Part shown: positions 1 through 64,000 of the stretch, in pieces | How positions within the stretch are numbered: the stretch's first letter is position 1 | Layout of the letters: the number at the start of each line of letters is the position of its first letter | DNA from: Malacoraja senta | Lineage: Eukaryota | DNA: 64,000 bases | Assembly: GCA_038087875.1 (NCBI GenBank) | Contig: CM075990.1 | Location: 5,458,001 to 5,522,000 of the forward strand | Reading direction: 5' to 3' | Notes under the pieces: generated by a model | Seen by the model: the letters and a program-made list of their open reading frames with translations, nothing else | Told to the model about the DNA's origin: nothing | Databases searched by the model: none | Position numbers and translations under genes: made by a program

Positions 1-307
1 GACAATATTTTGACAGTATGATTTCCTTGATGTGATTGCAGTTTAGCTTCTGAAGTGGGAGCCTAATATATACCGACTGATGATAATGCACATGTAAAGC
101 TGTTGACTGAGACAGAGCCATTTCCATTTACACAGGATGGATGAAAATTACCGGACAGTAAAATGTTGTCAAACAAGGTTCTAAGTAAAACGTGTTTCCA
201 TCACATCAGAGGATTGTCATGGTTACATCGGTTGTGACGTTGAATGTAATTTGGGAGGGTTAATTGCTGTCAACAGTTTTCCTAACGGTCTCTGTTTCTC
301 TTTACAG

Positions 308-355
308 CTATGGTCTTGCCCGGGCTAATGACCATGTATGTCCCTTGAGCAACTG
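308..355 (+). CDS. TMEM150A-like gene, internal coding exon (48 bp): YGLARANDHVCPLSNW
   Basis: tttacag|C...AACTG|gtgagt, phase 2/2. Peptide aligns with TMEM150A YAMAVMNHHVCPVENW. The preceding coding exon is not in the window. Confidence 0.85.
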
Positions 356-1142
356 GTGAGTTGACTTTTATAAAGTTATTAATGTGGACCAAGTAAATGT
401 AACTTGAAATGTTGGTACTGCCCTCTCCAGCTATAGCCACCCCAATCAAACAAGAACTTCCTGAAGCCAGTGCATAAAACCTCATTTGGACTGTTAAGAG
501 GTTTTCTCTTAGTAGAACGTTGGCTTTAGATAATAGCATATTACTGAACCATTTTCAGTAGTTGCCATGCAATGGTTTCAGTTCAGTTTAGTTTATCGTC
601 ATGTGTACCGAGGTACAGTGACAAGCTTCTGTTGCGCGCTAAGCAGTCAGCGGAAAGACAATACATGATTACAATCGAGCCGTCCACAGTGTATAGATGC
701 ATGATAAGGGAAGGGCATACTGTTCACTGCTTACAAGCAGCAATATACCAAGTGGAGAGATGGAGAGGAAAGAGATAGCCCAGTCTGGAGTACTTCATTC
801 ATTTTTGCACATCACTCCTTATGAAGAATTTAATTGCAGCACAAAATGAATTTAAATCGAATGGACACATAGCAGAAAGTAAGTTTATATTCAGTTCAGT
901 TTAGTTTATTGTCACATGTACCGAGGTACAGTGAAAAGCTGTTGTTGCATGCTATCCAGTCAGCAGAAAGACAATACAGGATTACAATCATTTACCATTT
1001 ACAGGGTATAGTTACCTGATAAGGGAATAACGTTTAGTGCAAGGTAAAGGTATTGTGTTGGGTATAGAAGATTTGATTACATTTATAACAGATTTAATAG
1101 AGTATGTAGTAGCCATTTCGCTTGACTCAATATGTTATAACT

Positions 1143-1515
1143 ATGTTTAAGAAGGAACTGCAGATGCTGGAAAATCGAAGGTAGACAAAAATGCTGAAGA
1201 AACTCAGCGGGTGAGGGAGCATCTATGGAGCGAAGGAAATAGGCAACGTTTCGGGTAGAAACCCTTCTTCAGACTGATGTGAGGGTGGGTGGGGGGGGAG
1301 TTAGAAAGGAAGAGGTGGAGCCAGAGGGCTGAGAAGGGGAGGAGAAAGTAAGGACTACCTGAAATTAGAGACGTCAATGTTCATACCACTGGGGTGTAAA
1401 CTGCCCAAGCGAAATATGAGGTGCTGCTCCTCCAATTTACGGTGATCCTCACTCTGGCAATGGAGGAGGCCCAGGACAGAAAGGTCGGATTCGGAATGGG
1501 AGGGGGAGTTGAAGA
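1143..1515 (-). mobile_element. Penelope-like 3' fragment / pLTR
   Basis: Reverse complement of the GIY-YIG C-terminus (KLEEQHLIFRLGSLHPSGMNID) plus pLTR. Confidence 0.8.
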
Positions 1516-2420
1516 ACTATAACCAGTTATCTTTAAATTTTATCTGCCTGTAATTATGTGGGTGGGATTTATACGTAGTCTGGGGCGCGTTTGCAGCTGG
1601 GATTCTGGCGCAGACTTCCAAGGAGTTTAGTTTAATTTTATGAAGATCGTGGGAGAGACATAGTTTTCGACCATGCACGAGCATGACCACGAGTATGATT
1701 TACTTATACAAGAAGAAACTTTTATGATTTATCTTACTGCTTGTACTATACAATAAAGAAACTATTAATCAAGAAACTGTTTTTGGAAGATTCATCTTTC
1801 GACGGCATCGATGCAGGGCTCGTGGGTGCGTATAGATTACCTTCTGATCCACGGTCATCAATTAAAGTGACTATCGAGGTCTAAATCCTTGAGACGTTGT
1901 AAAAAACTGTCACCACAGAGTAGATACAGATTCTGTTGGGAAATTCAGGACAATTGAACATGAAAATTCAGAAGTGGGATCAGAAGATATTATTATGCAC
2001 AAAGGCTAATAGCAATCTGGAACTCTTAAAAGCAATAAGTTCTCCGACAATGAAAACTTTCATGACTGAGAAAGATTTTTTTTTAATTGGGTAATGTGTC
2101 AGTGAGTATAGATTAAAGGAGATAAATGAGAATTTAAGTGTAGATTAGCTAGGAACTAACTGAACGAAGGAATAAGCCTGAGGCATTGAATGATCTACTA
2201 ATGTTTCTTATGAAACAAGACTGAAAAGGATTGGAGTGGGATCCAATAAGTGAGACTATTTGATGCCAAACTGTGTTCTTTGGAGTTCTTGCTTAATACT
2301 GAACTGTTTAAAAAAATGTGTACTTAGTCTGAAATGTAATGATGAAGCAAAAGTAAGCAAGCTTGTCTTAGACTGCTTGTGTATAAATTATCTGAGCTGC
2401 CTGCTCTCTTTTTTTTGCAG

Positions 2421-2492
2421 GGTGTACAATCGCACTTGTTCTGTTCAAGTCTTGGTGAAATGTTGTGCAATTGAAAACATGCCATTCGTAAG
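2421..2492 (+). CDS. TMEM150A-like exon (72 bp): (W)VYNRTCSVQVLVKCCAIENMPFV(S)
   Basis: Polypyrimidine tract + gcag|G...AG|gtaagc, phase 2/2. Matches TMEM150A WSYNESC...CCTLDDVPLIS, including the N-x-T sequon and the CC motif. Confidence 0.88.
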
Positions 2493-2591
2493 GTAAGCAG
2501 AGGATCACACATGATTTTAGCAGTAATGCTTATGAATTCAAGACAGACAGGTACTCCAACATCATACGTTCTCAGCAATCCTAATATTGTG

Positions 2592-2806
2592 TAGGAACGA
2601 ACTGCAGATGCTGGTTTTAACTGAAGATAGACACAAAAGGCTGGAGTAACTCAGCGGGTCAGACAGCATCTCTGGAGAAAAGGAATAGGTGACGTTTCGG
2701 GTCGAGACTCTTCTTTAGTCTGAAGAAGGGTCTCGACCCGAAACGTTACCTATTCCTTTTCTTCAGAGATGCTGTCTGATGTGCTGAGTTACTCCAGCCT
2801 TTTGTT
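2592..2806. mobile_element. Inverted (fold-back) Penelope pLTR insertion
   Basis: Minus-then-plus pLTR halves; 15-bp TSD AATCCTAATATTGTG at 2577 and 2807. Confidence 0.85.
2720..2747 (+). ncRNA. Minimal type-I hammerhead ribozyme core (Penelope pLTR)
   Basis: CUGAAGA-A-GGGU(CUCG)ACCC-GAAA-CGUU. Stem I is weak. Confidence 0.55.
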
Positions 2807-3099
2807 AATCCTAATATTGTGGTTAATTTGATTGAGATATCAAAAAATTATGAAGGGTGGTGACAATAATTGAAAGAATAAGATGAGTTTCCATAAATCT
2901 AAGGGCTTAAGATGGGACAACAAAGTTTAAACATTACAAATTTGGAACGCAAAGCAATGAAAAAAAAATGACAGAGACTTACAAGGCTAGAGGGTTCATT
3001 GACAATGTTAGTGGTGGAGACCATGGTTAAGATGGTAATCATTTTATGAACCACTAAGGTCACCATATGGACAAAGAGAGGATGGACACATTTTCTCTT

Positions 3100-3630
3100 G
3101 TTTGTTCACCTGCTGTCACATTGGGAAGAACAAACAAGATGGTCGCCCCATTACAGGAAGGATGTGGAAGTTTTGGAAGGGGTGAAGAGGAGGAGGGTGA
3201 AGAGCAGAAATATGCCTGGATTAGAGGATATTAACTGCAGGGTCAGGTTGGATAGACATTGGAGGTCGAGAGAAGACCAGATAGAGGTATATATAATTAT
3301 AAGAGACGTGGATAGGCTAGACAGTCAGAACATTGTTCCCAGGAACAAAACATCAAATACTGGAATGCATAGCCTTAAAGCGTGAGGGGCGGTTTAAAAG
3401 AGATGTGTAGGAAGTTTTTTGCACAGAACGTACAGTAGTGGGTACCTGGGGTGGTGGTGGAGGCAGATATGATAATGGCATTTTTAGAGGCTCTTGGATA
3501 GGTATGTGGATATGCAGGATCTGGAGGGATATGGATTATGTGCAGGTAGATAAGAGTTAGTCTTGGCATCATGTTCGGCCTGGACATTGTGGGCCGAAGG
3601 GCTTATTTCTGTGCTGTCCTGTTCTATATG
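3100..3630 (+). mobile_element. CR1/HER1 LINE 3' fragment, degraded
   Basis: WSPHYRKDV..LE peptide and GGGCCGAAGGGC tail. Confidence 0.8.
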
Positions 3631-5034
3631 TTAACTATTTATATTTTCTGTATACAAGTAATCGATTTAACCTATGCGTAAAGATCCCTCCGATTGTCCT
3701 GTGGTAATCAATATCCGAGGAGCGAAGGGCCTGACCATTCTGTGCAAGGAATCAGATAGAACATTCGAGGGCCATGTCCCATGCATGAATAGTTTCATAG
3801 GTATTTGAAGGACGAGGGAATATTAGAACCAACTAGCAGGACACCCACTTGGAATTATTTTCTGCTGCTTATGTGGAAGGTAACCCCGGCATAAATTGTT
3901 TAAGATGACTGGCCTGTTTCTGCAGTGTCATTTTTATGTAATTCCATGCCACCAACATTAGTTAACTGAAGAAATTCTGTCAGATCATTTAGTATCAAAA
4001 TTAGAATGACAGGTTAACAATTTCACCACATTAGAATAGTCATTGTCTTGAGTACAATATGGAAAACATATTTTCTTGAGAACAGCTCCTTCTTGCTGCT
4101 ATCAAAATTCTGAATGGTCCTGTCATGAGCTAGGGTGTAGCCCAGATCTTCCAACCCTACCTTGTTGAGCACCTTGCACTTTTAAAAAAAAATTCTGCAC
4201 TTTTTAACTGTATTGCTCTAACACCACAACACTATATTCTGCAATCAGGCCTTTATCTCTTTACACTACCCATTGTACTTTTTTGTATGGCTTGATTGTG
4301 CTCATACATTGTATAATTTGACTGCATAGCATGCAAACAACTTTTTTCACTGTATCTTGATACACGTGACAATAATAAATCTACACCAATTACAGAAACT
4401 GTGAACTCTTTGTAAATCAAATTGAAGCCTCAAGACATTTTGATAAATCTCCTTTTCGGCGCCTGCATGGTTTCTTTCAGCATTCCAAGCTGCTTAAAAA
4501 AGTGGCACTGTGTACTTACATATGATTATTTGTTAGTTTGTTGTGATAGTACATATATTTATGCCTTATAGTCATGGGGTACTAGAGAATAAGAGGAGTC
4601 CCAGTCATTGTAAGGCAAAGGTCCTCGACTACCAAAGCAATTGTGTGTTCACGAGACAATGCTGGGAGTACAGCAGAGGGGAGGGGTGAGTGAGTAAAAA
4701 AGTGTGGTGCAATGTTAGTGTTTTCACTTCACAACTTCAGAGACCCTAGTTTAATCCTGACCTTAGGGGTTGTCTGTTGATCTTGCTGGCCTTCCACCCT
4801 GCACTGGACCACTTGGACAACAGACACATGGCTGGCAGGCTGTTGTTCATCTGCATGATGCATGACGTTAATGCTATCATCCCTTCCATACTCATCATAA
4901 ACCCCAGAGAACTAGCTCCCTATGCAACTGGGTCCTCAAATTCCTCGTCTTTCCTCATTTTGCAGACTTTAATCAGTGCCATTGTGGGCAGGACATGTAG
5001 CAGCCTGAAGTCCCACAACACTATGTTCAGGAAA

Positions 5035-5420
5035 TAGACAATAGACAATAGACAATAGGTGCAGGAATAGGCCATTTGGCCCTTCGAGCCAGCACCGCCA
5101 TTCAATGTGATCATGGCTGATCATCCCCAATCAGTACCCTGTTCCTGCCTTCTCCCCATATCCCCTGACTCCGCTATTTTTAAGAGCCCTATCTAGCTCT
5201 CACTTGAAAGCATCCAGAGAACCAGCCTCCACCGCCCTCTGAGGCAGAGAATTCCACAGACTCACCACTCTCTGTGAGAAAAAGTGTTTCCTCATCTCCG
5301 TTCTAAATGGCTTACTCCTTATTCTTAAACTGTGGCCCCTGGTTCTGGACCCCCCAACATCGGGAACATGTTTCCTGCTTCTAGTGTGTCCAAGCCCTTA
5401 ACAATCTTATATGTTTCAAC
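5035..5420 (-). mobile_element. CR1/HER1 LINE 3' fragment
   Basis: Near-identical to 62908-63290; (TATTGTC)n tail. Confidence 0.9.
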
Positions 5421-5939
5421 AGCTACTTTCCTATAATTATCAGGTCCTTGGACTGACATGGACAACCCAAATCCTACCTTGGCAATGGAACACCATGGAC
5501 CATCCCTTGCACCACAATGGACCTGTTTTCCAATTATGTAATTTTTGCACCAATTCTTGTTTTGCAGTCTCTTTCCGCTCATTCTTGTCTTGCAGAATGA
5601 ATGTGCAATTCATACCTAATTTATATTTTAGTCTGCTGTCTGAGTCTATGTGTGTGTGATGCTGTTGCAAGCAAGGTTTCCATTATACCTGTACCTCACG
5701 GTACATGCACATATGATAATGAACTCCACTTGACTCTGGTGCGGATTGGACCAGATTGTTAGAATACACCGATTTAAACACAATAAAGACAAGACAATGG
5801 TTGGCAATTACCAAGTAGTGGTCTAACTATAACAGTCCTCATTCTCGCGATATCTTGGACTCATGATTCCTATCCACCTATCCTTGTCTCACCCTTATCT
5901 CCCAATCCCAAAGCAATAAAACAATTAACATTCTACACA

Positions 5940-6575
5940 AAGGCCTGCTGGATCTCCCAGTTACTAACCATTCTAACTCCTCTTCCCATTCCCACTATCA
6001 GTCTGAAGAAGGGTCTCAACCCAAAACGTCACCCATTCCTTCTCTCCAGAGATGCTGCCTGTCCCGTTGAGTCACTCCAGCTTTTTGTGTCTACCCACAC
6101 TGACCTTTCTGTCCTGGGCCTCCTCCATTGCCAGAGTGAGGTCAGATGCCAACTGGAGGAACAACACCTCATATTCTGCTTAGGGAGTTTATAAACTAAT
6201 GGTATGAACATTGAATTCTCCAATTTCAGGTAACAAACCCTCCCTTTTTTTTGCCCCTCTCTTCCCTGTACCCCACTTTTCCCCTTCCCCATTCCCCCAA
6301 CCTTTCCACCTATATTCCTTCCTATTTTCACCTTTGGCCTTTGTCCAGCCATCTACCTATCAAGAACCCTTTACCTCTATCCATCTACCACTTGCCAGGC
6401 TTTGTCCTGCCCCCACCTCTCTTATAGCTTTCTCCCCCACCCCCATCACAATCAGTCTGAAGAAGAGTCCTGACTTGAAGCATCACCTATCTATATTCTC
6501 CAGGCATGTTGCCTGACCCACTGAGTTACTCCAGCATATTGTGTCTTTTTTGTTCACCAGCTTCTGCAGTTCCCA
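5940..6575 (+). mobile_element. Penelope-like 3' fragment with a nested pLTR insertion (~5996-6094)
   Basis: Same GIY-YIG C-terminal and pLTR sequence as 59795-60630. Confidence 0.8.
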
Positions 6576-6577
6576 TA

Positions 6578-7397
6578 TACATAGATAGATACATAGAAAA
6601 TAGGTGCAGGAGTAGGCCATTCGGCCCTTCGAGCCTGCACCGCCATTCAATATGATCATGGCTGATCATCCAACTCAGTATCCCGTACCGGCCTTCTCTC
6701 CATACCCCCTGATCCCCTTAGCCACAAGGGCCACATCTAACTCCCTCTTAAATATAGCCAATGAACTGGCCTCAACTACCCTCTGTGGCAGAGAGTTCCA
6801 GAGATTCACCACTCTCTGTGTGAAAAAGTTTTTCCTCATCTCGGTCTTAAAGGATTTCCCCCTTATCCTTAAGCTGTGACCCCTTGTCCTGGACTTCCCC
6901 AACATCGGGAACAATCTTCCTGCATCTAGCCTGTCCAACCCCATAAGAATTTTGTACTTTTCTATAAGATCCCCTCTCAATCTCCTAAATTCTAGCGAGT
7001 ATAAGCCAAGTCTATCCAGTCTTTCTTCATATGAAAGTCCTGACATCCCAGGAATCAGTCTGGTGAACCTTCTCTGCACTCCCTCTATGGCTATAATGTC
7101 CTTCCTCAGATTTGGAGACCAAAACTGTATGCAATACTCCAGGTGTGGTCTCACCAAGACCCTGTACAACTGCAGTAGAACCTCCCTGCTCCTATACTCA
7201 AATCCTCTTGCTATGAAGGCCAACATACCATTCGCTTTCTTCACTGCCTGCTGCACCTGCAGGCCTACTTTCAATGACTGGTGTACCATGACACCCAGGT
7301 CTCGCTGCATCTCCCCATTTCCTAATCGGCCACCATTTAGATAATAGTCTGCCTTCCCGTTCTTGCCACCAAAGTGGATAACCTCACATTTATCTAC
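6578..7397 (-). mobile_element. CR1-clade (HER1-like) LINE 3' fragment with open RT C-terminus
   Basis: ORF 6675-7310 contains RDLGV, LVRPHLEYC.QFWSP, RRLRGDLIE, FFTQRVVNLWNSLP; 3' UTR GGCTCGAAGGGCCGAATGGCCTACTCCTG and microsatellite tail. Confidence 0.95.
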
Positions 7398-7805
7398 GGA
7401 TTATACCTAACACCAACGTGGAACGTCCAGCCCAAGGGCACACTCTGTTTACATCCAGCCCAAGGGCACACTCTGTTTGCTCTTATATCTCATCAAATGA
7501 GTCCTGCTTTTTTTCTAATCAAGTCAAGTCAAGTTTATTCGTCACATACACATACGAGATGTGCAGTGAAATGAAAAGTGGCAATGCTCGCGGATTGTGC
7601 AAAAAAAACAAACAAACAACGAAACAAACGAATGGAACAGAATCACATATTCTTTTACATATTAAATATTGTGGGCGGAAGGAAAAAGGGGGAAATATAC
7701 CCCAGCAATTAAAAAAAACCCAGTAGAATGGTACAGTAAAGTTAGTCCCTGGTGAGATAGGAGTTTACAGTCCTAATGGCCTCTGGGAAGAAACTCCTTC
7801 TCAAT

Positions 7806-8070
7806 AGAGTTTAGTTTAGAGATACAGCACAGAAACAGGCCCTTTGGCCAACCGAATCCACGCCAACTAGCGAACCCCATACACACTAGGGACAATTTGC
7901 AACCTTCAAACCTGCACATCTTTGGAATGTGGGAGGAAACCGGACCAGGGCAAACCTATGTGGTCACGGGGAGAAGGTACAAACTCTGTACAGACAGCAC
8001 CCATAGTCAGGATCGAACCCAGGTTTCTGGCGCTGTAAGGCAGCAACTCTACTGCTGTGCCACCATGCCG
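7806..8070 (-). mobile_element. tRNA-derived V-SINE (HE1-like)
   Basis: A/B-box-like head (GGTGGCACAGCAGTAGAG...GGTTCGATCC), V-domain and HER1-derived tail. Confidence 0.85.
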
Positions 8071-8130
8071 TGCCTAGAGAAACTAAAGATTATGGAAGAC
8101 CAGGGCAGTCCAAATCTAGTGGACACTCTA

Positions 8131-8498
8131 TAGCTTACAGCTCAGTGGTATGAATATTGATTTCTCTCACTTCAGGTAGCCCCGGCATTCTCTCTCTCTC
8201 TATCCCTCCCCCACCCAAGTCGCACTAGCTTCTAGTTTTCACCCTACAAACAGCTAACAATGGTCTGTTTCCATTATCATCATCACTTTTTTGTATATCT
8301 TTTATTCATTGCTCTTTACCTCTCCACATCATCGTCTATATCTCTCATTTCCCTTACTCCGAACCAGTCTGAAGAAGGGTCTAGACCCAAAATGTCACCC
8401 ATTCCTTCGCTCCAAAGATGCTGCCTGTCCCGCTGAGTTACTCCAGCTTTTTGTGTAAATCTTTGGTTTAAACCAGCATCTGCAGTTCCATCCTACAC
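8131..8498 (+). mobile_element. Penelope-like pLTR fragment
   Basis: Matches 60308-60630. Confidence 0.75.
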
Positions 8499-9219
8499 CG
8501 ATAGCTCTCGTTGTTTGGCCTTTGTCAGGTTGTCTGTGAGGTGCTGAAGTAGATGCACTCTGATGTTGGAAGTGTTCTACTCATGGTAGAGCACTGGTGA
8601 TGGAGATCGATGGGTGACGAATGTGTACGAAAATATTCTGGACTGTTTGAAAGTGTACTGGGTCATTTTTAGGTTGACAAGCTTCAAATAGTGAGGAGCC
8701 ATAGGGACCAGTCTGGGGGCCTTGACAAGATACAAACCATATTAATGCATTACATGAAGCACCTAGTTTCTAGTACCCAAATTTGCTTGCAATGCAAAGG
8801 CTGGTGTGAAGAGAAACCAAGTTGTGAAGAGACTGCAAATGGACTGCAAAGGGAATATAAAGAGCTTACAGAAGCGCGCTAACAGTTATCAGATGGAGTG
8901 CAATGTGAAGAAATGCAAGGTTTGTCAGTTTGATATGAAGAAAAGAAAAGTAGAATATTTAAATGGAGAAAAGGCAGAATGCTGCTGTACGGAGGAACTG
9001 TGGTACCTTTGCCTGTGGAATAGGGCAAAGTAATGCGCAAGTACAGTGAATAATTGAGAAGATTCGTGGCATATTGTTTTATTGTAAAGGGGAGAGAGAA
9101 TAAGAGAAATGTTGCTTGGGGTTGGTGCACAGAGCAGACCAGAGTAAAAGGTAGAAGGACCTCATTACTTCCCAATCTAATCATTCACCAAGCAACCTCT
9201 GCCCCATCTGTGGCAAGTT

Positions 9220-9508
9220 TAACAATAAGGGGGAAGCCATTTAGAACTGAGATGAGGAAAAACATTTTCACCCAGAGAATTGTGAATTTGTGAAATTCAC
9301 TGCCTCAGAAGGCAGTGGAGGGCGATTCACTGGATGCATTCAAAAGAGAGTTAGATACAGCTCTTAGGACTAGCGGAATCAAGGGATATATGGGGAGAAG
9401 GCAGGAACGGGGTACTGATTGTGGATGATCAGCCATGATCACATTGAATGGCAGTGCTGGCTCGAAGGGCCGAATGGCCTACTGCACATATTGACTATGT
9501 TTCTATGT
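9220..9508 (+). mobile_element. CR1/HER1 LINE 3' fragment
   Basis: IRGKPFRTEMRKNIFTQRIVNL plus the shared 3' UTR. Confidence 0.88.
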
Positions 9509-9629
9509 AACATCTGTAATGCGGTTGGCCTCATCAATCAACTTAGAACCCACACAAGTGGAGTAGAATAAAGTTGCCCACAACCTTGAGATGTTGCCTA
9601 GCAAAGAGAGATAGCGATGTAAGATAAAA

Positions 9630-10060
9630 AGGAATAGGAGTAGAATTCATCCATTCGGCCCTTCTACGCATTCAATCATGGCTGATCTATCCCTCCCTCC
9701 TAACCCCATTCTCCTGCCTTCTCCCCATAACCTCTGACACCCATACTAATCAAGAATCTGTCAATCTCTGCCTTAAAAATATCCACTGACTTGGCCTCCA
9801 CAGCCTCCTGTGGCAATGAATTCTACAGATTCATCACCCTCTGACTAAATAAATGTCTCCTCATCTCCTTCCTAAAAGAATGTCCTTTAATTCTGAGGCT
9901 ATGACCTCTAGTCCCACACTCTCCCACTAGTGGAAACATCCTCTCCACCTCCACTCTATCTAAGCCTTTCACTATTCTGTATGTTTCAATGAGGTCCCCC
10001 CTCATTCTTCTAAACTCCAGCGAGTACAGGCCCAGTGTTGCCAAATGCTCATCGTAGGTT
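9630..10060 (-). mobile_element. CR1/HER1 LINE 3' fragment
   Basis: LGLYSLEFRRMRGDLIETY. Same subfamily at ~19345-19765 and ~49278-49685. Confidence 0.88.
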
Positions 10061-10177
10061 ATTGTAATGTATTACAATATATTGAATTGTGCTGGTTATT
10101 ACAGTGTATCAGTGCATTAAATATGCAGCCAAAGAAAAAATATTGGAGTATACTGATAGTGTTTGTGTACCAGTGTG

Positions 10178-10586
10178 TCATCATCATCAGCGGTTACTCG
10201 AAACGAGTATGACGGTCCTCTTTTGGGAGGACGCCTGTGCGTGACTTTGTTTAACATGTGGAGACTGGTGCACAGACAGCCACCACACGGTCCTTGACAG
10301 ATCTGGGTCAGGATCCAGTGGCATGGAGTCCAAGACGACCGGAGACCCTTTTCTGCTGCAGCCTTCATCCGCCTTCCCTGCCGTTGTGACGCTCCACTAA
10401 GGTCAGCCATCGTCCTCCGCCTGTTCCACCGTTGAGATCATGGTTGGTTTGCTCTTTGTCAGGGACCTCCCCCTCAGCCTTACCGTCACGGGTGGCCCTA
10501 CCAGGAGCATAGCTCCAGACGGCATCGCTCTCAGGATCTCAGGACCACACAAGCTTCTCCACCACGACAAGGTGACAATCCACGGA
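10178..10586 (-). mobile_element. Non-autonomous RTE-like retroposon with (GAT)n tail
   Basis: 5' end GATTGTCACCTTGTCGTGGTGG resembles RTE 5' UTRs; body shared with 55021-55375; flanking repeat TTGTGTAC at 10163 and 10587. Confidence 0.6.
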
Positions 10587-11314
10587 TTGTGTACTGCCAA
10601 TGAAAACATGAAAGCATACTGGTGGCGTTAAAGGATGGACTGGAGTGAAGAAATAAGGATCTGCAGATGCTGGTTTACAAAGGAAAAAACACAAGATGCT
10701 GGAGTAACTCAGTGAGTAAGGCAGCATCACTGGAGAATGTGGATAGGTGACATTTCTGGTCTGAAGAAAGATCACGGCCCGAAACATCACTTATCCATGT
10801 TTAGTAATGCTGCCTGACCCACCGAGTTACTCCAGCATTTTGTGTCAGTATTGGAGTGAACTTGTGGTGCAAATGACCTAGAGTTGAATCTGAGTAGCAA
10901 AGGCCACTTTCTTCAAACACTCCATGTGGTTTCCCTGAGGAGCATGAGTTGTACCGACACTAATGTGTACGTTGATACAATGCGGTGAAAAAAGCCCAAT
11001 GCCTCGCAGTTTGTGTGGAGTCTTTGCTCGATAATGTTGCTGACTATAACCACTGCTAATGTGAAACAGGTGGAGTTAGAGCCCCTGGCAAGTGAGAGGC
11101 ACTCTTCAAGTTATGATTTCGTTATTTATCATGAGCAACTCAAAACAGGCAGAGATGCTCGGTGGTGTGGAGCTTCATTGGACAATGATGTACCTAATGT
11201 ACTTGAAAAGCAAAAGCTGCAGACCCAATCTGAACTGCCTGTTCCTGGGACAGGAGCAGTACCTTTGAATTGAACTTTTTACATTTAATACATCTAATTG
11301 ATGATCTTTCAAGA

Positions 11315-11780
11315 AACTGCAGAGAGCTGTGGACGCAGCCCAGACCATCATGCAAACCAACCTTCCTTCCTTCCAATGACTCCAGCTACAACTCACGCTG
11401 CCTCGGCAAGGCCACCAGCATAATCAAGGACCAGTCTCACCCCAATCACTCCCTCTTCTTCCCTCTCCCATCAGGCAAGAGATACAGTAGTGTGAAAACA
11501 CATACCTCCAGATTCAGAGTCAGTTTCCTCCCAGCTGTTTTCAGGCAATTGAACCATCCTATCAACAATTAGAGAGCAGTCCTGAGCTACTATCTACCTT
11601 ATTGGGGACCCTCAGAGTATCTTTAATCTGGCTTTACAGGACTTTATCTTGCTTTAAACATTATTCCCTTTATCATGTATCTACACTATGGATAGCTCGA
11701 TTGTAATCATGTATAGCACGCAACAAAAAGCTTTTCACTGCACCTCGGTACATGTGACAATAAATTATACGAAACTAAAC
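11315..11780 (+). mobile_element. Rex-type LINE 3' end (second family)
   Basis: LQRAVDAAQTI...RCLGKATSIIKDQSHP.HSLFFPLPSGKRY. Related copies at ~40020-40470 (+) and ~58850-59098 (-). Confidence 0.75.
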
Positions 11781-13918
11781 TTTCTTCAACTTCTCCCTCC
11801 TTTGGTGTTACCCGGCCAGCTAATTATTTCCAGCATTTTCTATTTTTATTTCCTGTGCACATGAGTTCAACTAAACCGACCCTCACACACACAACTGGAG
11901 AAGGAAGAGATGAGGAAATTGACTGAATTGTAAGAACTGAATACTTGAGCTCGAGGAGGCTCAGGAGACTTAAGAGCTGGTCATAGAGTCAACATGTCCC
12001 AGTTTCATAGTCCCACTTGCCTGCGTTTGGTCCATATCCCTCCAAACCTGTGCTATCTATGCACCTGTCTAACTGTTTCTTAAACATAGTGATTGTTCCC
12101 TGCCTTGACTACCTCCTCCGGCAGCCTGTTCCATACACCCACCACCCCTTGTGTGAAAAAGTTACCCTTCAGATTCCTATTAAATCTTTTGCCCTTCACC
12201 TTTAAAAAAAAGTCATGGAAATGAGTGGAATACTGAACCAAACAATGTACAGTTCTGGATGGGTTGACATCTAGATAACTCAGATTTGTTCCTGTAGTGT
12301 ATCACCCCCCCCCCCCCCCACCCCCTCTTCCAGCCTCACCCCTAACCTCCCAGAACACCCAAGTAGACTGGATCTCATCAAAGAAATGTGAGCAGATTGA
12401 GATCAGGATATAGTCGATTCAAAGCAACACGTTATAATTTCTGTCTCTTGTGTGAAAATAGTATCGCTCATTTGCTCACAGCCTGTTCAGTCTTTCCCCG
12501 CAAGACCAGCCTCTCATTGCACTTTCCTATGAATGTAAAAACTTCTTTAAAAAGGAAAACTGTTAATGTCGTCCTATCTGAAATCTGAACCTCGATTTTT
12601 CTGTTCAATAAATGAGAACGTTCCGTTACTATTCCTGGTTACTTTCTGTATCCAGTGACTAATGGAATAGATAAGGGGGAACGAATGGATGTGATATGGT
12701 GGGATTTCCGGAAGGCTTTTGATAAGATCCTATGCAAGAGATTGCTCAATTAACGTTAGAGCACGTGGAATTGGAGTTGACATACTGACGTGGATTGAGA
12801 TTAGGTTAGTGGAGTGAAAGCAAAGAGTGGGAATAAGTGGATCCTTCAAAGGCTGATACCGTTGATTAAAAGGGAAATTGTAGATTGTTTTCTTCAGAGA
12901 GCGTTTGATTTCAATTGTAGGGAAGTTTCATTGCATTTACAGGGCCTTTGTGAGTTTGAATCTCAGTATTGTGTGGAGTTTGTTCTACTTAAAAAAGAAT
13001 GCACTCTCTATCAAGGGAGTGCCAGAAAATCATATTTTCCATATATGAAAGATTGAATAAAAAGGGAGTTTGAAAAGATGTGAGGAAGTCTCATTGAAAC
13101 TTAGATCATTCTCAAAGGGCTAGACAGGATAGATGCTCTTCCTGACTGAAGAGGCTCAGAACACGTGGTGCATTTTGATAATAAAACTAGACTGCGATAG
13201 GAGAAATTTCTTCACAGAGGGTAATGGGCACTTGGAAATTTCTAATCTGGGTGGCTGTTGGAGTTGAGTTGTTACGTTCATTCCAAACAATCGATAGACT
13301 GTGTAGGAAAGAACTGCAGATGCTGGTTTAAACCGAAGATAGACACAAAGAGCAACTCAGCAGGTCAGACAGCATCTCCTGAGAAACGGAATAGGTGACG
13401 CTTCGGGTTGAGAAGAAGTGTCTCGATCCGAAATGTCACCTATTCCTTTTCTCTAGCGATCGATAGATTTAGGGCATCAGGGCTATCCAGGGATATGGGT
13501 ATAGTCCTGATACTGACGAATACTCCTGTTATTTTTCTTATATTCTTATGCACCTGTTTATTCGGGTTTTACAAAGCATGCACTAGAACACCAAAAAGCT
13601 TGCGTATCTCAGAGTTCTGCAATCTGGGGAATCAAAAGAGCACTCGGAACAACAACCGTCTCCTCTCCCTGCGCTGTAGAACGCAGCTGTTCAGGAGATC
13701 CTTCACCCCTGCAGCCATTAGATTTTATAATACGGCTGTAGGGGGATGCGTTTTTGCATTTTTAAATTGTTAATTATTGGTCTTTTTAAGTATTTATTCT
13801 TCTCTGGTATTGTCCACATTGTATTTTATGTATCTTCTGTCTGCGTTCGTTTTGAAGGTGTGGGTTTGTTGGTTGGGGGCTTCTGGACATCTGAATTTCC
13901 CTGAGGGGATCAATAAAG

Positions 13919-13963
<45 letters not shown>

Positions 13964-14844
13964 CTCAATATTTGGATAATGTTCATTAAAATGGACGAGT
14001 TTTCATTTTTCACTACATTTCTCAGATCCTTGCCCTTCTCACTTAATCGTAACTCACTCCCCTCCATAGGTTCTCATCACAACATACCTTCCTACCTTAT
14101 TTTGTCACCAACGAATTTAGCAACTATTCCTTCTGTGGCTTAATTCACCATTTATAGACATTGTAGAAAATGTAACTCGTGCATTGATACCTCTTGTTAC
14201 ATCTTAAAAAGACTAATTCATAGTTACTTCCTATTTCCTGTTGACCATATCATCTTTTATCCAATAAGTCATCTCCTATACCGCAAGTTTTTATCTGGCT
14301 TTTTATGATTCTGCATTTGTGTGTGTTTTTGTGTTTTTATGACTGTTGGCAGATCAATTTCCCTCCTGGGATAAATAAAGTTCTATCATATCATATTGTA
14401 TCATATCATATTGTATCGTTCAACACAGATGCAGGGAACAAGATCCCATAGATTTTAATGAGGATTTTAGGTCTATGGATTTGGAGGCTACTTTTTAAAA
14501 CATTATTTAGCTTTAGTTTTTAGTTTCTGAATGGATTTTAGAAAGAAACATTTTTTATTATTTCCATTTTAAGAAATTTCAAAGTCTGAATGAGATTTGA
14601 AATGTAAAACATTACCGAGCACAGTTGGCAAAGTTTTCAGGGGCCATTTGAGGAAGGATTAACCTCGGATGTCAGTGTAGACTCTCTTGCTGTGCAGGTT
14701 TGGCTGCTGTACACTTCAAATCAGCGAAACTGACCCTCAGCATCCCGAACTGCAACACGAGCTGGCAGCAATGAATAGGGTGATGCTGTGTTGGGGAATG
14801 GGTCTACCAAGACCGGATCCTCAGCTTTGTCTTTGTGGTAGATG

Positions 14845-14878
14845 ATAGAGAGAGAGAGGAGGGGGAGTGGGAGAGGGG

Positions 14879-14955
<77 letters not shown>

Positions 14956-14965
14956 AGAGAGAGTG

Positions 14966-15004
<39 letters not shown>

Positions 15005-15113
15005 GTGTGAGAGAGAACGAGTGTGATAGTGTGTGTGTAAGAAGGAGAGAGATAGTGTGAAAGAGTGTGTGTGTGTGTAAGAGAGAGAGAGTGTAAGAGA
15101 GAATGTGTGTGCA

Positions 15114-15145
<32 letters not shown>

Positions 15146-15222
15146 AGAGAGGGAGAGAGAGAGAAAGTGTGTGTGAGAGAGAGAGAGAGGGGGGGAGAGA
15201 GAGAGAGGGAAAGAGAGAGAGA

Positions 15223-15253
<31 letters not shown>

Positions 15254-15353
15254 GGGAGGAGAGAGGGGAGAGAGGGAAAGAGAGAGAGAGAGAGAGTGAG
15301 TGTGAGAGAGAGAGAGAGAGAGGGGGGGAAAGAGAGAGAGAGAGTGAGAGAGA

Positions 15354-15396
<43 letters not shown>

Positions 15397-15407
15397 AGAG
15401 AGGGAGG

Positions 15408-15447
<40 letters not shown>

Positions 15448-15458
15448 GAGAGAGAGAG
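14845..15458. repeat. Compound (GA)n/(GT)n microsatellite, continuing at 15629-15715
   Basis: Direct observation. Confidence 0.98.
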
Positions 15459-15623
15459 ACGATGGTCACCACGTGGGGTGGAGAGTATAATAAATAATGA
15501 ATGTGCTGTTGTACTATAATGATGTGGTTTGATATAATGTATCTTTTGATTATGTATTGATGTGATGTATCATTGAGTGTGTTGAATAAAGTTTTTGAAA
15601 AGTTAAAAAAAAATAAAAAAAAT

Positions 15624-15628
<5 letters not shown>
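15459..15628 (+). mobile_element. 5'-truncated poly(A) LINE end, probably Tx1/L1 clade, inside a (GA)n microsatellite
   Basis: RWSPRGVESIINNECAVVL* ORF end, AATAAA at 15585, A-rich tail 15605-15628. Confidence 0.6.
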
Positions 15629-15700
<72 letters not shown>

Positions 15701-16670
15701 GAGAGAGAGAGAGAGTATTTTTAATTGGGTGAAAGGAGGATCAGTAGCTGTAGATGATGTCCTTCGGCAAATTCATGAGCTGATTTAATTTAAAGTAGCT
15801 GTATTTCACTGTTTGCTGTATCCAAGGCTTCCCCGATGCATAGACGTGTAATCTGCATCTTTTGCCAGGGCAGTCACTTTAAGCTGTTACATCTAAAATG
15901 AATAGCAGGGATTGTTGAATTTGTACATTATTTAATGAAGTGACAGTGTTGCTGCAGCAACAGTCTTTGCCTGATTGCAGAACAGAGTGCCGTGGGATAT
16001 TACTGATGTAATGTTATTACATGTCTGACACTAAAAATGATTGACTATTTATCTTTAATGCCAGTCTGTGCCCTTTGGCACTGTGAGTCCAGACTACTGT
16101 ACGTCTTGACCTGCAGCCGCAGCCACATACACCCCCTGCAGATCCTTTATGAAGTAGTCTGGAAGTACTCTAGGGAGGAGAGGACAGAACTTGGGAATTG
16201 GGTGAGATGTGGTCAAGGTAGAGAGGAAGCCGTGGTTCGGGAAGAAGGAAGCAAAGGCAGAGGAGCTGGGAGAATGGTGGGAGGAAGTACAATTAGAGTA
16301 CTTGAAGTTAATTTCAAAATTTTATCATTTTGTAATAGTCCCTTCAGTAATATTTTCCAAATCACTTTTAACTTGCAGTTTAAATTCAGTCCGTTCTTTT
16401 CCATGTCTGGACCAACATAACAATTTCTAATACACCCCCCTTACTGTTTGTGTTGGAAGATAGACACAAAATGCTGGAGTAACTCAGCATGTCAGGCAGC
16501 ATCTCTGGAGAAAAGGACTAGGTGTACCTATTGATGGGATAGATGCATTGAAAGGGAAAGGCAGTAACTACTAAAGGGAAATAGAAAAAGGGAATATGTT
16601 GAAGGGTGGGTAGAGGTTCAACACCCTGGAGTTGTTTTGTTGATTTTGTGCAGGCGCTAATTTGGACCAG

Positions 16671-16816
16671 TATGGTCGTGAGTAGTCGCCGAAAGAGTCG
16701 TACCTTGTTCTGGTCACCGTTGGATTTTTAACATGTTGAAAATTTTCGGCGACCTGCAACGACCTATGACGGGTGCTGACAGTCACCGAAAAAATCGAGT
16801 ATGTGGGACAGGCCCA
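16671..16816. mobile_element. Harbinger-type MITE, right half only
   Basis: Ends GTGGGACAGGCCCA-TTA; matches 41226-41371. Confidence 0.7.
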
Positions 16817-17015
16817 TTAGGGTAGATGCACAGAGTCTTTTACCCAGAGTAGGGGAATCAAGAACCAGAGAACATAGGTTCAAGGTGAGAGGGGAAAGAT
16901 TTGATAGGAATTTGTTAGTCGAACAGTGGTGGATGTGTTCACTCATGCAAAGCTTTTCCTCGGAACAATGCCACTGATATAAGAGGCAAACTTAACCACA
17001 AAGAAGTACGTGTAA

Positions 17016-17340
17016 TGGGCCTGTCCCACTTAGGCGATTTTTTCGGCAACTACAGGCGACTAGTTTGTCGCCACATGTTCGCCGGTGGTCGCCGGGAGCG
17101 GTCTCCTCAGTCGCGCAAAAAGTCGTAGGGTCTTTCTGGTCACCGCTAAATTTTCAACGTTGAAAATTTTTCACTGACAGTGGGTTTGACGCCAATGAGC
17201 GTAGCTTGACTTCTCCTGACGCAGGTGCTGTCGTAGGTTGTCACCAGGATGACATAGGTTGTCGCCGGTCTTTCGGCGGCCTGCTACGACTTTGACAGTC
17301 GCCGGCAGTTGCCTAAAATATCGCCAAGTGGGACAGGCCC
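17016..17340. mobile_element. Harbinger-type MITE
   Basis: TIRs GGGCCTGTCCCACTT / AAGTGGGACAGGCCC, preceded by TAA. Confidence 0.85.
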
Positions 17341-17484
17341 CAGGCCCCTGTAAGGATCCCAGATAATCCATTTCTCATCCAGAGCCACTCTGCCATGTGA
17401 TTTCATGTTATTTGTGTTCTCCTGCTTCCTCGTCACTGAATAGACAGCATTATCTCCACCATCTTATCTGACTTTTGATTTCAG

Positions 17485-17552
17485 CACCTGTGGCATGAAC
17501 CTCCCTGAGAACTCTCTCTACAGCGCCGTGCTCAATTCAGTGTCTGTTTTAT
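17485..17552 (+). CDS. TMEM150A-like exon (68 bp): (S)TCGMNLPENSLYSAVLNSVSVL
   Basis: tttcag|C...T|gtgagt, phase 2/1. Aligns with SKCGSYPPESCLFSLIGN of the TMEM150/DRAM family. Confidence 0.9.
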
Positions 17553-18363
17553 GTGAGTATATTACAATTGTACTATTGCACCAACTAATGGCTTCTATTT
17601 TTACTCAATAGATTTTTATGCTGTGCAATTTGACTCCAAATTTGTCTTGATTCTGTAATGATTCTGAATGTTAGGAATATTGCATAATCATAAAGACTGG
17701 TTATACACATAACAGAGTGAGTTGTAAAAGTAAAAAAACATCATTTTCATTCTGTGTCCCATTGGGTGATAGCACAAGCGAACGATGCCCTGGGTTGTGT
17801 CACTATTACAACTCAATTAATATCGATAATTTCAGATTTTGATAATCCCTCGATCTCATATCCGATTGGAAAAGTCCCAGTTCTCACTAGAGGGATTCTT
17901 GCTTCATATTAACACGTTCCTTCACTGGGAAAAAGTGATGAGCGATGTGTGGCAAAATTAATTTTATCTAGGGAATTGTTGAATTTACAAACATACTGAG
18001 GGTATAGTGAGAAAATGAAGTATTTTAGCCCAATGGTGTTTCAATTTAAACAAATAAATCTTTCAGATATTATTAGGCATGGAATCCCTTACAATTTCCA
18101 AAGAAGAATCAATTGGTCTCTAGAAGGGGAAAATGCATTATTTCCTGAATAAGATGAAGACACAAGATGATGGAATTAGTTTAAATTGACAACAAAGGTA
18201 ATTTAGACAGAATGGGATTACTATTCTGTGCAGTCAATCTATATGACTTCAATTTGTTCCCAATTGTGGGACGGAATGTGCAAGTGAGTAAATGGGTGGC
18301 AAAGGGCTTGAAGTTAGGAGAAGTAACCTATTTAACAACCTATCCCTGGTCTGATTCTTCCAG

Positions 18364-18494
18364 TCGCTGCCGTGTGTATTTTTCGACATGCTCAGATATT
18401 GGATCGAAAAGTGGATGATGCTACGTTGAGTAAGGGTGCCATGATTGTTGGCTTCTTTGGTTCTGCGGGAGGCTTCATTGCTGGAAACTGTAAC
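18364..18494 (+). CDS. TMEM150A-like exon (131 bp): (F)AAVCIFRHAQILDRKVDDATLSKGAMIVGFFGSAGGFIAGNCN
   Basis: ttcttccag|TC...AAC|gtaagt, phase 1/0. Aligns with ALICLLRYGQLLE...GLLVVGNFQ. Confidence 0.9.
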
Positions 18495-20666
18495 GTAAGT
18501 GCTCGTGAATAAGACGAGATAGAATTACTTTACTTGAACCTTCCAATGAAAATGTCTGATATATTCGTCACGGATGGCATACCGTTAAATGTTTACCCGA
18601 TTAACAAAATGTGAATAAGGCGGAATGTGAAAGGTATATAGTGTGATCACCTTAAAATGATTTAAAAATAAAACATCATAAAAAATAAGTAAAACTTTTG
18701 TCCATTAACAAAATGTTTCAGCTAATGAAAAGATGGGATGTAAAAGGGAATCTGTACTGTCGAATAGAAATTGAAAGGGTATTTCTATTAAAGGGAAGAA
18801 CATTAAAAAAAGATGAAAGATTGCAGTCCTGACCTCCCATCTACCTCATTGGAGACATTTAGTCTGACTTTATTGCACTTTATCTTGCATTAACGGTTGT
18901 TCTCTTTATTGTTTATCTGTATACTGTGGATGGCTTGATTATATTCATGTATAATCTTTTCTTTGACTGGATAACACACAAACAAAAGTACACATGCTAA
19001 TGATGATAAACTAAACTACACTAAACTGAACTAATGAACATTGTCACTGGGACTGGGATTCAAAAATGACTTTGACATCACTGAACAAAGTGGTCAAGCC
19101 ATCACCAAAAGAAGGACGATTCTCAGTATCAGTGAATAGACCTCTTCTGCTCAAACCCATTCCATGTTGGTTCATAAAACCAGAGATAAAAAGCTGGAAT
19201 CTAATGTTGCGTTAACTCAATGGACAATAAATGAATGAGCAGAAGCAGGCAACATTTGCCATTTTTAAACAGGTTTGTAAAAATCAACAATTTGTACAGA
19301 TCATATGTACGGTATTCAGAAATGCACAGTTCAATGAGTTATAGGTAAGGTCATAAGGTCATAAGGGATAGGAGTAGAATTAGGCTATTCTGGCCCATCA
19401 AGTCTACTCTGCCATTCAATCATGGCTGATCTATCTCTCCTTCCTAACCCCATTCTCCTGCCTTCTCCCCATAACCTCTGACACCTGTACTAATCAAGAA
19501 TCTATCTATCTCTGCATTAAAAATATCCACTGACTTGGCCTTCACAGCCTTCTGTGGCAAAGAATTCTACAGATTCACCACCCTCCGACTAAAGAAATTT
19601 CTCCTCGTCTCCTTCCTAAAATAACATCCTTTAATTCTGAGATGATGATCTCTAGTCCTAGACTCTGCCACTAGTGGAAACATCCTCTCCAAATCCACTC
19701 AATCCAAGCCTTTCACTATTTGGTATGTTTCAACGAGGGCCCTCCCCTCATTCTTCTAAACTCCAAGTTGAAGAGTTGAAGTCAGTTCATCTCCCCGAAG
19801 TTTAAATCACAGAGTTATTTCACCTATGGATTAGTTTGTAAAATGTATAATTAGATTGGCCATCTAATAACATTTCTCAGTTTGACTGGTGGCCTATCCA
19901 ATCTGGCTATATTACACTGTTATCCACCAGGTTCCTTTCATTTTACAGTCACTTTCCATCTAGTAAATTGTATGATCACCTTAAGATGTTAAAAACAAGC
20001 TGGATAGAAAATAAGTAAAATTTGTCCTTGGTTAGCTGAATGAAAGGATAGGATTTTAAAAGATATCTGTATTGCAGGATAAAAATGGAAGGGATGGTTC
20101 TATTAAAGGGATGGATTATAAATAGAATAAAGATGAAAGATATTGGCACTGGTGGATGAATGGGGGGTCGTTGAACAAGCAGCAAAATGTTAAATGGAGA
20201 GGCCATCCGAATGTTAGGAGATGGGTAAATGGGAAATCCAACTGAAAAGCATTGGCCATAATGAATAATGAGAAATACACCTCAGCGAGTGATCTGAAAG
20301 ATGAATATTGGGAATGATGGGAAGTGGGAATGGCAGAGTCAGGGTACATAGTAATAGATCAATGGACATTACTATATTAGCAAAAAACAAGCTGCTGGAA
20401 GAACTCGGTAGATCAGGGATCATTTATGGGGGGAATGGACAGACAACATTTTGGGTTGGGACCCTTCTTCAGGACAGGTCTTCGAGATTGGGCCTCTTTT
20501 ACTTTCTTAGCCATTTTCTTTCATCTGCTCATTATGGTTGAGGAGTAAGCCAGCGTGGATTTCTTATGAATGTAACTTCAATTTAATGTGTTTGTGATGC
20601 TACTTGAGCGCATTTTCCGCCATTGTACTAAAGTGAGGGAGTATTAATGTGTTGCTTCCTTTACAG

Positions 20667-20844
20667 CCATCGGTTCTCATGGTGCTACATTACTTCGGAG
20701 CGACACTATGTTTTGTCAGCGGTTGTATTTATTGCATAATACAGACAGCTTTAACGTTCAGGGCCCCTATAACGGGAAAGGAATGCTTGTTGGTGCCTTT
20801 ACGTGGACTGCTGACCAGTTTACAAGTGGTCGTTTCTATCAGCT
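20667..20844 (+). CDS. TMEM150A-like exon (178 bp): PSVLMVLHYFGATLCFVSGCIYCIIQTALTFRAPITGKECLLVPLRGLLTSLQVVVSIS
   Basis: ttacag|CCA...T|gtatcctt, phase 0/1. LHYxGA family motif. The donor is U12-type. Confidence 0.92.
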
Positions 20845-23345
20845 GTATCCTTCTTTAACGCTGTAGGTGATGAATAGTTTTCATCCATGTTGTTGCCTTA
20901 ACTTAAACTGAATGAGAGGGAGATGATACAGGGGAGCTTTCGTTCCTGAATTGTAGAATACTACAGAATAAAAGATCCATTGGGTTTATGTTGGTCACTT
21001 AAAAGAGCTTTTTAAGTATCAAAATTCCCCTTGCATTTGTCACAATGCAAAAGATCATCTGGCTCAGAAAGCCATTTGCGAAACACCTGTAATAGTCTCA
21101 TTTTCTATGCCTTTGGCTGCATCAGTCGACCTCATCACACAGTGGGTGGAAACTGATCCAACACTCTTCATCACTATCTACTGACGTGTTAGAAAATGAC
21201 TATTTATGAGCATCTGATGATGTTTTAATTGGGTTCAACTGCAATGCAATTCTCAGTGCATGAACTGACTCGATGCAGCTGCCAGGCAAGCTAATCACAT
21301 TTACCAGATAACCCTTGAGTCATAGAGTGATTCTGTATGGAAACAGGCCCTTCGGCCCAACTTGCCCACACTGGCCAACATGTCCCAGCTACACTAGTCC
21401 CCCCTGCCAGCAGTTAGTCCATATCCCTCCAAACCTGTCCTATCCATGTACCTGTCTAATTGCTTCTTAAAAACTGCGGCTCAGTCTGAAGAAGGGTCTC
21501 GACCCGTAACGTCGCCCATTCCTTCTCTCCAGAGATGCTGCCTGTCCCGCCGAGTTACTCCAGCATTTTGTGTCGAACTGCTTCTTAAATGTTGGGATAG
21601 TCCCTGCCCCAACTACCTCCTGTGGCAGCTTTTTCCATACATCCACCACCCTTTGTGTGAAAAAGTTACCCCTCAGATTCCTATTAAATCTTTTCCCCTT
21701 CACAAACCTATGTCCTCTGGGCCTCGATTCCCCTATTCTGGGCAAGAGACTCTGCATCTACCCGATCTATTCCTCTCAAGATCTTATACACCTCTATAAG
21801 ATCACCCCTCATCCTCCTGCGCTCCAAGGAATAGATTCCCAGCCTACTAAACCTCTCCCTGTAGCTCAGACCCTCTAGTCCTGGCAACATCCTCATAAAT
21901 CTTCTCTGTACCCTTTCCAGCTTGACAACATCTTTCCCATAACATGGTGCCCAGAACTGAATACAATTGAGCTAGAATTAGTAAATCCTGCAAATGAACC
22001 AAGGCTTTCATATGTGTAGTTGAAACAATTCATAACTGCAACTTCTCCAAGAGAATGTGAGGGTGGAAATGGCTCATAGAGAAAGCTTGATTGGGGATTT
22101 CATTGATAACTCTATGATGTTCACTTCTCTTTCACCTCCTCAGAAAATGAAGGAGTCCATTCCAGCGAAATCTAAATAGTTCTTAGCAACTACCTTATCA
22201 AGCCTTCTCAGAATCTTACATGTCGGAAGAAGATAATTTGGGAGACTGTATGAAATTTTGGTCTCCATGGCTGAGAAAAATTTACTTTCCTTGCAGTGCA
22301 GGTTCAAAAGATTAATTCCTAGAATGAGCAGATGGACCCGTAAATAGAGATTGAGAATGAGTGGTCTGTACGCACTGAAGTCATGAAGTTAAATTCCATC
22401 TGCTGTCCCATCGTCCTTAGCCCATTTCTTTATTTAATCCAGATTTTTGGTAAGCTGAGATGGCCCTTCTCATGATGACCTATATGAGTAATTTTGGTGT
22501 TCTCTGCAAATTTGCTGGATAGATCTGAGAGTAATAATAATAATAATAATTCATTTTATTTACTGGCGCCTTTCTAAAACCCAAGGACACCTTACAAGGC
22601 ATAGAATCACAAAAATACAAAACACATAATCGGAATAAATTAAATATAAAAACACCACAGTACACAAATCAAGGACAGAATTCAATTTCAAAAGCACAAA
22701 AAGAAAATAAGAAACACAATTTCAGAAGAGAGCAGCGGCGACCAATTCCAAGGGGGATGTCCTGTCGTAAGAAGATCCAGACAAGAGGGCATAGGTTCAG
22801 GATAAAAATGTGATCATTTACAACTCAGACATGGAGACATTTCTTGGTGTAGATCTCTGAATCTCTCCACGTCCATTGAGACAGGGTGTCGTCAAAGCTA
22901 AGATTGTCTAGAGGAGACTGAGGGAGCAAAGGATATGGAAGCAGATGAGAAAATGGACAAGGCACAAGGCTGATCGGGATCTTTTTGAATGCCAAGAGTA
23001 GACTTGAGAGTTTACTAACTTATTCCTGATGCTTTCTCTTATTTCAGACTATAATATCTCCTGGTGGTCAAGGGTTGGACTAATCAAATGCATTTTCACA
23101 CAAACACTCTGAGTCAAGGTAAAAGTTAAAAAGCAAGGAAAAGGGCTGCTAGTGCGTTGGATTAAGTGGTTGGGTTTAATGGTGACCTTAGGATAAACGA
23201 TCCAGTGCATCTGAAGATGTAGACACCACACTGAGCTCTACAGAGAGAGATGGAAGTGAGGTGGGTGGAAGGTTCGTGCATAAGTGTGCATATGTTTTGA
23301 CAATGACTTTGTTTTTGCTGCATTTTATCCTTAACTCTGTTGTAG
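20845..23345 (+). other. U12-type (minor spliceosome) GT-AG intron, 2501 bp
   Basis: 5' splice site GTATCCTT at 20845. Branch sequence TCCTTAAC at 23328-23335, ending 10 nt before the intron end (23345). The junction restores frame (T|AT = Tyr). Confidence 0.93.
21318..21968 (-). mobile_element. CR1/HER1 LINE fragment with a nested pLTR (21472-21578)
   Basis: RMLPGLEGLSYRER..RLG.YSLERRRMRGDLIEVYKI; nested insert flanked by TGCTTCTTAAA. Confidence 0.9.
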
Positions 23346-23569
23346 ATCTGATCTTTTTTGTCCACCCCGATCTCACAAAGCAACACATAGGAGTCATTTG
23401 CGAATGGATCTTGGCCACAAATTTCTATGTTTTTATCATGTCCTTTACCTTTGAATTTTACTACATCACCTCTTCCGTTCTCCTCGTATTGATCAGCAGG
23501 CCCGACGTTGAGAAAATCGCGATCCTGTCGGAACAACGAGGTACAGATATGTCTACGTTTGACAAATGA
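23346..23569 (+). CDS. TMEM150A-like terminal coding exon: (Y)LIFFVHPDLTKQHIGVICEWILATNFYVFIMSFTFEFYYITSS...STFDK*
   Basis: tgttgtag|AT acceptor. FFVH...CEW...F..EF motifs of the TMEM150/DRAM family. Ends in TGA. Confidence 0.92.
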
Positions 23570-25119
23570 GCAGCGGAACGCCAAGCACCGATGGCTGTGC
23601 AATTACGGGCAGTTGGAACCACATGATTCTTCCTTCTATTTAGATTATGTACCTGTCAGTCTTTCAGTCCCTATCAACATATTTGTCTCTTCTTTGGAAT
23701 CTATAGGATAGCTTTTTCCTTTCCATCCAACATCCACTTTTACACAGCGTGAGACTGTGGGAGAAATCATTGTCCCAGTTATTCCTCTCCAGTGTCTCTT
23801 GCCGATTCTCGGCTCCTGAATGTACAGTAATTAAGTTTAAAAAAAGAGTGAATTATATATTTTTGCTGCCTGTGCATTGCCCTTGAGTTCCCACTGCCCC
23901 ACGCCCCCCCCCCCCCTCCCCCCCCCCCCGCCTATCATGTTCCACAATCCAACAAAGATATGAAAAGGATGACAAGGAAAAGTGGTCGGGTGCTACTGGC
24001 CCGCCTCCATTAACTTCTTCACATGGTTCCCAGAGGAACTGCCGTTGGTCTTTGAGGTTGCTCCACCACTTTTGCGTTGGAGGATATAGAGTGGGCCGGT
24101 CAAATGGTGAGGAAGGCAGAAAGAAGGTAACGGTTAACATTGCCTTCCAGCTTCCCCAGACGTTCTGGCCTTCTGTGCCCAGCAGCCATAAGGCACTTGG
24201 CAGCCTTCAGGTCTGCAGTTGCAGGCCACAGGCTTGTTTCCGAGGGTGAGATGCTGACAATGGATCAGCCATTGCTTACTGTACACACTACTCCGTGCTA
24301 CCGATGGGGCCTGATATAAACATCTCACATCAGGGTAGGTGCAGAACCCAGTCGAGATATTGAGGGCGGTAGAGGGTGGACAATTGGGCCCAACGTTTCT
24401 AATAACTGCTTTACCCTGTTGATGGGAAGGTGGCAGCCACGACTGCGAAGGGAAGTAACTTCTCAGGGTATTTTTAACAGTCAAATGCACTTGCAATGGA
24501 TTAGATCCTTCCTTCCTGGCTGCCATCTATGGAGCTTCCCAAACCTTAGGAAGAGCAAGGCCATTTCCATTGGGAGAAATTGCATAAAATGAACAGTGTC
24601 CCTCTGTTCTGTTCTGGGCTCCAGTTAGACCGCACCTGAAGAACTGGTTGAAGAGGAGTTAGTAACTCGTTGAAGGAGGAAGTGTTTGAAGTAGCAGAAG
24701 TTCCCGTGCATCCCACCCAGGCACGTCACTGCCTTGCTGCTATACAAGTTGCCAGCCCAATTCTCCCCTTCCTCACAAACACATTCTCTGCTGTGCAGAC
24801 TCTCTCAAGGTGATGTATACCTTTTAATCGTATGTATTTTTGATATTGATAATGGCAGTCAAGATTGGTCACCCAATCCAGTTACCCACAGAACCGTTCA
24901 CAAGAGGCTCTGTTGGCCCACTGTGCCTGTGCTGGCACTTTGGTTTTGTTCCCTGCGTCCTAGTCTTCAACAATAGATCAATTAAATATATTTCCACCGC
25001 CCTTTCAGACAAGGCATTCCAGATTATAATAACTCATTGCATAACGGCTACATCCCTCGTGCTGCCGAACTACTTATACCAACAGTGCACGTCTCTGTAA
25101 CTCCACACCAAATCTCAGG

Positions 25120-26615
25120 TATGCTATCTTGTTTAGTTCCACTGAACCTCCTCCCGCCCGGCCTCTTGCAAGAACACTATCCCCTACTCTCAATTTCCCC
25201 CTCTTCGCCCCATTTGCTCCCAAGATGCGGCTTTCTTCTCTCGGACATCCGAGATGTCCTCTTTCTGTAGTAAACATGGCTTCCCCTCCCCCTGCTGTTG
25301 CAGATGGATCCCTTCCCTTTGTCTCCTCTGTATCCCGCAGTTCTGCTCTTGCTCCTCTTCCCCCAGGAGGAACGAGAATAGACATCCCATGGTTCTTACC
25401 TTTCATCCCCCCCAGCCTCCGCATCCAACACACATTCTCCAACATTTCCGCCACCACGAATGTGATCCCACCACCAGACCCATCTCCCCCCCCCCCCCCC
25501 CCCCACACTTTCTGCTCTCCGTAGAGACTACTTTCTCCGCAACTCCATGGTTCATTCACCTCTTCCGGCCCAAACAGCACCCCGCACCCCCAAGGTACTT
25601 TCCCCTGCCACTGCAGGAGATGTAACGCCTGTCTCTATACCTCCTCCCTTACCTCCATCCAAGGACCCCAGCAGTCCTGGCCAAAAGAGACAGATGTTCA
25701 CATGCACCTCCCCTAAAGTCATCTACTGCATCCGATGTTCCCGATGTGGCCTCCTTTACATCGGCGAGGCTAATCGCACACCAGACGACTGTTTTGCTGA
25801 ACACTTGTGCCCGCTCCACCTACTCCTACTGGATCTCCCAGTTGCAAACCACTTTAATTACTGAAGAAGGGTCGCGACCCGAAACGTCGCCTATTCCTTC
25901 TCTCCATAGATGCTGCCTCACCCGCTGAGTTTCTCCAGCAATTTTGTCTACCTTCGATTTTTCCAGCATCTGCAGTTGTTTCCTAAACACTTTAATTCCT
26001 CTTCTCATTCCTATACCAACCTATTTGTCCTGGGTCTTCTCCAATGTGAGTGAGGACACATAAAAATGTGAGGAACAGCACCTCATTTTCTATTTGGGTA
26101 GCTTACAACCCAATGGTATGCACATTGTACCCCCTCCACCTCCCTCTTTCATTCCCTCCTCCCCATCCATTCTGGTGCACAACCATTTCTCCCACCATTC
26201 TGCTCCCCTTCCCCACATCCCATCGATTCCCTTCCACACACATCCCTCTCTCTGACTTTACATTTTAGTCTTCTCTCCTTATCTGACATTCTTTTGTCTC
26301 CGTTTCATCTCCCGCCTTAGTCCACCCATCTGCCATTCTAACGTCCCGCGTATCACATTGAATGGCAGTGCTGGCTCGAAGGGCCGAATGGCCTACTCCT
26401 GCACCTATTGTCTATTGTATCCACCTATCGCTCGCTTTGCCCCGCCCCTTCCCCTTTACAGTTTTCTCACCCTCGCCATTTATCAGTCTGAAGAAGTGTC
26501 CCGATCTGAAATGTCACCTGTCCATGTCCTCCAGGGATGCTGCCTGACTCACTGAGTTACTCCAGCACTTTGTATTTTGCTCAAGACTCCCAGCATCTGC
26601 AGTTCCTTGTGTCTC
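25120..26615 (+). mobile_element. Penelope-like element 3' fragment (GIY-YIG endonuclease remnant + pseudo-LTR), with internal insertions
   Basis: FTCTSPKVIYCIRCSRCGLLYIGEANR...FAEHL GIY-YIG signature preceded by a Cys-rich FPCHCRRCNAC motif, followed by a pyrimidine-rich UTR and pLTR. Confidence 0.88.
25861..25888 (+). ncRNA. Minimal hammerhead ribozyme core
   Basis: CUGAAGA-A-GGGU(CGCG)ACCC-GAAA-CGUC. Confidence 0.55.
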
Positions 26616-27872
26616 CTTTAGTTCTACTGAAATCTGGACGTGCCTTACACAGTAGAGAGCAGGGGGAATAAAATGGAGTTCATTGTTTGTGTTCATTTTT
26701 AATTGTTTGAGTTTTGTTGTTATGCACTCAGAGAGTAGAAAATGTGCTGTACTATTTGTAGTTCTGTATCATGCTCAGCTTTTAAATCTCCTGGAAATAA
26801 ATAAATTCAGCACCAATACCTCAAACGCAAGCCAGCCTCGATGATGCTATGTTGTTGCATTGTTGCACTGAACCTAACCACCGATTACTCTAATTCCTAA
26901 TAAATTCATGATTTTTGGTTCCACTTATTCCTAACCCGTTCTCGCCTTTGAATTTGCAGCTGATCCGGCATTGATTCTGGCTTTGATTGGAATTCCCATA
27001 GCTTGCATTTATATGACGGTGGCTCCGGAGAATCCGAGGTCACTTCTAAGCCGTACATTCGAGGGTTTAAATGCAGAGGGGATGGTAAACAGGTCACAGG
27101 TCTCCCATATTTGACAACATCTTAACACACGCCTTTGAGTTAATAGGAAGATTCTTCTCCACTAAAATTAACCACGGAGGTTATCCCTACTGCAGCTCAA
27201 TCACTAAAACATCAAGTACCTTGGATTAGAAAGGGCTTTGTTTCTGAATGTCATTTGCAACTTTCTGCAAATTCCAACCGGGTTCTCTGTGAGTGAAGGC
27301 CAGCAAGCATGCAGGGCGATGTGAAATAGCACATGGCATGATATACGCTTTAAAGTCACTTGTACAAACTTTATTTGTGCAGTTGTGTCCTCTGGGCACT
27401 CATACTAAAGCAGGTCTAACTTGAGAGTTGACTTGCTGTGGTATTATTTCGGTGGAACCCATGATCTCCCATTTGGCCAAGAGGCCACAGTTATCTTGCA
27501 GGGAGGTCCTCCAGGAAGCAGGTTCCTTTGGTGTTCAGTCCCAATCTCCACTTGCTGCCAGTGGGGTGATGACCCACTTGTATGTTTGCCTAATGTCTTG
27601 CCTTCCTCATGTCCTGCCCATTCGGCCCTTTGAGCCAGCACCGCCATTCAATGTGATCATGGCTGATCATCTACATTGAATCGAAGGGCCGAATGGCCTA
27701 CTCCTGCACCTATTGTCTATTGTCTATAAGTCTAGGGTTTCAGTTACATGACTGGGCAGGACATGTGGGTATTTGAGGTATCGTGTCAATATCTCATCCT
27801 GGAAGATTTATTTCTGTCATGACCCATTCTCCAAACTCCACCTTCCCAAACCACAGCTCTCCCCAGCAATAC

Positions 27873-28106
27873 GAAATGTGTAGGAAGGAACTACAGACGC
27901 TGGTTTAAACCAAAGATCAACACAAAAAGCTGGAGTAACTCAGCGGGACAGGCAGCATCTCTGGAGTGAAGGAATGGGTGATGTTTCGGGTCGAGTCCCT
28001 TCTTCAGACATTCTGAAGAAGGATCTCGACCCAAAACGTCACCTATTCCTTCTCTCCAGAGATGCTGCCTGTCCCGCTGAGTTACTCTGGCTTTTTGTGT
28101 CGATCT
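27873..28106. mobile_element. Inverted Penelope pLTR insertion
   Basis: Back-to-back hammerhead-like cores; TSD TCCCCAGCAATAC at 27860 and 28107. Confidence 0.85.
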
Positions 28107-28419
28107 TCCCCAGCAATACCTCCATATCCAATCCTCAACTCGCTGAGGACCTGCAAACTAACTGGCTTCCTCTTCTAGGTCCTGAATCACATAGCAAGTA
28201 GAGGTAAGGCTTTCCCCACAGTGCTACAACCCCCAGACCCATTGTTTTTTGTTTTTTTAAACCTTCATCTACTCCCCATCTAAACAATTATTTTAAATCT
28301 ATGCCCTTTAATTATCGCTCTCGCTAAAGGGTAAGAACTCCTTTCCACTCTAATTCCCTCCAGCCTTGTTGTAAAGCATTGTAAGAAAATCTTCCCCATT
28401 CACAAGCCTCTATTGTTTT

Positions 28420-29110
28420 AATTGAATTGGATTGAATACATTTTATTAGCCGAGTGTGTATACATACAAGGAATTTGCCTTGGTGCTTTGCTCGCTAGTA
28501 ACAACACGATATACAGTAGACAATTAAAAATAAAACATTATAATTTAAACATGTGAAGAATGAAACAAAATACCAGAGCAAAAGGAGGCTACAGACGTCT
28601 GGTCATTGAGTCGAGCTACTGCTCGTGGAAAAAAGCTGTTTTCATGTCTGGCTGTGGCAGCTTTGACAGTCCGGAGTTGCCTTCCAGGGGGAAGTGATTC
28701 AAAGAGTTTGTGGCCAGGTTGAGAGAGGTCAAAGAAGGTCTTACCCGCTCGCTTCCCAGCCCTTGCAGTGTACAGTTCATCAATGGGGCCAAATGTTGCA
28801 GCCAACAACCTTCTCGGCTGATCGATCGAACAATGCACTGCAGCCTCCAGATGTCTTGCTGGGTGGCTGAGCCAAACCAGACCATGATGGAGAAAGTGAG
28901 GACAGACTCTATGATGGCAGTACAAAACTGGACCATCGTTGCCTGTGGTAGATTGTGTTTTCTCAGCTGCTGCAGGACGTACATCCTCTGTTGGCCTCTT
29001 TAACTGTGGAGTCGATGGTGACCCCCCACTTAAGGTCCCTGGAGATGATTGTTCCAAGGAACTTAAATGACTCCACAGATGTGATTGTGGTGTTGTTAAT
29101 GGTGAGTGGG
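28420..29110 (-). mobile_element. Rex1/Babar-type LINE 3' fragment
   Basis: FKFLGTIISRDLKW..., QQRMY.L.QLRK, IIESVLTFSIMVWFGS peptides across frameshifts. Confidence 0.85.
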
Positions 29111-29462
29111 GGGAAGGGAGGGGAGGGGGAGCTCTATAAAGATGCCTCCCTCCCTTTATATTGAACATAGAACCATACAGCTCAAGAAGTCAAGTCAAGT
29201 CAAGAGAGTTTATTGTCATGTGTCCCAGATAGGACAATGAAATTCTTGCTTTGCTTCAGCACAACAGAATATTGTAGTCATAAATATAGATCAGATCAGA
29301 TCAGTATGACCATATATCATAGAATATATATATATACACACACGTAAATAAACAGATAAAGTGCAATAGGCTGTTATAGTTCAGAGTTTGTTTGAAGTTG
29401 TGTTTAATAGTCTGATGGCTGTGGGGAAGTAGCTGTTCCTGAACCTGGATGTTGCAGATTTC

Positions 29463-29727
29463 AGTAGCGCAGCGGTAGAGTTGCTGCTTTACCACGCCGG
29501 AGACCCGGGTTTGATCCTGACTACGGGTGCTGTCTGTACGGAGTTTGTACTTTCTCCCCGTGACCTGCGTGGGCGTCCCACCCACACTCCAAAGACATAC
29601 AGGTTTGTTGGCTACTTGGCTTGGTGCACAGTAATTGTAAATTGTCCCTAGTGTGTGCAGGATAGTGTTAGTGTGCGGGGCAGACTCGGTGGGCTGAAGG
29701 GCCTGTTTCCGCGCTGTATCTCTAAAT
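29463..29727 (+). mobile_element. HE1-like V-SINE
   Basis: GCGCAGCGGTAGAGTTGCTG...GGTTTGATCCTGACTACGGG...GGGCCTGTTTCCGCGCTGTATCTCTAAA. Confidence 0.88.
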
Positions 29728-30218
29728 CAAAACAGGCCCTTCGACCACCATGTCTGTGCCAGCCATGATACCAATGTAAACTGATCCCATCAGCCTGCAT
29801 GGACATGGTGATTGGTTTCTGCTCAAAATGGCCATAATATGTTTTGCTCCGATTTGTTCCTCGATATACTTTTATATGCTGCCCTGAAAAGTTTGTTACC
29901 ATAGCTGATCCCATCTCCCATCTGGACTGTACCCTTCTGTTCTCTGCCTGTTTGTGTGTCTGTCTAACCATCTCTTAAATGTTGCTATTGCATCTGCTTA
30001 TATCCTGGCAGCGAATTGCAGTAACCCATCACTGACATTTGTGTGAAAAAGCTTTCCTCACCCATCTTCTTTAAACTCCCCCCCTTTCACTTTAAATTTC
30101 TATCTTCTAGTATTTGAAATTTCCACCCTGGGAAAAAGACTGACTATCTGTGCTCATCATAGTTTGTCCAAGCTCACCTCATAGCTAGTACACTGCAATC
30201 CATGCTACAAACCTCTTC

Positions 30219-30562
30219 TAATAATAATAATAATAATGGATGGGATTTATATAGCGCCTTTCTAATACCCAAGGCGCTTTACATCGCATTATTCATTCAC
30301 TCCTCAGTCACACTCGGTGGTGGTGAGCTACTTCTGTAGCCACAGCTGGGGAAGACTGACGGAAGCGTGGCTGCTAATCTGCGCCTACGGCCCCTCCGAC
30401 CACCACCAATCACTCACACGCATTCACACACATTCACACGCAGGCAAAGGTGGGTGAAGTGTCTTGCCCAAGGACACAACGACAGTATGCACTCCAAGCG
30501 GGATTCGAACCGGCTACCTTCCGGTTGCCAGCCGAACACTTAGCCCATTGCGCCCGTCTGTC
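30219..30562 (-). mobile_element. tRNA-derived SINE with a CORE-like segment and L2-type tail
   Basis: Reverse complement has a GGTTCGAATCC B-box, GTGTCCTTGGGCAAGACACTTCACC, an AAAGCGCCTTGGG...AAAGGCGCTATATAAAT stem and (ATT)n; flanked by an ACCTCT repeat. Confidence 0.75.
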
Positions 30563-31183
30563 ACCTCTCCAAAGCCTCCACATCCTTCATATAATATGGC
30601 AAGCAGAAACATATAAAATAGGTGCAGGAGGAGGCCATTCGGCCCTTTGAGCCAGCACCGCCATTCATTGTGATCATGGCTGATCGTCCCCAATCAATAA
30701 CCCGTGCTTGCCTTCTCTGCCCACAATACTCCAAATGTGGCTTAAATAACGTTTTATATAGTGCAAAATGATCTCCCAACTTTTATATTCAGTGCCCCAA
30801 CCGAAGTATGCAGTCTTCTTCACAAGCCTATCTATTTGTGTTGCCACTTACAGGGAGCTATAGACTTGCACCCAAAGATCCCTCTGTACATCGATGTTCC
30901 GAAGGGTCCTGTCATTTACTATATACTTCCTCTTGCATTTGACCCCAATGCACTTGTTGAGATTAAACTCCATCTGCCAACTGATCCGTACACTACTGCC
31001 GCGCACTTTTTGTGTCGTCTGCAAACATACTCATCAGACCACCTACAGTACATTTTTGTCCAGATCATTCATACGTATCACAAACGACAGAGGGTCCATT
31101 GCTGAGCTGCAGAGTGTGAAACACACTCTGCCACTGCCCTCTTGTCTTCTATGACCAAGCTCATGTTGTATCCAACTTACTAA

Positions 31184-31373
31184 AGGGCCTGTCCCACTTG
31201 GGCGTCATTTGCGCGTCATTTACGTGACATCATTTACCCGTCACGCGCGTGTCGTGATGCGCGCATGGTGTGCATTACGCGCGCATGGTGTGTGGTGACG
31301 TAGGCAGTGATGTACAAAATCTTCGCGAGCCGTCTGCGTGACGCGCAAATGACACCCAAATGAATCAGGCCCT
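31184..31373. mobile_element. Harbinger-type MITE (short, CG-rich subfamily)
   Basis: AGGGCCTGTCCCACTTGGGCGTCATTTGCGCGTC ... GACGCGCAAATGACACCCAAATGAATCAGGCCCT; flanks TAA/TTA. Confidence 0.8.
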
Positions 31374-32551
31374 TTACACACTGTTTATGTATTGGATTCA
31401 AGAAGAGATCCTAACAACCAGGGTAACATGAACACATACTTGAAGTTGATACGACTTTCCAATTTTTTGTAAAATTAATGGCACGGTGTCAATAGTTGAT
31501 TGACGTAGATGGATACATTTAGTTTCCTGGTAACACATATTTAATGTGGCAGACAGAACTGATAGACTCATAGAGTCATACACGGCCATTGTAAAGCTCC
31601 TTCAAGCACAGGTCCAAACAGACACCAGCTCTGAGTTTGTTTGCAGATGAATGAAGAAAGATGTGTCAGTTGCTATGGTAACAAACATTTCAGGGCAGCA
31701 ATTAAATGTATATCGAGTAACAAATCGGAGCAAACCACATTATGGCCATTTTGAGCAGAAACCAATCACCATGTCCAGCTCACAGCAACCAGGTCAAAGG
31801 GTGAAAAACATCACTGGAACCAAAACATTTCACTCATATTGTGAAGATTGACACAAAATGCTAGAGTAACTCAGTGGGGCAGGCAGCATGTGACGTCACA
31901 ATAAACAATAGACAATAGGTGCAGGAGTAGGCCATTCAGCCCCTCGAGCCAGCACCGCCATTCAATGTGATCATGGCTGATCATCTTCTTCTCCCCATAT
32001 CCACTATCTTTAAGAGCTCTGTCTAGCTCTCTCTTGAAAGCTTTCAGAGAACCGGCCTCCACCGCACTCTGAGGCAGAGAATTCCACAGACTCACAACTC
32101 TCTGTGTGAAAAAGTTTCACCCATTCCTTCTCTCCAGAGATGCTGCATGTCCCTCTCGGTTACTCCAGCATTTTGTGTCTGTCTTTGGTGTAAACCAGCA
32201 TCTGCAGTTCCGTCCTTCATACATACTCTGGTTCGCTAGGCAGGCCACACCATTGGCATTTGCACATAGATCTTAAAGCAGGGGTCAGCATGGTTAAAGT
32301 GGGGTCTCCATGGAAACCTCAGCCTGATTGCATCTCTGGCCCTTGTGGACCCAAGCCTCTGTGGTTAGGGCAGCATTCAATAGCAGATGGAAGGCGGAGT
32401 GAACTGAAATTATCGGTTCACGGAAGCCTCGATGTTCTCCAAGAGATTACCAGCAATAATGTTTTGAGGAAATAAATGATAACAGGCAATAATCTTTAAA
32501 ATATATAAGCATTAGGGTGACACGGGTGACAAATATATAAGCATTAGGGTG

Positions 32552-32828
32552 TTGTTGTTGAGCTGCTGCCTTACAGCGCCAGAGACCCGACTTCGATCCT
32601 GACTACGGTTGCTGTCTGTATGGAGTTTGTACGTTCTCCGTGTGATAGTGTGGGTTTTCTCCAGGTGCTCCGGTTTCCCCCCACACTCCAAAGACGTACA
32701 GGTTTATATGTAATTCGCTTTGTTAAAAATTGTAAATTGTCCTATTGTGTAGGATAGTGCTAATGTTCGGGGTGATTGCTGGTCGGCAGGAACGCGTTGG
32801 GCCGAAGGGCCAGCTTCCCTGCTGTATG
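32552..32828 (+). mobile_element. HE1-like V-SINE
   Basis: Same consensus as the other copies. Confidence 0.85.
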
Positions 32829-33759
32829 TAATGTCTTTTTTTTCCTTCTTTTTTTAATATTTATTTTTATTAGTAAGTAAGTAAGTTAGTATCCTTTATT
32901 GTCATTCAGACTTTTCAGTCTGAACGAAATTTCGTGCCTTGCAGTCATAACATAGAATAAAATAACAAAACACACAATGAACACAGATTTAACATCCACC
33001 ACAGTGAGTCCACCAGGCCCTCCTCACTGCGATGGAAGGCAAAAGTCTTAAAGTCCTTGTCACTTCCCTCCATTGTTCTCCCTCTGCGTTGAGGTGATCC
33101 AGGTTTCCGATGTTGTGACCCCCGCCGGGTGATGGTAAGTCCCGCGGCCGAATTCGAACTCCGCGAACGGGCCGGTTCAAACTCCGCGGCCCGGGGCGGT
33201 CGAAGCTGCCACCCTCCAGTCCAGCGGATGAAGCTGTTGTTGCGGGAGCTCAATTGCAATTGTACAAAAAGAGAATGATCGACATAACAGTTATACAATT
33301 TTCGTACTGCTTCAGTTTTAACATTTTATGAACTAATAACTAGATCGGAAATGTCTAGATGTGTAAAGTCTAACATCTAAAATTATCTGGTTTAATTCCA
33401 AGTTAAATGGGTAAACTTGAAATCACAGAGAGATGTCATTGCTTTGAGTGTGGTATTTCTTGTCAAACTGTATGCAAACCGCACGTGTCATAAATCATGA
33501 ACGTTTTGATCCAATTTGTGCTGTTGGGTAAACAAGAAACATTGTGCACACCACTAACCTCATTACATGCGCAAAAAAGGTGGAACAATGTTGTCATTAG
33601 GGTGGATCACGACAAGAAATGCTGCCCTCTTCCCCAATGGATGGGACTTCAGAAATAATAAATACACACGGTTGCTCTGAGCTACTTACTCAGTATAAAT
33701 GTGTGTAAATAGACTTGCTCCCATTTCAAAGCTGTAGAATCATAAACTTCTACGCAACA

Positions 33760-34050
33760 GGTGGCCTAGCGGTAGAGCTACTGCCTTGCAGAGCTAGAAA
33801 CCCGGGTTCAATCCTGACTACGGGTGCTGTCTGTACGGAGTTTGTACATTCTCCCCGTCACCTGCGTGGGATTTCGCCGAGATCTTCGGTTTCCTCCCAC
33901 ACTCCAAACATGTACAGGTTTGTAGGATAATTGGCTTGGTATAAATTTAAATTGTCCCTTGTGTGTGTAGGATGGTGTTAATGTGCAGGGATCGTTGGTC
34001 GGTGTGGACTCGGTGGGCCTCAGGGCCTGTGTCCGTGCCGTATCGCTAAG
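33760..34050 (+). mobile_element. HE1-like V-SINE
   Basis: Same consensus, near full length. Confidence 0.88.
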
Positions 34051-34456
34051 CAACAGTCAAAGCCAATCAGAGGATCATAACCACAGTGGATCAAATAGAT
34101 TTTAAACATGACAACGTTTTTTGACATGTTCCTCCTTCCTAGTGAGTTTGAGAAACTTGAGCATCCTATAGTTGAAAACATTTTCCTCAGCTCCCCTCTG
34201 ATCCTTTCGCCTAATACTTTAAATCTTTGCTGCCTAATTAGTGGCCTCTCTACAGTGGGAAGTAGACTATATTATCCACTCCATTCAGATCTCTTTTATG
34301 CTTCTAAATTAAATTTCTTCTTATCTTCAGCTTCAAAACAGCAATCTGGCTAATCTTCCTTTATAATCAATTTCTAATTACAGACATAGAGGCACACTGT
34401 ACAGAAACAGGTCTTACGGCCAAACTTGCCCAAGCCAACTAAGATGCCCCAACTAC

Positions 34457-34672
34457 AGGTAGGTAGGGCATCTTACACAGGTAGATGAGGCATCTTACAC
34501 AGGTAGGTAGGGCATCTTACACAGGTAGGTGGGGCATCTTACACAGGTAGGTGGGGCATCTTACACATGTAGATGGGGCATCTTACACAGGTAGGTAGGG
34601 CATCTTACACAGGTAGGTAGGGCATCTTACACAGGTAGGTGGGGCATCTTACACAGGTAGATCGGGCATCTT
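34457..34672. repeat. 22-bp minisatellite (AGGTAGGTAGGGCATCTTACAC), 10 units
   Basis: Direct observation; lies inside a CR1/HER1 3' fragment (~34385-34795). Confidence 0.97.
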
Positions 34673-35571
34673 AGCTTCGTCTAAACTTTCTATGTATCTG
34701 TGTAAATGCCTTTTAAATGTTGTTATAGTACCTGCCTCAACTACCTTCTCTGCAGCCTGTTCCATGTACCCAGCGCCCTCTGTGTGACAAGGTTGCAGGT
34801 TTGTAGGTTAATTGGCTTCTGTAAATTGCCCCTAGGGTGTAGGACATGAAAGTAGGATAATAAAACTAGTGTGTGGATGACCGTTGGTCGGCGTGGCCTC
34901 AATGGGCCGAAGGGACTGTTTCCATGCTGTATCTCTAAACTAAACTAATATTAAACAAGGAACTATAGATGCTGGTTTACCAATGAAAGACATAAAATGC
35001 CGGAATAACAGTGGGTCAGGCAGCATGTCTGAAGAACATAGATAGGGTGACGTTTCGGGATGGGACAGAAGGGTTCTGACCAAAAACATCACCTATCCAT
35101 GTTCTTCGGGGGTGCTGCCTGACCTGCTGAGTTACTCCAGCACTTTGTGTCCTTTAATGATTAAGTCCAATGAATTCTGGGCCTGTCCTCTACATCTACC
35201 AATGCCTATAGAGGACACATTAATGGCTGATGGAAAATTATTGTAACATATAACTTTACAACCATTAAATGAGATAAACACGACTTGCCTCGCCCCTTGT
35301 GTACATTTCATTTTTAAGTAGCAGTAAAATAAACACAGTTCCACCCTTGAGATTGCCTCTTCCTTAGCCAAATAATACAATGTACAAGGGCAGGGAAAGA
35401 AAGTAAGTAAACATAACATTTCCATAAATTAGCCGCGCTGCTGTGGGACTGACCTTTGGAACGGATGTAAAAGAACTTGTATTTCTGTCAGGATCTAAAG
35501 CCCCATCAACTCTTTTAATTATCTAAGGATGCCGTGCAATCACCATAAATTCTGTAACCTGGATGGACATA

Positions 35572-37186
35572 CAGTGGCTTGCAAAAGTTTTCATACCCCT
35601 TGAACTTTTCCACATTTTGTCACGTTACAACCACAAACGTAAATGTATTTTATTGGGATTTTATGTGATAGACCAACACAAAGTGGCGCATAATTGTGAA
35701 GTGGAAGGAAAATGATACATGGTTTTCAAATTTATTTACAAATAAAAAACTGAAAAGTGTCGCTTGCAAACGTATTCAGCCCCCCTGAGTCAATACTTTG
35801 TAGAACCACCTTTCGCTGCAATTACAGCTGCAAGTCTTTTGGGGTATGTCTCCTCCAGCTTTGCACATCTAGAGACTGAAATGTTTGCCCATTCTTCTTT
35901 GCAAAATAGCTCAAGCTCAGTCAGATTGGATGGAGAGTGTCTGTGAACAGCAATTTTCAAGTCTTGCCAGAGATTCTCAATTGGATTTAGGTCTGGACTT
36001 TGACTGGGCCATTCTAACACATGAATATGCTTTGATCTAAACCATTCCATTGTAGCTCTGGCTGTATGTTTAGGGTCGTTGTCCTGCTGGAAGGTGAACC
36101 TCCGCCACAGTCTCAAGTCTTTTGCAGACTCTAACAGGTTTTCTTCCAAGATTGCCCTGTATTTGGCTCCATCCATCTTCCCATCAACTCTGACCAGCTT
36201 CCCTGTCCCTGCTGAAGAAAAGCATCCCCACAGCATGATGCTGCCACCACCATGTTTCACAGTGGGGATGGTGTGTTCAGGGTGATGTGCAGTGTTAGGT
36301 TTCCGCCACACATAGCGTTTTGCATTTAGGCCAAAAACCTCAATTTTGGTCTCATCTGACCAGAGCACCTTCCTCCACATGTTTGCTGTGTCCCCCACAT
36401 GGCTTGTGGCAAACTGCAAACGGGACTTCTTATGGCTTTTTTTCAACAATGGCTTTCTTCTTGCCACTCTTCCATAAAGGCCTGATTTGTGGAGTGCACG
36501 ACTAATAGTTGTCCTGTGGACAGATTCTCCCACCTGAGCTGTGGATCTCTGCAGCTCCTCCAGAGTTACCATGGGCCTCTTGGCTGCTTCTCTGATCAAT
36601 GCTCTCCTTGCCCGGCCTGTCAGTTTAGGTGGACGGCCATGACTTGGTAGGTTTGCAGTTGTCCCATACTCTTTCCATTTTCGGATGATGGATTGAACAG
36701 TGCTCCGTGAGATGTTCAAAGCTTGGGATATTTGTTTATAACCTAACCCTGCTTTAAACTTCTTCACAACTTTATCCCTGACCTATCTGGTGTGTTCCTT
36801 GGGCTTCATGATGCTGTTTGTTCACTAATGTTCTCTAACAAACCTGAGGCCTTCACAGAACAGCTGTATTTATACTGAGATTAGATTACACACAAGTGGA
36901 CTCTATTTACTAATTAGGTGACTTCTGAAGGCAATTGGTTGCACTGGATTTTATTTAGGGGTATCAGAGTAAAGGGGGCTGAATACCTTTGCACGCGACA
37001 CTTTTCAGTTTTTTATTTGTAAAAAAATTTGAAAACCATGTATCATTTTCCTTCCACTTCACAATTATGCGCCACTTTGTGTTGGTCTATCACATAAAAT
37101 CCCAATAAAATACATTTACGTTTGTGGTTGTAACGTGACAAAATGTGGAAAAGTTCAAGGGGTATGAATACTTTTGCAAGCCACTG
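35572..37186 (-). mobile_element. Full-length Tc1/mariner DD34E transposon, Passport-like, 1615 bp
   Basis: TA TSD at 35570-71 and 37187-88. About 215-bp TIRs starting CAGTGGCTTGCAAAAG, each with an inner direct repeat (IR/DR layout). Internal transposase. Confidence 0.97.
35790..36809 (-). pseudogene. Tc1 transposase (339 codons) with one premature stop at codon 9
   Basis: ATG at 36809 reads MKPKEHTR*VRDKVVKKF (TAG at 36785-36783), then open to the end. Motifs GRPPK, WSDETK, FQQDNDPKH, SPDLNPIE; 34 residues between the second D and E. Confidence 0.93.
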
Positions 37187-37892
37187 TACTTTTCAAGTCT
37201 GCCTCCTATCAACCTTTTTCCATTGTTTCACAAGATTACTCGAAAAAAAAATAGGGAACCTATGCTGATTTGTACAATGAGCTGCATATGACTGGACTGG
37301 AACCTGTGTATTGGTCCTGTGTACAGTAGCTTCCAACACTCTATCTAGAATGAACTTTCGCTACATCCTGTCCCACCAGCAAGAGCATGGTGGTGACACA
37401 GTTGGGACTGAGCAGTGTGGAAACCATCTCATGGTGTCAATGAGCAAGAACATACTCTTGTGACAACTACCTACCGCCCTCATTTCAGGTAGTCCCTGTT
37501 TTTCCTCCCCTTCCCAGCTCTCCCTCAGCCCACTGTCTCCGTCTCTTCCTTTCTTCTTTCCGCCCCCCCCACCCTCACATCAAAGGAAGGGTCTCGACCC
37601 GAAACGTCGCCTATTTCCTTCGCTGCATAGATGCTGCCTCACCCACTGAGTTTCTCCAGCATTTTTGTCTGCCCTCATTTGATACATCTGTTGTCTTCCA
37701 TCTTCCATCCGTATGTAGATGAAGCCCGTGGGTCCTATCATCAGAATAAAGACATTACTGGCGGCATTGTACCATTATACTGATCATTAAACACATTCAG
37801 AAATGAATGTCCAATTTAATGTTGGGAGTTCATGAAGGAGCAGCAGCAATGTGATTGTGTCCCACTTCCAGCTGCAAAATCATAGCCTGACG

Positions 37893-38176
37893 GATGGTAC
37901 AGTGGCACAGCTGGTAGAGTTTCTGCCTCACAGCACGTGAGACCTGGGTTCGATCCTGACCTCGGCTGCTGTCTGTGTGGTATTTGCACGTTCTCCCTGT
38001 TTCCTCGGGGAGTTACAGTTTCCTCCCACATCCAAGACGTGTGGGTTTATAGGTTAATTGGGATCTGTAAGTTTCTCCAAGTGTGTAGGGAATGGATGCA
38101 AAGGCGGGGTAACATATGTGGACTCTCGGGCTAAAGGACCTGTATCCATGCTGTATTTCTAAACTAAATCTCTAAA
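37893..38176 (+). mobile_element. HE1-like V-SINE
   Basis: Same consensus. Confidence 0.82.
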
Positions 38177-38886
38177 CAAAATATCCTTCACCCAACCCCT
38201 TATAACAAGCAAGGGGACCAACCCTGGTTCATTGAAGAGTGTCAGGAGTAACATGCCTGCTAGAGGAAGCTATAACACAGGACTATATGAGTGCTAAACC
38301 ACAAGAGCAGTGTGCAATAGTCAGAGCTAAGTAAGCCCACTTGTTGAGATTAATCATCGTGTTTTGCCACATCCAGTCATGAATGATGGCCGACAAGGCT
38401 AAACAACTAATTGAAGGAAAAGGACTCAAAAGCAACAGCTAAGATGTGGGTGTGTAACGTTGAAGAATTTACAATAATCTTCAGCCAGAAGGGCAATGCT
38501 GTTGGTCCATCTCACTCTCCACTTTGTTTTCAAGGCCACTGTGCAGAATGAAGGCTGTATGTGTAGGAAGGAACTGCAGATGTCAGTTTAAACCGAATAT
38601 AAACACAAAAAGCTGGGGTCAGACAGCATCTCTGGAGAAAAGGAATAGGTGACATTTCGGGTCTGAAGAAGGGTCTTGACCCAAAATGTCATCTATACCT
38701 TTTCTCTGGAGATGCTGTCTTGCCCGCTGAGTTACTCCAGCTTTTTGTGTCTATCCACAGAGTGAAGGCTACTGTTCCTGACAAATCGCTGGCGTAGCAT
38801 GGATGATGTGCTCTGGAACTAGCTGTTCTTCGTGCCATGCTCATCCAAAACTATCACCACACTGGCAGCCCAGCATGACAGAACTC

Positions 38887-39018
38887 AGCCTGAAGAAGGG
38901 TCTCAACCAGAAACGTCACCCATTCCTTCTCTCCAGAGATGCTGCCTGTCCTGCTGAGTTACACCAGCATTTTGAGTCTACCTTCGATTTAAACCAGCAT
39001 CTGCAGTTCTTTCCTACA
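38887..39018 (+). mobile_element. Short Penelope pLTR insertion
   Basis: 13-bp TSD CATGACAGAACTC at 38874 and 39019. Confidence 0.85.
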
Positions 39019-41040
39019 CATGACAGAACTCTCATCAGATATGTTCAGTCCACGATAAGCAGGGAAAATCTATTCCAGAAAATCACCGTTGTGTTAGTCA
39101 GCAGGTCTAATTAATTCTGGACCGCACTGAATTGCAGGACCACAGTACAAATGAAAAAAAAAGGAAACTCAGTGGTGGTGAGAGAGTGACTCGTCTTTAT
39201 ATTGAGCAATATTTGACATTATGTGACTCTATCAAAATTGAAGTCAATAGCAAACAGGAAAAAGCTATTACAATGAATCTTTTACCCAGAGTAAATCAAA
39301 ATCAAGAACCAGAAGTCATAGGTTTAAGGTAAGAGGGAAAAACTCTAATAGGAACCAGAGGGGTAACTTTTTCACACAAAGGGAGATGTATTGAGCGGCC
39401 AGTGGAGGTACTATAACAATATTTAAAAGACATTCAGGTCGGTACATGGATAGGAAAGGTTGAGCGGGATATGGGCCAAATGGAGGTTGGTTGGACAAGT
39501 GTAGATGGGGCATCTTGGTCGGCATGCACAAATTGGCCGGAAGGGTTTGTTTCTGTGCTGTATGACTATATGACACTAAACTTTTCAGAAAGAAAAAGTG
39601 GCATGGCTGTTGCAGGACAATCCTCTCATCCCAAGGATCTCACTTCAAGAAAATCTCAGGAGCATCCTGGATCAAATATTGATGGCTGCTCTGCGAAAGA
39701 CTTCCCTTCTCAACTACAAAAGCAGCATGCAATAGTCAGAGCTAAGTAATCCTACATCCAATCATTGGGATCAAACGTCATGTTCTGCCACATCTAGTCA
39801 TGAATGATGGCGTACAACTGAACAACTAAGTAAAGAGAAAATCGGGGAGGTTTACTTAAGATCGCCCAATAGTCAGCATTATTTGCAACTTGTTTTAAGT
39901 GTGTTTAAGTCACATTCTCATTCCTCAAGCATCAAGTAATGATTATGTACAACACGGGAGAGTCCAAGAGTATTGGCATCACCAAATCCCCAGTTGTCTG
40001 TGAAACTTAACTGGGCAGCGAATTGTGGACGCAGCCCAGACCATCACACAACCCAACCTGCCTTTTATTGACATTTATACCTCATGCTGCCTCAGCAAGG
40101 ACAGAAGGATGAGTCGCACCCTGGCTACTCCCTCCTCCCCTCTCCCATCAGGCAAAAGGTATAGAAGTGTGGAAACGCACTCCTCCAGATTCAGGGACAG
40201 TGTCTTCCCAGCTGTATCAGGCAAGTGAATCATCCTCCCACAACCAGAGAGCAGACCTGAACAACTATCTACCTCATCGGTGACCCTCGGACTGTCCTTG
40301 ATCAGACTTTGCTGGCTTTACCCTGCACCAATCGTTATTCCTTTATCATGTATCTATGCACTGTAATGGACGATTGTAATCATGTATTGTCCTTCTGCTG
40401 ACTTAGATAGCAGGCAACACAATCTTTTCACTGTACCTCCATGGTACATGTGACAATAAACTAAACTGAAATTTAAATACTGTGGCAACAGAAGCAGATC
40501 CATTAGAACATTAGAATTAATCACCTTCTGATTCTCCGAAGCCTTTCCTCACCAACAAGGTAAGATTTTGAAGTGTGTTAAAGGAAACTTTAAAACACAA
40601 CACAAAGATTGGGTTACATATTCAAGACGTTAGTAAGAGTATCAAATACAGTGACCACTGGGAGCAATCGAGGAGATTGCTCCCCGAACAATTCATCTAC
40701 TCCTTCTATACTGGATTTCCCTTTGATGCATTGTTTACTGTAACAGGTACTCGAGCATTTGTCCTTCTTCCGAATGGTCTTATAACAATTATAAACCATG
40801 CACCTCGGAAAGGCACAGATCAGTAAACATAGCCCAATGCTACACCATTTACAAATAAGCAAATGTCCCATTACCCTTTCGACCTCATTTTATTGTTTTA
40901 CGACTGCCATTTGTCCTTGAACAACAGAGAACAGAATCTGACTAATGTGGACTGCAGTAATTGTCAGTTACACATGCTCAGTTTCAGCCGTCTTTAAAGC
41001 ACAGAATTGTTCTGACACATGAAGACTTTAAGCATTTTTA

Positions 41041-41371
41041 TGGGCCTGTCCCACTGACGCGACTTTTTCGGCGACTGCCGGCACCCGTCATAGGTCGCCG
41101 AACATTTTCAACATGTTGAAAATTCAGCAGCGACCAGAAAGACGCTACGACTCTTTGGGCGACTGAGGAGACGACTCACGACCATACAGGCGGCACCCTG
41201 GCGACATGTCGCGGGGTGAAGCCTGTGTGGTCGTGAGTAGTCGCCCAAAGAGACGTACCTTGTTCTGGTCGCCGCTGGAGTTTCAACATGTTGAACATTT
41301 TCAGAGACCTGCTGCGACTATGACGGGTGCCGGCAAGTCGCCGAAAAAATCGTGTAAGTGGGTCAGGCCCA
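41041..41371. mobile_element. Harbinger-type MITE, nearly fully palindromic
   Basis: TTA TSD on both sides; TIR TGGGCCTGTCCCACT; symmetry centre GCGACATGTCGC at 41201-41212. Confidence 0.9.
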
Positions 41372-41994
41372 TTAGGCACTCTACCGATCCCCTCTGCAAT
41401 TTATTTTTGACAAGTGTAATATAATATTCCCCACTGGTCCAGATGATTTCTGCTCCAGTCAGAAATAGTCACCCAGACTAGTTGTCATCCCATTCCTGCG
41501 TCATCTGTGACTGTTGTATGTGTTACCTTCATAATGCACGGCAACCACTTCTCAAGACACTTCCCAAATGCATGAACAGTGAGGTTAAGGGCTGCTGGCA
41601 CTGTGTTGCCTCCAAGATACACAACATCCTGACTTGGAAATATATTACCACATAATCAATGCTCAAATTTGTAAAAATCCTTTCCTAACAACCCCGTAGG
41701 AACAAATTCAACACAATTTTTGGGTCAACACGAGAATGTAAACAAACACTGAATCATCAAATCTGGTGTAGACACAAAAAGCTGGAGTGACACAGCAGGA
41801 CAGGGAGAAAGAATGGGTGATGTTTCGGGCCCTTCTCTCCAGAGATGCTGCCTGACACGCTGAGTTACTCCAGCTTTTTGTGTCTATCTTTGGTCTAAAC
41901 CAGCATCTGCTTTTCCTTCCTACTACACATTAAATCTGGTATGTTCAATGGCTGCCCTGACTCAATCCTTAGACTGGGTTAATGACTTAGAGTC

Positions 41995-42420
41995 ATAGAA
42001 ACAAAGAAACATAGAAAATAGGTGCAGGAGTAGGCCATTCAGCCCTTCGAGCCAGCACCGCCATACAATATGATCATGACTGATCATCCAAAATCAATAC
42101 CCCGTTCCTGCTTTTTCCCCATATCCCTTGATTCCTTTAGCCCTAGGAGCTAAATCTAACTCTCTCTTGAAAACATCTAGTGAATTGGCCTCCACTGCCT
42201 TCTGTGGCAGAGAATTCCACAGATTCACAACTCTCAGGGTGAAGATTTTTTTTTTTCCTCATCTCAGTCCTAATTTCTTAAACTGTGACGCCTGGTTCTG
42301 GACTCCCCCAACATCGGGAACATTTTTCCTGCACCTAGCCTGTCCAATCCTTTAAGAATTTTATAGGTTTCTATAAGATCCCCTCTTATCCTTCTAAATT
42401 CCAGTGAATACAAGCCCAGT
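41995..42420 (-). mobile_element. CR1/HER1 LINE 3' fragment
   Basis: Similar to 6578-7010. Confidence 0.88.
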
Positions 42421-42622
42421 CAAACAGGAGTTGAGGGATTGTGAGGGAGTCTAGGGGAATAGGGAAAGTGGGAATGGGACTAACGGGATTGCTCCTTGGA
42501 GCTAGTATAGGGCTCCAAAAAAACACATCAATCTGTCCCCAAATACCTCCCCGCACCATTTTATCTTCATCAAGGTCACTGAACTACAGCTGTTATCCTG
42601 ATCAATCATAATATATTCTCTG

Positions 42623-42716
42623 GTACACAAAAATGCTGGAGAAACTCAGCGGGTGCAGCAGCATCTATGGAGCGAAGGAAATAGGTAACGTTTCGGGCCG
42701 AAACCCTTCTTCAGAC
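42623..42716 (-). mobile_element. 94-bp Penelope pLTR insertion
   Basis: 14-bp TSD TAATATATTCTCTG at 42609 and 42717. Confidence 0.88.
42687..42714 (-). ncRNA. Minimal hammerhead ribozyme core
   Basis: Reverse complement reads CUGAAGA-A-GGGU(UUCG)GCCC-GAAA-CGUU. Confidence 0.55.
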
Positions 42717-44136
42717 TAATATATTCTCTGTTTCCTTCAAGATGTCTTCATCATTCCCCAGAATTTACAAAGATTGCATCTCCTCCATGATTATTAGTAA
42801 AATAACCTCTTATTTCAGAAATTTAAATTTTAAATTTTTAATTTTATTTGATAACTTTTCTTGAACTCTGGAACATAACAGTTTTTGCATTCAAACAAAT
42901 GGGAAAAGCCTTTATGAATTTTTATTTGTGTACGTTAACAAAACCTTTTCCCAGGACACAATAATTTGATTAGATCGGGAATGCTTATAAACCTACTTGA
43001 AAAATAAAACATAATTGGTAAGATTATTTTTGCCCTTTTTAAATTCCGGTTTCTCAAAGACAAATATAAGTGAGTAATTCTTTTCATTAAGTTCTCTCTC
43101 ACTCTCACAATCGAGCCCCCTCTCCTTGCATATTCACAATATTGGGATCTTTGTTCTGAATATAGTCGCTCTCACAATCAAGTCTCTGTCTCGTGACCCA
43201 TTATCAAAGTCCCTGTCGCCCTAAGCCATTCTCTCACACTACCTACTCTCCTCCATTCCATTATTAAGCACCCTTCACTTTAGTGCTGGTGAAGTACAGG
43301 AAATTATGTTAAATTCTGGGAGAGAGGTCAGTCCCTTTCGTAGCAATCGGAATAGAACACAATTTGAATGAATCAATATCTGTTCTTGAATGTTATCTGT
43401 TCTCCACCCTGTTTACATCACACGCAGGTAACTGCAAATCATCTCCGTGAGGCAGGGGACTGGAGCCTGGAGCAGGGATTTTCTGTTTTTAATGCAGGAG
43501 GAACCAGACATAATACTGCTTCCTGGCGATAATGACATTCATCCGTCTCTGGTAACCATTTCAGCTTGAAATTAAATCTTTTTTCAGATAACTGAGTACC
43601 AGTCAGGCATGCCAAGGTCAGCCAGAATATTACACGCCCTCCGTTATCTGCTGCCCGCTTATGATAACACGTCAGAAACAAAGAAACTGTGAAATGGATG
43701 GTAAAAAGAACACTTCATTTTATTTCCCTTTACTTTACCCTTCACTCTGGGTGCTCCTGAACCATTCGCTCAGTGCAGATGGGTTTGCCTTATTTTTGGC
43801 TGATCTTCATGTGTAAGTTGCAGCATATGTTTTGCCATGATAGCCACTCCCTCTGTGTCCCCACTTTAAGTCCATCCCACACTGGTGCCATTTCCTGCAG
43901 GATTAGTAATCAGTAGATATCATGATATCATGATACTGTTCACACCCTCAGAGTATGAAGTCAGTGCTAATTCCCTTCACTAGATGATCATATTTATTAA
44001 TCCACGGACAGACAGCAGCGTAGCATGGGCAGTAGCCAGGACAGAGGGTCTCCACTGTAGCAAGGCTAAATATGTTCAGCCATCAATAGTGAGAGCTTTA
44101 TTGTTTGGCATAGTGTGATCGGGCTCACTCTGGTAA

Positions 44137-44465
44137 AGGCCCTGTCCCACTTTCCCGAGTTACTCACAAACTCTCCCGAGTTTTCCCCTTGATTCGAACT
44201 CGGAGAATTACGGTAATAGCCGTTCGTAGGTACTCGTGGATATTTTTTTAACTCGTGGACATTTTTCAACATGTAGAAAAAACGTCCCGACTTACCTGAT
44301 GCCCCGAGTACCTACGGCTGGCATTACGAGCCACTACGAAACATCTACGGACTCCATCGGGCTCCTACGAGCTCGTTACCGACATTACCTGACATTCCCC
44401 GAGTTCAAATCAAGGGGAAAACGCGGGAGAGTTTGTGAGTAACTCGGGAAAGTGGGACAGGGCCT
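44137..44465. mobile_element. Harbinger-type MITE
   Basis: About 70-bp TIR AGGCCCTGTCCCACTTTCCCGAGTTACTCACAAACTCTCCCG; flanks TAA/TCA. Confidence 0.88.
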
Positions 44466-45829
44466 TCACTGGAATCTCCGAGGGAAAAGGCTGAGCAGAG
44501 AAGGGGAAAACCAAGGGAGCAGTCACGCTGATGGATGTCTAGTTCTGAGGGAACATCTGGTCAAGGGATGGACAACACTGATGCGCCAGTGGAAAGCCCG
44601 AACCGAGGGAGAAGCTGGGCCAGTGGAGGGGCGGCATTTCGGCCCATCGAGTCGGCACCGACCAGCGATCCCCGCTCATCAACTCTATCCTACACATACG
44701 AGGGCAAATTTACACATACACCAAGCCAATTAACCTACATACCTGTACGTCTTTGGAGTGTGGGAGGAAACCGAAGATCTCGGAGAAAACCCATGCGGTT
44801 ATGGGGAGAACATACAAACTCCATACAGACAACACCCATAGTCGGGATCGAACCCGGGTTGTCATGTTTTAAGTCTTGGCCTTCGAACACACGGTCAGAT
44901 GAGCTCTGACAGTAGGCATACAGTAGGGATACAATGTTTGCATTGATTTAGAAACAAGGAACTACAAAAATGGACAGATAGTGCTGCAGCCGCTCGGTGG
45001 GTCAGGCAGTATCTGTAGAGAACATGGGACAGGCAACGTTGGGATGGTTCATTTGCACACTCGGAGGTCAAACTTTACTTTAAGGCAATGGTCCTTCACC
45101 AAACTGCAACACATCACCACCTGACAGTCAGCATCCATGATGAGACCTTGATCAATGTGGATCACTTTTAATATCTTGGGAACCAACTCTTTGGTAGGAC
45201 AGACATTCAGGGTGCACCTCATTCGTACCAGGAAGTTTTCCTCCATATCTTGCCAAAAATGAATCTAGTGCTGAATCACTCATAGATTAGGACAAGAGTA
45301 AACAGATGTGCCAAACAGAGTTCGTCACGTTGGAACATTATCAGCTCAGGACACAAAAGGATATCTGTGCAAAATGCTTTCAAGCAACCAGCTGGCCACT
45401 ATGTACACCATTGCCAGCAATCACTCCAGGACTGCGGGCAAATATTTAACCACCTAAATTAATCACCCAAGATATGCTGTTTTAAAATGCTTTCTTCAAT
45501 TTAACTACATTTCAAATCTTGTCGTCATACATGCTTGGCGCCAATGTCAGTGGCGACTGATGCCGATTTTTTGTGGCCTCTTTACAACTGCTCCTTGTTC
45601 CTCAGTGTGTCAGGATGTTGCCACTACAGAGGCCGGCTAAGGTGTGGGAGCCATGGTTTAGCTCCCCCTCTGCCCATGACACCCAAGCAAGACTCATGCT
45701 GATAAGAAAGTAATTGAAAGTCCGTTGTCCATTGACAAGGGCGGCTGGGGGTTCTCAGAGTGAAGGTGTGGGTCGGATGGCAAGCACGTTGTGGCAGTAG
45801 GGTGGCGCAGCGGTAGAGCTACTGTCTTA

Positions 45830-46427
45830 AGCCGCTGTCCAACTTGGCGGCTTTTTTCGGCGATAGCTGACGCCTGTGTTGCCGTGAGCTGTCTCCGCAA
45901 GTGTCGTAATTTTTTTCTTGTCGCCGCTGGATTTTGAAATGTTCAAAACCTTGCAGCGATTGTGGGCTTGACGTTGCCTGACGTTGCCTGTCGTCTCCTG
46001 TCGTAGGCTGTCGCCAGGATGAAGCCTGGTGACGTACGATGTCGCAAGGTCCTTTTGCGACAACCTGCATCATCATACGTCAACCAGCGACAGCTCCTGC
46101 CTCAAGATACGGATCAAAATGACGTTACTTGTCTTCTGTTGTCTTCAGATGTCGCAGACAGTGTCGTATCTTCCTGTATCGTGTCGCAGGTGGACGTATG
46201 TTGACCTCGGTTGTCGTTGTTTGACGTCTGTGCGGTCGCAGGATGTTGTCACTGTTGTGGTCGTCCCAGGTCCCGGAAAATTGTGACGCCGGATGACGTA
46301 AATTGTCACAGCTTGTTGTCAACTGTGACCTAAATTGTCGCCGCTTGTCGTACATCATGACGGTTTTTCGGCGTCAGTCAATGATGCCGGCAGTCACCGA
46401 AAAATATCGCTAAGTGGGACAGGCCCT
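45830..46427. mobile_element. Harbinger-type MITE inserted in a SINE
   Basis: Degenerate left TIR (GCTGTCCAACTT), right TIR AAGTGGGACAGGCCCT; splits the SINE at its TTA. Confidence 0.8.
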
Positions 46428-46568
46428 ATACAGCGCCAGAGACCCGGGTTCGCTCCTGACCGCGGGTGCTGTCTGTAGGGAGTTTGTACGTTGTCCCCGT
46501 AGCTTGCGTGGGTTTTCTCTGAGGTCTTTGGTTATCGCCCACACTCCAAAGACGTACAGGTTTGTAGT

Positions 46569-46596
46569 CTGAAGAAGGGTTTCGGCCCGAAACGTT
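46569..46596 (+). ncRNA. Minimal hammerhead ribozyme core
   Basis: CUGAAGA-A-GGGU(UUCG)GCCC-GAAA-CGUU. Confidence 0.55.
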
Positions 46597-48160
46597 ACCT
46601 ATTTCCTTCGCTCCATAGATGCTGCTGCACCCGCTGAGTTTCTCCAGCATTTTTGTGTGCCTTCGATTTTCCAGCATCTGCAGTTCCTTCTTTAACAACA
46701 GGTTTGTAGTTTAATTGGCTTGGAATAAAATGTAAAATTGTCCCTTGTGTGTGCAGGATAGCGTTAATGTGCGGGCCGATTGGCCTGTTTCCGCGCAGTA
46801 TCTCTACACTAAAACTAAACGAAAGCTGAGAGAAAGCTCCTCCATTGTTGACGTGTCATCCAGAAGCACTTGGCTCACCAGCTGTAAAATTGCACCGAGC
46901 GCAAATACATCTGACAAAGCATTCCCTTCAGTGGAATTGCGGCTGATAATTCCCAGGCAACTATCAGTGAAGAGAATTTCTAACATCGCCCTGGAAATAA
47001 TCAAAACCTCTCTGGATAATTGGAGCAAACACTGGGTGTCTGGCCAGCGCTGAACATTGAGGCTATACTGCACTCTATTGACACATGGGGCCTGATTTTT
47101 AATTCACGCTTTCCCAGAACATTTACCTAGGATCTACCCTGAATCATTCCCAACCCCATCAGTGCTGCCTATAATTAATTAGCTGTGGCAGACGCTGCCC
47201 GAGACTGATTATTGGTGAATCCCTCATTATAGGCGGTTGCCATATCACGATTTTCACGAAATATCACGAAAAGGGTCCATATCACGATTTTCCACAACTC
47301 GAAGCCACCTCAGCTGCGCATTCATCAAGAAACATGAATTGAAAAACATAAATACATTTTGTGTTGATTTTTTAAACTTTTCCAAATAAATGTCCATGAG
47401 AGTGAATTTTATTCCATATGTCAAACTTTTGGATAGTGATCTGTAAATTCTGCAACAGTGCATCTCCATTACCTGAGTGTGGGGGTCCTTTTGTAGATGA
47501 AGAACAGGGTTCTGCATTAACCATGGATGGTCCATGAGTTGAGGTAATTGTAAGTCGTCCACATGCATTTGGAATGGCGAGCACACTCCTCGTGTCTCGC
47601 CTGACCTGCTAAGGCCTTTCTTGAGGCATTCAGCCATGAGGTGCGGGTTTGCGAAGTTACCACTCACTGCTTTAGCCATCAGTTATTAGCAGAGCCCTCT
47701 CTTAAAGCACCTTTCACATCCTGAAGGTGTCTCCAAGTTCTTCGCAACCAATTAATGAGTTAGATTTTCCGTTTATTACCTCTGTAGCAAATGTCTCTTT
47801 GGCAACCAGAGCACAAACAGCGAGGGCCTTTACTGAATAGTAACCAGTTTGCCCTTGCAGTGCTGTTGGTTGAGTGATGAACATTCACCAAGGTTTCCAA
47901 CCAAAGCAGTAGCCAGGTAGTGCCTGAGATCTTTTACATCCATACAATCGAGCAGACTGAGATAGTTTAACATCTCAAACATGCATAACCAAAGAATATA
48001 TAACTTACTTCATTAAAAAAGCTTTAGAAAGATCATGGAAAACACCACACATAGTTACATTTTATGGAAGGTAGAGAATTTCAAAAGTGCACAATATCAT
48101 TGTAGTCTATAACGGCTGGGACTCACTGTGTTGTATGAAAAAGTCATTGACTTTTCCGCC

Positions 48161-48166
48161 TTTATT
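48161..48166 (-). promoter_or_regulatory. Candidate poly(A) signal of the EF-hand gene
   Basis: AATAAA on the minus strand about 105 nt after the stop codon. Confidence 0.4.
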
Positions 48167-48271
48167 CTCAATGTTACTGAATCTTTCTTGGGAATGGGGA
48201 TTACAGTGTGGGGATAGGATAGAAAGAGGGGGGGGGGGTGAGGGTGAGAGTGTTCTGCACCCAGTTCCGGG

Positions 48272-48523
48272 CTAAGGGATCCTCTTGTCCATGTTGGCTG
48301 CGTCGTACACGGCATCACAGAACGCGTTGTAGTTGACATCGTCGTCCGTGCCAATCTTCACCCGGAACCGTTTCATCAGGACACGGACGTCTCTTGGGCT
48401 GAGCACGTTATCCAGATCCAACTCGGCCAGCACACGGTGGAACTGCGGCTGTGAGACGCTGCCGATCTTCAGGCGGTCAAAGTCTTCGAACAGCGGGAAG
48501 AGCTGGACTCGTTTCTTCCCCAC
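48272..48523 (-). CDS. EF-hand repeat protein, terminal exon: VGKKRVQLFPLFEDFDRLKIGSVSQPQFHRVL...DDVNYNAFCDAVYDAANMDKRIP*
   Basis: Acceptor ttgttggcag|GTG, phase 0. EF-hand pair (FEDFDR..G.V...QF; VNY..F). TAG stop. Confidence 0.88.
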   Translation of the reverse strand: MGKKRVQLFPLFEDFDRLKIGSVSQPQFHRVLAELDLDNVLSPRDVRVLMKRFRVKIGTDDDVNYNAFCDAVYDAANMDKRIP

Positions 48524-48763
48524 CTGCCAACAAGAAACATTTATTGATGCTTATGTGGCGTCACCTGATGGTCAGACCACTTACTGTCGAACCCTCCTCA
48601 GTAGGGTCACGAGGACTGTCACATGACATCATGGGGTTAAGGGGAATGTCCTGCTACATCAGCAGATCTTACCTTGAGATCACCTGTCGACAGGTAGCTA
48701 AGCCCCAGTCAACACCCTCACTAGGCAGCAGCAGCAACAACTCAATATGTTAGAGAGTCCCCA

Positions 48764-48963
48764 NNNNNNNNNNNNNNNNNNNNNNNNNNNNNNNNNNNNN
48801 NNNNNNNNNNNNNNNNNNNNNNNNNNNNNNNNNNNNNNNNNNNNNNNNNNNNNNNNNNNNNNNNNNNNNNNNNNNNNNNNNNNNNNNNNNNNNNNNNNNN
48901 NNNNNNNNNNNNNNNNNNNNNNNNNNNNNNNNNNNNNNNNNNNNNNNNNNNNNNNNNNNNNNN
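48764..48963. other. Assembly gap (200 N)
   Basis: Run of exactly 200 N; looks like a fixed-size placeholder. Confidence 0.99.
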
Positions 48964-50038
48964 GCATCCTACACACTAGGGGCAATTTACTGAAGGCAAT
49001 TAACCTACAAACCTGTACTTTGGAAAGTGGGAGGAAACTGGAGCACACGAATAAAACCCATGCAGTCACAGGGAAACCGTTTAAATTCTGTCTGTATAGA
49101 GCCCATAGTGAGGATCGAACCCGGGTCTCTGGTGCTGTAAGGCAGCAACTCTACCGCTGTGCCACCATGCCCGTGTGCTCCGGGGATGTTGCCTGACCTT
49201 CTGAGTTACTCCAGCACCTTGATGAATTTTTTTAAACCATTCCTTAAACTGGATTATTAAGGGGAATAATGTTATGAGATCATAAGGTCATAAGTGATAG
49301 GAGTAGAATTGGGCCATTCGGTCCATCAAATCTACTCCGCCATTCAATCAGGGCTGATCTCTCTTTCCCTCCTAACCCCATTCTCCTGCCATTTCCCCAT
49401 AACCTCTGACATCGTACTAATCAAGAATCTATCCATCTCTGCCTTAAAAATATCCACTGACGGCCACCACAGCCTTCTATGGCAAAGAATACCACAGATT
49501 CACCACCCTCTGACTAACGAAATTTCTCCTCATCACCTTCCTAAAAGAACGTCCTTTAATTCTGAGGCTATGACGTCTAGTCAGAGACTCTCCCAATAGT
49601 GGAAACATCCTCTCCACATCCACTCTATCCAAGCCTTTCACTATTCTGTATGTTTCACTGAGGTCCCCCCTCATTCTTCTAAATTCATACACATAGCGTA
49701 TGGTTTTAATACAATGTTAATCATAGTTAATTCAAACTATCACAAACATCCCGTGTAAAGATGATAGTTTTCAATGTACGACAATGTCCCAATTTTGTAT
49801 GGAAATTATATGAAAATTTCCAAATTTGCTAACATTTGCCCAAATCAGTCAGCAGCTTCCACGTATCTATAGTTACTGCCCAAGGATTGCTGCGGGGCTG
49901 CTGCCTGCGTTAAGGTGCTGGTTCCCAACTTCCAGCCACTGACCAATATTGGGCTGCGAAGGATTGAAACTGAAGAATTGTAAAAGTTTTAATTCCATGC
50001 TTTCATTCTGTGATTAATCCAAGTAGATAGGGTGGTAA

Positions 50039-50397
50039 AGATGGAGCTGGTGATGGAGCTAGAGGAGCTGGAGATGGAGCTAGAGTTAGAGCTGGAGATG
50101 GAGCTGGAGATGGAGCTAGCGATGGAACTGGAGCTGGAGCTGGAGCTGGAGCTGGAGTTAGAGCTGGAGTTAGAGCTGGAGTTGGAGATGGAGCTGGAGA
50201 TGGAGCTAGAGCTGGAGATGGAGCTGGAGTTAGAGCTGGAGGAGCTGGAGATGGAGTTAGCGCTAGTGCTGGAGATGGAGCTTGTGATGGAGCTGGAGCT
50301 TGAGCTTGAGCTAGAGCTGGAGATTGAGCTGGAGATGGAGCTAGAGCTGGAGATGGAGCTGGTGGTGGAGCTAGAGCTGGAGATGGAGCTAGAGCTA
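50039..50397. repeat. Hexamer repeat (GAGCTG/GAGATG)n, about 60 units
   Basis: Direct observation. Confidence 0.96.
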
Positions 50398-50399
50398 CA

Positions 50400-51000
50400 T
50401 TTGCTTTCTTGTGCAAGAGTCAGGAAGTCGTGCTGCAGCTTTATTTTTAGTTCGGTTCAGCCACATTTGGAGTATTGCATACAGTTCCCATTCTGGAAGG
50501 ATGTTGAGGCTTTGAAAAGGGCGCAGGGGAGGTTTACCAGGATGTTGCCTGGATTAGCGGGAATTAGCTACAGGGAGAGGTTGGACAGACTTGGATTGTT
50601 TTCTCTGGAACGCCAGAGGTTGCGGGGAGCTGATAAAGTTATATAAATTTATGAGAGACATAGATAGGGTAGACAGTCAGAAACTTTTACACAGAATGGA
50701 AAAATCAAATATTAGAGGACATACTGTAGCTTCAAGGTGAGAGGGGCAAAGTTTAAACGAGATGTCCGGGGCAACTTTTTAACACAGAGGGTGGTAGATG
50801 CCTGGAACGTGCTGCCAGGATTGGTGGTTGTGTAGATATCATTAGTGGCAATTACACGTTTTTTGGACAGGCTTATGGATATTAAGGGAATGGGAGGGAT
50901 ATGAATCATGTGCAATAGTTAGTTTTGGCATCATGTTCGGCACAGACATGTGGGTCAAATAACCTGTTCTTGAACTGTACTGTTCTTTGTGCTATGTTCT
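50400..51000 (+). mobile_element. CR1/HER1 LINE 3' fragment
   Basis: VQPHLEYCIQF...RFTRMLPGL.GISYRERLDRLGLFSLE. Confidence 0.88.
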
Positions 51001-51209
51001 CTGTTCGATTGAGTTGCAAATCCAAAAATAAAAATCATTTTGACTGAGTTATCAATTCACTTATCATGCTAAGTTAAAAATATGTACTTTAAGGCCAAAT
51101 GTTTGATCAATTTTCGACTGCTGATGAAAGGTTTGTAAGCCACTACAATAAGGAGTAAAACATAGCAACGCAATGTTGCTGTAGGAACTTGCCCTGAGAA
51201 CCAATTCCA

Positions 51210-51500
51210 CAGTGGCACTGGGGAAGAGTTGCTGCCTCAGTGCCAGAGACCCGGGTTTGATCCTTCGTGTGTTGTCTGTACGGAGTTTGTATGTTCTCCC
51301 TGTGACCACGTGGGTTTGCTCTGGGTGCTCCGGTTTCCTCCCACATTCCTAGGACATGCATGTTTGTAGATTAATTGGCTTCTGTAAATTGTTTCAAAGT
51401 GTGTTGGATAGAACTAGTGAACGGGTGCCTGTTAGACAACATGGACTTGGTGGGTTGAAGGGCCTGTTTTTACGCTCTATCTCCAAACTAAACTGAAACT
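51210..51500 (+). mobile_element. HE1-like V-SINE
   Basis: Same consensus. Further minus-strand copies at ~44635-44860, 48964-49168 and 53395-53635. Confidence 0.85.
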
Positions 51501-51739
51501 ACTAAAGTCTACCTTCTGCGTCACTGTGCCCAACAGTGATCTACTTTGACCCCTGTTCCTGCTTGGCAGAATATGAGGTGAGAGGGGTTTATTTATCACA
51601 TAAATTGCCCTTGAATTCTGCTTTAACATTTGTTATGTAGGCTCGTATGAAATAGAAGCAGGAGTAAGTTATATGGCACACAAAAATGCTGGAGAAACTC
51701 AGCGGGTGCAGCAGCATCTATGGAGCGAAGGAAATAGGC

Positions 51740-51767
51740 AACGTTTCGGGCCGAAACCCTTCTTCAG
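51740..51767 (-). ncRNA. Minimal hammerhead ribozyme core
   Basis: Core identical to the 42687 copy. Confidence 0.55.
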
Positions 51768-52459
51768 ACTGATAGGGGGTGGGGAGAAGAAAGGAAAAAG
51801 GAAAAAGGCAGAGGAGGAGCCCGAGGCTGGGGGAGGGGAGGAGACAACCAGATGGCCAAGTTATATGGCCTTTTGCCATTCAAAATGATCGACATTCAAG
51901 CTCCTCTTTCCTTCCTGTTCCGCAGAGCCCCTTGCTTTTCTATAGACCAAAAAAAATCTTGGTCTTAAATATATTCAATACATCAGTCTCCATCCTCTCG
52001 TTTTTCGGGCATTCACAATCATCTGATATTCCAGTGTTTCTTGTGTTTCTTGTGTTTCAACCTGTGTGAATTTGAGCTCTTGACACTCCTCATCTCTTTA
52101 TTAAATGGGAGAAATTATGATCTCTATTCTGAATTTTCCAAACACACTCTCCGTTTCTACGTTGTCAGACGCTTTTATATTTCAATAAGATTATCTCTCG
52201 TTCTTTTCTCACTGAATCAAGATCCAACTTACTCAATCCTCCCTTTAAAATAACCCACTGCTGACCTTATTTGAACAATTATAATAATTTTTTTAAGCTT
52301 TTGGTGCTGCCGTTGACTTTATAGACGTTTATGAATTTTTGAGGGATAAATGTTTTTGTAAACCAGTGAGAAGCCATTTTTATCCTTTATTCATTTGATT
52401 AGATTTATAGAAATCCTGTTTTAAGCAAAAATTTAACCATAATGTACAAATCTACTTAC

Positions 52460-52608
52460 GCTTTTTCAAGTATTGCCATTTCTGAAGGTTGCAGTTCAAA
52501 CCCGTCTAGATTGAGTGCTCTTCTGAAGTTATTCTTCAGGATACGTCCACTGTTCAACTTGTCAAAGTCCTTCATATGATCACCAATCCTGACCCGGTTT
52601 CTGTACAC
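52460..52608 (-). CDS. EF-hand repeat protein exon (149 bp): VYRNRVRIGDHMKDFDKLNSGRILKNNFRRALNLDGFELQPSEMAILEK(A)
   Basis: ggctcag|GTG...GC|gtaagt, phase 0/2. DFDKLNSGRI EF-hand-like loop. Confidence 0.88.
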
Positions 52609-52669
52609 CTGAGCCAACACAAAGTAACTGAGGAACAGCTGACAACATGGCACATATTCAAAGCATCAT

Positions 52670-53135
52670 ATGGAGTGGATGTGGAGATGATGCTTCCAGT
52701 AGTGGGAGCATCAAGGGCCAGAGGGCACAGACACAGAATGAAAAGATGGACCTTTAGAATGGAGATGAGGAGGAATTTCTTTAGCCAGAGGGTGGTGAAT
52801 CTGTGGAATTCATCACCCCGGATGGCTGTGGAGACCAAGATATTTTTAAAGCTGAGATTTATAGGTTCTTGTTTAAGAAGGAACTGCAGATGCTGGAAAA
52901 TCGAAGGTAGACAAAAATGCTGGAGAAACTCAGTGGGTGAGGCAGCATCTATGCAGCGAAGGAAATAGGCAACGTTTCGGGCCCAGACCCTTATAGGTTC
53001 TTGATTAGTGAGGGTGTTGAAGGTTACGGAGAGGAGAATAGAGTTGAGAGTGAAAAATAGATTAGCCATGATCGAATGACGGAGCAGACTCGATGGGCTG
53101 AATGATTACAGGAATTCTGTTGCTATGTCTTATGG
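52670..53135 (+). mobile_element. CR1/HER1 LINE fragment with a nested pLTR (52872-52990)
   Basis: EMRRNFFSQRVVNLWNS; insert flanked by TSD TTATAGGTTCTTG at 52859 and 52991. Confidence 0.85.
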
Positions 53136-54542
53136 ACTTGCCCAACCCCAATCAATCCTTATTCTCCCTGCTCCCATCCAGCAGAAGGTACAGAAGCTTG
53201 AAAGTGCACATCACCAGATTCAAGACAGCTTATCTCCCTCCTTTATCAGGCTTCCGAATGGTCCTTCCATAAGCTAGGGTAATTGTTCGATTCACTTCTA
53301 CCCCAGTGAGTACTTGAGTTAGAACTTAGTGTATCCACTACGTATGTACGGTCTATCAGATCTGTATGGATAGCATGCAAAACAAAGCTTTGCCAGCAAC
53401 CAGCGATCACCCCTTACACTCTCCTATACACTAGGGACAATTTACAATTTTTACTGAAGCCAAATGACCTACAAACCTGTATGTCTTTGGAGTGTTGGAG
53501 GAAACCGGAGCACTGAGAGAGAGCCCACGCGGTCACAAGGAGAACACACAAACTCCATACAGTCAGCACCCGTAGTCAGGATCGAACCTGGATATCTGGA
53601 GCTGTAAGGCAGCAACTCTAACACTGCCCCACCATGCTTCCCCTGGATGGAGGATAGCAGACTTCCCTCTTTAATGTCTGTCAATGAACAAGCTTTCACA
53701 ACAACTGTCACCGTTATGGTCATTATTTCTGATAAATAATTTTTTTTTTTCCAAGCTCGATATATTTATTTTCTTATTTGGCATCTAACTTGCCAGACAG
53801 ACATGATGGGATTTGAAGTCGTAATTGCAGATCCTTGGGGGAGTAATGAACGTGTATTATACAAGGTGTAATAGTGCAGCGTTGCTCTGCTATCATGCCC
53901 CATAGAATGGAGAGGGTTACAGAGAGAGCAGGATTTAAAACAGCTGTTGAAATCGAGTTGTTGCAAATCCATAAGCAAATGTTAGAGATCCGACCGCCGG
54001 CCCGCGGCCTACAACATCTTTAAGCCACGGTCTGTGGTGCTTCTAACCGCGGCACGGCGAGGACTTAGATCTTCGACCGCCGGCCTGCGGCCTACACCAT
54101 CTTGAAGCCACGGTCTCCGGTAGGGAAGCACCGATTCGGGCCTTACCTTGCCTGCACATCTGGCCACCCGCAGCGGCAACTGCAGCGGTTTATGGTCCCG
54201 AAAATGGAGGAGGACTGACTGAACTTTGTGCCTTCCACCACAGTGATGAATGTTTGTGTTCAATTTTTGTGTGTATTGTGTGTTTTATTCTTATTGTACC
54301 GCTGCTGGCAAGTTCATTTCACTGCACTTTTGTGTATGTGACGAATAAATCTGACTATTAACTATTGACTAGTGAACGGATCCAGGAACCACGGATGAAG
54401 GGGATTTGATCCAAGTTAGAATACAGAATACTGAAGATTCAGATTTATGTTGGGTAACAGTGGATTGATGTGATATTGGAAATGGGATGAATGGGATGAA
54501 TGGGACCAGTACATTACAATAAATTGTGCACATTATGTTTAC

Positions 54543-54651
54543 CTTGGTTTTAATCTTTTCTAAGATGCAGTTAATGTCATTCGAGGCCCCCAGTTCATGG
54601 ATTCCCTTAAAATCGTTCAGCTGCTGAATCTCATCCATCAGTTTGTCATAC
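54543..54651 (-). CDS. EF-hand repeat protein exon (109 bp): (M)YDKLMDEIQQLNDFKGIHELGASNDINCILEKIKTK
   Basis: cttacag|G...AAG|gtaaac, phase 2/0. In frame with both neighbouring exons. Confidence 0.85.
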
Positions 54652-54955
54652 CTGTAAGATTGATAAAAGAGTATCAACATTTTTTTTTTTTAAACAACGA
54701 GCTTCTGATGTCCCACAGCCTGATAATTAAACTAACCAGATCCAGGGTACAGCCATTTTTGTCCTAGATCCATCTCAGCTCAGTTCAGGGTCAATCTCAG
54801 TACCCCCAGTGCCCGGTCCTAAGGCCTCTGGTTTCCCCAAGGAGAGAAGGGTTGAAAAATAATGAGGTAGAGAAAAGTGGAAGAAGAGGAGTTGAGGCCA
54901 GCATAGATCAACTACAATCGTATTAAATGGTGGGACTTGAAGAGCATGCTCCTAT

Positions 54956-55383
54956 TTCTTCTTAGGCCCCCCTCGGTCATGGCTGACCATGGGTGTCTCC
55001 AGGGTGTTATTCCCTATATGGAGGACGCCTGTGCGTGACTTTGTTTAACGTGGGGAGACTGGTGCACAGACAGCCACCCCACTGTCCTTGACATATCTGG
55101 GTCAGGTTCCAGTGGCATGGAGTCCAAGACGACCGGAGACCCTTTTCTGCTGCAGCCTTCATCCTCCTTCCCAGCTGTTGTGAAGCTCCACAAGGGTCAG
55201 CCATCATCCTCCGCCTGTTCCACAGTTGAAGTCTTGGTTGGATTGCTCTTTGTCAGAGACCTCCCCCTCGACCTTACCACCATGGGTGGCCCTACCGGGA
55301 GCATAGCTCCAGACGGCATCGCTCTCAGGATCTCAGGTCCACACAAGCGTCTCCACCACGACAAGGTGACAATCCGCAGGGAA
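54956..55383 (-). mobile_element. Non-autonomous RTE-like retroposon with (AAG)n tail
   Basis: Same ~350-bp body as 10227-10581; flanked by a TGCTCCTAT repeat. Confidence 0.6.
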
Positions 55384-56382
55384 GCCTGCTCCTATGTTCT
55401 TGTATTTTTTTATGTTCTTGTGAAATCATTATGTCCAGGATCCAACCCTTGACAACCCAGAGGCCATCTCATCAAACCTCAGTGTCAAACTCCCAAATGC
55501 CCAAAGTCCAACTCTCCAAAGTACATTGTGCTGTGGCTCAGAATCCAACTCACAATGTCCTAGTTTCCTAATCTGCATGTCGAAGAACCAAAGATACCAA
55601 TGTCCAACACCTAATCTACCATGGTCCAGACTGCAAGGTGCTATAACCAATCCCAAGTGCAAATGGACCAACATACAACCAGCAATGTCATGGCACTATT
55701 CTGTAGGTTTGTGAAGACATGAGTAATTGCGATCCATTGCGGGATAGAATATGGGCCACGGGGTTTTGTATGAGCTGAAGTTTACTGTGGGTGGAGGATG
55801 GGAAGACAGCCAGAGTAATGGATTAATCTGTGATCTTTAACTGATCGTTCAGTCATCTTTCCCTCAAGAGTTACCATGCGTGGGACTTGTGGGAGACCTC
55901 TCTCCTGGTACTCTTAACCACTGTAGAACATTTGACATGGTCAACCAGCACATCGTCATCCATCATCATTCTTTTGATGAAGTCCATATATTGGGCCCTT
56001 TACCCATTCACCTGTGGCCAGAATATCTCCAGGGTTAGCTTCTTCTTCTATTTTTCACTGATATCTCTCAATGATATTGGCCTTGGCATCTCTATGATAA
56101 TAGGGATGCAGTCGGCCTGGGCTCTATTGCACATCACTAACTTGTGCAAGGAGGTAAAGGAGGATAAGATTTCCCTACTGGCTGGTAACCTTTCAAAATC
56201 CACCATCAAGACTGAAATATTGGCAAAGCCCATTTGCCAGAGAATTGCTGAATCTGTGATAATGTAATATACTCACTTCAGGGTTTGGAGGAGGCAAGGT
56301 GGGGGCAGGGAATGAAGTCAAGCCTCTTCTTCTGATCTCTCGGCAAAGCCTGTATCATCCAGTAATGAACATCCATACTCAC

Positions 56383-56556
56383 ATCTCTTCAGGCTTCGGC
56401 TGGGGATCTACTTGGTCCAGGAATCTGACATAGTTGACGCCCAGTTCATCTGAGAACACTTTCTCCAGCAAATCCACCTCGTTCTCTGTCACTTCTATAT
56501 TCAGCAGAGCAAGAGATCGATGAAACTGAGACCGAGACAAGTGGCCTTTGTTTTCC
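56383..56556 (-). CDS. EF-hand repeat protein exon (174 bp): (K)ENKGHLSRSQFHRSLALLNIEVTENEVDLLEKVFSDELGVNYVRFLDQVDPQPKPEE(M)
   Basis: atctag|G...AT|gtgagt, phase 2/2. Completes the DFDK-ENKGHL loop and the VNY..F second hand. Not listed in the ORF track. Confidence 0.88.
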
Positions 56557-56831
56557 CTAGATATATGACAGCAACAACATTAGGAACATGGATGCCACAG
56601 TGGACTATTTATCTCCTAAACTCTGTTCTACCATTCATTAACGTCCATGTCACTTGCCATGGTTCTCTGAATATAAAGAACAAACATAGAGAGTTGTGTA
56701 GGAAGGAACTGCAGATGCTGGTTTAAACTGGATAGGCACAAAAAGCGGGAGTAACTCAGTGGGACAGGCAGCATCTCAGGAGAGGAATGGGTGATGTTTT
56801 GGGTTGAGACCCTTCTTCAGACTGGTTAGGG

Positions 56832-57059
56832 CAAGGGTTCCCAACCTGGGGTAAATTTACCCCCTGGGGGTAAATTTTGCCTACCCAGGGGATAAATTTG
56901 TTGATTCAGGATTTGTACATATTTTTTCTCATTGACTAACTGTGTTTGCTTCTGGTACACCAGTTCATCATTAGTTGTTCATCAATAAGTGAAATAACAT
57001 TGTTATGTGGTATTAAAGTTGCCAGGGGTGAACGGGACGAAAATGGTTGGGAACCCCTG
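56832..57059. mobile_element. hAT (Charlie-like) MITE
   Basis: TIR CAAGGGTTCCCAACC / GGTTGGGAACCCCTG; 8-bp TSD GGTTAGGG at 56824 and 57060. Confidence 0.88.
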
Positions 57060-57239
57060 GGTTAGGGATAAGGGAAACGAGAGATATAGACGATGATGTG
57101 GAGAGATAAGGAACAATGAATAAAGGAACGATGATAAAGGAAACAGGCCATTGTCAGCTGTTTGTAGGGTAGCTAGTGCGACTTGGGTGGGGGAGGGGTA
57201 GAGAGAGAGGGAATGCCGGGGCTACCTGAAGTGAGAGAA

Positions 57240-57975
57240 ATGAATGAATGAATGAATGAATAAGTTTATTGGCCAAGTATTCACATACAAAGAATTTGCC
57301 TTGGTGCTCCGCCCGCAAGTGACAACATGACATACAGTGACAGTTAGGAATGACACATAAAACATTAAACATTAATAATAAAACATTATTGATTAAACAT
57401 TTCTAAAAATGCCAGAGCAAAAGGAGGCTACAGATTTTTGGTTATTGAGTAGAGCTATTACTCGTGGAAAAAAAGCTGTTTTTATGTCTGGCTGTGGCAG
57501 TTTTGACAGTCCGGAGTCGCCCTCCAGAGGGAAGTGATTCAAAGAGTTTGTGGCCAGGGTGAGGGGGGGTCAGAGATGATCTTACCTGCTCGCTTCCTGG
57601 CCCTTGCAGTGTACAGTTCGTCAATGGAAGGAAGGTTGCAGCCAATAACCCTCTCAGCTGATCGGACGATTCGCTGCAGCCTCTGGATGTCGTGCTTCGT
57701 GGCTGAGCCAAACCAGACCATGATGGGGAAGTTGAGGACAGACTCTACGATGGCCGTGTAGAATTGGACCAACATTGCCTGTGGCGGATTGTGCTTCCTC
57801 AGCTGCCGCAGGAAGTACATCCTCTGTTGTGCCTTTTTGACTGTGGAGTCGATGGTAGCCCCCCATTTAAGGTCCTTGGAGATGATGGTTCCCAGAAACT
57901 TAAAAGACCCCACAGATATGACTGTATCTGTTGATGGTGAGTGGGGTGAGTGGAGGGGGAGCTCTCCTAATGTCT
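57240..57975 (-). mobile_element. Rex1/Babar-type LINE 3' fragment
   Basis: ORF 57539-57913 FKFLGTIISKDLKW...KKAQQRMYFLRQLRK; (ATTC)n tail. Confidence 0.88.
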
Positions 57976-58249
57976 AAAGTCTGACAATATTCATACCACT
58001 GGGCTGTAAGCTGCCCAAGCGAAATATGAGATGCTGTTCCTCCAATTTGCATTTAGCCTCACTCTGACAATGGAGGAGACCTAGGACAGAAAGGTCTGTG
58101 TAGGAATGGGAAGGAGAATTAAAGTGTCCAGCTGTTTAGTGGTTAGTTAGAGTGTTTGTATGCAGTTTTGGTTGCTATACCATAGAGAGAATGTGATTGA
58201 CCTGGAAGCAGTGCAAAGTAGATTCACCAGGATATTGCCTGGGGGGGAG

Positions 58250-58850
58250 TTGGGGGAAACTTTTTCTAATCTTTTACCTCGACGGAGATGCGATTGTTTT
58301 CTGTATCGTATCTCCGTCCGCACTGCGGCCTAACATCGAGGAGTTGGCGGCCTTTGCTGGAGATCGACCGGGAGCTCCATCGTGGAGGCCTGCGGGACTT
58401 ACCATCACGGAGTTCACGATCCCTGTCGGGGATCGACTTTGGGGCTCCAACCGTGGGTGCCGACGGACTTTAACATCGCGGAGCCCGTGGTCTCTGGTTA
58501 GAGACCGACATCGGAGACTCCAAACCGCAGGAGTTTCGACCGCCCCAACGCGAGAGTTTCGACCGCCCCGACGTGGGAGTTTCGATCGCCACGATGTGGG
58601 GGCTTCGATCCCCCTGACTGCGGATGGTTCGACTGCCCCAACCGCGGGAGAATAAAGATGAAGGAGATTGGACTTTATTGCCCTCCATCACAGTGAGGAA
58701 TGTGGGGAATCCACTGTGGTGGATGTTTATGTAACTTTTATGTAGTTGTGTGTCTTGTTGCTTTTTTTTTAGTATGCCTGTATAGTAATTTGAATTTCAC
58801 TGTACCTTAATTGGTACATGTGACAATAAGCTGACCTTGAAACCTTGAAA
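58250..58850 (+). repeat. Unclassified interspersed repeat with TTCGACCGCCCC subrepeats and a LINE-like tail
   Basis: Shares the GCC(T/C)TCCATCACAGTGA...TGTGGTGGATG block with ~32880-33250 (-) and partly with ~53990-54365 (+). Confidence 0.55.
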
Positions 58851-59098
58851 TCATTCCTGAATCTGGAGTTGTGCGTTTTCACACTTCTCTACCTTTTGCC
58901 TGATGGGAGAGGGGAGAAGAGGGAGTGACCAGGGTGCGACTCGTACTTGATTATGCTGCTGGCCTTGCCGAGGCAGCGTGAGGTATAAATGGAATCAATA
59001 GAAGGGAGGTTGATTTGTGTGATGGCATGGGCTGCGTCCACAATTCGCTGCAATTGCGTACGGTTCTGGATGGAGCTGTTTTCAAACCAAGCCGTGAT

Positions 59099-59380
59099 CA
59101 TCATCATCATCATATTCGTTGAAAACATCAACGGTCACAGTGCCTTACAATGCAATGTACGACAGTGATCGCAACTTCTACTGAAGTGTGGATGGCCGTT
59201 GACTCATCCGCCCTTTGACCAGTCTTGTTATTAGTCCTGCTGGGGGTCCACAGCCCCCTCCTCACCTGGCAAACCAGGTGGGGGAGATGGTTTAGTCACC
59301 GACTATCCAACCATGGAGCAGGTAGCACGGGATTACATGGTACCCGTGGTGGGGGGACTCCTCCCGACCTGAATCCTAGG
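59099..59380 (-). mobile_element. Short non-coding retroposon with (GAT)n tail, inserted in a Rex fragment
   Basis: TSD AGCCG(T/C)GAT at 59090 and 59381. Confidence 0.65.
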
Positions 59381-59510
59381 AGCCGCGATGCATCCTGATA
59401 AATCGCAGCAAACAGCCTGGCAAAACTCACTGGATGTTGTAATTATGGCCTTTTTGTTTAAAGATTACATACAATGTTTTACCATATAAAGAAACAAATA
59501 GCCAACGTAC

Positions 59511-59715
59511 TTGTCAAAATCATTGAATACGGGGTGTGTTATGAGACACCTGTGGCTGATTCGCTCTTTCAGACGACACATCAAAGATTCGAACTGAGTT
59601 CTCTCTGGAGCATTTAAGATGTCTGCATCCACTGTGCCAACTTTGGGCAGCAGGTAAGTCTCTAATGGTGGAACCTTTACAGTGGGTGACTTCTCCAATT
59701 CAGGGATGGTGAACA
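59511..59715 (-). CDS. EF-hand repeat protein exon (205 bp): (V)FTIPELEKSPTVKVPPLETYLLPKVG...RLKERISHRCLITHPVFNDFD(K)
   Basis: ctttccag|TG...AA|gtacgt, phase 1/2. Confidence 0.88.
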
Positions 59716-59794
59716 CTGGAAAGAGAATTGGCACAAATTAAATAGTGCAAAGAGATAGAAGTAATGTCCATCCATCGCATATAACACAAAATCC

Positions 59795-60630
59795 TCCCAA
59801 ATGTTTGATGCCTACAACGGAGTCCCAACACTAGTCACATCTTCCCATCTCCACCCCTTTCCGCCTTCCGCAGAGACCGTTCCCTCCACCACTCCCTGGT
59901 TAACTCATCACCTTCCCACCCAAACCACCCTCTCCCCAGGTACCTTCCCCTGCAACTGCAGAAGATTCAACACCTGTCGCTATACCTCCTCTCTCAACTC
60001 TGTCCAGGGACCCTGACAGTCCTTTCAGGTTAGGCAGAGGTTCACTTGCACCTCCTCCAACCTCATCTAACGTATCCGTTGTTCAAGGTGTGGACTCTTA
60101 TACATCAGCGAGACCAAACGTAGACTGGGCGATCGTTTCGCTGAACACCTCCGCTTAGTCCGCCTGAACCTACCTGATCTCCCGGTTGCTAAACACATTA
60201 ATTCTCCTTCCCATTCCCACACAGATCTTTCTGTCCTAGGTCTCCTCCAATGTCAGAGTGCGGCTAAACGCAAATTGGAGGAACAGCATTTCATATTTCG
60301 CTTGGGCAGCTTACAGCCCAGGGATATGAATATTGATTTCTCTAACTTCAAGTAACCCTGGTATTCCCTCTCTCTCTATTCCTCCCCCACCCAAGTCACA
60401 CCAGGTTCCCATTTTTACCCAACAAACAGCTAACAATGGCCTCTTTCGTTTATCATCGTAACTTTTTTGCATATATTGCATTCATTGTTCTTCATCTCTC
60501 TACATCATCGTCTATATCTCTCGTTTCCCTTATCCCAAACTAGTCTGAAGAAGGGTCTCGACCCGAAATGTCACCCATTCCTTCTCTCCAGAGATGATGC
60601 CTGTCCCACTGAGTTACTCCAACCTTTTGT
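59795..60630 (+). mobile_element. Penelope-like element 3' fragment (GIY-YIG + pLTR with hammerhead-like core)
   Basis: FPCNCRRFNTC...FTCTSSNLI*RIRCSRCGLLYISETKRRLGDRFAEHL...KLEEQHFIFRLGSLQP.DMNIDFSNFK*, then CTGAAGAAGGGTCTCGACCCGAAA at 60545. Confidence 0.9.
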
Positions 60631-60801
60631 GTTAGTCTGGATTATAAGTCAGGTAAACACAGTCTAGGATTCAAAAGCGCAACAGCATAAAATGGCAAAT
60701 CAATAGAGTTACATGGAGAAAGTCAATAGCTTTTAAAGACATTTTCTGTTGCTCCTTCTATCTCTGTCCCCAAATTATGGTTCATGTAAAAGGTTTAGTA
60801 C

Positions 60802-61000
60802 CTGAGTCAATGTCTTTGGTGAAATTAGTCCATATAATATGGCCAGGTTTAAAGGGATCTTCATAACAATTCGCCAGAGCACTGAATTGAGCATCATTTA
60901 GTTCTGGGTCAAATCCTATCATACCAAGAACCCTCCTAAAGACTGATGCAGGGATTCTTCCACTGCGCAAAGGGTCAAAGTCCTCAATGAAGTCAACAGT
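60802..61000 (-). CDS. EF-hand repeat protein exon (199 bp): TVDFIEDFDPLRSGRIPASVFRRVLGMIGF...PGHIIWTNFTKDIDS
   Basis: ccctttcag|ACT...TCAG|gtacta, phase 0/1. DFDPLRSGRI loop. Confidence 0.9.
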
Positions 61001-61441
61001 CTGAAAGGGAAAACAGTTTAGTTAGACTCACTGACTATAGTCCTGTCTTTAGCTCAATCTGGGTGCAGATACCAGCTGGGATCTGCCTGTGGCATCGTTC
61101 TTCAGCAGCCATATTATATGAATCAGAGACTGGATGAGGATTCACAAGTTCACAAGTTATAGGGGTAGAATTAGGCCATTCGGCCCATGGAGTCTACTCC
61201 ACCATTCAGGATGATTCCTGGGAGCAGCTTCTAACGCTGACAGCTTGGGTACCAGAGACCTTGTGGATGGGTTGGGGCAGGGGTGTCCTTTCGCAACATC
61301 GCCTCCCATCTCCCACACCAGTTGGCTACATGTAGCACAACCAGTCCCTGCTTAAGGCAGATGCCCAAAGGAAAGAAGGGAGAATTTGAACCAGAAATGA
61401 TGAAAGTAAACAAGGAGAGAAAGTGGAATCTGTGAACTCAC

Positions 61442-61623
61442 CCTGACTCTGTTGACCAAAATATGGTGGCGGAGTCGGGCCATCAACTCGCCCACATCCA
61501 GCTCACCGCTCTCTATCTTTTTCTCTTGTTTAAAGCCGACTTCTTGTTCCTCAGGCGAAATCTCAATTGGTTTAATTGCTGGTAATTCGGCCTCGAAGGA
61601 ATCCACTCTGAAACCTGTAAAAT
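61442..61623 (-). CDS. EF-hand repeat protein exon (182 bp, or 173 bp with the alternative acceptor at 61614): FTGFRVDSFEAELPAIKP...DVGELMARLRHHILVNRVR
   Basis: caatcag|AT (or ttttacag|GT)...AGG|gtgagt, phase 1/0. I found no further upstream exon inside the window. Confidence 0.82.
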
Positions 61624-61750
61624 CTGATTGAGAGACACACAAGGTGAACTGTTTTGCCAAATGCTTCCCATCCTCGACACTTCGTGCAGCGACAGCAACT
61701 GGTCTGAGTCAGCGTGTTATTTTACCTGTCAACATTAGAAGATATTACTG

Positions 61751-61882
61751 GGGTGGGAGATTGCAACCTTCACGTGGTCCGCCCTGTTTCGACGAATGCA
61801 ATCAACCTGGCGTGCACAATCAAATAAGATCAAATAGAACAAGTTGTCCTACAACTTTAGGCTGTGCACGCCATACGCAAGA
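61751..61882 (+). mobile_element. 132-bp retroposon ending CCATACGCAAGAAG
   Basis: 14-bp TSD AGAAGATATTACTG at 61737 and 61883. Confidence 0.75.
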
Positions 61883-62103
61883 AGAAGATATTACTGACTC
61901 CTGCATGCCGCTGAACTGGGTAACTGAAAATAGACACAAAAAGCTGGAGTAACTCAGCAGGTCAGACAGCATCTCTGGAGAAAAGGAATAGGTGGAGCTT
62001 CAGGTTGAGACCATCTTCAGACTGAGAGTCAGGGGAGAGGGAAAGGAGAGATATAGACGGTGATATAGAACTGAAAATTCTGTTTTCACTTTGAGGCAAC
62101 TTA

Positions 62104-62422
62104 TAGCCCTGTCCCACTGTACGAGTTCATTCAAGAGTTCTCCCAAGTTTGCCCTGATTCGAACTCGGACATTTACGGTAATGGCCGCTCGCAGGTACTC
62201 GGGGCTCTCGTGGACATTTTTCAACATGTTGAAAAATCTTCACGAGTTTTCCCGAACTTACCGCGTTTCCCGAGTACCTGCCGTTAGCGTTACGAGCCGC
62301 TAAGAGACGTCCCCAAGCTCTGACGTACCCGCTACGTTCATTCTACGTGCTTACCACGAGTTTGATTTTTTTTTTAAACTCGGGAGAGCTCTTCAATGAA
62401 CTCGTACAGTGGGACAGGGCTA
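62104..62422. mobile_element. Harbinger-type MITE
   Basis: TIR TAGCCCTGTCCCACTGTACGAGTTCATT; flanks TTA/TAA. Confidence 0.88.
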
Positions 62423-62816
62423 TAAAAGTTAACAGATTCCAAGAAGTCTAAGGATAGCATCTCACATGCACAGCCAGCCCATAATATGAACCATTGATGT
62501 AGAATTTGATAGTTGCTGATCGGCCTACAGATTTGAACAGATAGTCCAAGCATTCAAATGATATCTGAGCACAAAACCGGAATAGTTCAAGTTTAACCAG
62601 AGAGGAAGCAAATTAATGATAAAATAGTTTCTCTGTTTAAGCAACACAGAAGGAACTATCTGAAACATGTGATACTGGTGAAAATGGAAAAAGGGGCTGC
62701 CTTGTTTTCTGTCTGAGAGAAGCATTGATACAGGCAAAGCGTTGGTAAAAAATAGCACCGCATTTATTAGACCTCAAAAATAACAATTACGATGGAAACT
62801 GCTGCAAGTCGAGTAA

Positions 62817-63710
62817 AGGGCCTGTCCCACTTTCGCGACCTTTACAGGCGACTGTGGTAGGTCGCCGAAATTTTCAACATGTTGAAAATTCAGCAGCGAT
62901 GAAAAAGACAATAGACAATAGACAATAGACAATAGGTGCAGGAGTAGGCCATTTGGCCCTTCGAGCCAGCACCGCCATTCAATGTGATCATCCCCAGTCA
63001 GTACCCCGTTCCTGCCTTCTCCCCATATCCCCTGACTCCGCTATTTTTAAGAGCCCTATCTAGCTTTCTCTTGAAAGCATCCAGAGAACCTGCCTCCACC
63101 GCCCTCTGAGGCAGAGAATTCCACAGACTCACCACTCTCTGTGTGAAAAAGTGTTTCCTCGTCTCCGTTCTAAATGGCTTACTCCTTATTCTTAAACTGT
63201 GGCCCCTGCTTCTGGACTCCCCCAACATCGGGAACATGTTTCCTGCCTCTAGCGTGTCCAAGCCCTTAACAATCTTGTATGTTTCAATGGGATCCCCCCT
63301 CATCCTTCTAAACTCCAGAGTGTACAATCCCAGCTGCTCCATTCTCTCAGCATATGACAGTCCCGCCATCCCGGGAATTAACCTTGTAAACCTACGCTGC
63401 ACTCCCTCAATAGCAAGAATGTCCTTCCTCAAATTAGAGGCTACAACTCTTTGGAGACCTCTCATGACCATAGGAGACCTCTCACGACCGTGGTCGTGAG
63501 AGGTCTCCTATGGTCGTGAGAGGTCACCCGCGACATGTCGCCAGGGGTCGCCTGTATGGTCGTGAAAGGTCTCCTACGGTCGTGGGAGGTCTCCAATGAG
63601 TCGTAGTGTCTTTCTGGTCGCCGCTGAATTTTCAGCATGTTGAAAATTTCGGCGACCTATCACGGGTGCCGGCAGTCGCCTGTAAAGGTCGCGAAAGTGG
63701 GACTGGCCCT
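62817..63710. mobile_element. Harbinger-type MITE interrupted by a CR1/HER1 fragment
   Basis: TIR AGGGCCTGTCCCACTTTCGCGACCTTTACAGGCGACTG and its complement at the right end; flanks TAA/TTA. Confidence 0.85.
62908..63433 (-). mobile_element. CR1/HER1 LINE 3' fragment
   Basis: ORF 62998-63471 carries RT C-terminal motifs; (TATTGTC)n tail. Confidence 0.92.
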
Positions 63711-64000
63711 TTACAGGTTTTCAGAGCCCAACAGCTCAGCACTGAGCATGTCCATTTAACCATGTTAGAGGTTATAATCTTGCTCCAGGGTGATAATTTT
63801 GCAACCAAGCGATATACCAAGGTTGGGATCATGACATTTACCTTAGAGATATTAAAACCCAGAAGATGATATTATACTGTCGGGGTAGAGCTGGGTGTGT
63901 GGTGCAGAGGAAAAGACAGCTAAAGTCCCATTGCAGTTCATTGATGTATCCACAGGAATGAAATAGCGGAAGTCATTTGATTTGGATGGGCAAAACAAAG

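What the first reader, a model, noticed from the sequence alone, without database searches (positions are those of the whole stretch)
2720..62025. About 20 hammerhead-ribozyme-like cores in Penelope pLTRs within 64 kb
Seen: motif CUGAAGA-A-[GGGU NNNN RCCC]-GAAA-CGU(C/U), intact at 2720+, 25861+, 42687-, 46569+, 51740- and decayed at about 1246-, 6003, 6457, 8369, 10761, 20461-, 21486, 26488, 27981-, 28013, 37585, 38663, 38890, 56795-, 60545, 62010-. Stem II is kept while the loop varies (CUCG, CGCG, UUCG with a U-G pair). Known: CUGANGA/GAAA/NUH is the hammerhead core; Penelope-like elements carry minimal type-I hammerheads with a palindromic stem III (here ACGU) proposed to act as dimers; an extra nucleotide after A9 is tolerated. 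Caveat seen: stem I is only about 2 bp in these copies, so they may be inactive, use another fold, or work in trans. Copies lie in sense orientation in introns of both genes (2720+ in TMEM150-like; 51740- in the EF-hand gene).
Basis: partly seen in the sequence, partly recalled or inferred. Interest (0 to 1): 0.7.

Follow-up and report, generated by a model that had tools for sequence, protein, structure and literature searches.

The report
Penelope retroelement stubs carrying hammerhead motifs
The window holds 36 pieces of a short ribozyme-like motif from the tail ends of a Penelope-like jumping gene in a skate-type genome, a known arrangement; the copies are likely inert, and the one odd feature is that many start exactly at the motif's front edge.

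Summary
Real. All 21 listed sites exist (20 matches at <=3 mismatches, 0.03 expected); a profile finds 36 arms at 29 loci. They are 3' ends of a Penelope-like element (PLE), probably Neptune-type: RT/GIY-YIG remnants lie upstream at 59764-60352 and 25146-26126, with 9-15 bp target-site duplications and an optional ~40-nt tail. The motif fits the published minimal PLE hammerhead (PMC4209133); Rfam finds none. Only 5 of 21 cores checked are complete, helix I is 2 bp and is not predicted to form, copies decay like their flanks, and sense orientation is not enriched (8 of 13). Likely the RNA's 5' end, untested. The scan reported such fold-back copies on another genome (e1-7788964).

The parts
59764..60355 (+). 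3' part of a PLE reading frame (RT-EN linker, GIY-YIG endonuclease, stop), broken
60356..60541 (+). Pyrimidine-rich spacer between ORF end and hammerhead (3' UTR; donor-like start, YAG end); differs in length and sequence between subfamilies
60542..60634 (+). Hammerhead module without tail (core 60545-60572, C15.2 mutated); reference for the read lay
25147..26615 (+). Old 1.47-kb PLE 3' end (RT thumb, CX4CX2C linker, EN, UTR, decayed core at 26488); 15-bp TSD 25132-25146 / 26617-26631
25860..25988 (+). Short tailed copy inserted in that EN region; core complete, helix I absent; TSD starting 25850 / 25988
1145..1514 (-). PLE 3' end: EN C-terminus, UTR, complete hammerhead motif (core 1272-1245), tail; antisense in TMEM150A-like intron
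2589..2806 (.). Head-to-head hairpin copy (cores 2718- and 2720+), 15-bp TSD 2577-2591 / 2807-2821, tail on the minus arm only
5996..6092 (+). Short copy (core 6003) nested in the EN region of an older PLE end (about 5950-6580, core 6457)
8132..8498 (+). PLE 3' end: ORF end, UTR, decayed core 8369, tail
10653..10851 (.). Hairpin copy, junction at a GTC microhomology, 9-bp TSD
13301..13458 (.). Hairpin copy, 11-bp TSD
16450..16535 (-). Copy starting at the cleavage triplet with a 7-nt fold-back arm
20380..20474 (-). Old short copy, core 20472, no TSD found
21482..21578 (+). Short copy, core 21486, 11-14 bp TSD
27873..28106 (.). Hairpin copy (cores 28007- and 28013+), 13-bp TSD
31837..31891 (-). 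Fragment downstream of the core
32117..32218 (+). Tailed copy starting 1-2 nt before the cleavage site
34953..35155 (.). Old hairpin copy, no clear TSD
37479..37677 (+). PLE 3' end from the ORF end, core damaged (37581), 12-bp TSD
38557..38757 (.). Hairpin copy (core 38663+), same GTC junction as 10653-10851, 13-bp TSD
38887..39019 (+). Short tailed copy, core 38890, 13-bp TSD
41768..41927 (.). Hairpin copy with internal deletions, 13-bp TSD
42622..42717 (-). Short young copy, complete motif (core 42714-42687), TSD about 13-16 bp
44962..45040 (-). Old fragment starting in GAAA
46566..46697 (+). Short young tailed copy, complete motif (core 46569-46596), 13-15 bp TSD
49173..49226 (+). Old fragment downstream of the core
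51677..51857 (-). Young copy with part of the UTR, complete motif (core 51767-51740), 12-bp TSD; sense in EF-hand intron
52871..52992 (-). Tailed copy cut inside the core (keeps GAAA-CGUU), TSD about 13 bp; sense in EF-hand intron
56696..58135 (-). PLE 3' end (EN C-terminus to tail, core 56820) split by two later insertions
61930..62069 (-). Copy with about 49 nt of UTR, core 62020 with a 1-nt deletion, 10-bp TSD
309..23566 (+). Host gene, TMEM150A-like (five exon matches; the exon for residues 62-85 and the first exon were not located)
48275..61624 (-). Host gene, 924-aa multi-EF-hand protein (residues 434-924 matched except 774-840; gene continues beyond the window)

Best explanation
These are 5'-truncated tail-end copies of a Penelope-like retrotransposon, each carrying the parent's minimal hammerhead motif, likely inserted by target-primed reverse transcription and likely inert now. 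Shown: PLE coding remnants directly upstream of the motif at the longer copies; target-site duplications of 9-15 bp; two alternative 3' ends about 40 nt apart; a sharp 5' edge at (C)AGT|CUGAAGA; seven head-to-head pairs inserted as single units. Inferred from work on the anole PLE (PMC11167929): the endonuclease nicks both target strands and the RT starts at either of two internal sites (before or after the tail); one primed end gives a single stub, two primed ends or a fold-back give a hairpin with the tail on one arm. Inferred here: the RT runs off the template at the AGU just before the core because that is likely the RNA's 5' end (initiator-like YCA(+1)GTCT kept in all subfamilies; about 0.4 among causes of the edge; a 3' splice site about 0.25, a fold-back or stall at the TCAG-T-CTGA mini-palindrome or bound protein about 0.25, other 0.1). 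In the parent the motif would cleave after GUC/GUU only as a dimer through ACGU and probably with help from the element's protein; not tested.
For: EN piece 60089-60352 matches skate and ray PLE proteins at 64-75%, whose sequences show the RT C-half, CX4CX2C linker and GIY-YIG (Pfam GIY-YIG E 0.0002-0.008, below the curated cut-off); tblastn places them upstream of the cores at 59764-60352, 25146-26126, 1513-1358, 6093-6230, 58135-57986. TSDs: 6 of 7 hairpins and 5 of 8 short single copies (21486, 25861, 38890, 42714, 46569 plus 52998 = 6 of 8; none clear for 6003, 20472). Tail on exactly one arm in 7 of 7 hairpins. 13 of 22 arms that reach the core end within -4..0 of C3; 0.3-1.0 expected (offsets read by hand). 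In contigs of 4 public runs from 3 organisms the commonest loose ends lie before 60542-60545 with unrelated letters (agreement 0.31-0.40; X1 1600/734/528/431, X4 2234/1045/734/661), depth steps up at the motif, and a strand-switch joint 60542/60576 stands in 3 of 4 runs. Copies decay at similar rates in core (7/232) and downstream (69/1291), p=0.19; no sense bias. Same architecture in print: inverted 5'-truncated pLTR, palindrome at the junction, TSD, one-sided tail (PMC3846280; PMC8557442); solitary and opposite-strand min-HHRs (PMC4209133).
Against: No full-length element or 5' pLTR is in the window, so the parent's layout and transcription start are not seen. Loose ends at 60542 are inflated by subfamilies with a different UTR and by a private mismatch at 60541. 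An untemplated G, expected from copying a cap, is not seen at the 3 window junctions where it could be read (38890, 42714, 25861), although a G stands at two tandem joints in contigs (60579->60542 in X1, 60594->60543 in X20). Helix I probability is about 0 in 5 of 5 complete copies and stem II competes with other folds in 4 of 5, so even the parent's activity is uncertain. Rfam hammerhead models do not score it. Covariation is not above shuffles.
Confidence: 0.85

Rival explanations
1. The 5' edge marks a 3' splice site: the pyrimidine-rich spacer is an intron from the ORF end to YAG|UCUGAAGA, as in Drosophila virilis Penelope, and splicing or its protein footprint sets where copying stops.
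For: Donor-like CAG|GTAG, CAG|GTAAC or CAA|GTAAC at the ORF end in 6 of 7 long copies examined, 75-88% pyrimidines before the AG in the 6 uninterrupted ones, spacer 87-227 nt. In D. virilis the intron ends at helix I (PMC4209133; intron 416-491, PMC2377424).
Against: No spliced copy among 29 loci; no 60351->60544 joint in the 15 of 690 joint rows shown; the letters before 60544 are unrelated between contigs (agreement 0.32-0.38), so no constant exon precedes the core; donors match the consensus poorly at +4..+6.
Confidence: 0.25
2. The short copies are a self-propagating non-autonomous family (SINE-like or hairpin 'master' elements) mobilised in trans by the PLE protein, rather than one-off products of full-length RNA.
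For: Fixed ends; 42714-, 46569+ and 51767- are 97-99% alike; identical GTC junction in two hairpins; rare head-to-tail module joints in contigs.
Against: Hairpins and short copies occur in at least three sequence subfamilies and carry the diagnostic letters of long copies; the two identical junctions are in different subfamilies; six different junctions among seven hairpins; 51767- extends into the UTR.
Confidence: 0.15
3. Hammerhead cleavage itself makes the template ends: copies are made from the 3' cleavage product.
For: 16524- and 32112+ start 1-2 nt before the cleavage site and the fold-back arm at 16524 begins exactly at it; a hairpin joint lies 3 nt past it in contigs.
Against: The main edge is about 30 nt upstream of the site (13 arms versus 2); the site is not among the top six loose-end places in any of 4 runs; in the anole PLE uncleaved RNA is the main substrate and no RNA-seq reads begin at the site (PMC11167929).
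Confidence: 0.08
4. Some copies act as host intronic ribozymes that cut pre-mRNA.
For: 51767- is complete and sense; 52998-, about 1.2 kb away on the same strand, keeps GAAA-CGUU and could serve as its dimer partner.
Against: No sense bias, neutral-looking decay, 2-bp helix I not predicted to form, 2720+ buried in a duplex; published min-HHRs cleave poorly even as dimers (PMC4209133).
Confidence: 0.05

Closest known systems
[quoted passage not shown]
   Same: CUGANGA plus one extra nucleotide, G10.1-C11.1, GAAA, palindromic CG at 15.2-16.2, NUH, short helix I; mostly solitary, some in pairs on opposite strands; CUGAAGAA cores and 2-bp helices I are in Fig. S3.
   Different: No cartilaginous fish in the Fig. 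S3 alignment or Table S1 as read; helix I here is G-C plus U-A or U-G rather than CC/GG; local density is 5 complete motifs in 64 kb, whereas that paper called 4,000-9,000 per genome remarkable.
EN+ PLE insertions with inverted 5'-truncated pLTR, junction palindrome, TSD and one-sided tail (PMC3846280, PMC8557442)
   Same: Head-to-head arms, TSD around the whole unit, 30-40 bp tail on one arm, nesting in older copies.
   Different: Here the whole insertion is often only the two arms (160-235 bp) and 14 of 14 hairpin arms end inside the 40-nt hammerhead; the passages read do not tie the junction to the ribozyme.
Anolis Poseidon element PAc (PMC11167929)
   Same: Two RT start sites framing the tail; both target strands primed; hammerhead upstream of the RT start region.
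   Different: Poseidon clade, with the ORF start inside the hammerhead; ours has a CX4CX2C linker (Neptune/Nematis type) and no conserved ORF start was identified in the module; no biochemistry here.
Drosophila virilis Penelope (PMC2377424, PMC4209133)
   Same: 2-bp helix I; YAG a few nucleotides before the core.
   Different: There the YAG is a proven intron end and the start site is 46 nt upstream of the intron; here neither is shown.
Non-LTR retrozymes (10.64898/2026.07.22.740005)
   Same: Non-coding PLE-derived units with type-I hammerheads; reported in the one chondrichthyan sampled.
   Different: Defined as tandem arrays with two or more complete motifs; no tandem unit among the 29 loci here, only rare head-to-tail joints in public contigs.

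Membership tests
PLE minimal hammerhead (min-HHR) | Core CUGANGA / GAAA / NUH in type-I order around helix II | tested here: met
   11 exact matches, 0.04 expected
PLE minimal hammerhead (min-HHR) | Extra nucleotide between A9 and 10.1; G10.1-C11.1; palindromic 15.2-16.2 | tested here: met
   consensus features from PMC4209133
PLE minimal hammerhead (min-HHR) | Helix I present (2-6 bp in the published set) | tested here: inconclusive
   2 bp in the 5 complete copies, predicted probability about 0; pairs kept by wobble changes only
PLE minimal hammerhead (min-HHR) | Located in the terminal repeat downstream of a PLE RT-EN frame | tested here: met
PLE minimal hammerhead (min-HHR) | Self-cleavage as dimer or with protein | not testable with these tools
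   only assembled contigs were available, no raw RNA reads
Rfam hammerhead families | Score at or above the gathering threshold | tested here: not met
   0 matches in the window; no hammerhead family at E<=10 in 46400-46800, one copy tested
EN+ Penelope-like element | Single ORF with RT and C-terminal GIY-YIG | tested here: met
   broken 3' halves only; Pfam GIY-YIG below curated cut-off
EN+ Penelope-like element | 5' truncation, inverted 5' copy, optional 30-40 bp tail, TSD | tested here: met
EN+ Penelope-like element | Partial tandem forming a 5' pLTR before a full ORF | tested here: inconclusive
   no full-length copy in the window; no genome held
Neptune clade | CX2-5CxxC linker between RT and EN | tested here: met
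   CX4CX2C in the 25146-26126 copy and in P0002, P0003; one Cys lost in the 59764 copy; shared with Nematis
Neptune clade | RT phylogeny groups with Neptune references | not tested
   no named reference set was fetched
Non-LTR retrozyme | Tandem array with at least two complete hammerheads | tested here: not met
   0 of 29 loci; rare tandem joints elsewhere in these genomes

The most novel reading that the evidence does not exclude
In this lineage the hammerhead sits at the very start of the element's transcript (initiator three nucleotides before the core), so the roughly 95-135 nt module is a retrovirus-like R region: internal priming gives a strong-stop-like cDNA that integrates alone or, primed from both target nicks, as a hairpin. 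That would explain the 2-bp helix I, the fixed 5' edge and the head-to-head repeats of PLEs in one mechanism, and would make batoid genomes, with perhaps 10^5 or more such motifs, a natural record of PLE replication intermediates.
Probability: 0.3. Interest if true: 0.6.

Novelty: new member of a known kind. Interest (0 to 1): 0.3.

Why it matters
As ribozymes in PLE repeats, this is expected biology and probably harmless debris. The useful part is the geometry: PLE replication is still poorly understood, and a dense set of copies with fixed 5' ends, two 3' ends, TSDs and hairpin junctions lets one test whether copying stops at the transcript start, at a splice site or at a fold-back. The hairpin copies would also put 80-95 bp duplexes into host pre-mRNA (4 of 7 lie in the TMEM150A-like gene span or between the genes in either orientation), a possible source of RNA editing or small RNAs (inference, untested).

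Tried and rejected
Rfam at gathering threshold, whole window: 0 matches; at E<=10 on one complete copy: no hammerhead. Exact-pattern scans for further copies: 0 in viral contigs, prokaryote genomes and metagenomes, as expected for a vertebrate repeat. No whole genome is held, so genome-wide statistics rest on one lay of contigs. No RNA holder on record and no raw reads were listed; X18 and X20 are RNA only by guess, so they say nothing on expression, starts or cleavage; summed depth is not a copy number. RNAalifold on 24 arms kept 3 pairs of stem II and a 4-bp downstream stem, covariation term 0.04; named-structure counts did not beat shuffles. Unsupervised clustering did not recover the subfamilies; they were assigned by hand. 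Sense-orientation bias rejected. A splice joint was looked for and not seen in the rows shown; 675 rows were hidden, so this is open. The deep protein-representative search could not be run, so clade placement rests on the linker motif. Lunse et al. (PMC5785218) is not held; its title, seen in a reference list, says PLE variants cleave as dimers; I did not read it. Literature searches for a chondrichthyan report or for a link between junction and ribozyme showed none in the listings and passages read; Repbase and Dfam were not searched, and the bioRxiv supplements are closed. Look-ups of earlier findings by place and sequence were empty.

Full report
Observation. The motif is real and far beyond chance: 20 matches at up to 3 mismatches (shuffle mean 0.03) and 11 exact matches to a family-independent hammerhead pattern (0.04 expected). 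A profile built from 17 window copies finds 36 arms at 29 loci. Of 21 cores checked in detail, 5 have core, four-pair stem II, ACGU palindrome and a 2-bp helix I: 1272-, 2720+, 42714-, 46569+, 51767-. So 1272- was wrongly called decayed, and 25861+ lacks helix I. Rfam scores nothing in the window and no hammerhead on one complete copy at E<=10.

What carries it. At 59764-60634 the order is RT-EN linker, GIY-YIG endonuclease, stop, 190-nt pyrimidine-rich spacer, motif, tail. The EN piece matches 25 of 395 candidate proteins, best those of a skate and two rays (64-75%), which show the PLE RT C-half, a CX4CX2C linker and GIY-YIG (Pfam GIY-YIG below its cut-off). tblastn places them upstream of five cores. 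The linker fits Neptune or Nematis (PMC8557442, passages); Neptune and Poseidon are the vertebrate clades in 10.64898/2026.07.22.740005 (first part and passages), so Neptune is inferred; no tree was built. Host genes match skates at 91-100%.

Anatomy of the 29 loci. Nine extend at least 49 nt into the spacer or ORF; eight are single stubs starting at the motif; seven are head-to-head pairs; five start in or after GAAA. Two 3' ends recur, about +92 and +132 from C3, the PLE tail. Six of 7 hairpins and 6 of 8 stubs have 9-16 bp TSDs, and each hairpin has the tail on one arm only, so each pair entered in one event. Two stubs (6003, 25861) sit in the EN of older copies, about 25 nt apart in the element. 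The spacer differs between subfamilies while everything from CAGT onward is shared.

The fixed 5' edge. Thirteen of the 22 arms that reach the core end within -4..0 of C3, against 0.3 expected from the upstream truncation rate or 1.0 from the downstream rate (offsets read by hand, microhomology blurs them by 1-3 nt); 26 of 36 ends lie in the 40-nt motif. In assembled contigs of 4 of the 24 runs listed (three organisms), the commonest loose ends lie before 60542-60545 with unrelated letters, depth rises at the motif, a strand-switch joint 60542/60576 stands in 3 runs and a 38-nt head-to-tail repeat of the motif in all 4. Caveats: other subfamilies' spacers and a private mismatch at 60541 add to the 60542 count; only 15 of 690 joints and 24 of 3,618 loose-end rows were shown; summed depth is no copy number. 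The edge is about 30 nt upstream of the cleavage site, so cleavage does not explain it. YCAGTCT, kept in all subfamilies, reads as a Pol II initiator (consensus recalled, not from a call), as a 3' splice site, and as a mini-palindrome. For the splice reading: donor-like ends of the ORF and a pyrimidine tract and the D. virilis precedent (PMC4209133; PMC2377424, passages); against it, no spliced copy or joint seen. For the start-site reading: most informative junctions begin at the A, and a G stands at two tandem joints, but not at three readable window junctions. Several rows of Fig. S3 in PMC4209133 also show YCAGU or UUAGU shortly before the core, which fits either reading.

Is it an active ribozyme? 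Not shown. Among four hand-made subfamily majorities 0 of 11 core columns vary, H17 alternates C/U, two paired columns change U-A to U-G, one changes at a CpG, and 15 of 58 downstream columns vary (p=0.052, partly circular). That is what selection in the parent would give, but covariation does not beat shuffles. After insertion the core decays about as fast as the rest (7/232 versus 69/1291, p=0.19). Helix I is not predicted to form, stem II is outcompeted in 4 of 5 complete copies, the hammerhead-type dimer (-13 to -14 kcal/mol) is less stable than other duplexes (-17 to -25), and hairpin loci fold at -60 to -178 kcal/mol. Published min-HHRs show no monomer and low dimer activity (PMC4209133); the anole motif cleaves only with the element's protein and is dispensable for insertion in vitro (PMC11167929, parts 1-2 of 4). 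Eight of 13 single-arm intronic copies are sense (p=0.58), so neither use nor avoidance by the host shows.

Comparison. Min-HHRs in PLE repeats, scattered solitary motifs and opposite-strand pairs are described in PMC4209133 (parts 1-2 of 4 and supplement parts 1-2 of 3 read). Inverted pLTRs with junction palindromes, TSD and one-sided tail are in PMC3846280 (part 1, passages and Discussion) and PMC8557442. PMC6765202 was read as passages. The scan itself reported fold-back copies with this motif on another shark-type genome (e1-7788964); my reading was recorded before that look-up and is not strengthened by it. I found no paper, in searches, that reports the chondrichthyan motif or ties the truncation point to the ribozyme edge; Repbase and Dfam were not available.

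Verdict. A new member of a known kind: PLE tail-end debris with the expected minimal hammerhead, probably inert in the host. The sharp 5' edge is the part worth a genome-wide look. Interest 0.3; novel case 0.3 probability, 0.6 if true.

Noticed in passing
window 35790-36782 (-): Uninterrupted 330-aa Tc1-type transposase frame (Pfam HTH_Tnp_Tc3_2, HTH_SB, DDE_3); 35570-35784 matches 36974-37188 in inverted orientation at 98%, so a young Tc1/mariner element with long terminal repeats.
   Followed up: partly
window 25860-25988 and 5996-6092: Two young stubs inserted in the EN region of older PLE copies at nearly the same place, hinting at a preferred target in the element itself.
   Followed up: partly
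public contigs laid on window 60542-60631: Head-to-tail repeats of the motif (38-nt unit in 4 of 4 runs; whole tailed module in X18) would be natural cis dimers, retrozyme-like; none in the window.
   Followed up: no
window 52871-52992 (-) and 51677-51857 (-): Same-strand pair about 1.2 kb apart in the EF-hand gene; one has the full motif, the other keeps the substrate half.
   Followed up: no
window 46569, 42714-, 51767-: The youngest subfamily has GUUUCGG..CCGAAAC, an alternative pairing that hides GAAA in predicted folds.
   Followed up: partly
window 41167-41245, 63439-63542, 56830-56881: Other short inverted repeats unrelated to the PLE module, probably DNA-transposon derived.
   Followed up: no
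window 49989-50456 and 14721-15772: Long simple repeats (GAGCTG-type and CT/GA tracts) giving spurious open frames; LINE fragments at 6675-7400, 28545-29189, 57539-57973, 62998-63507.
   Followed up: no
window 48275-61624 (-): Uncharacterised 924-aa multi-EF-hand protein with relatives in sharks and rays and two unnamed distant hits at 37-41%.
   Followed up: no
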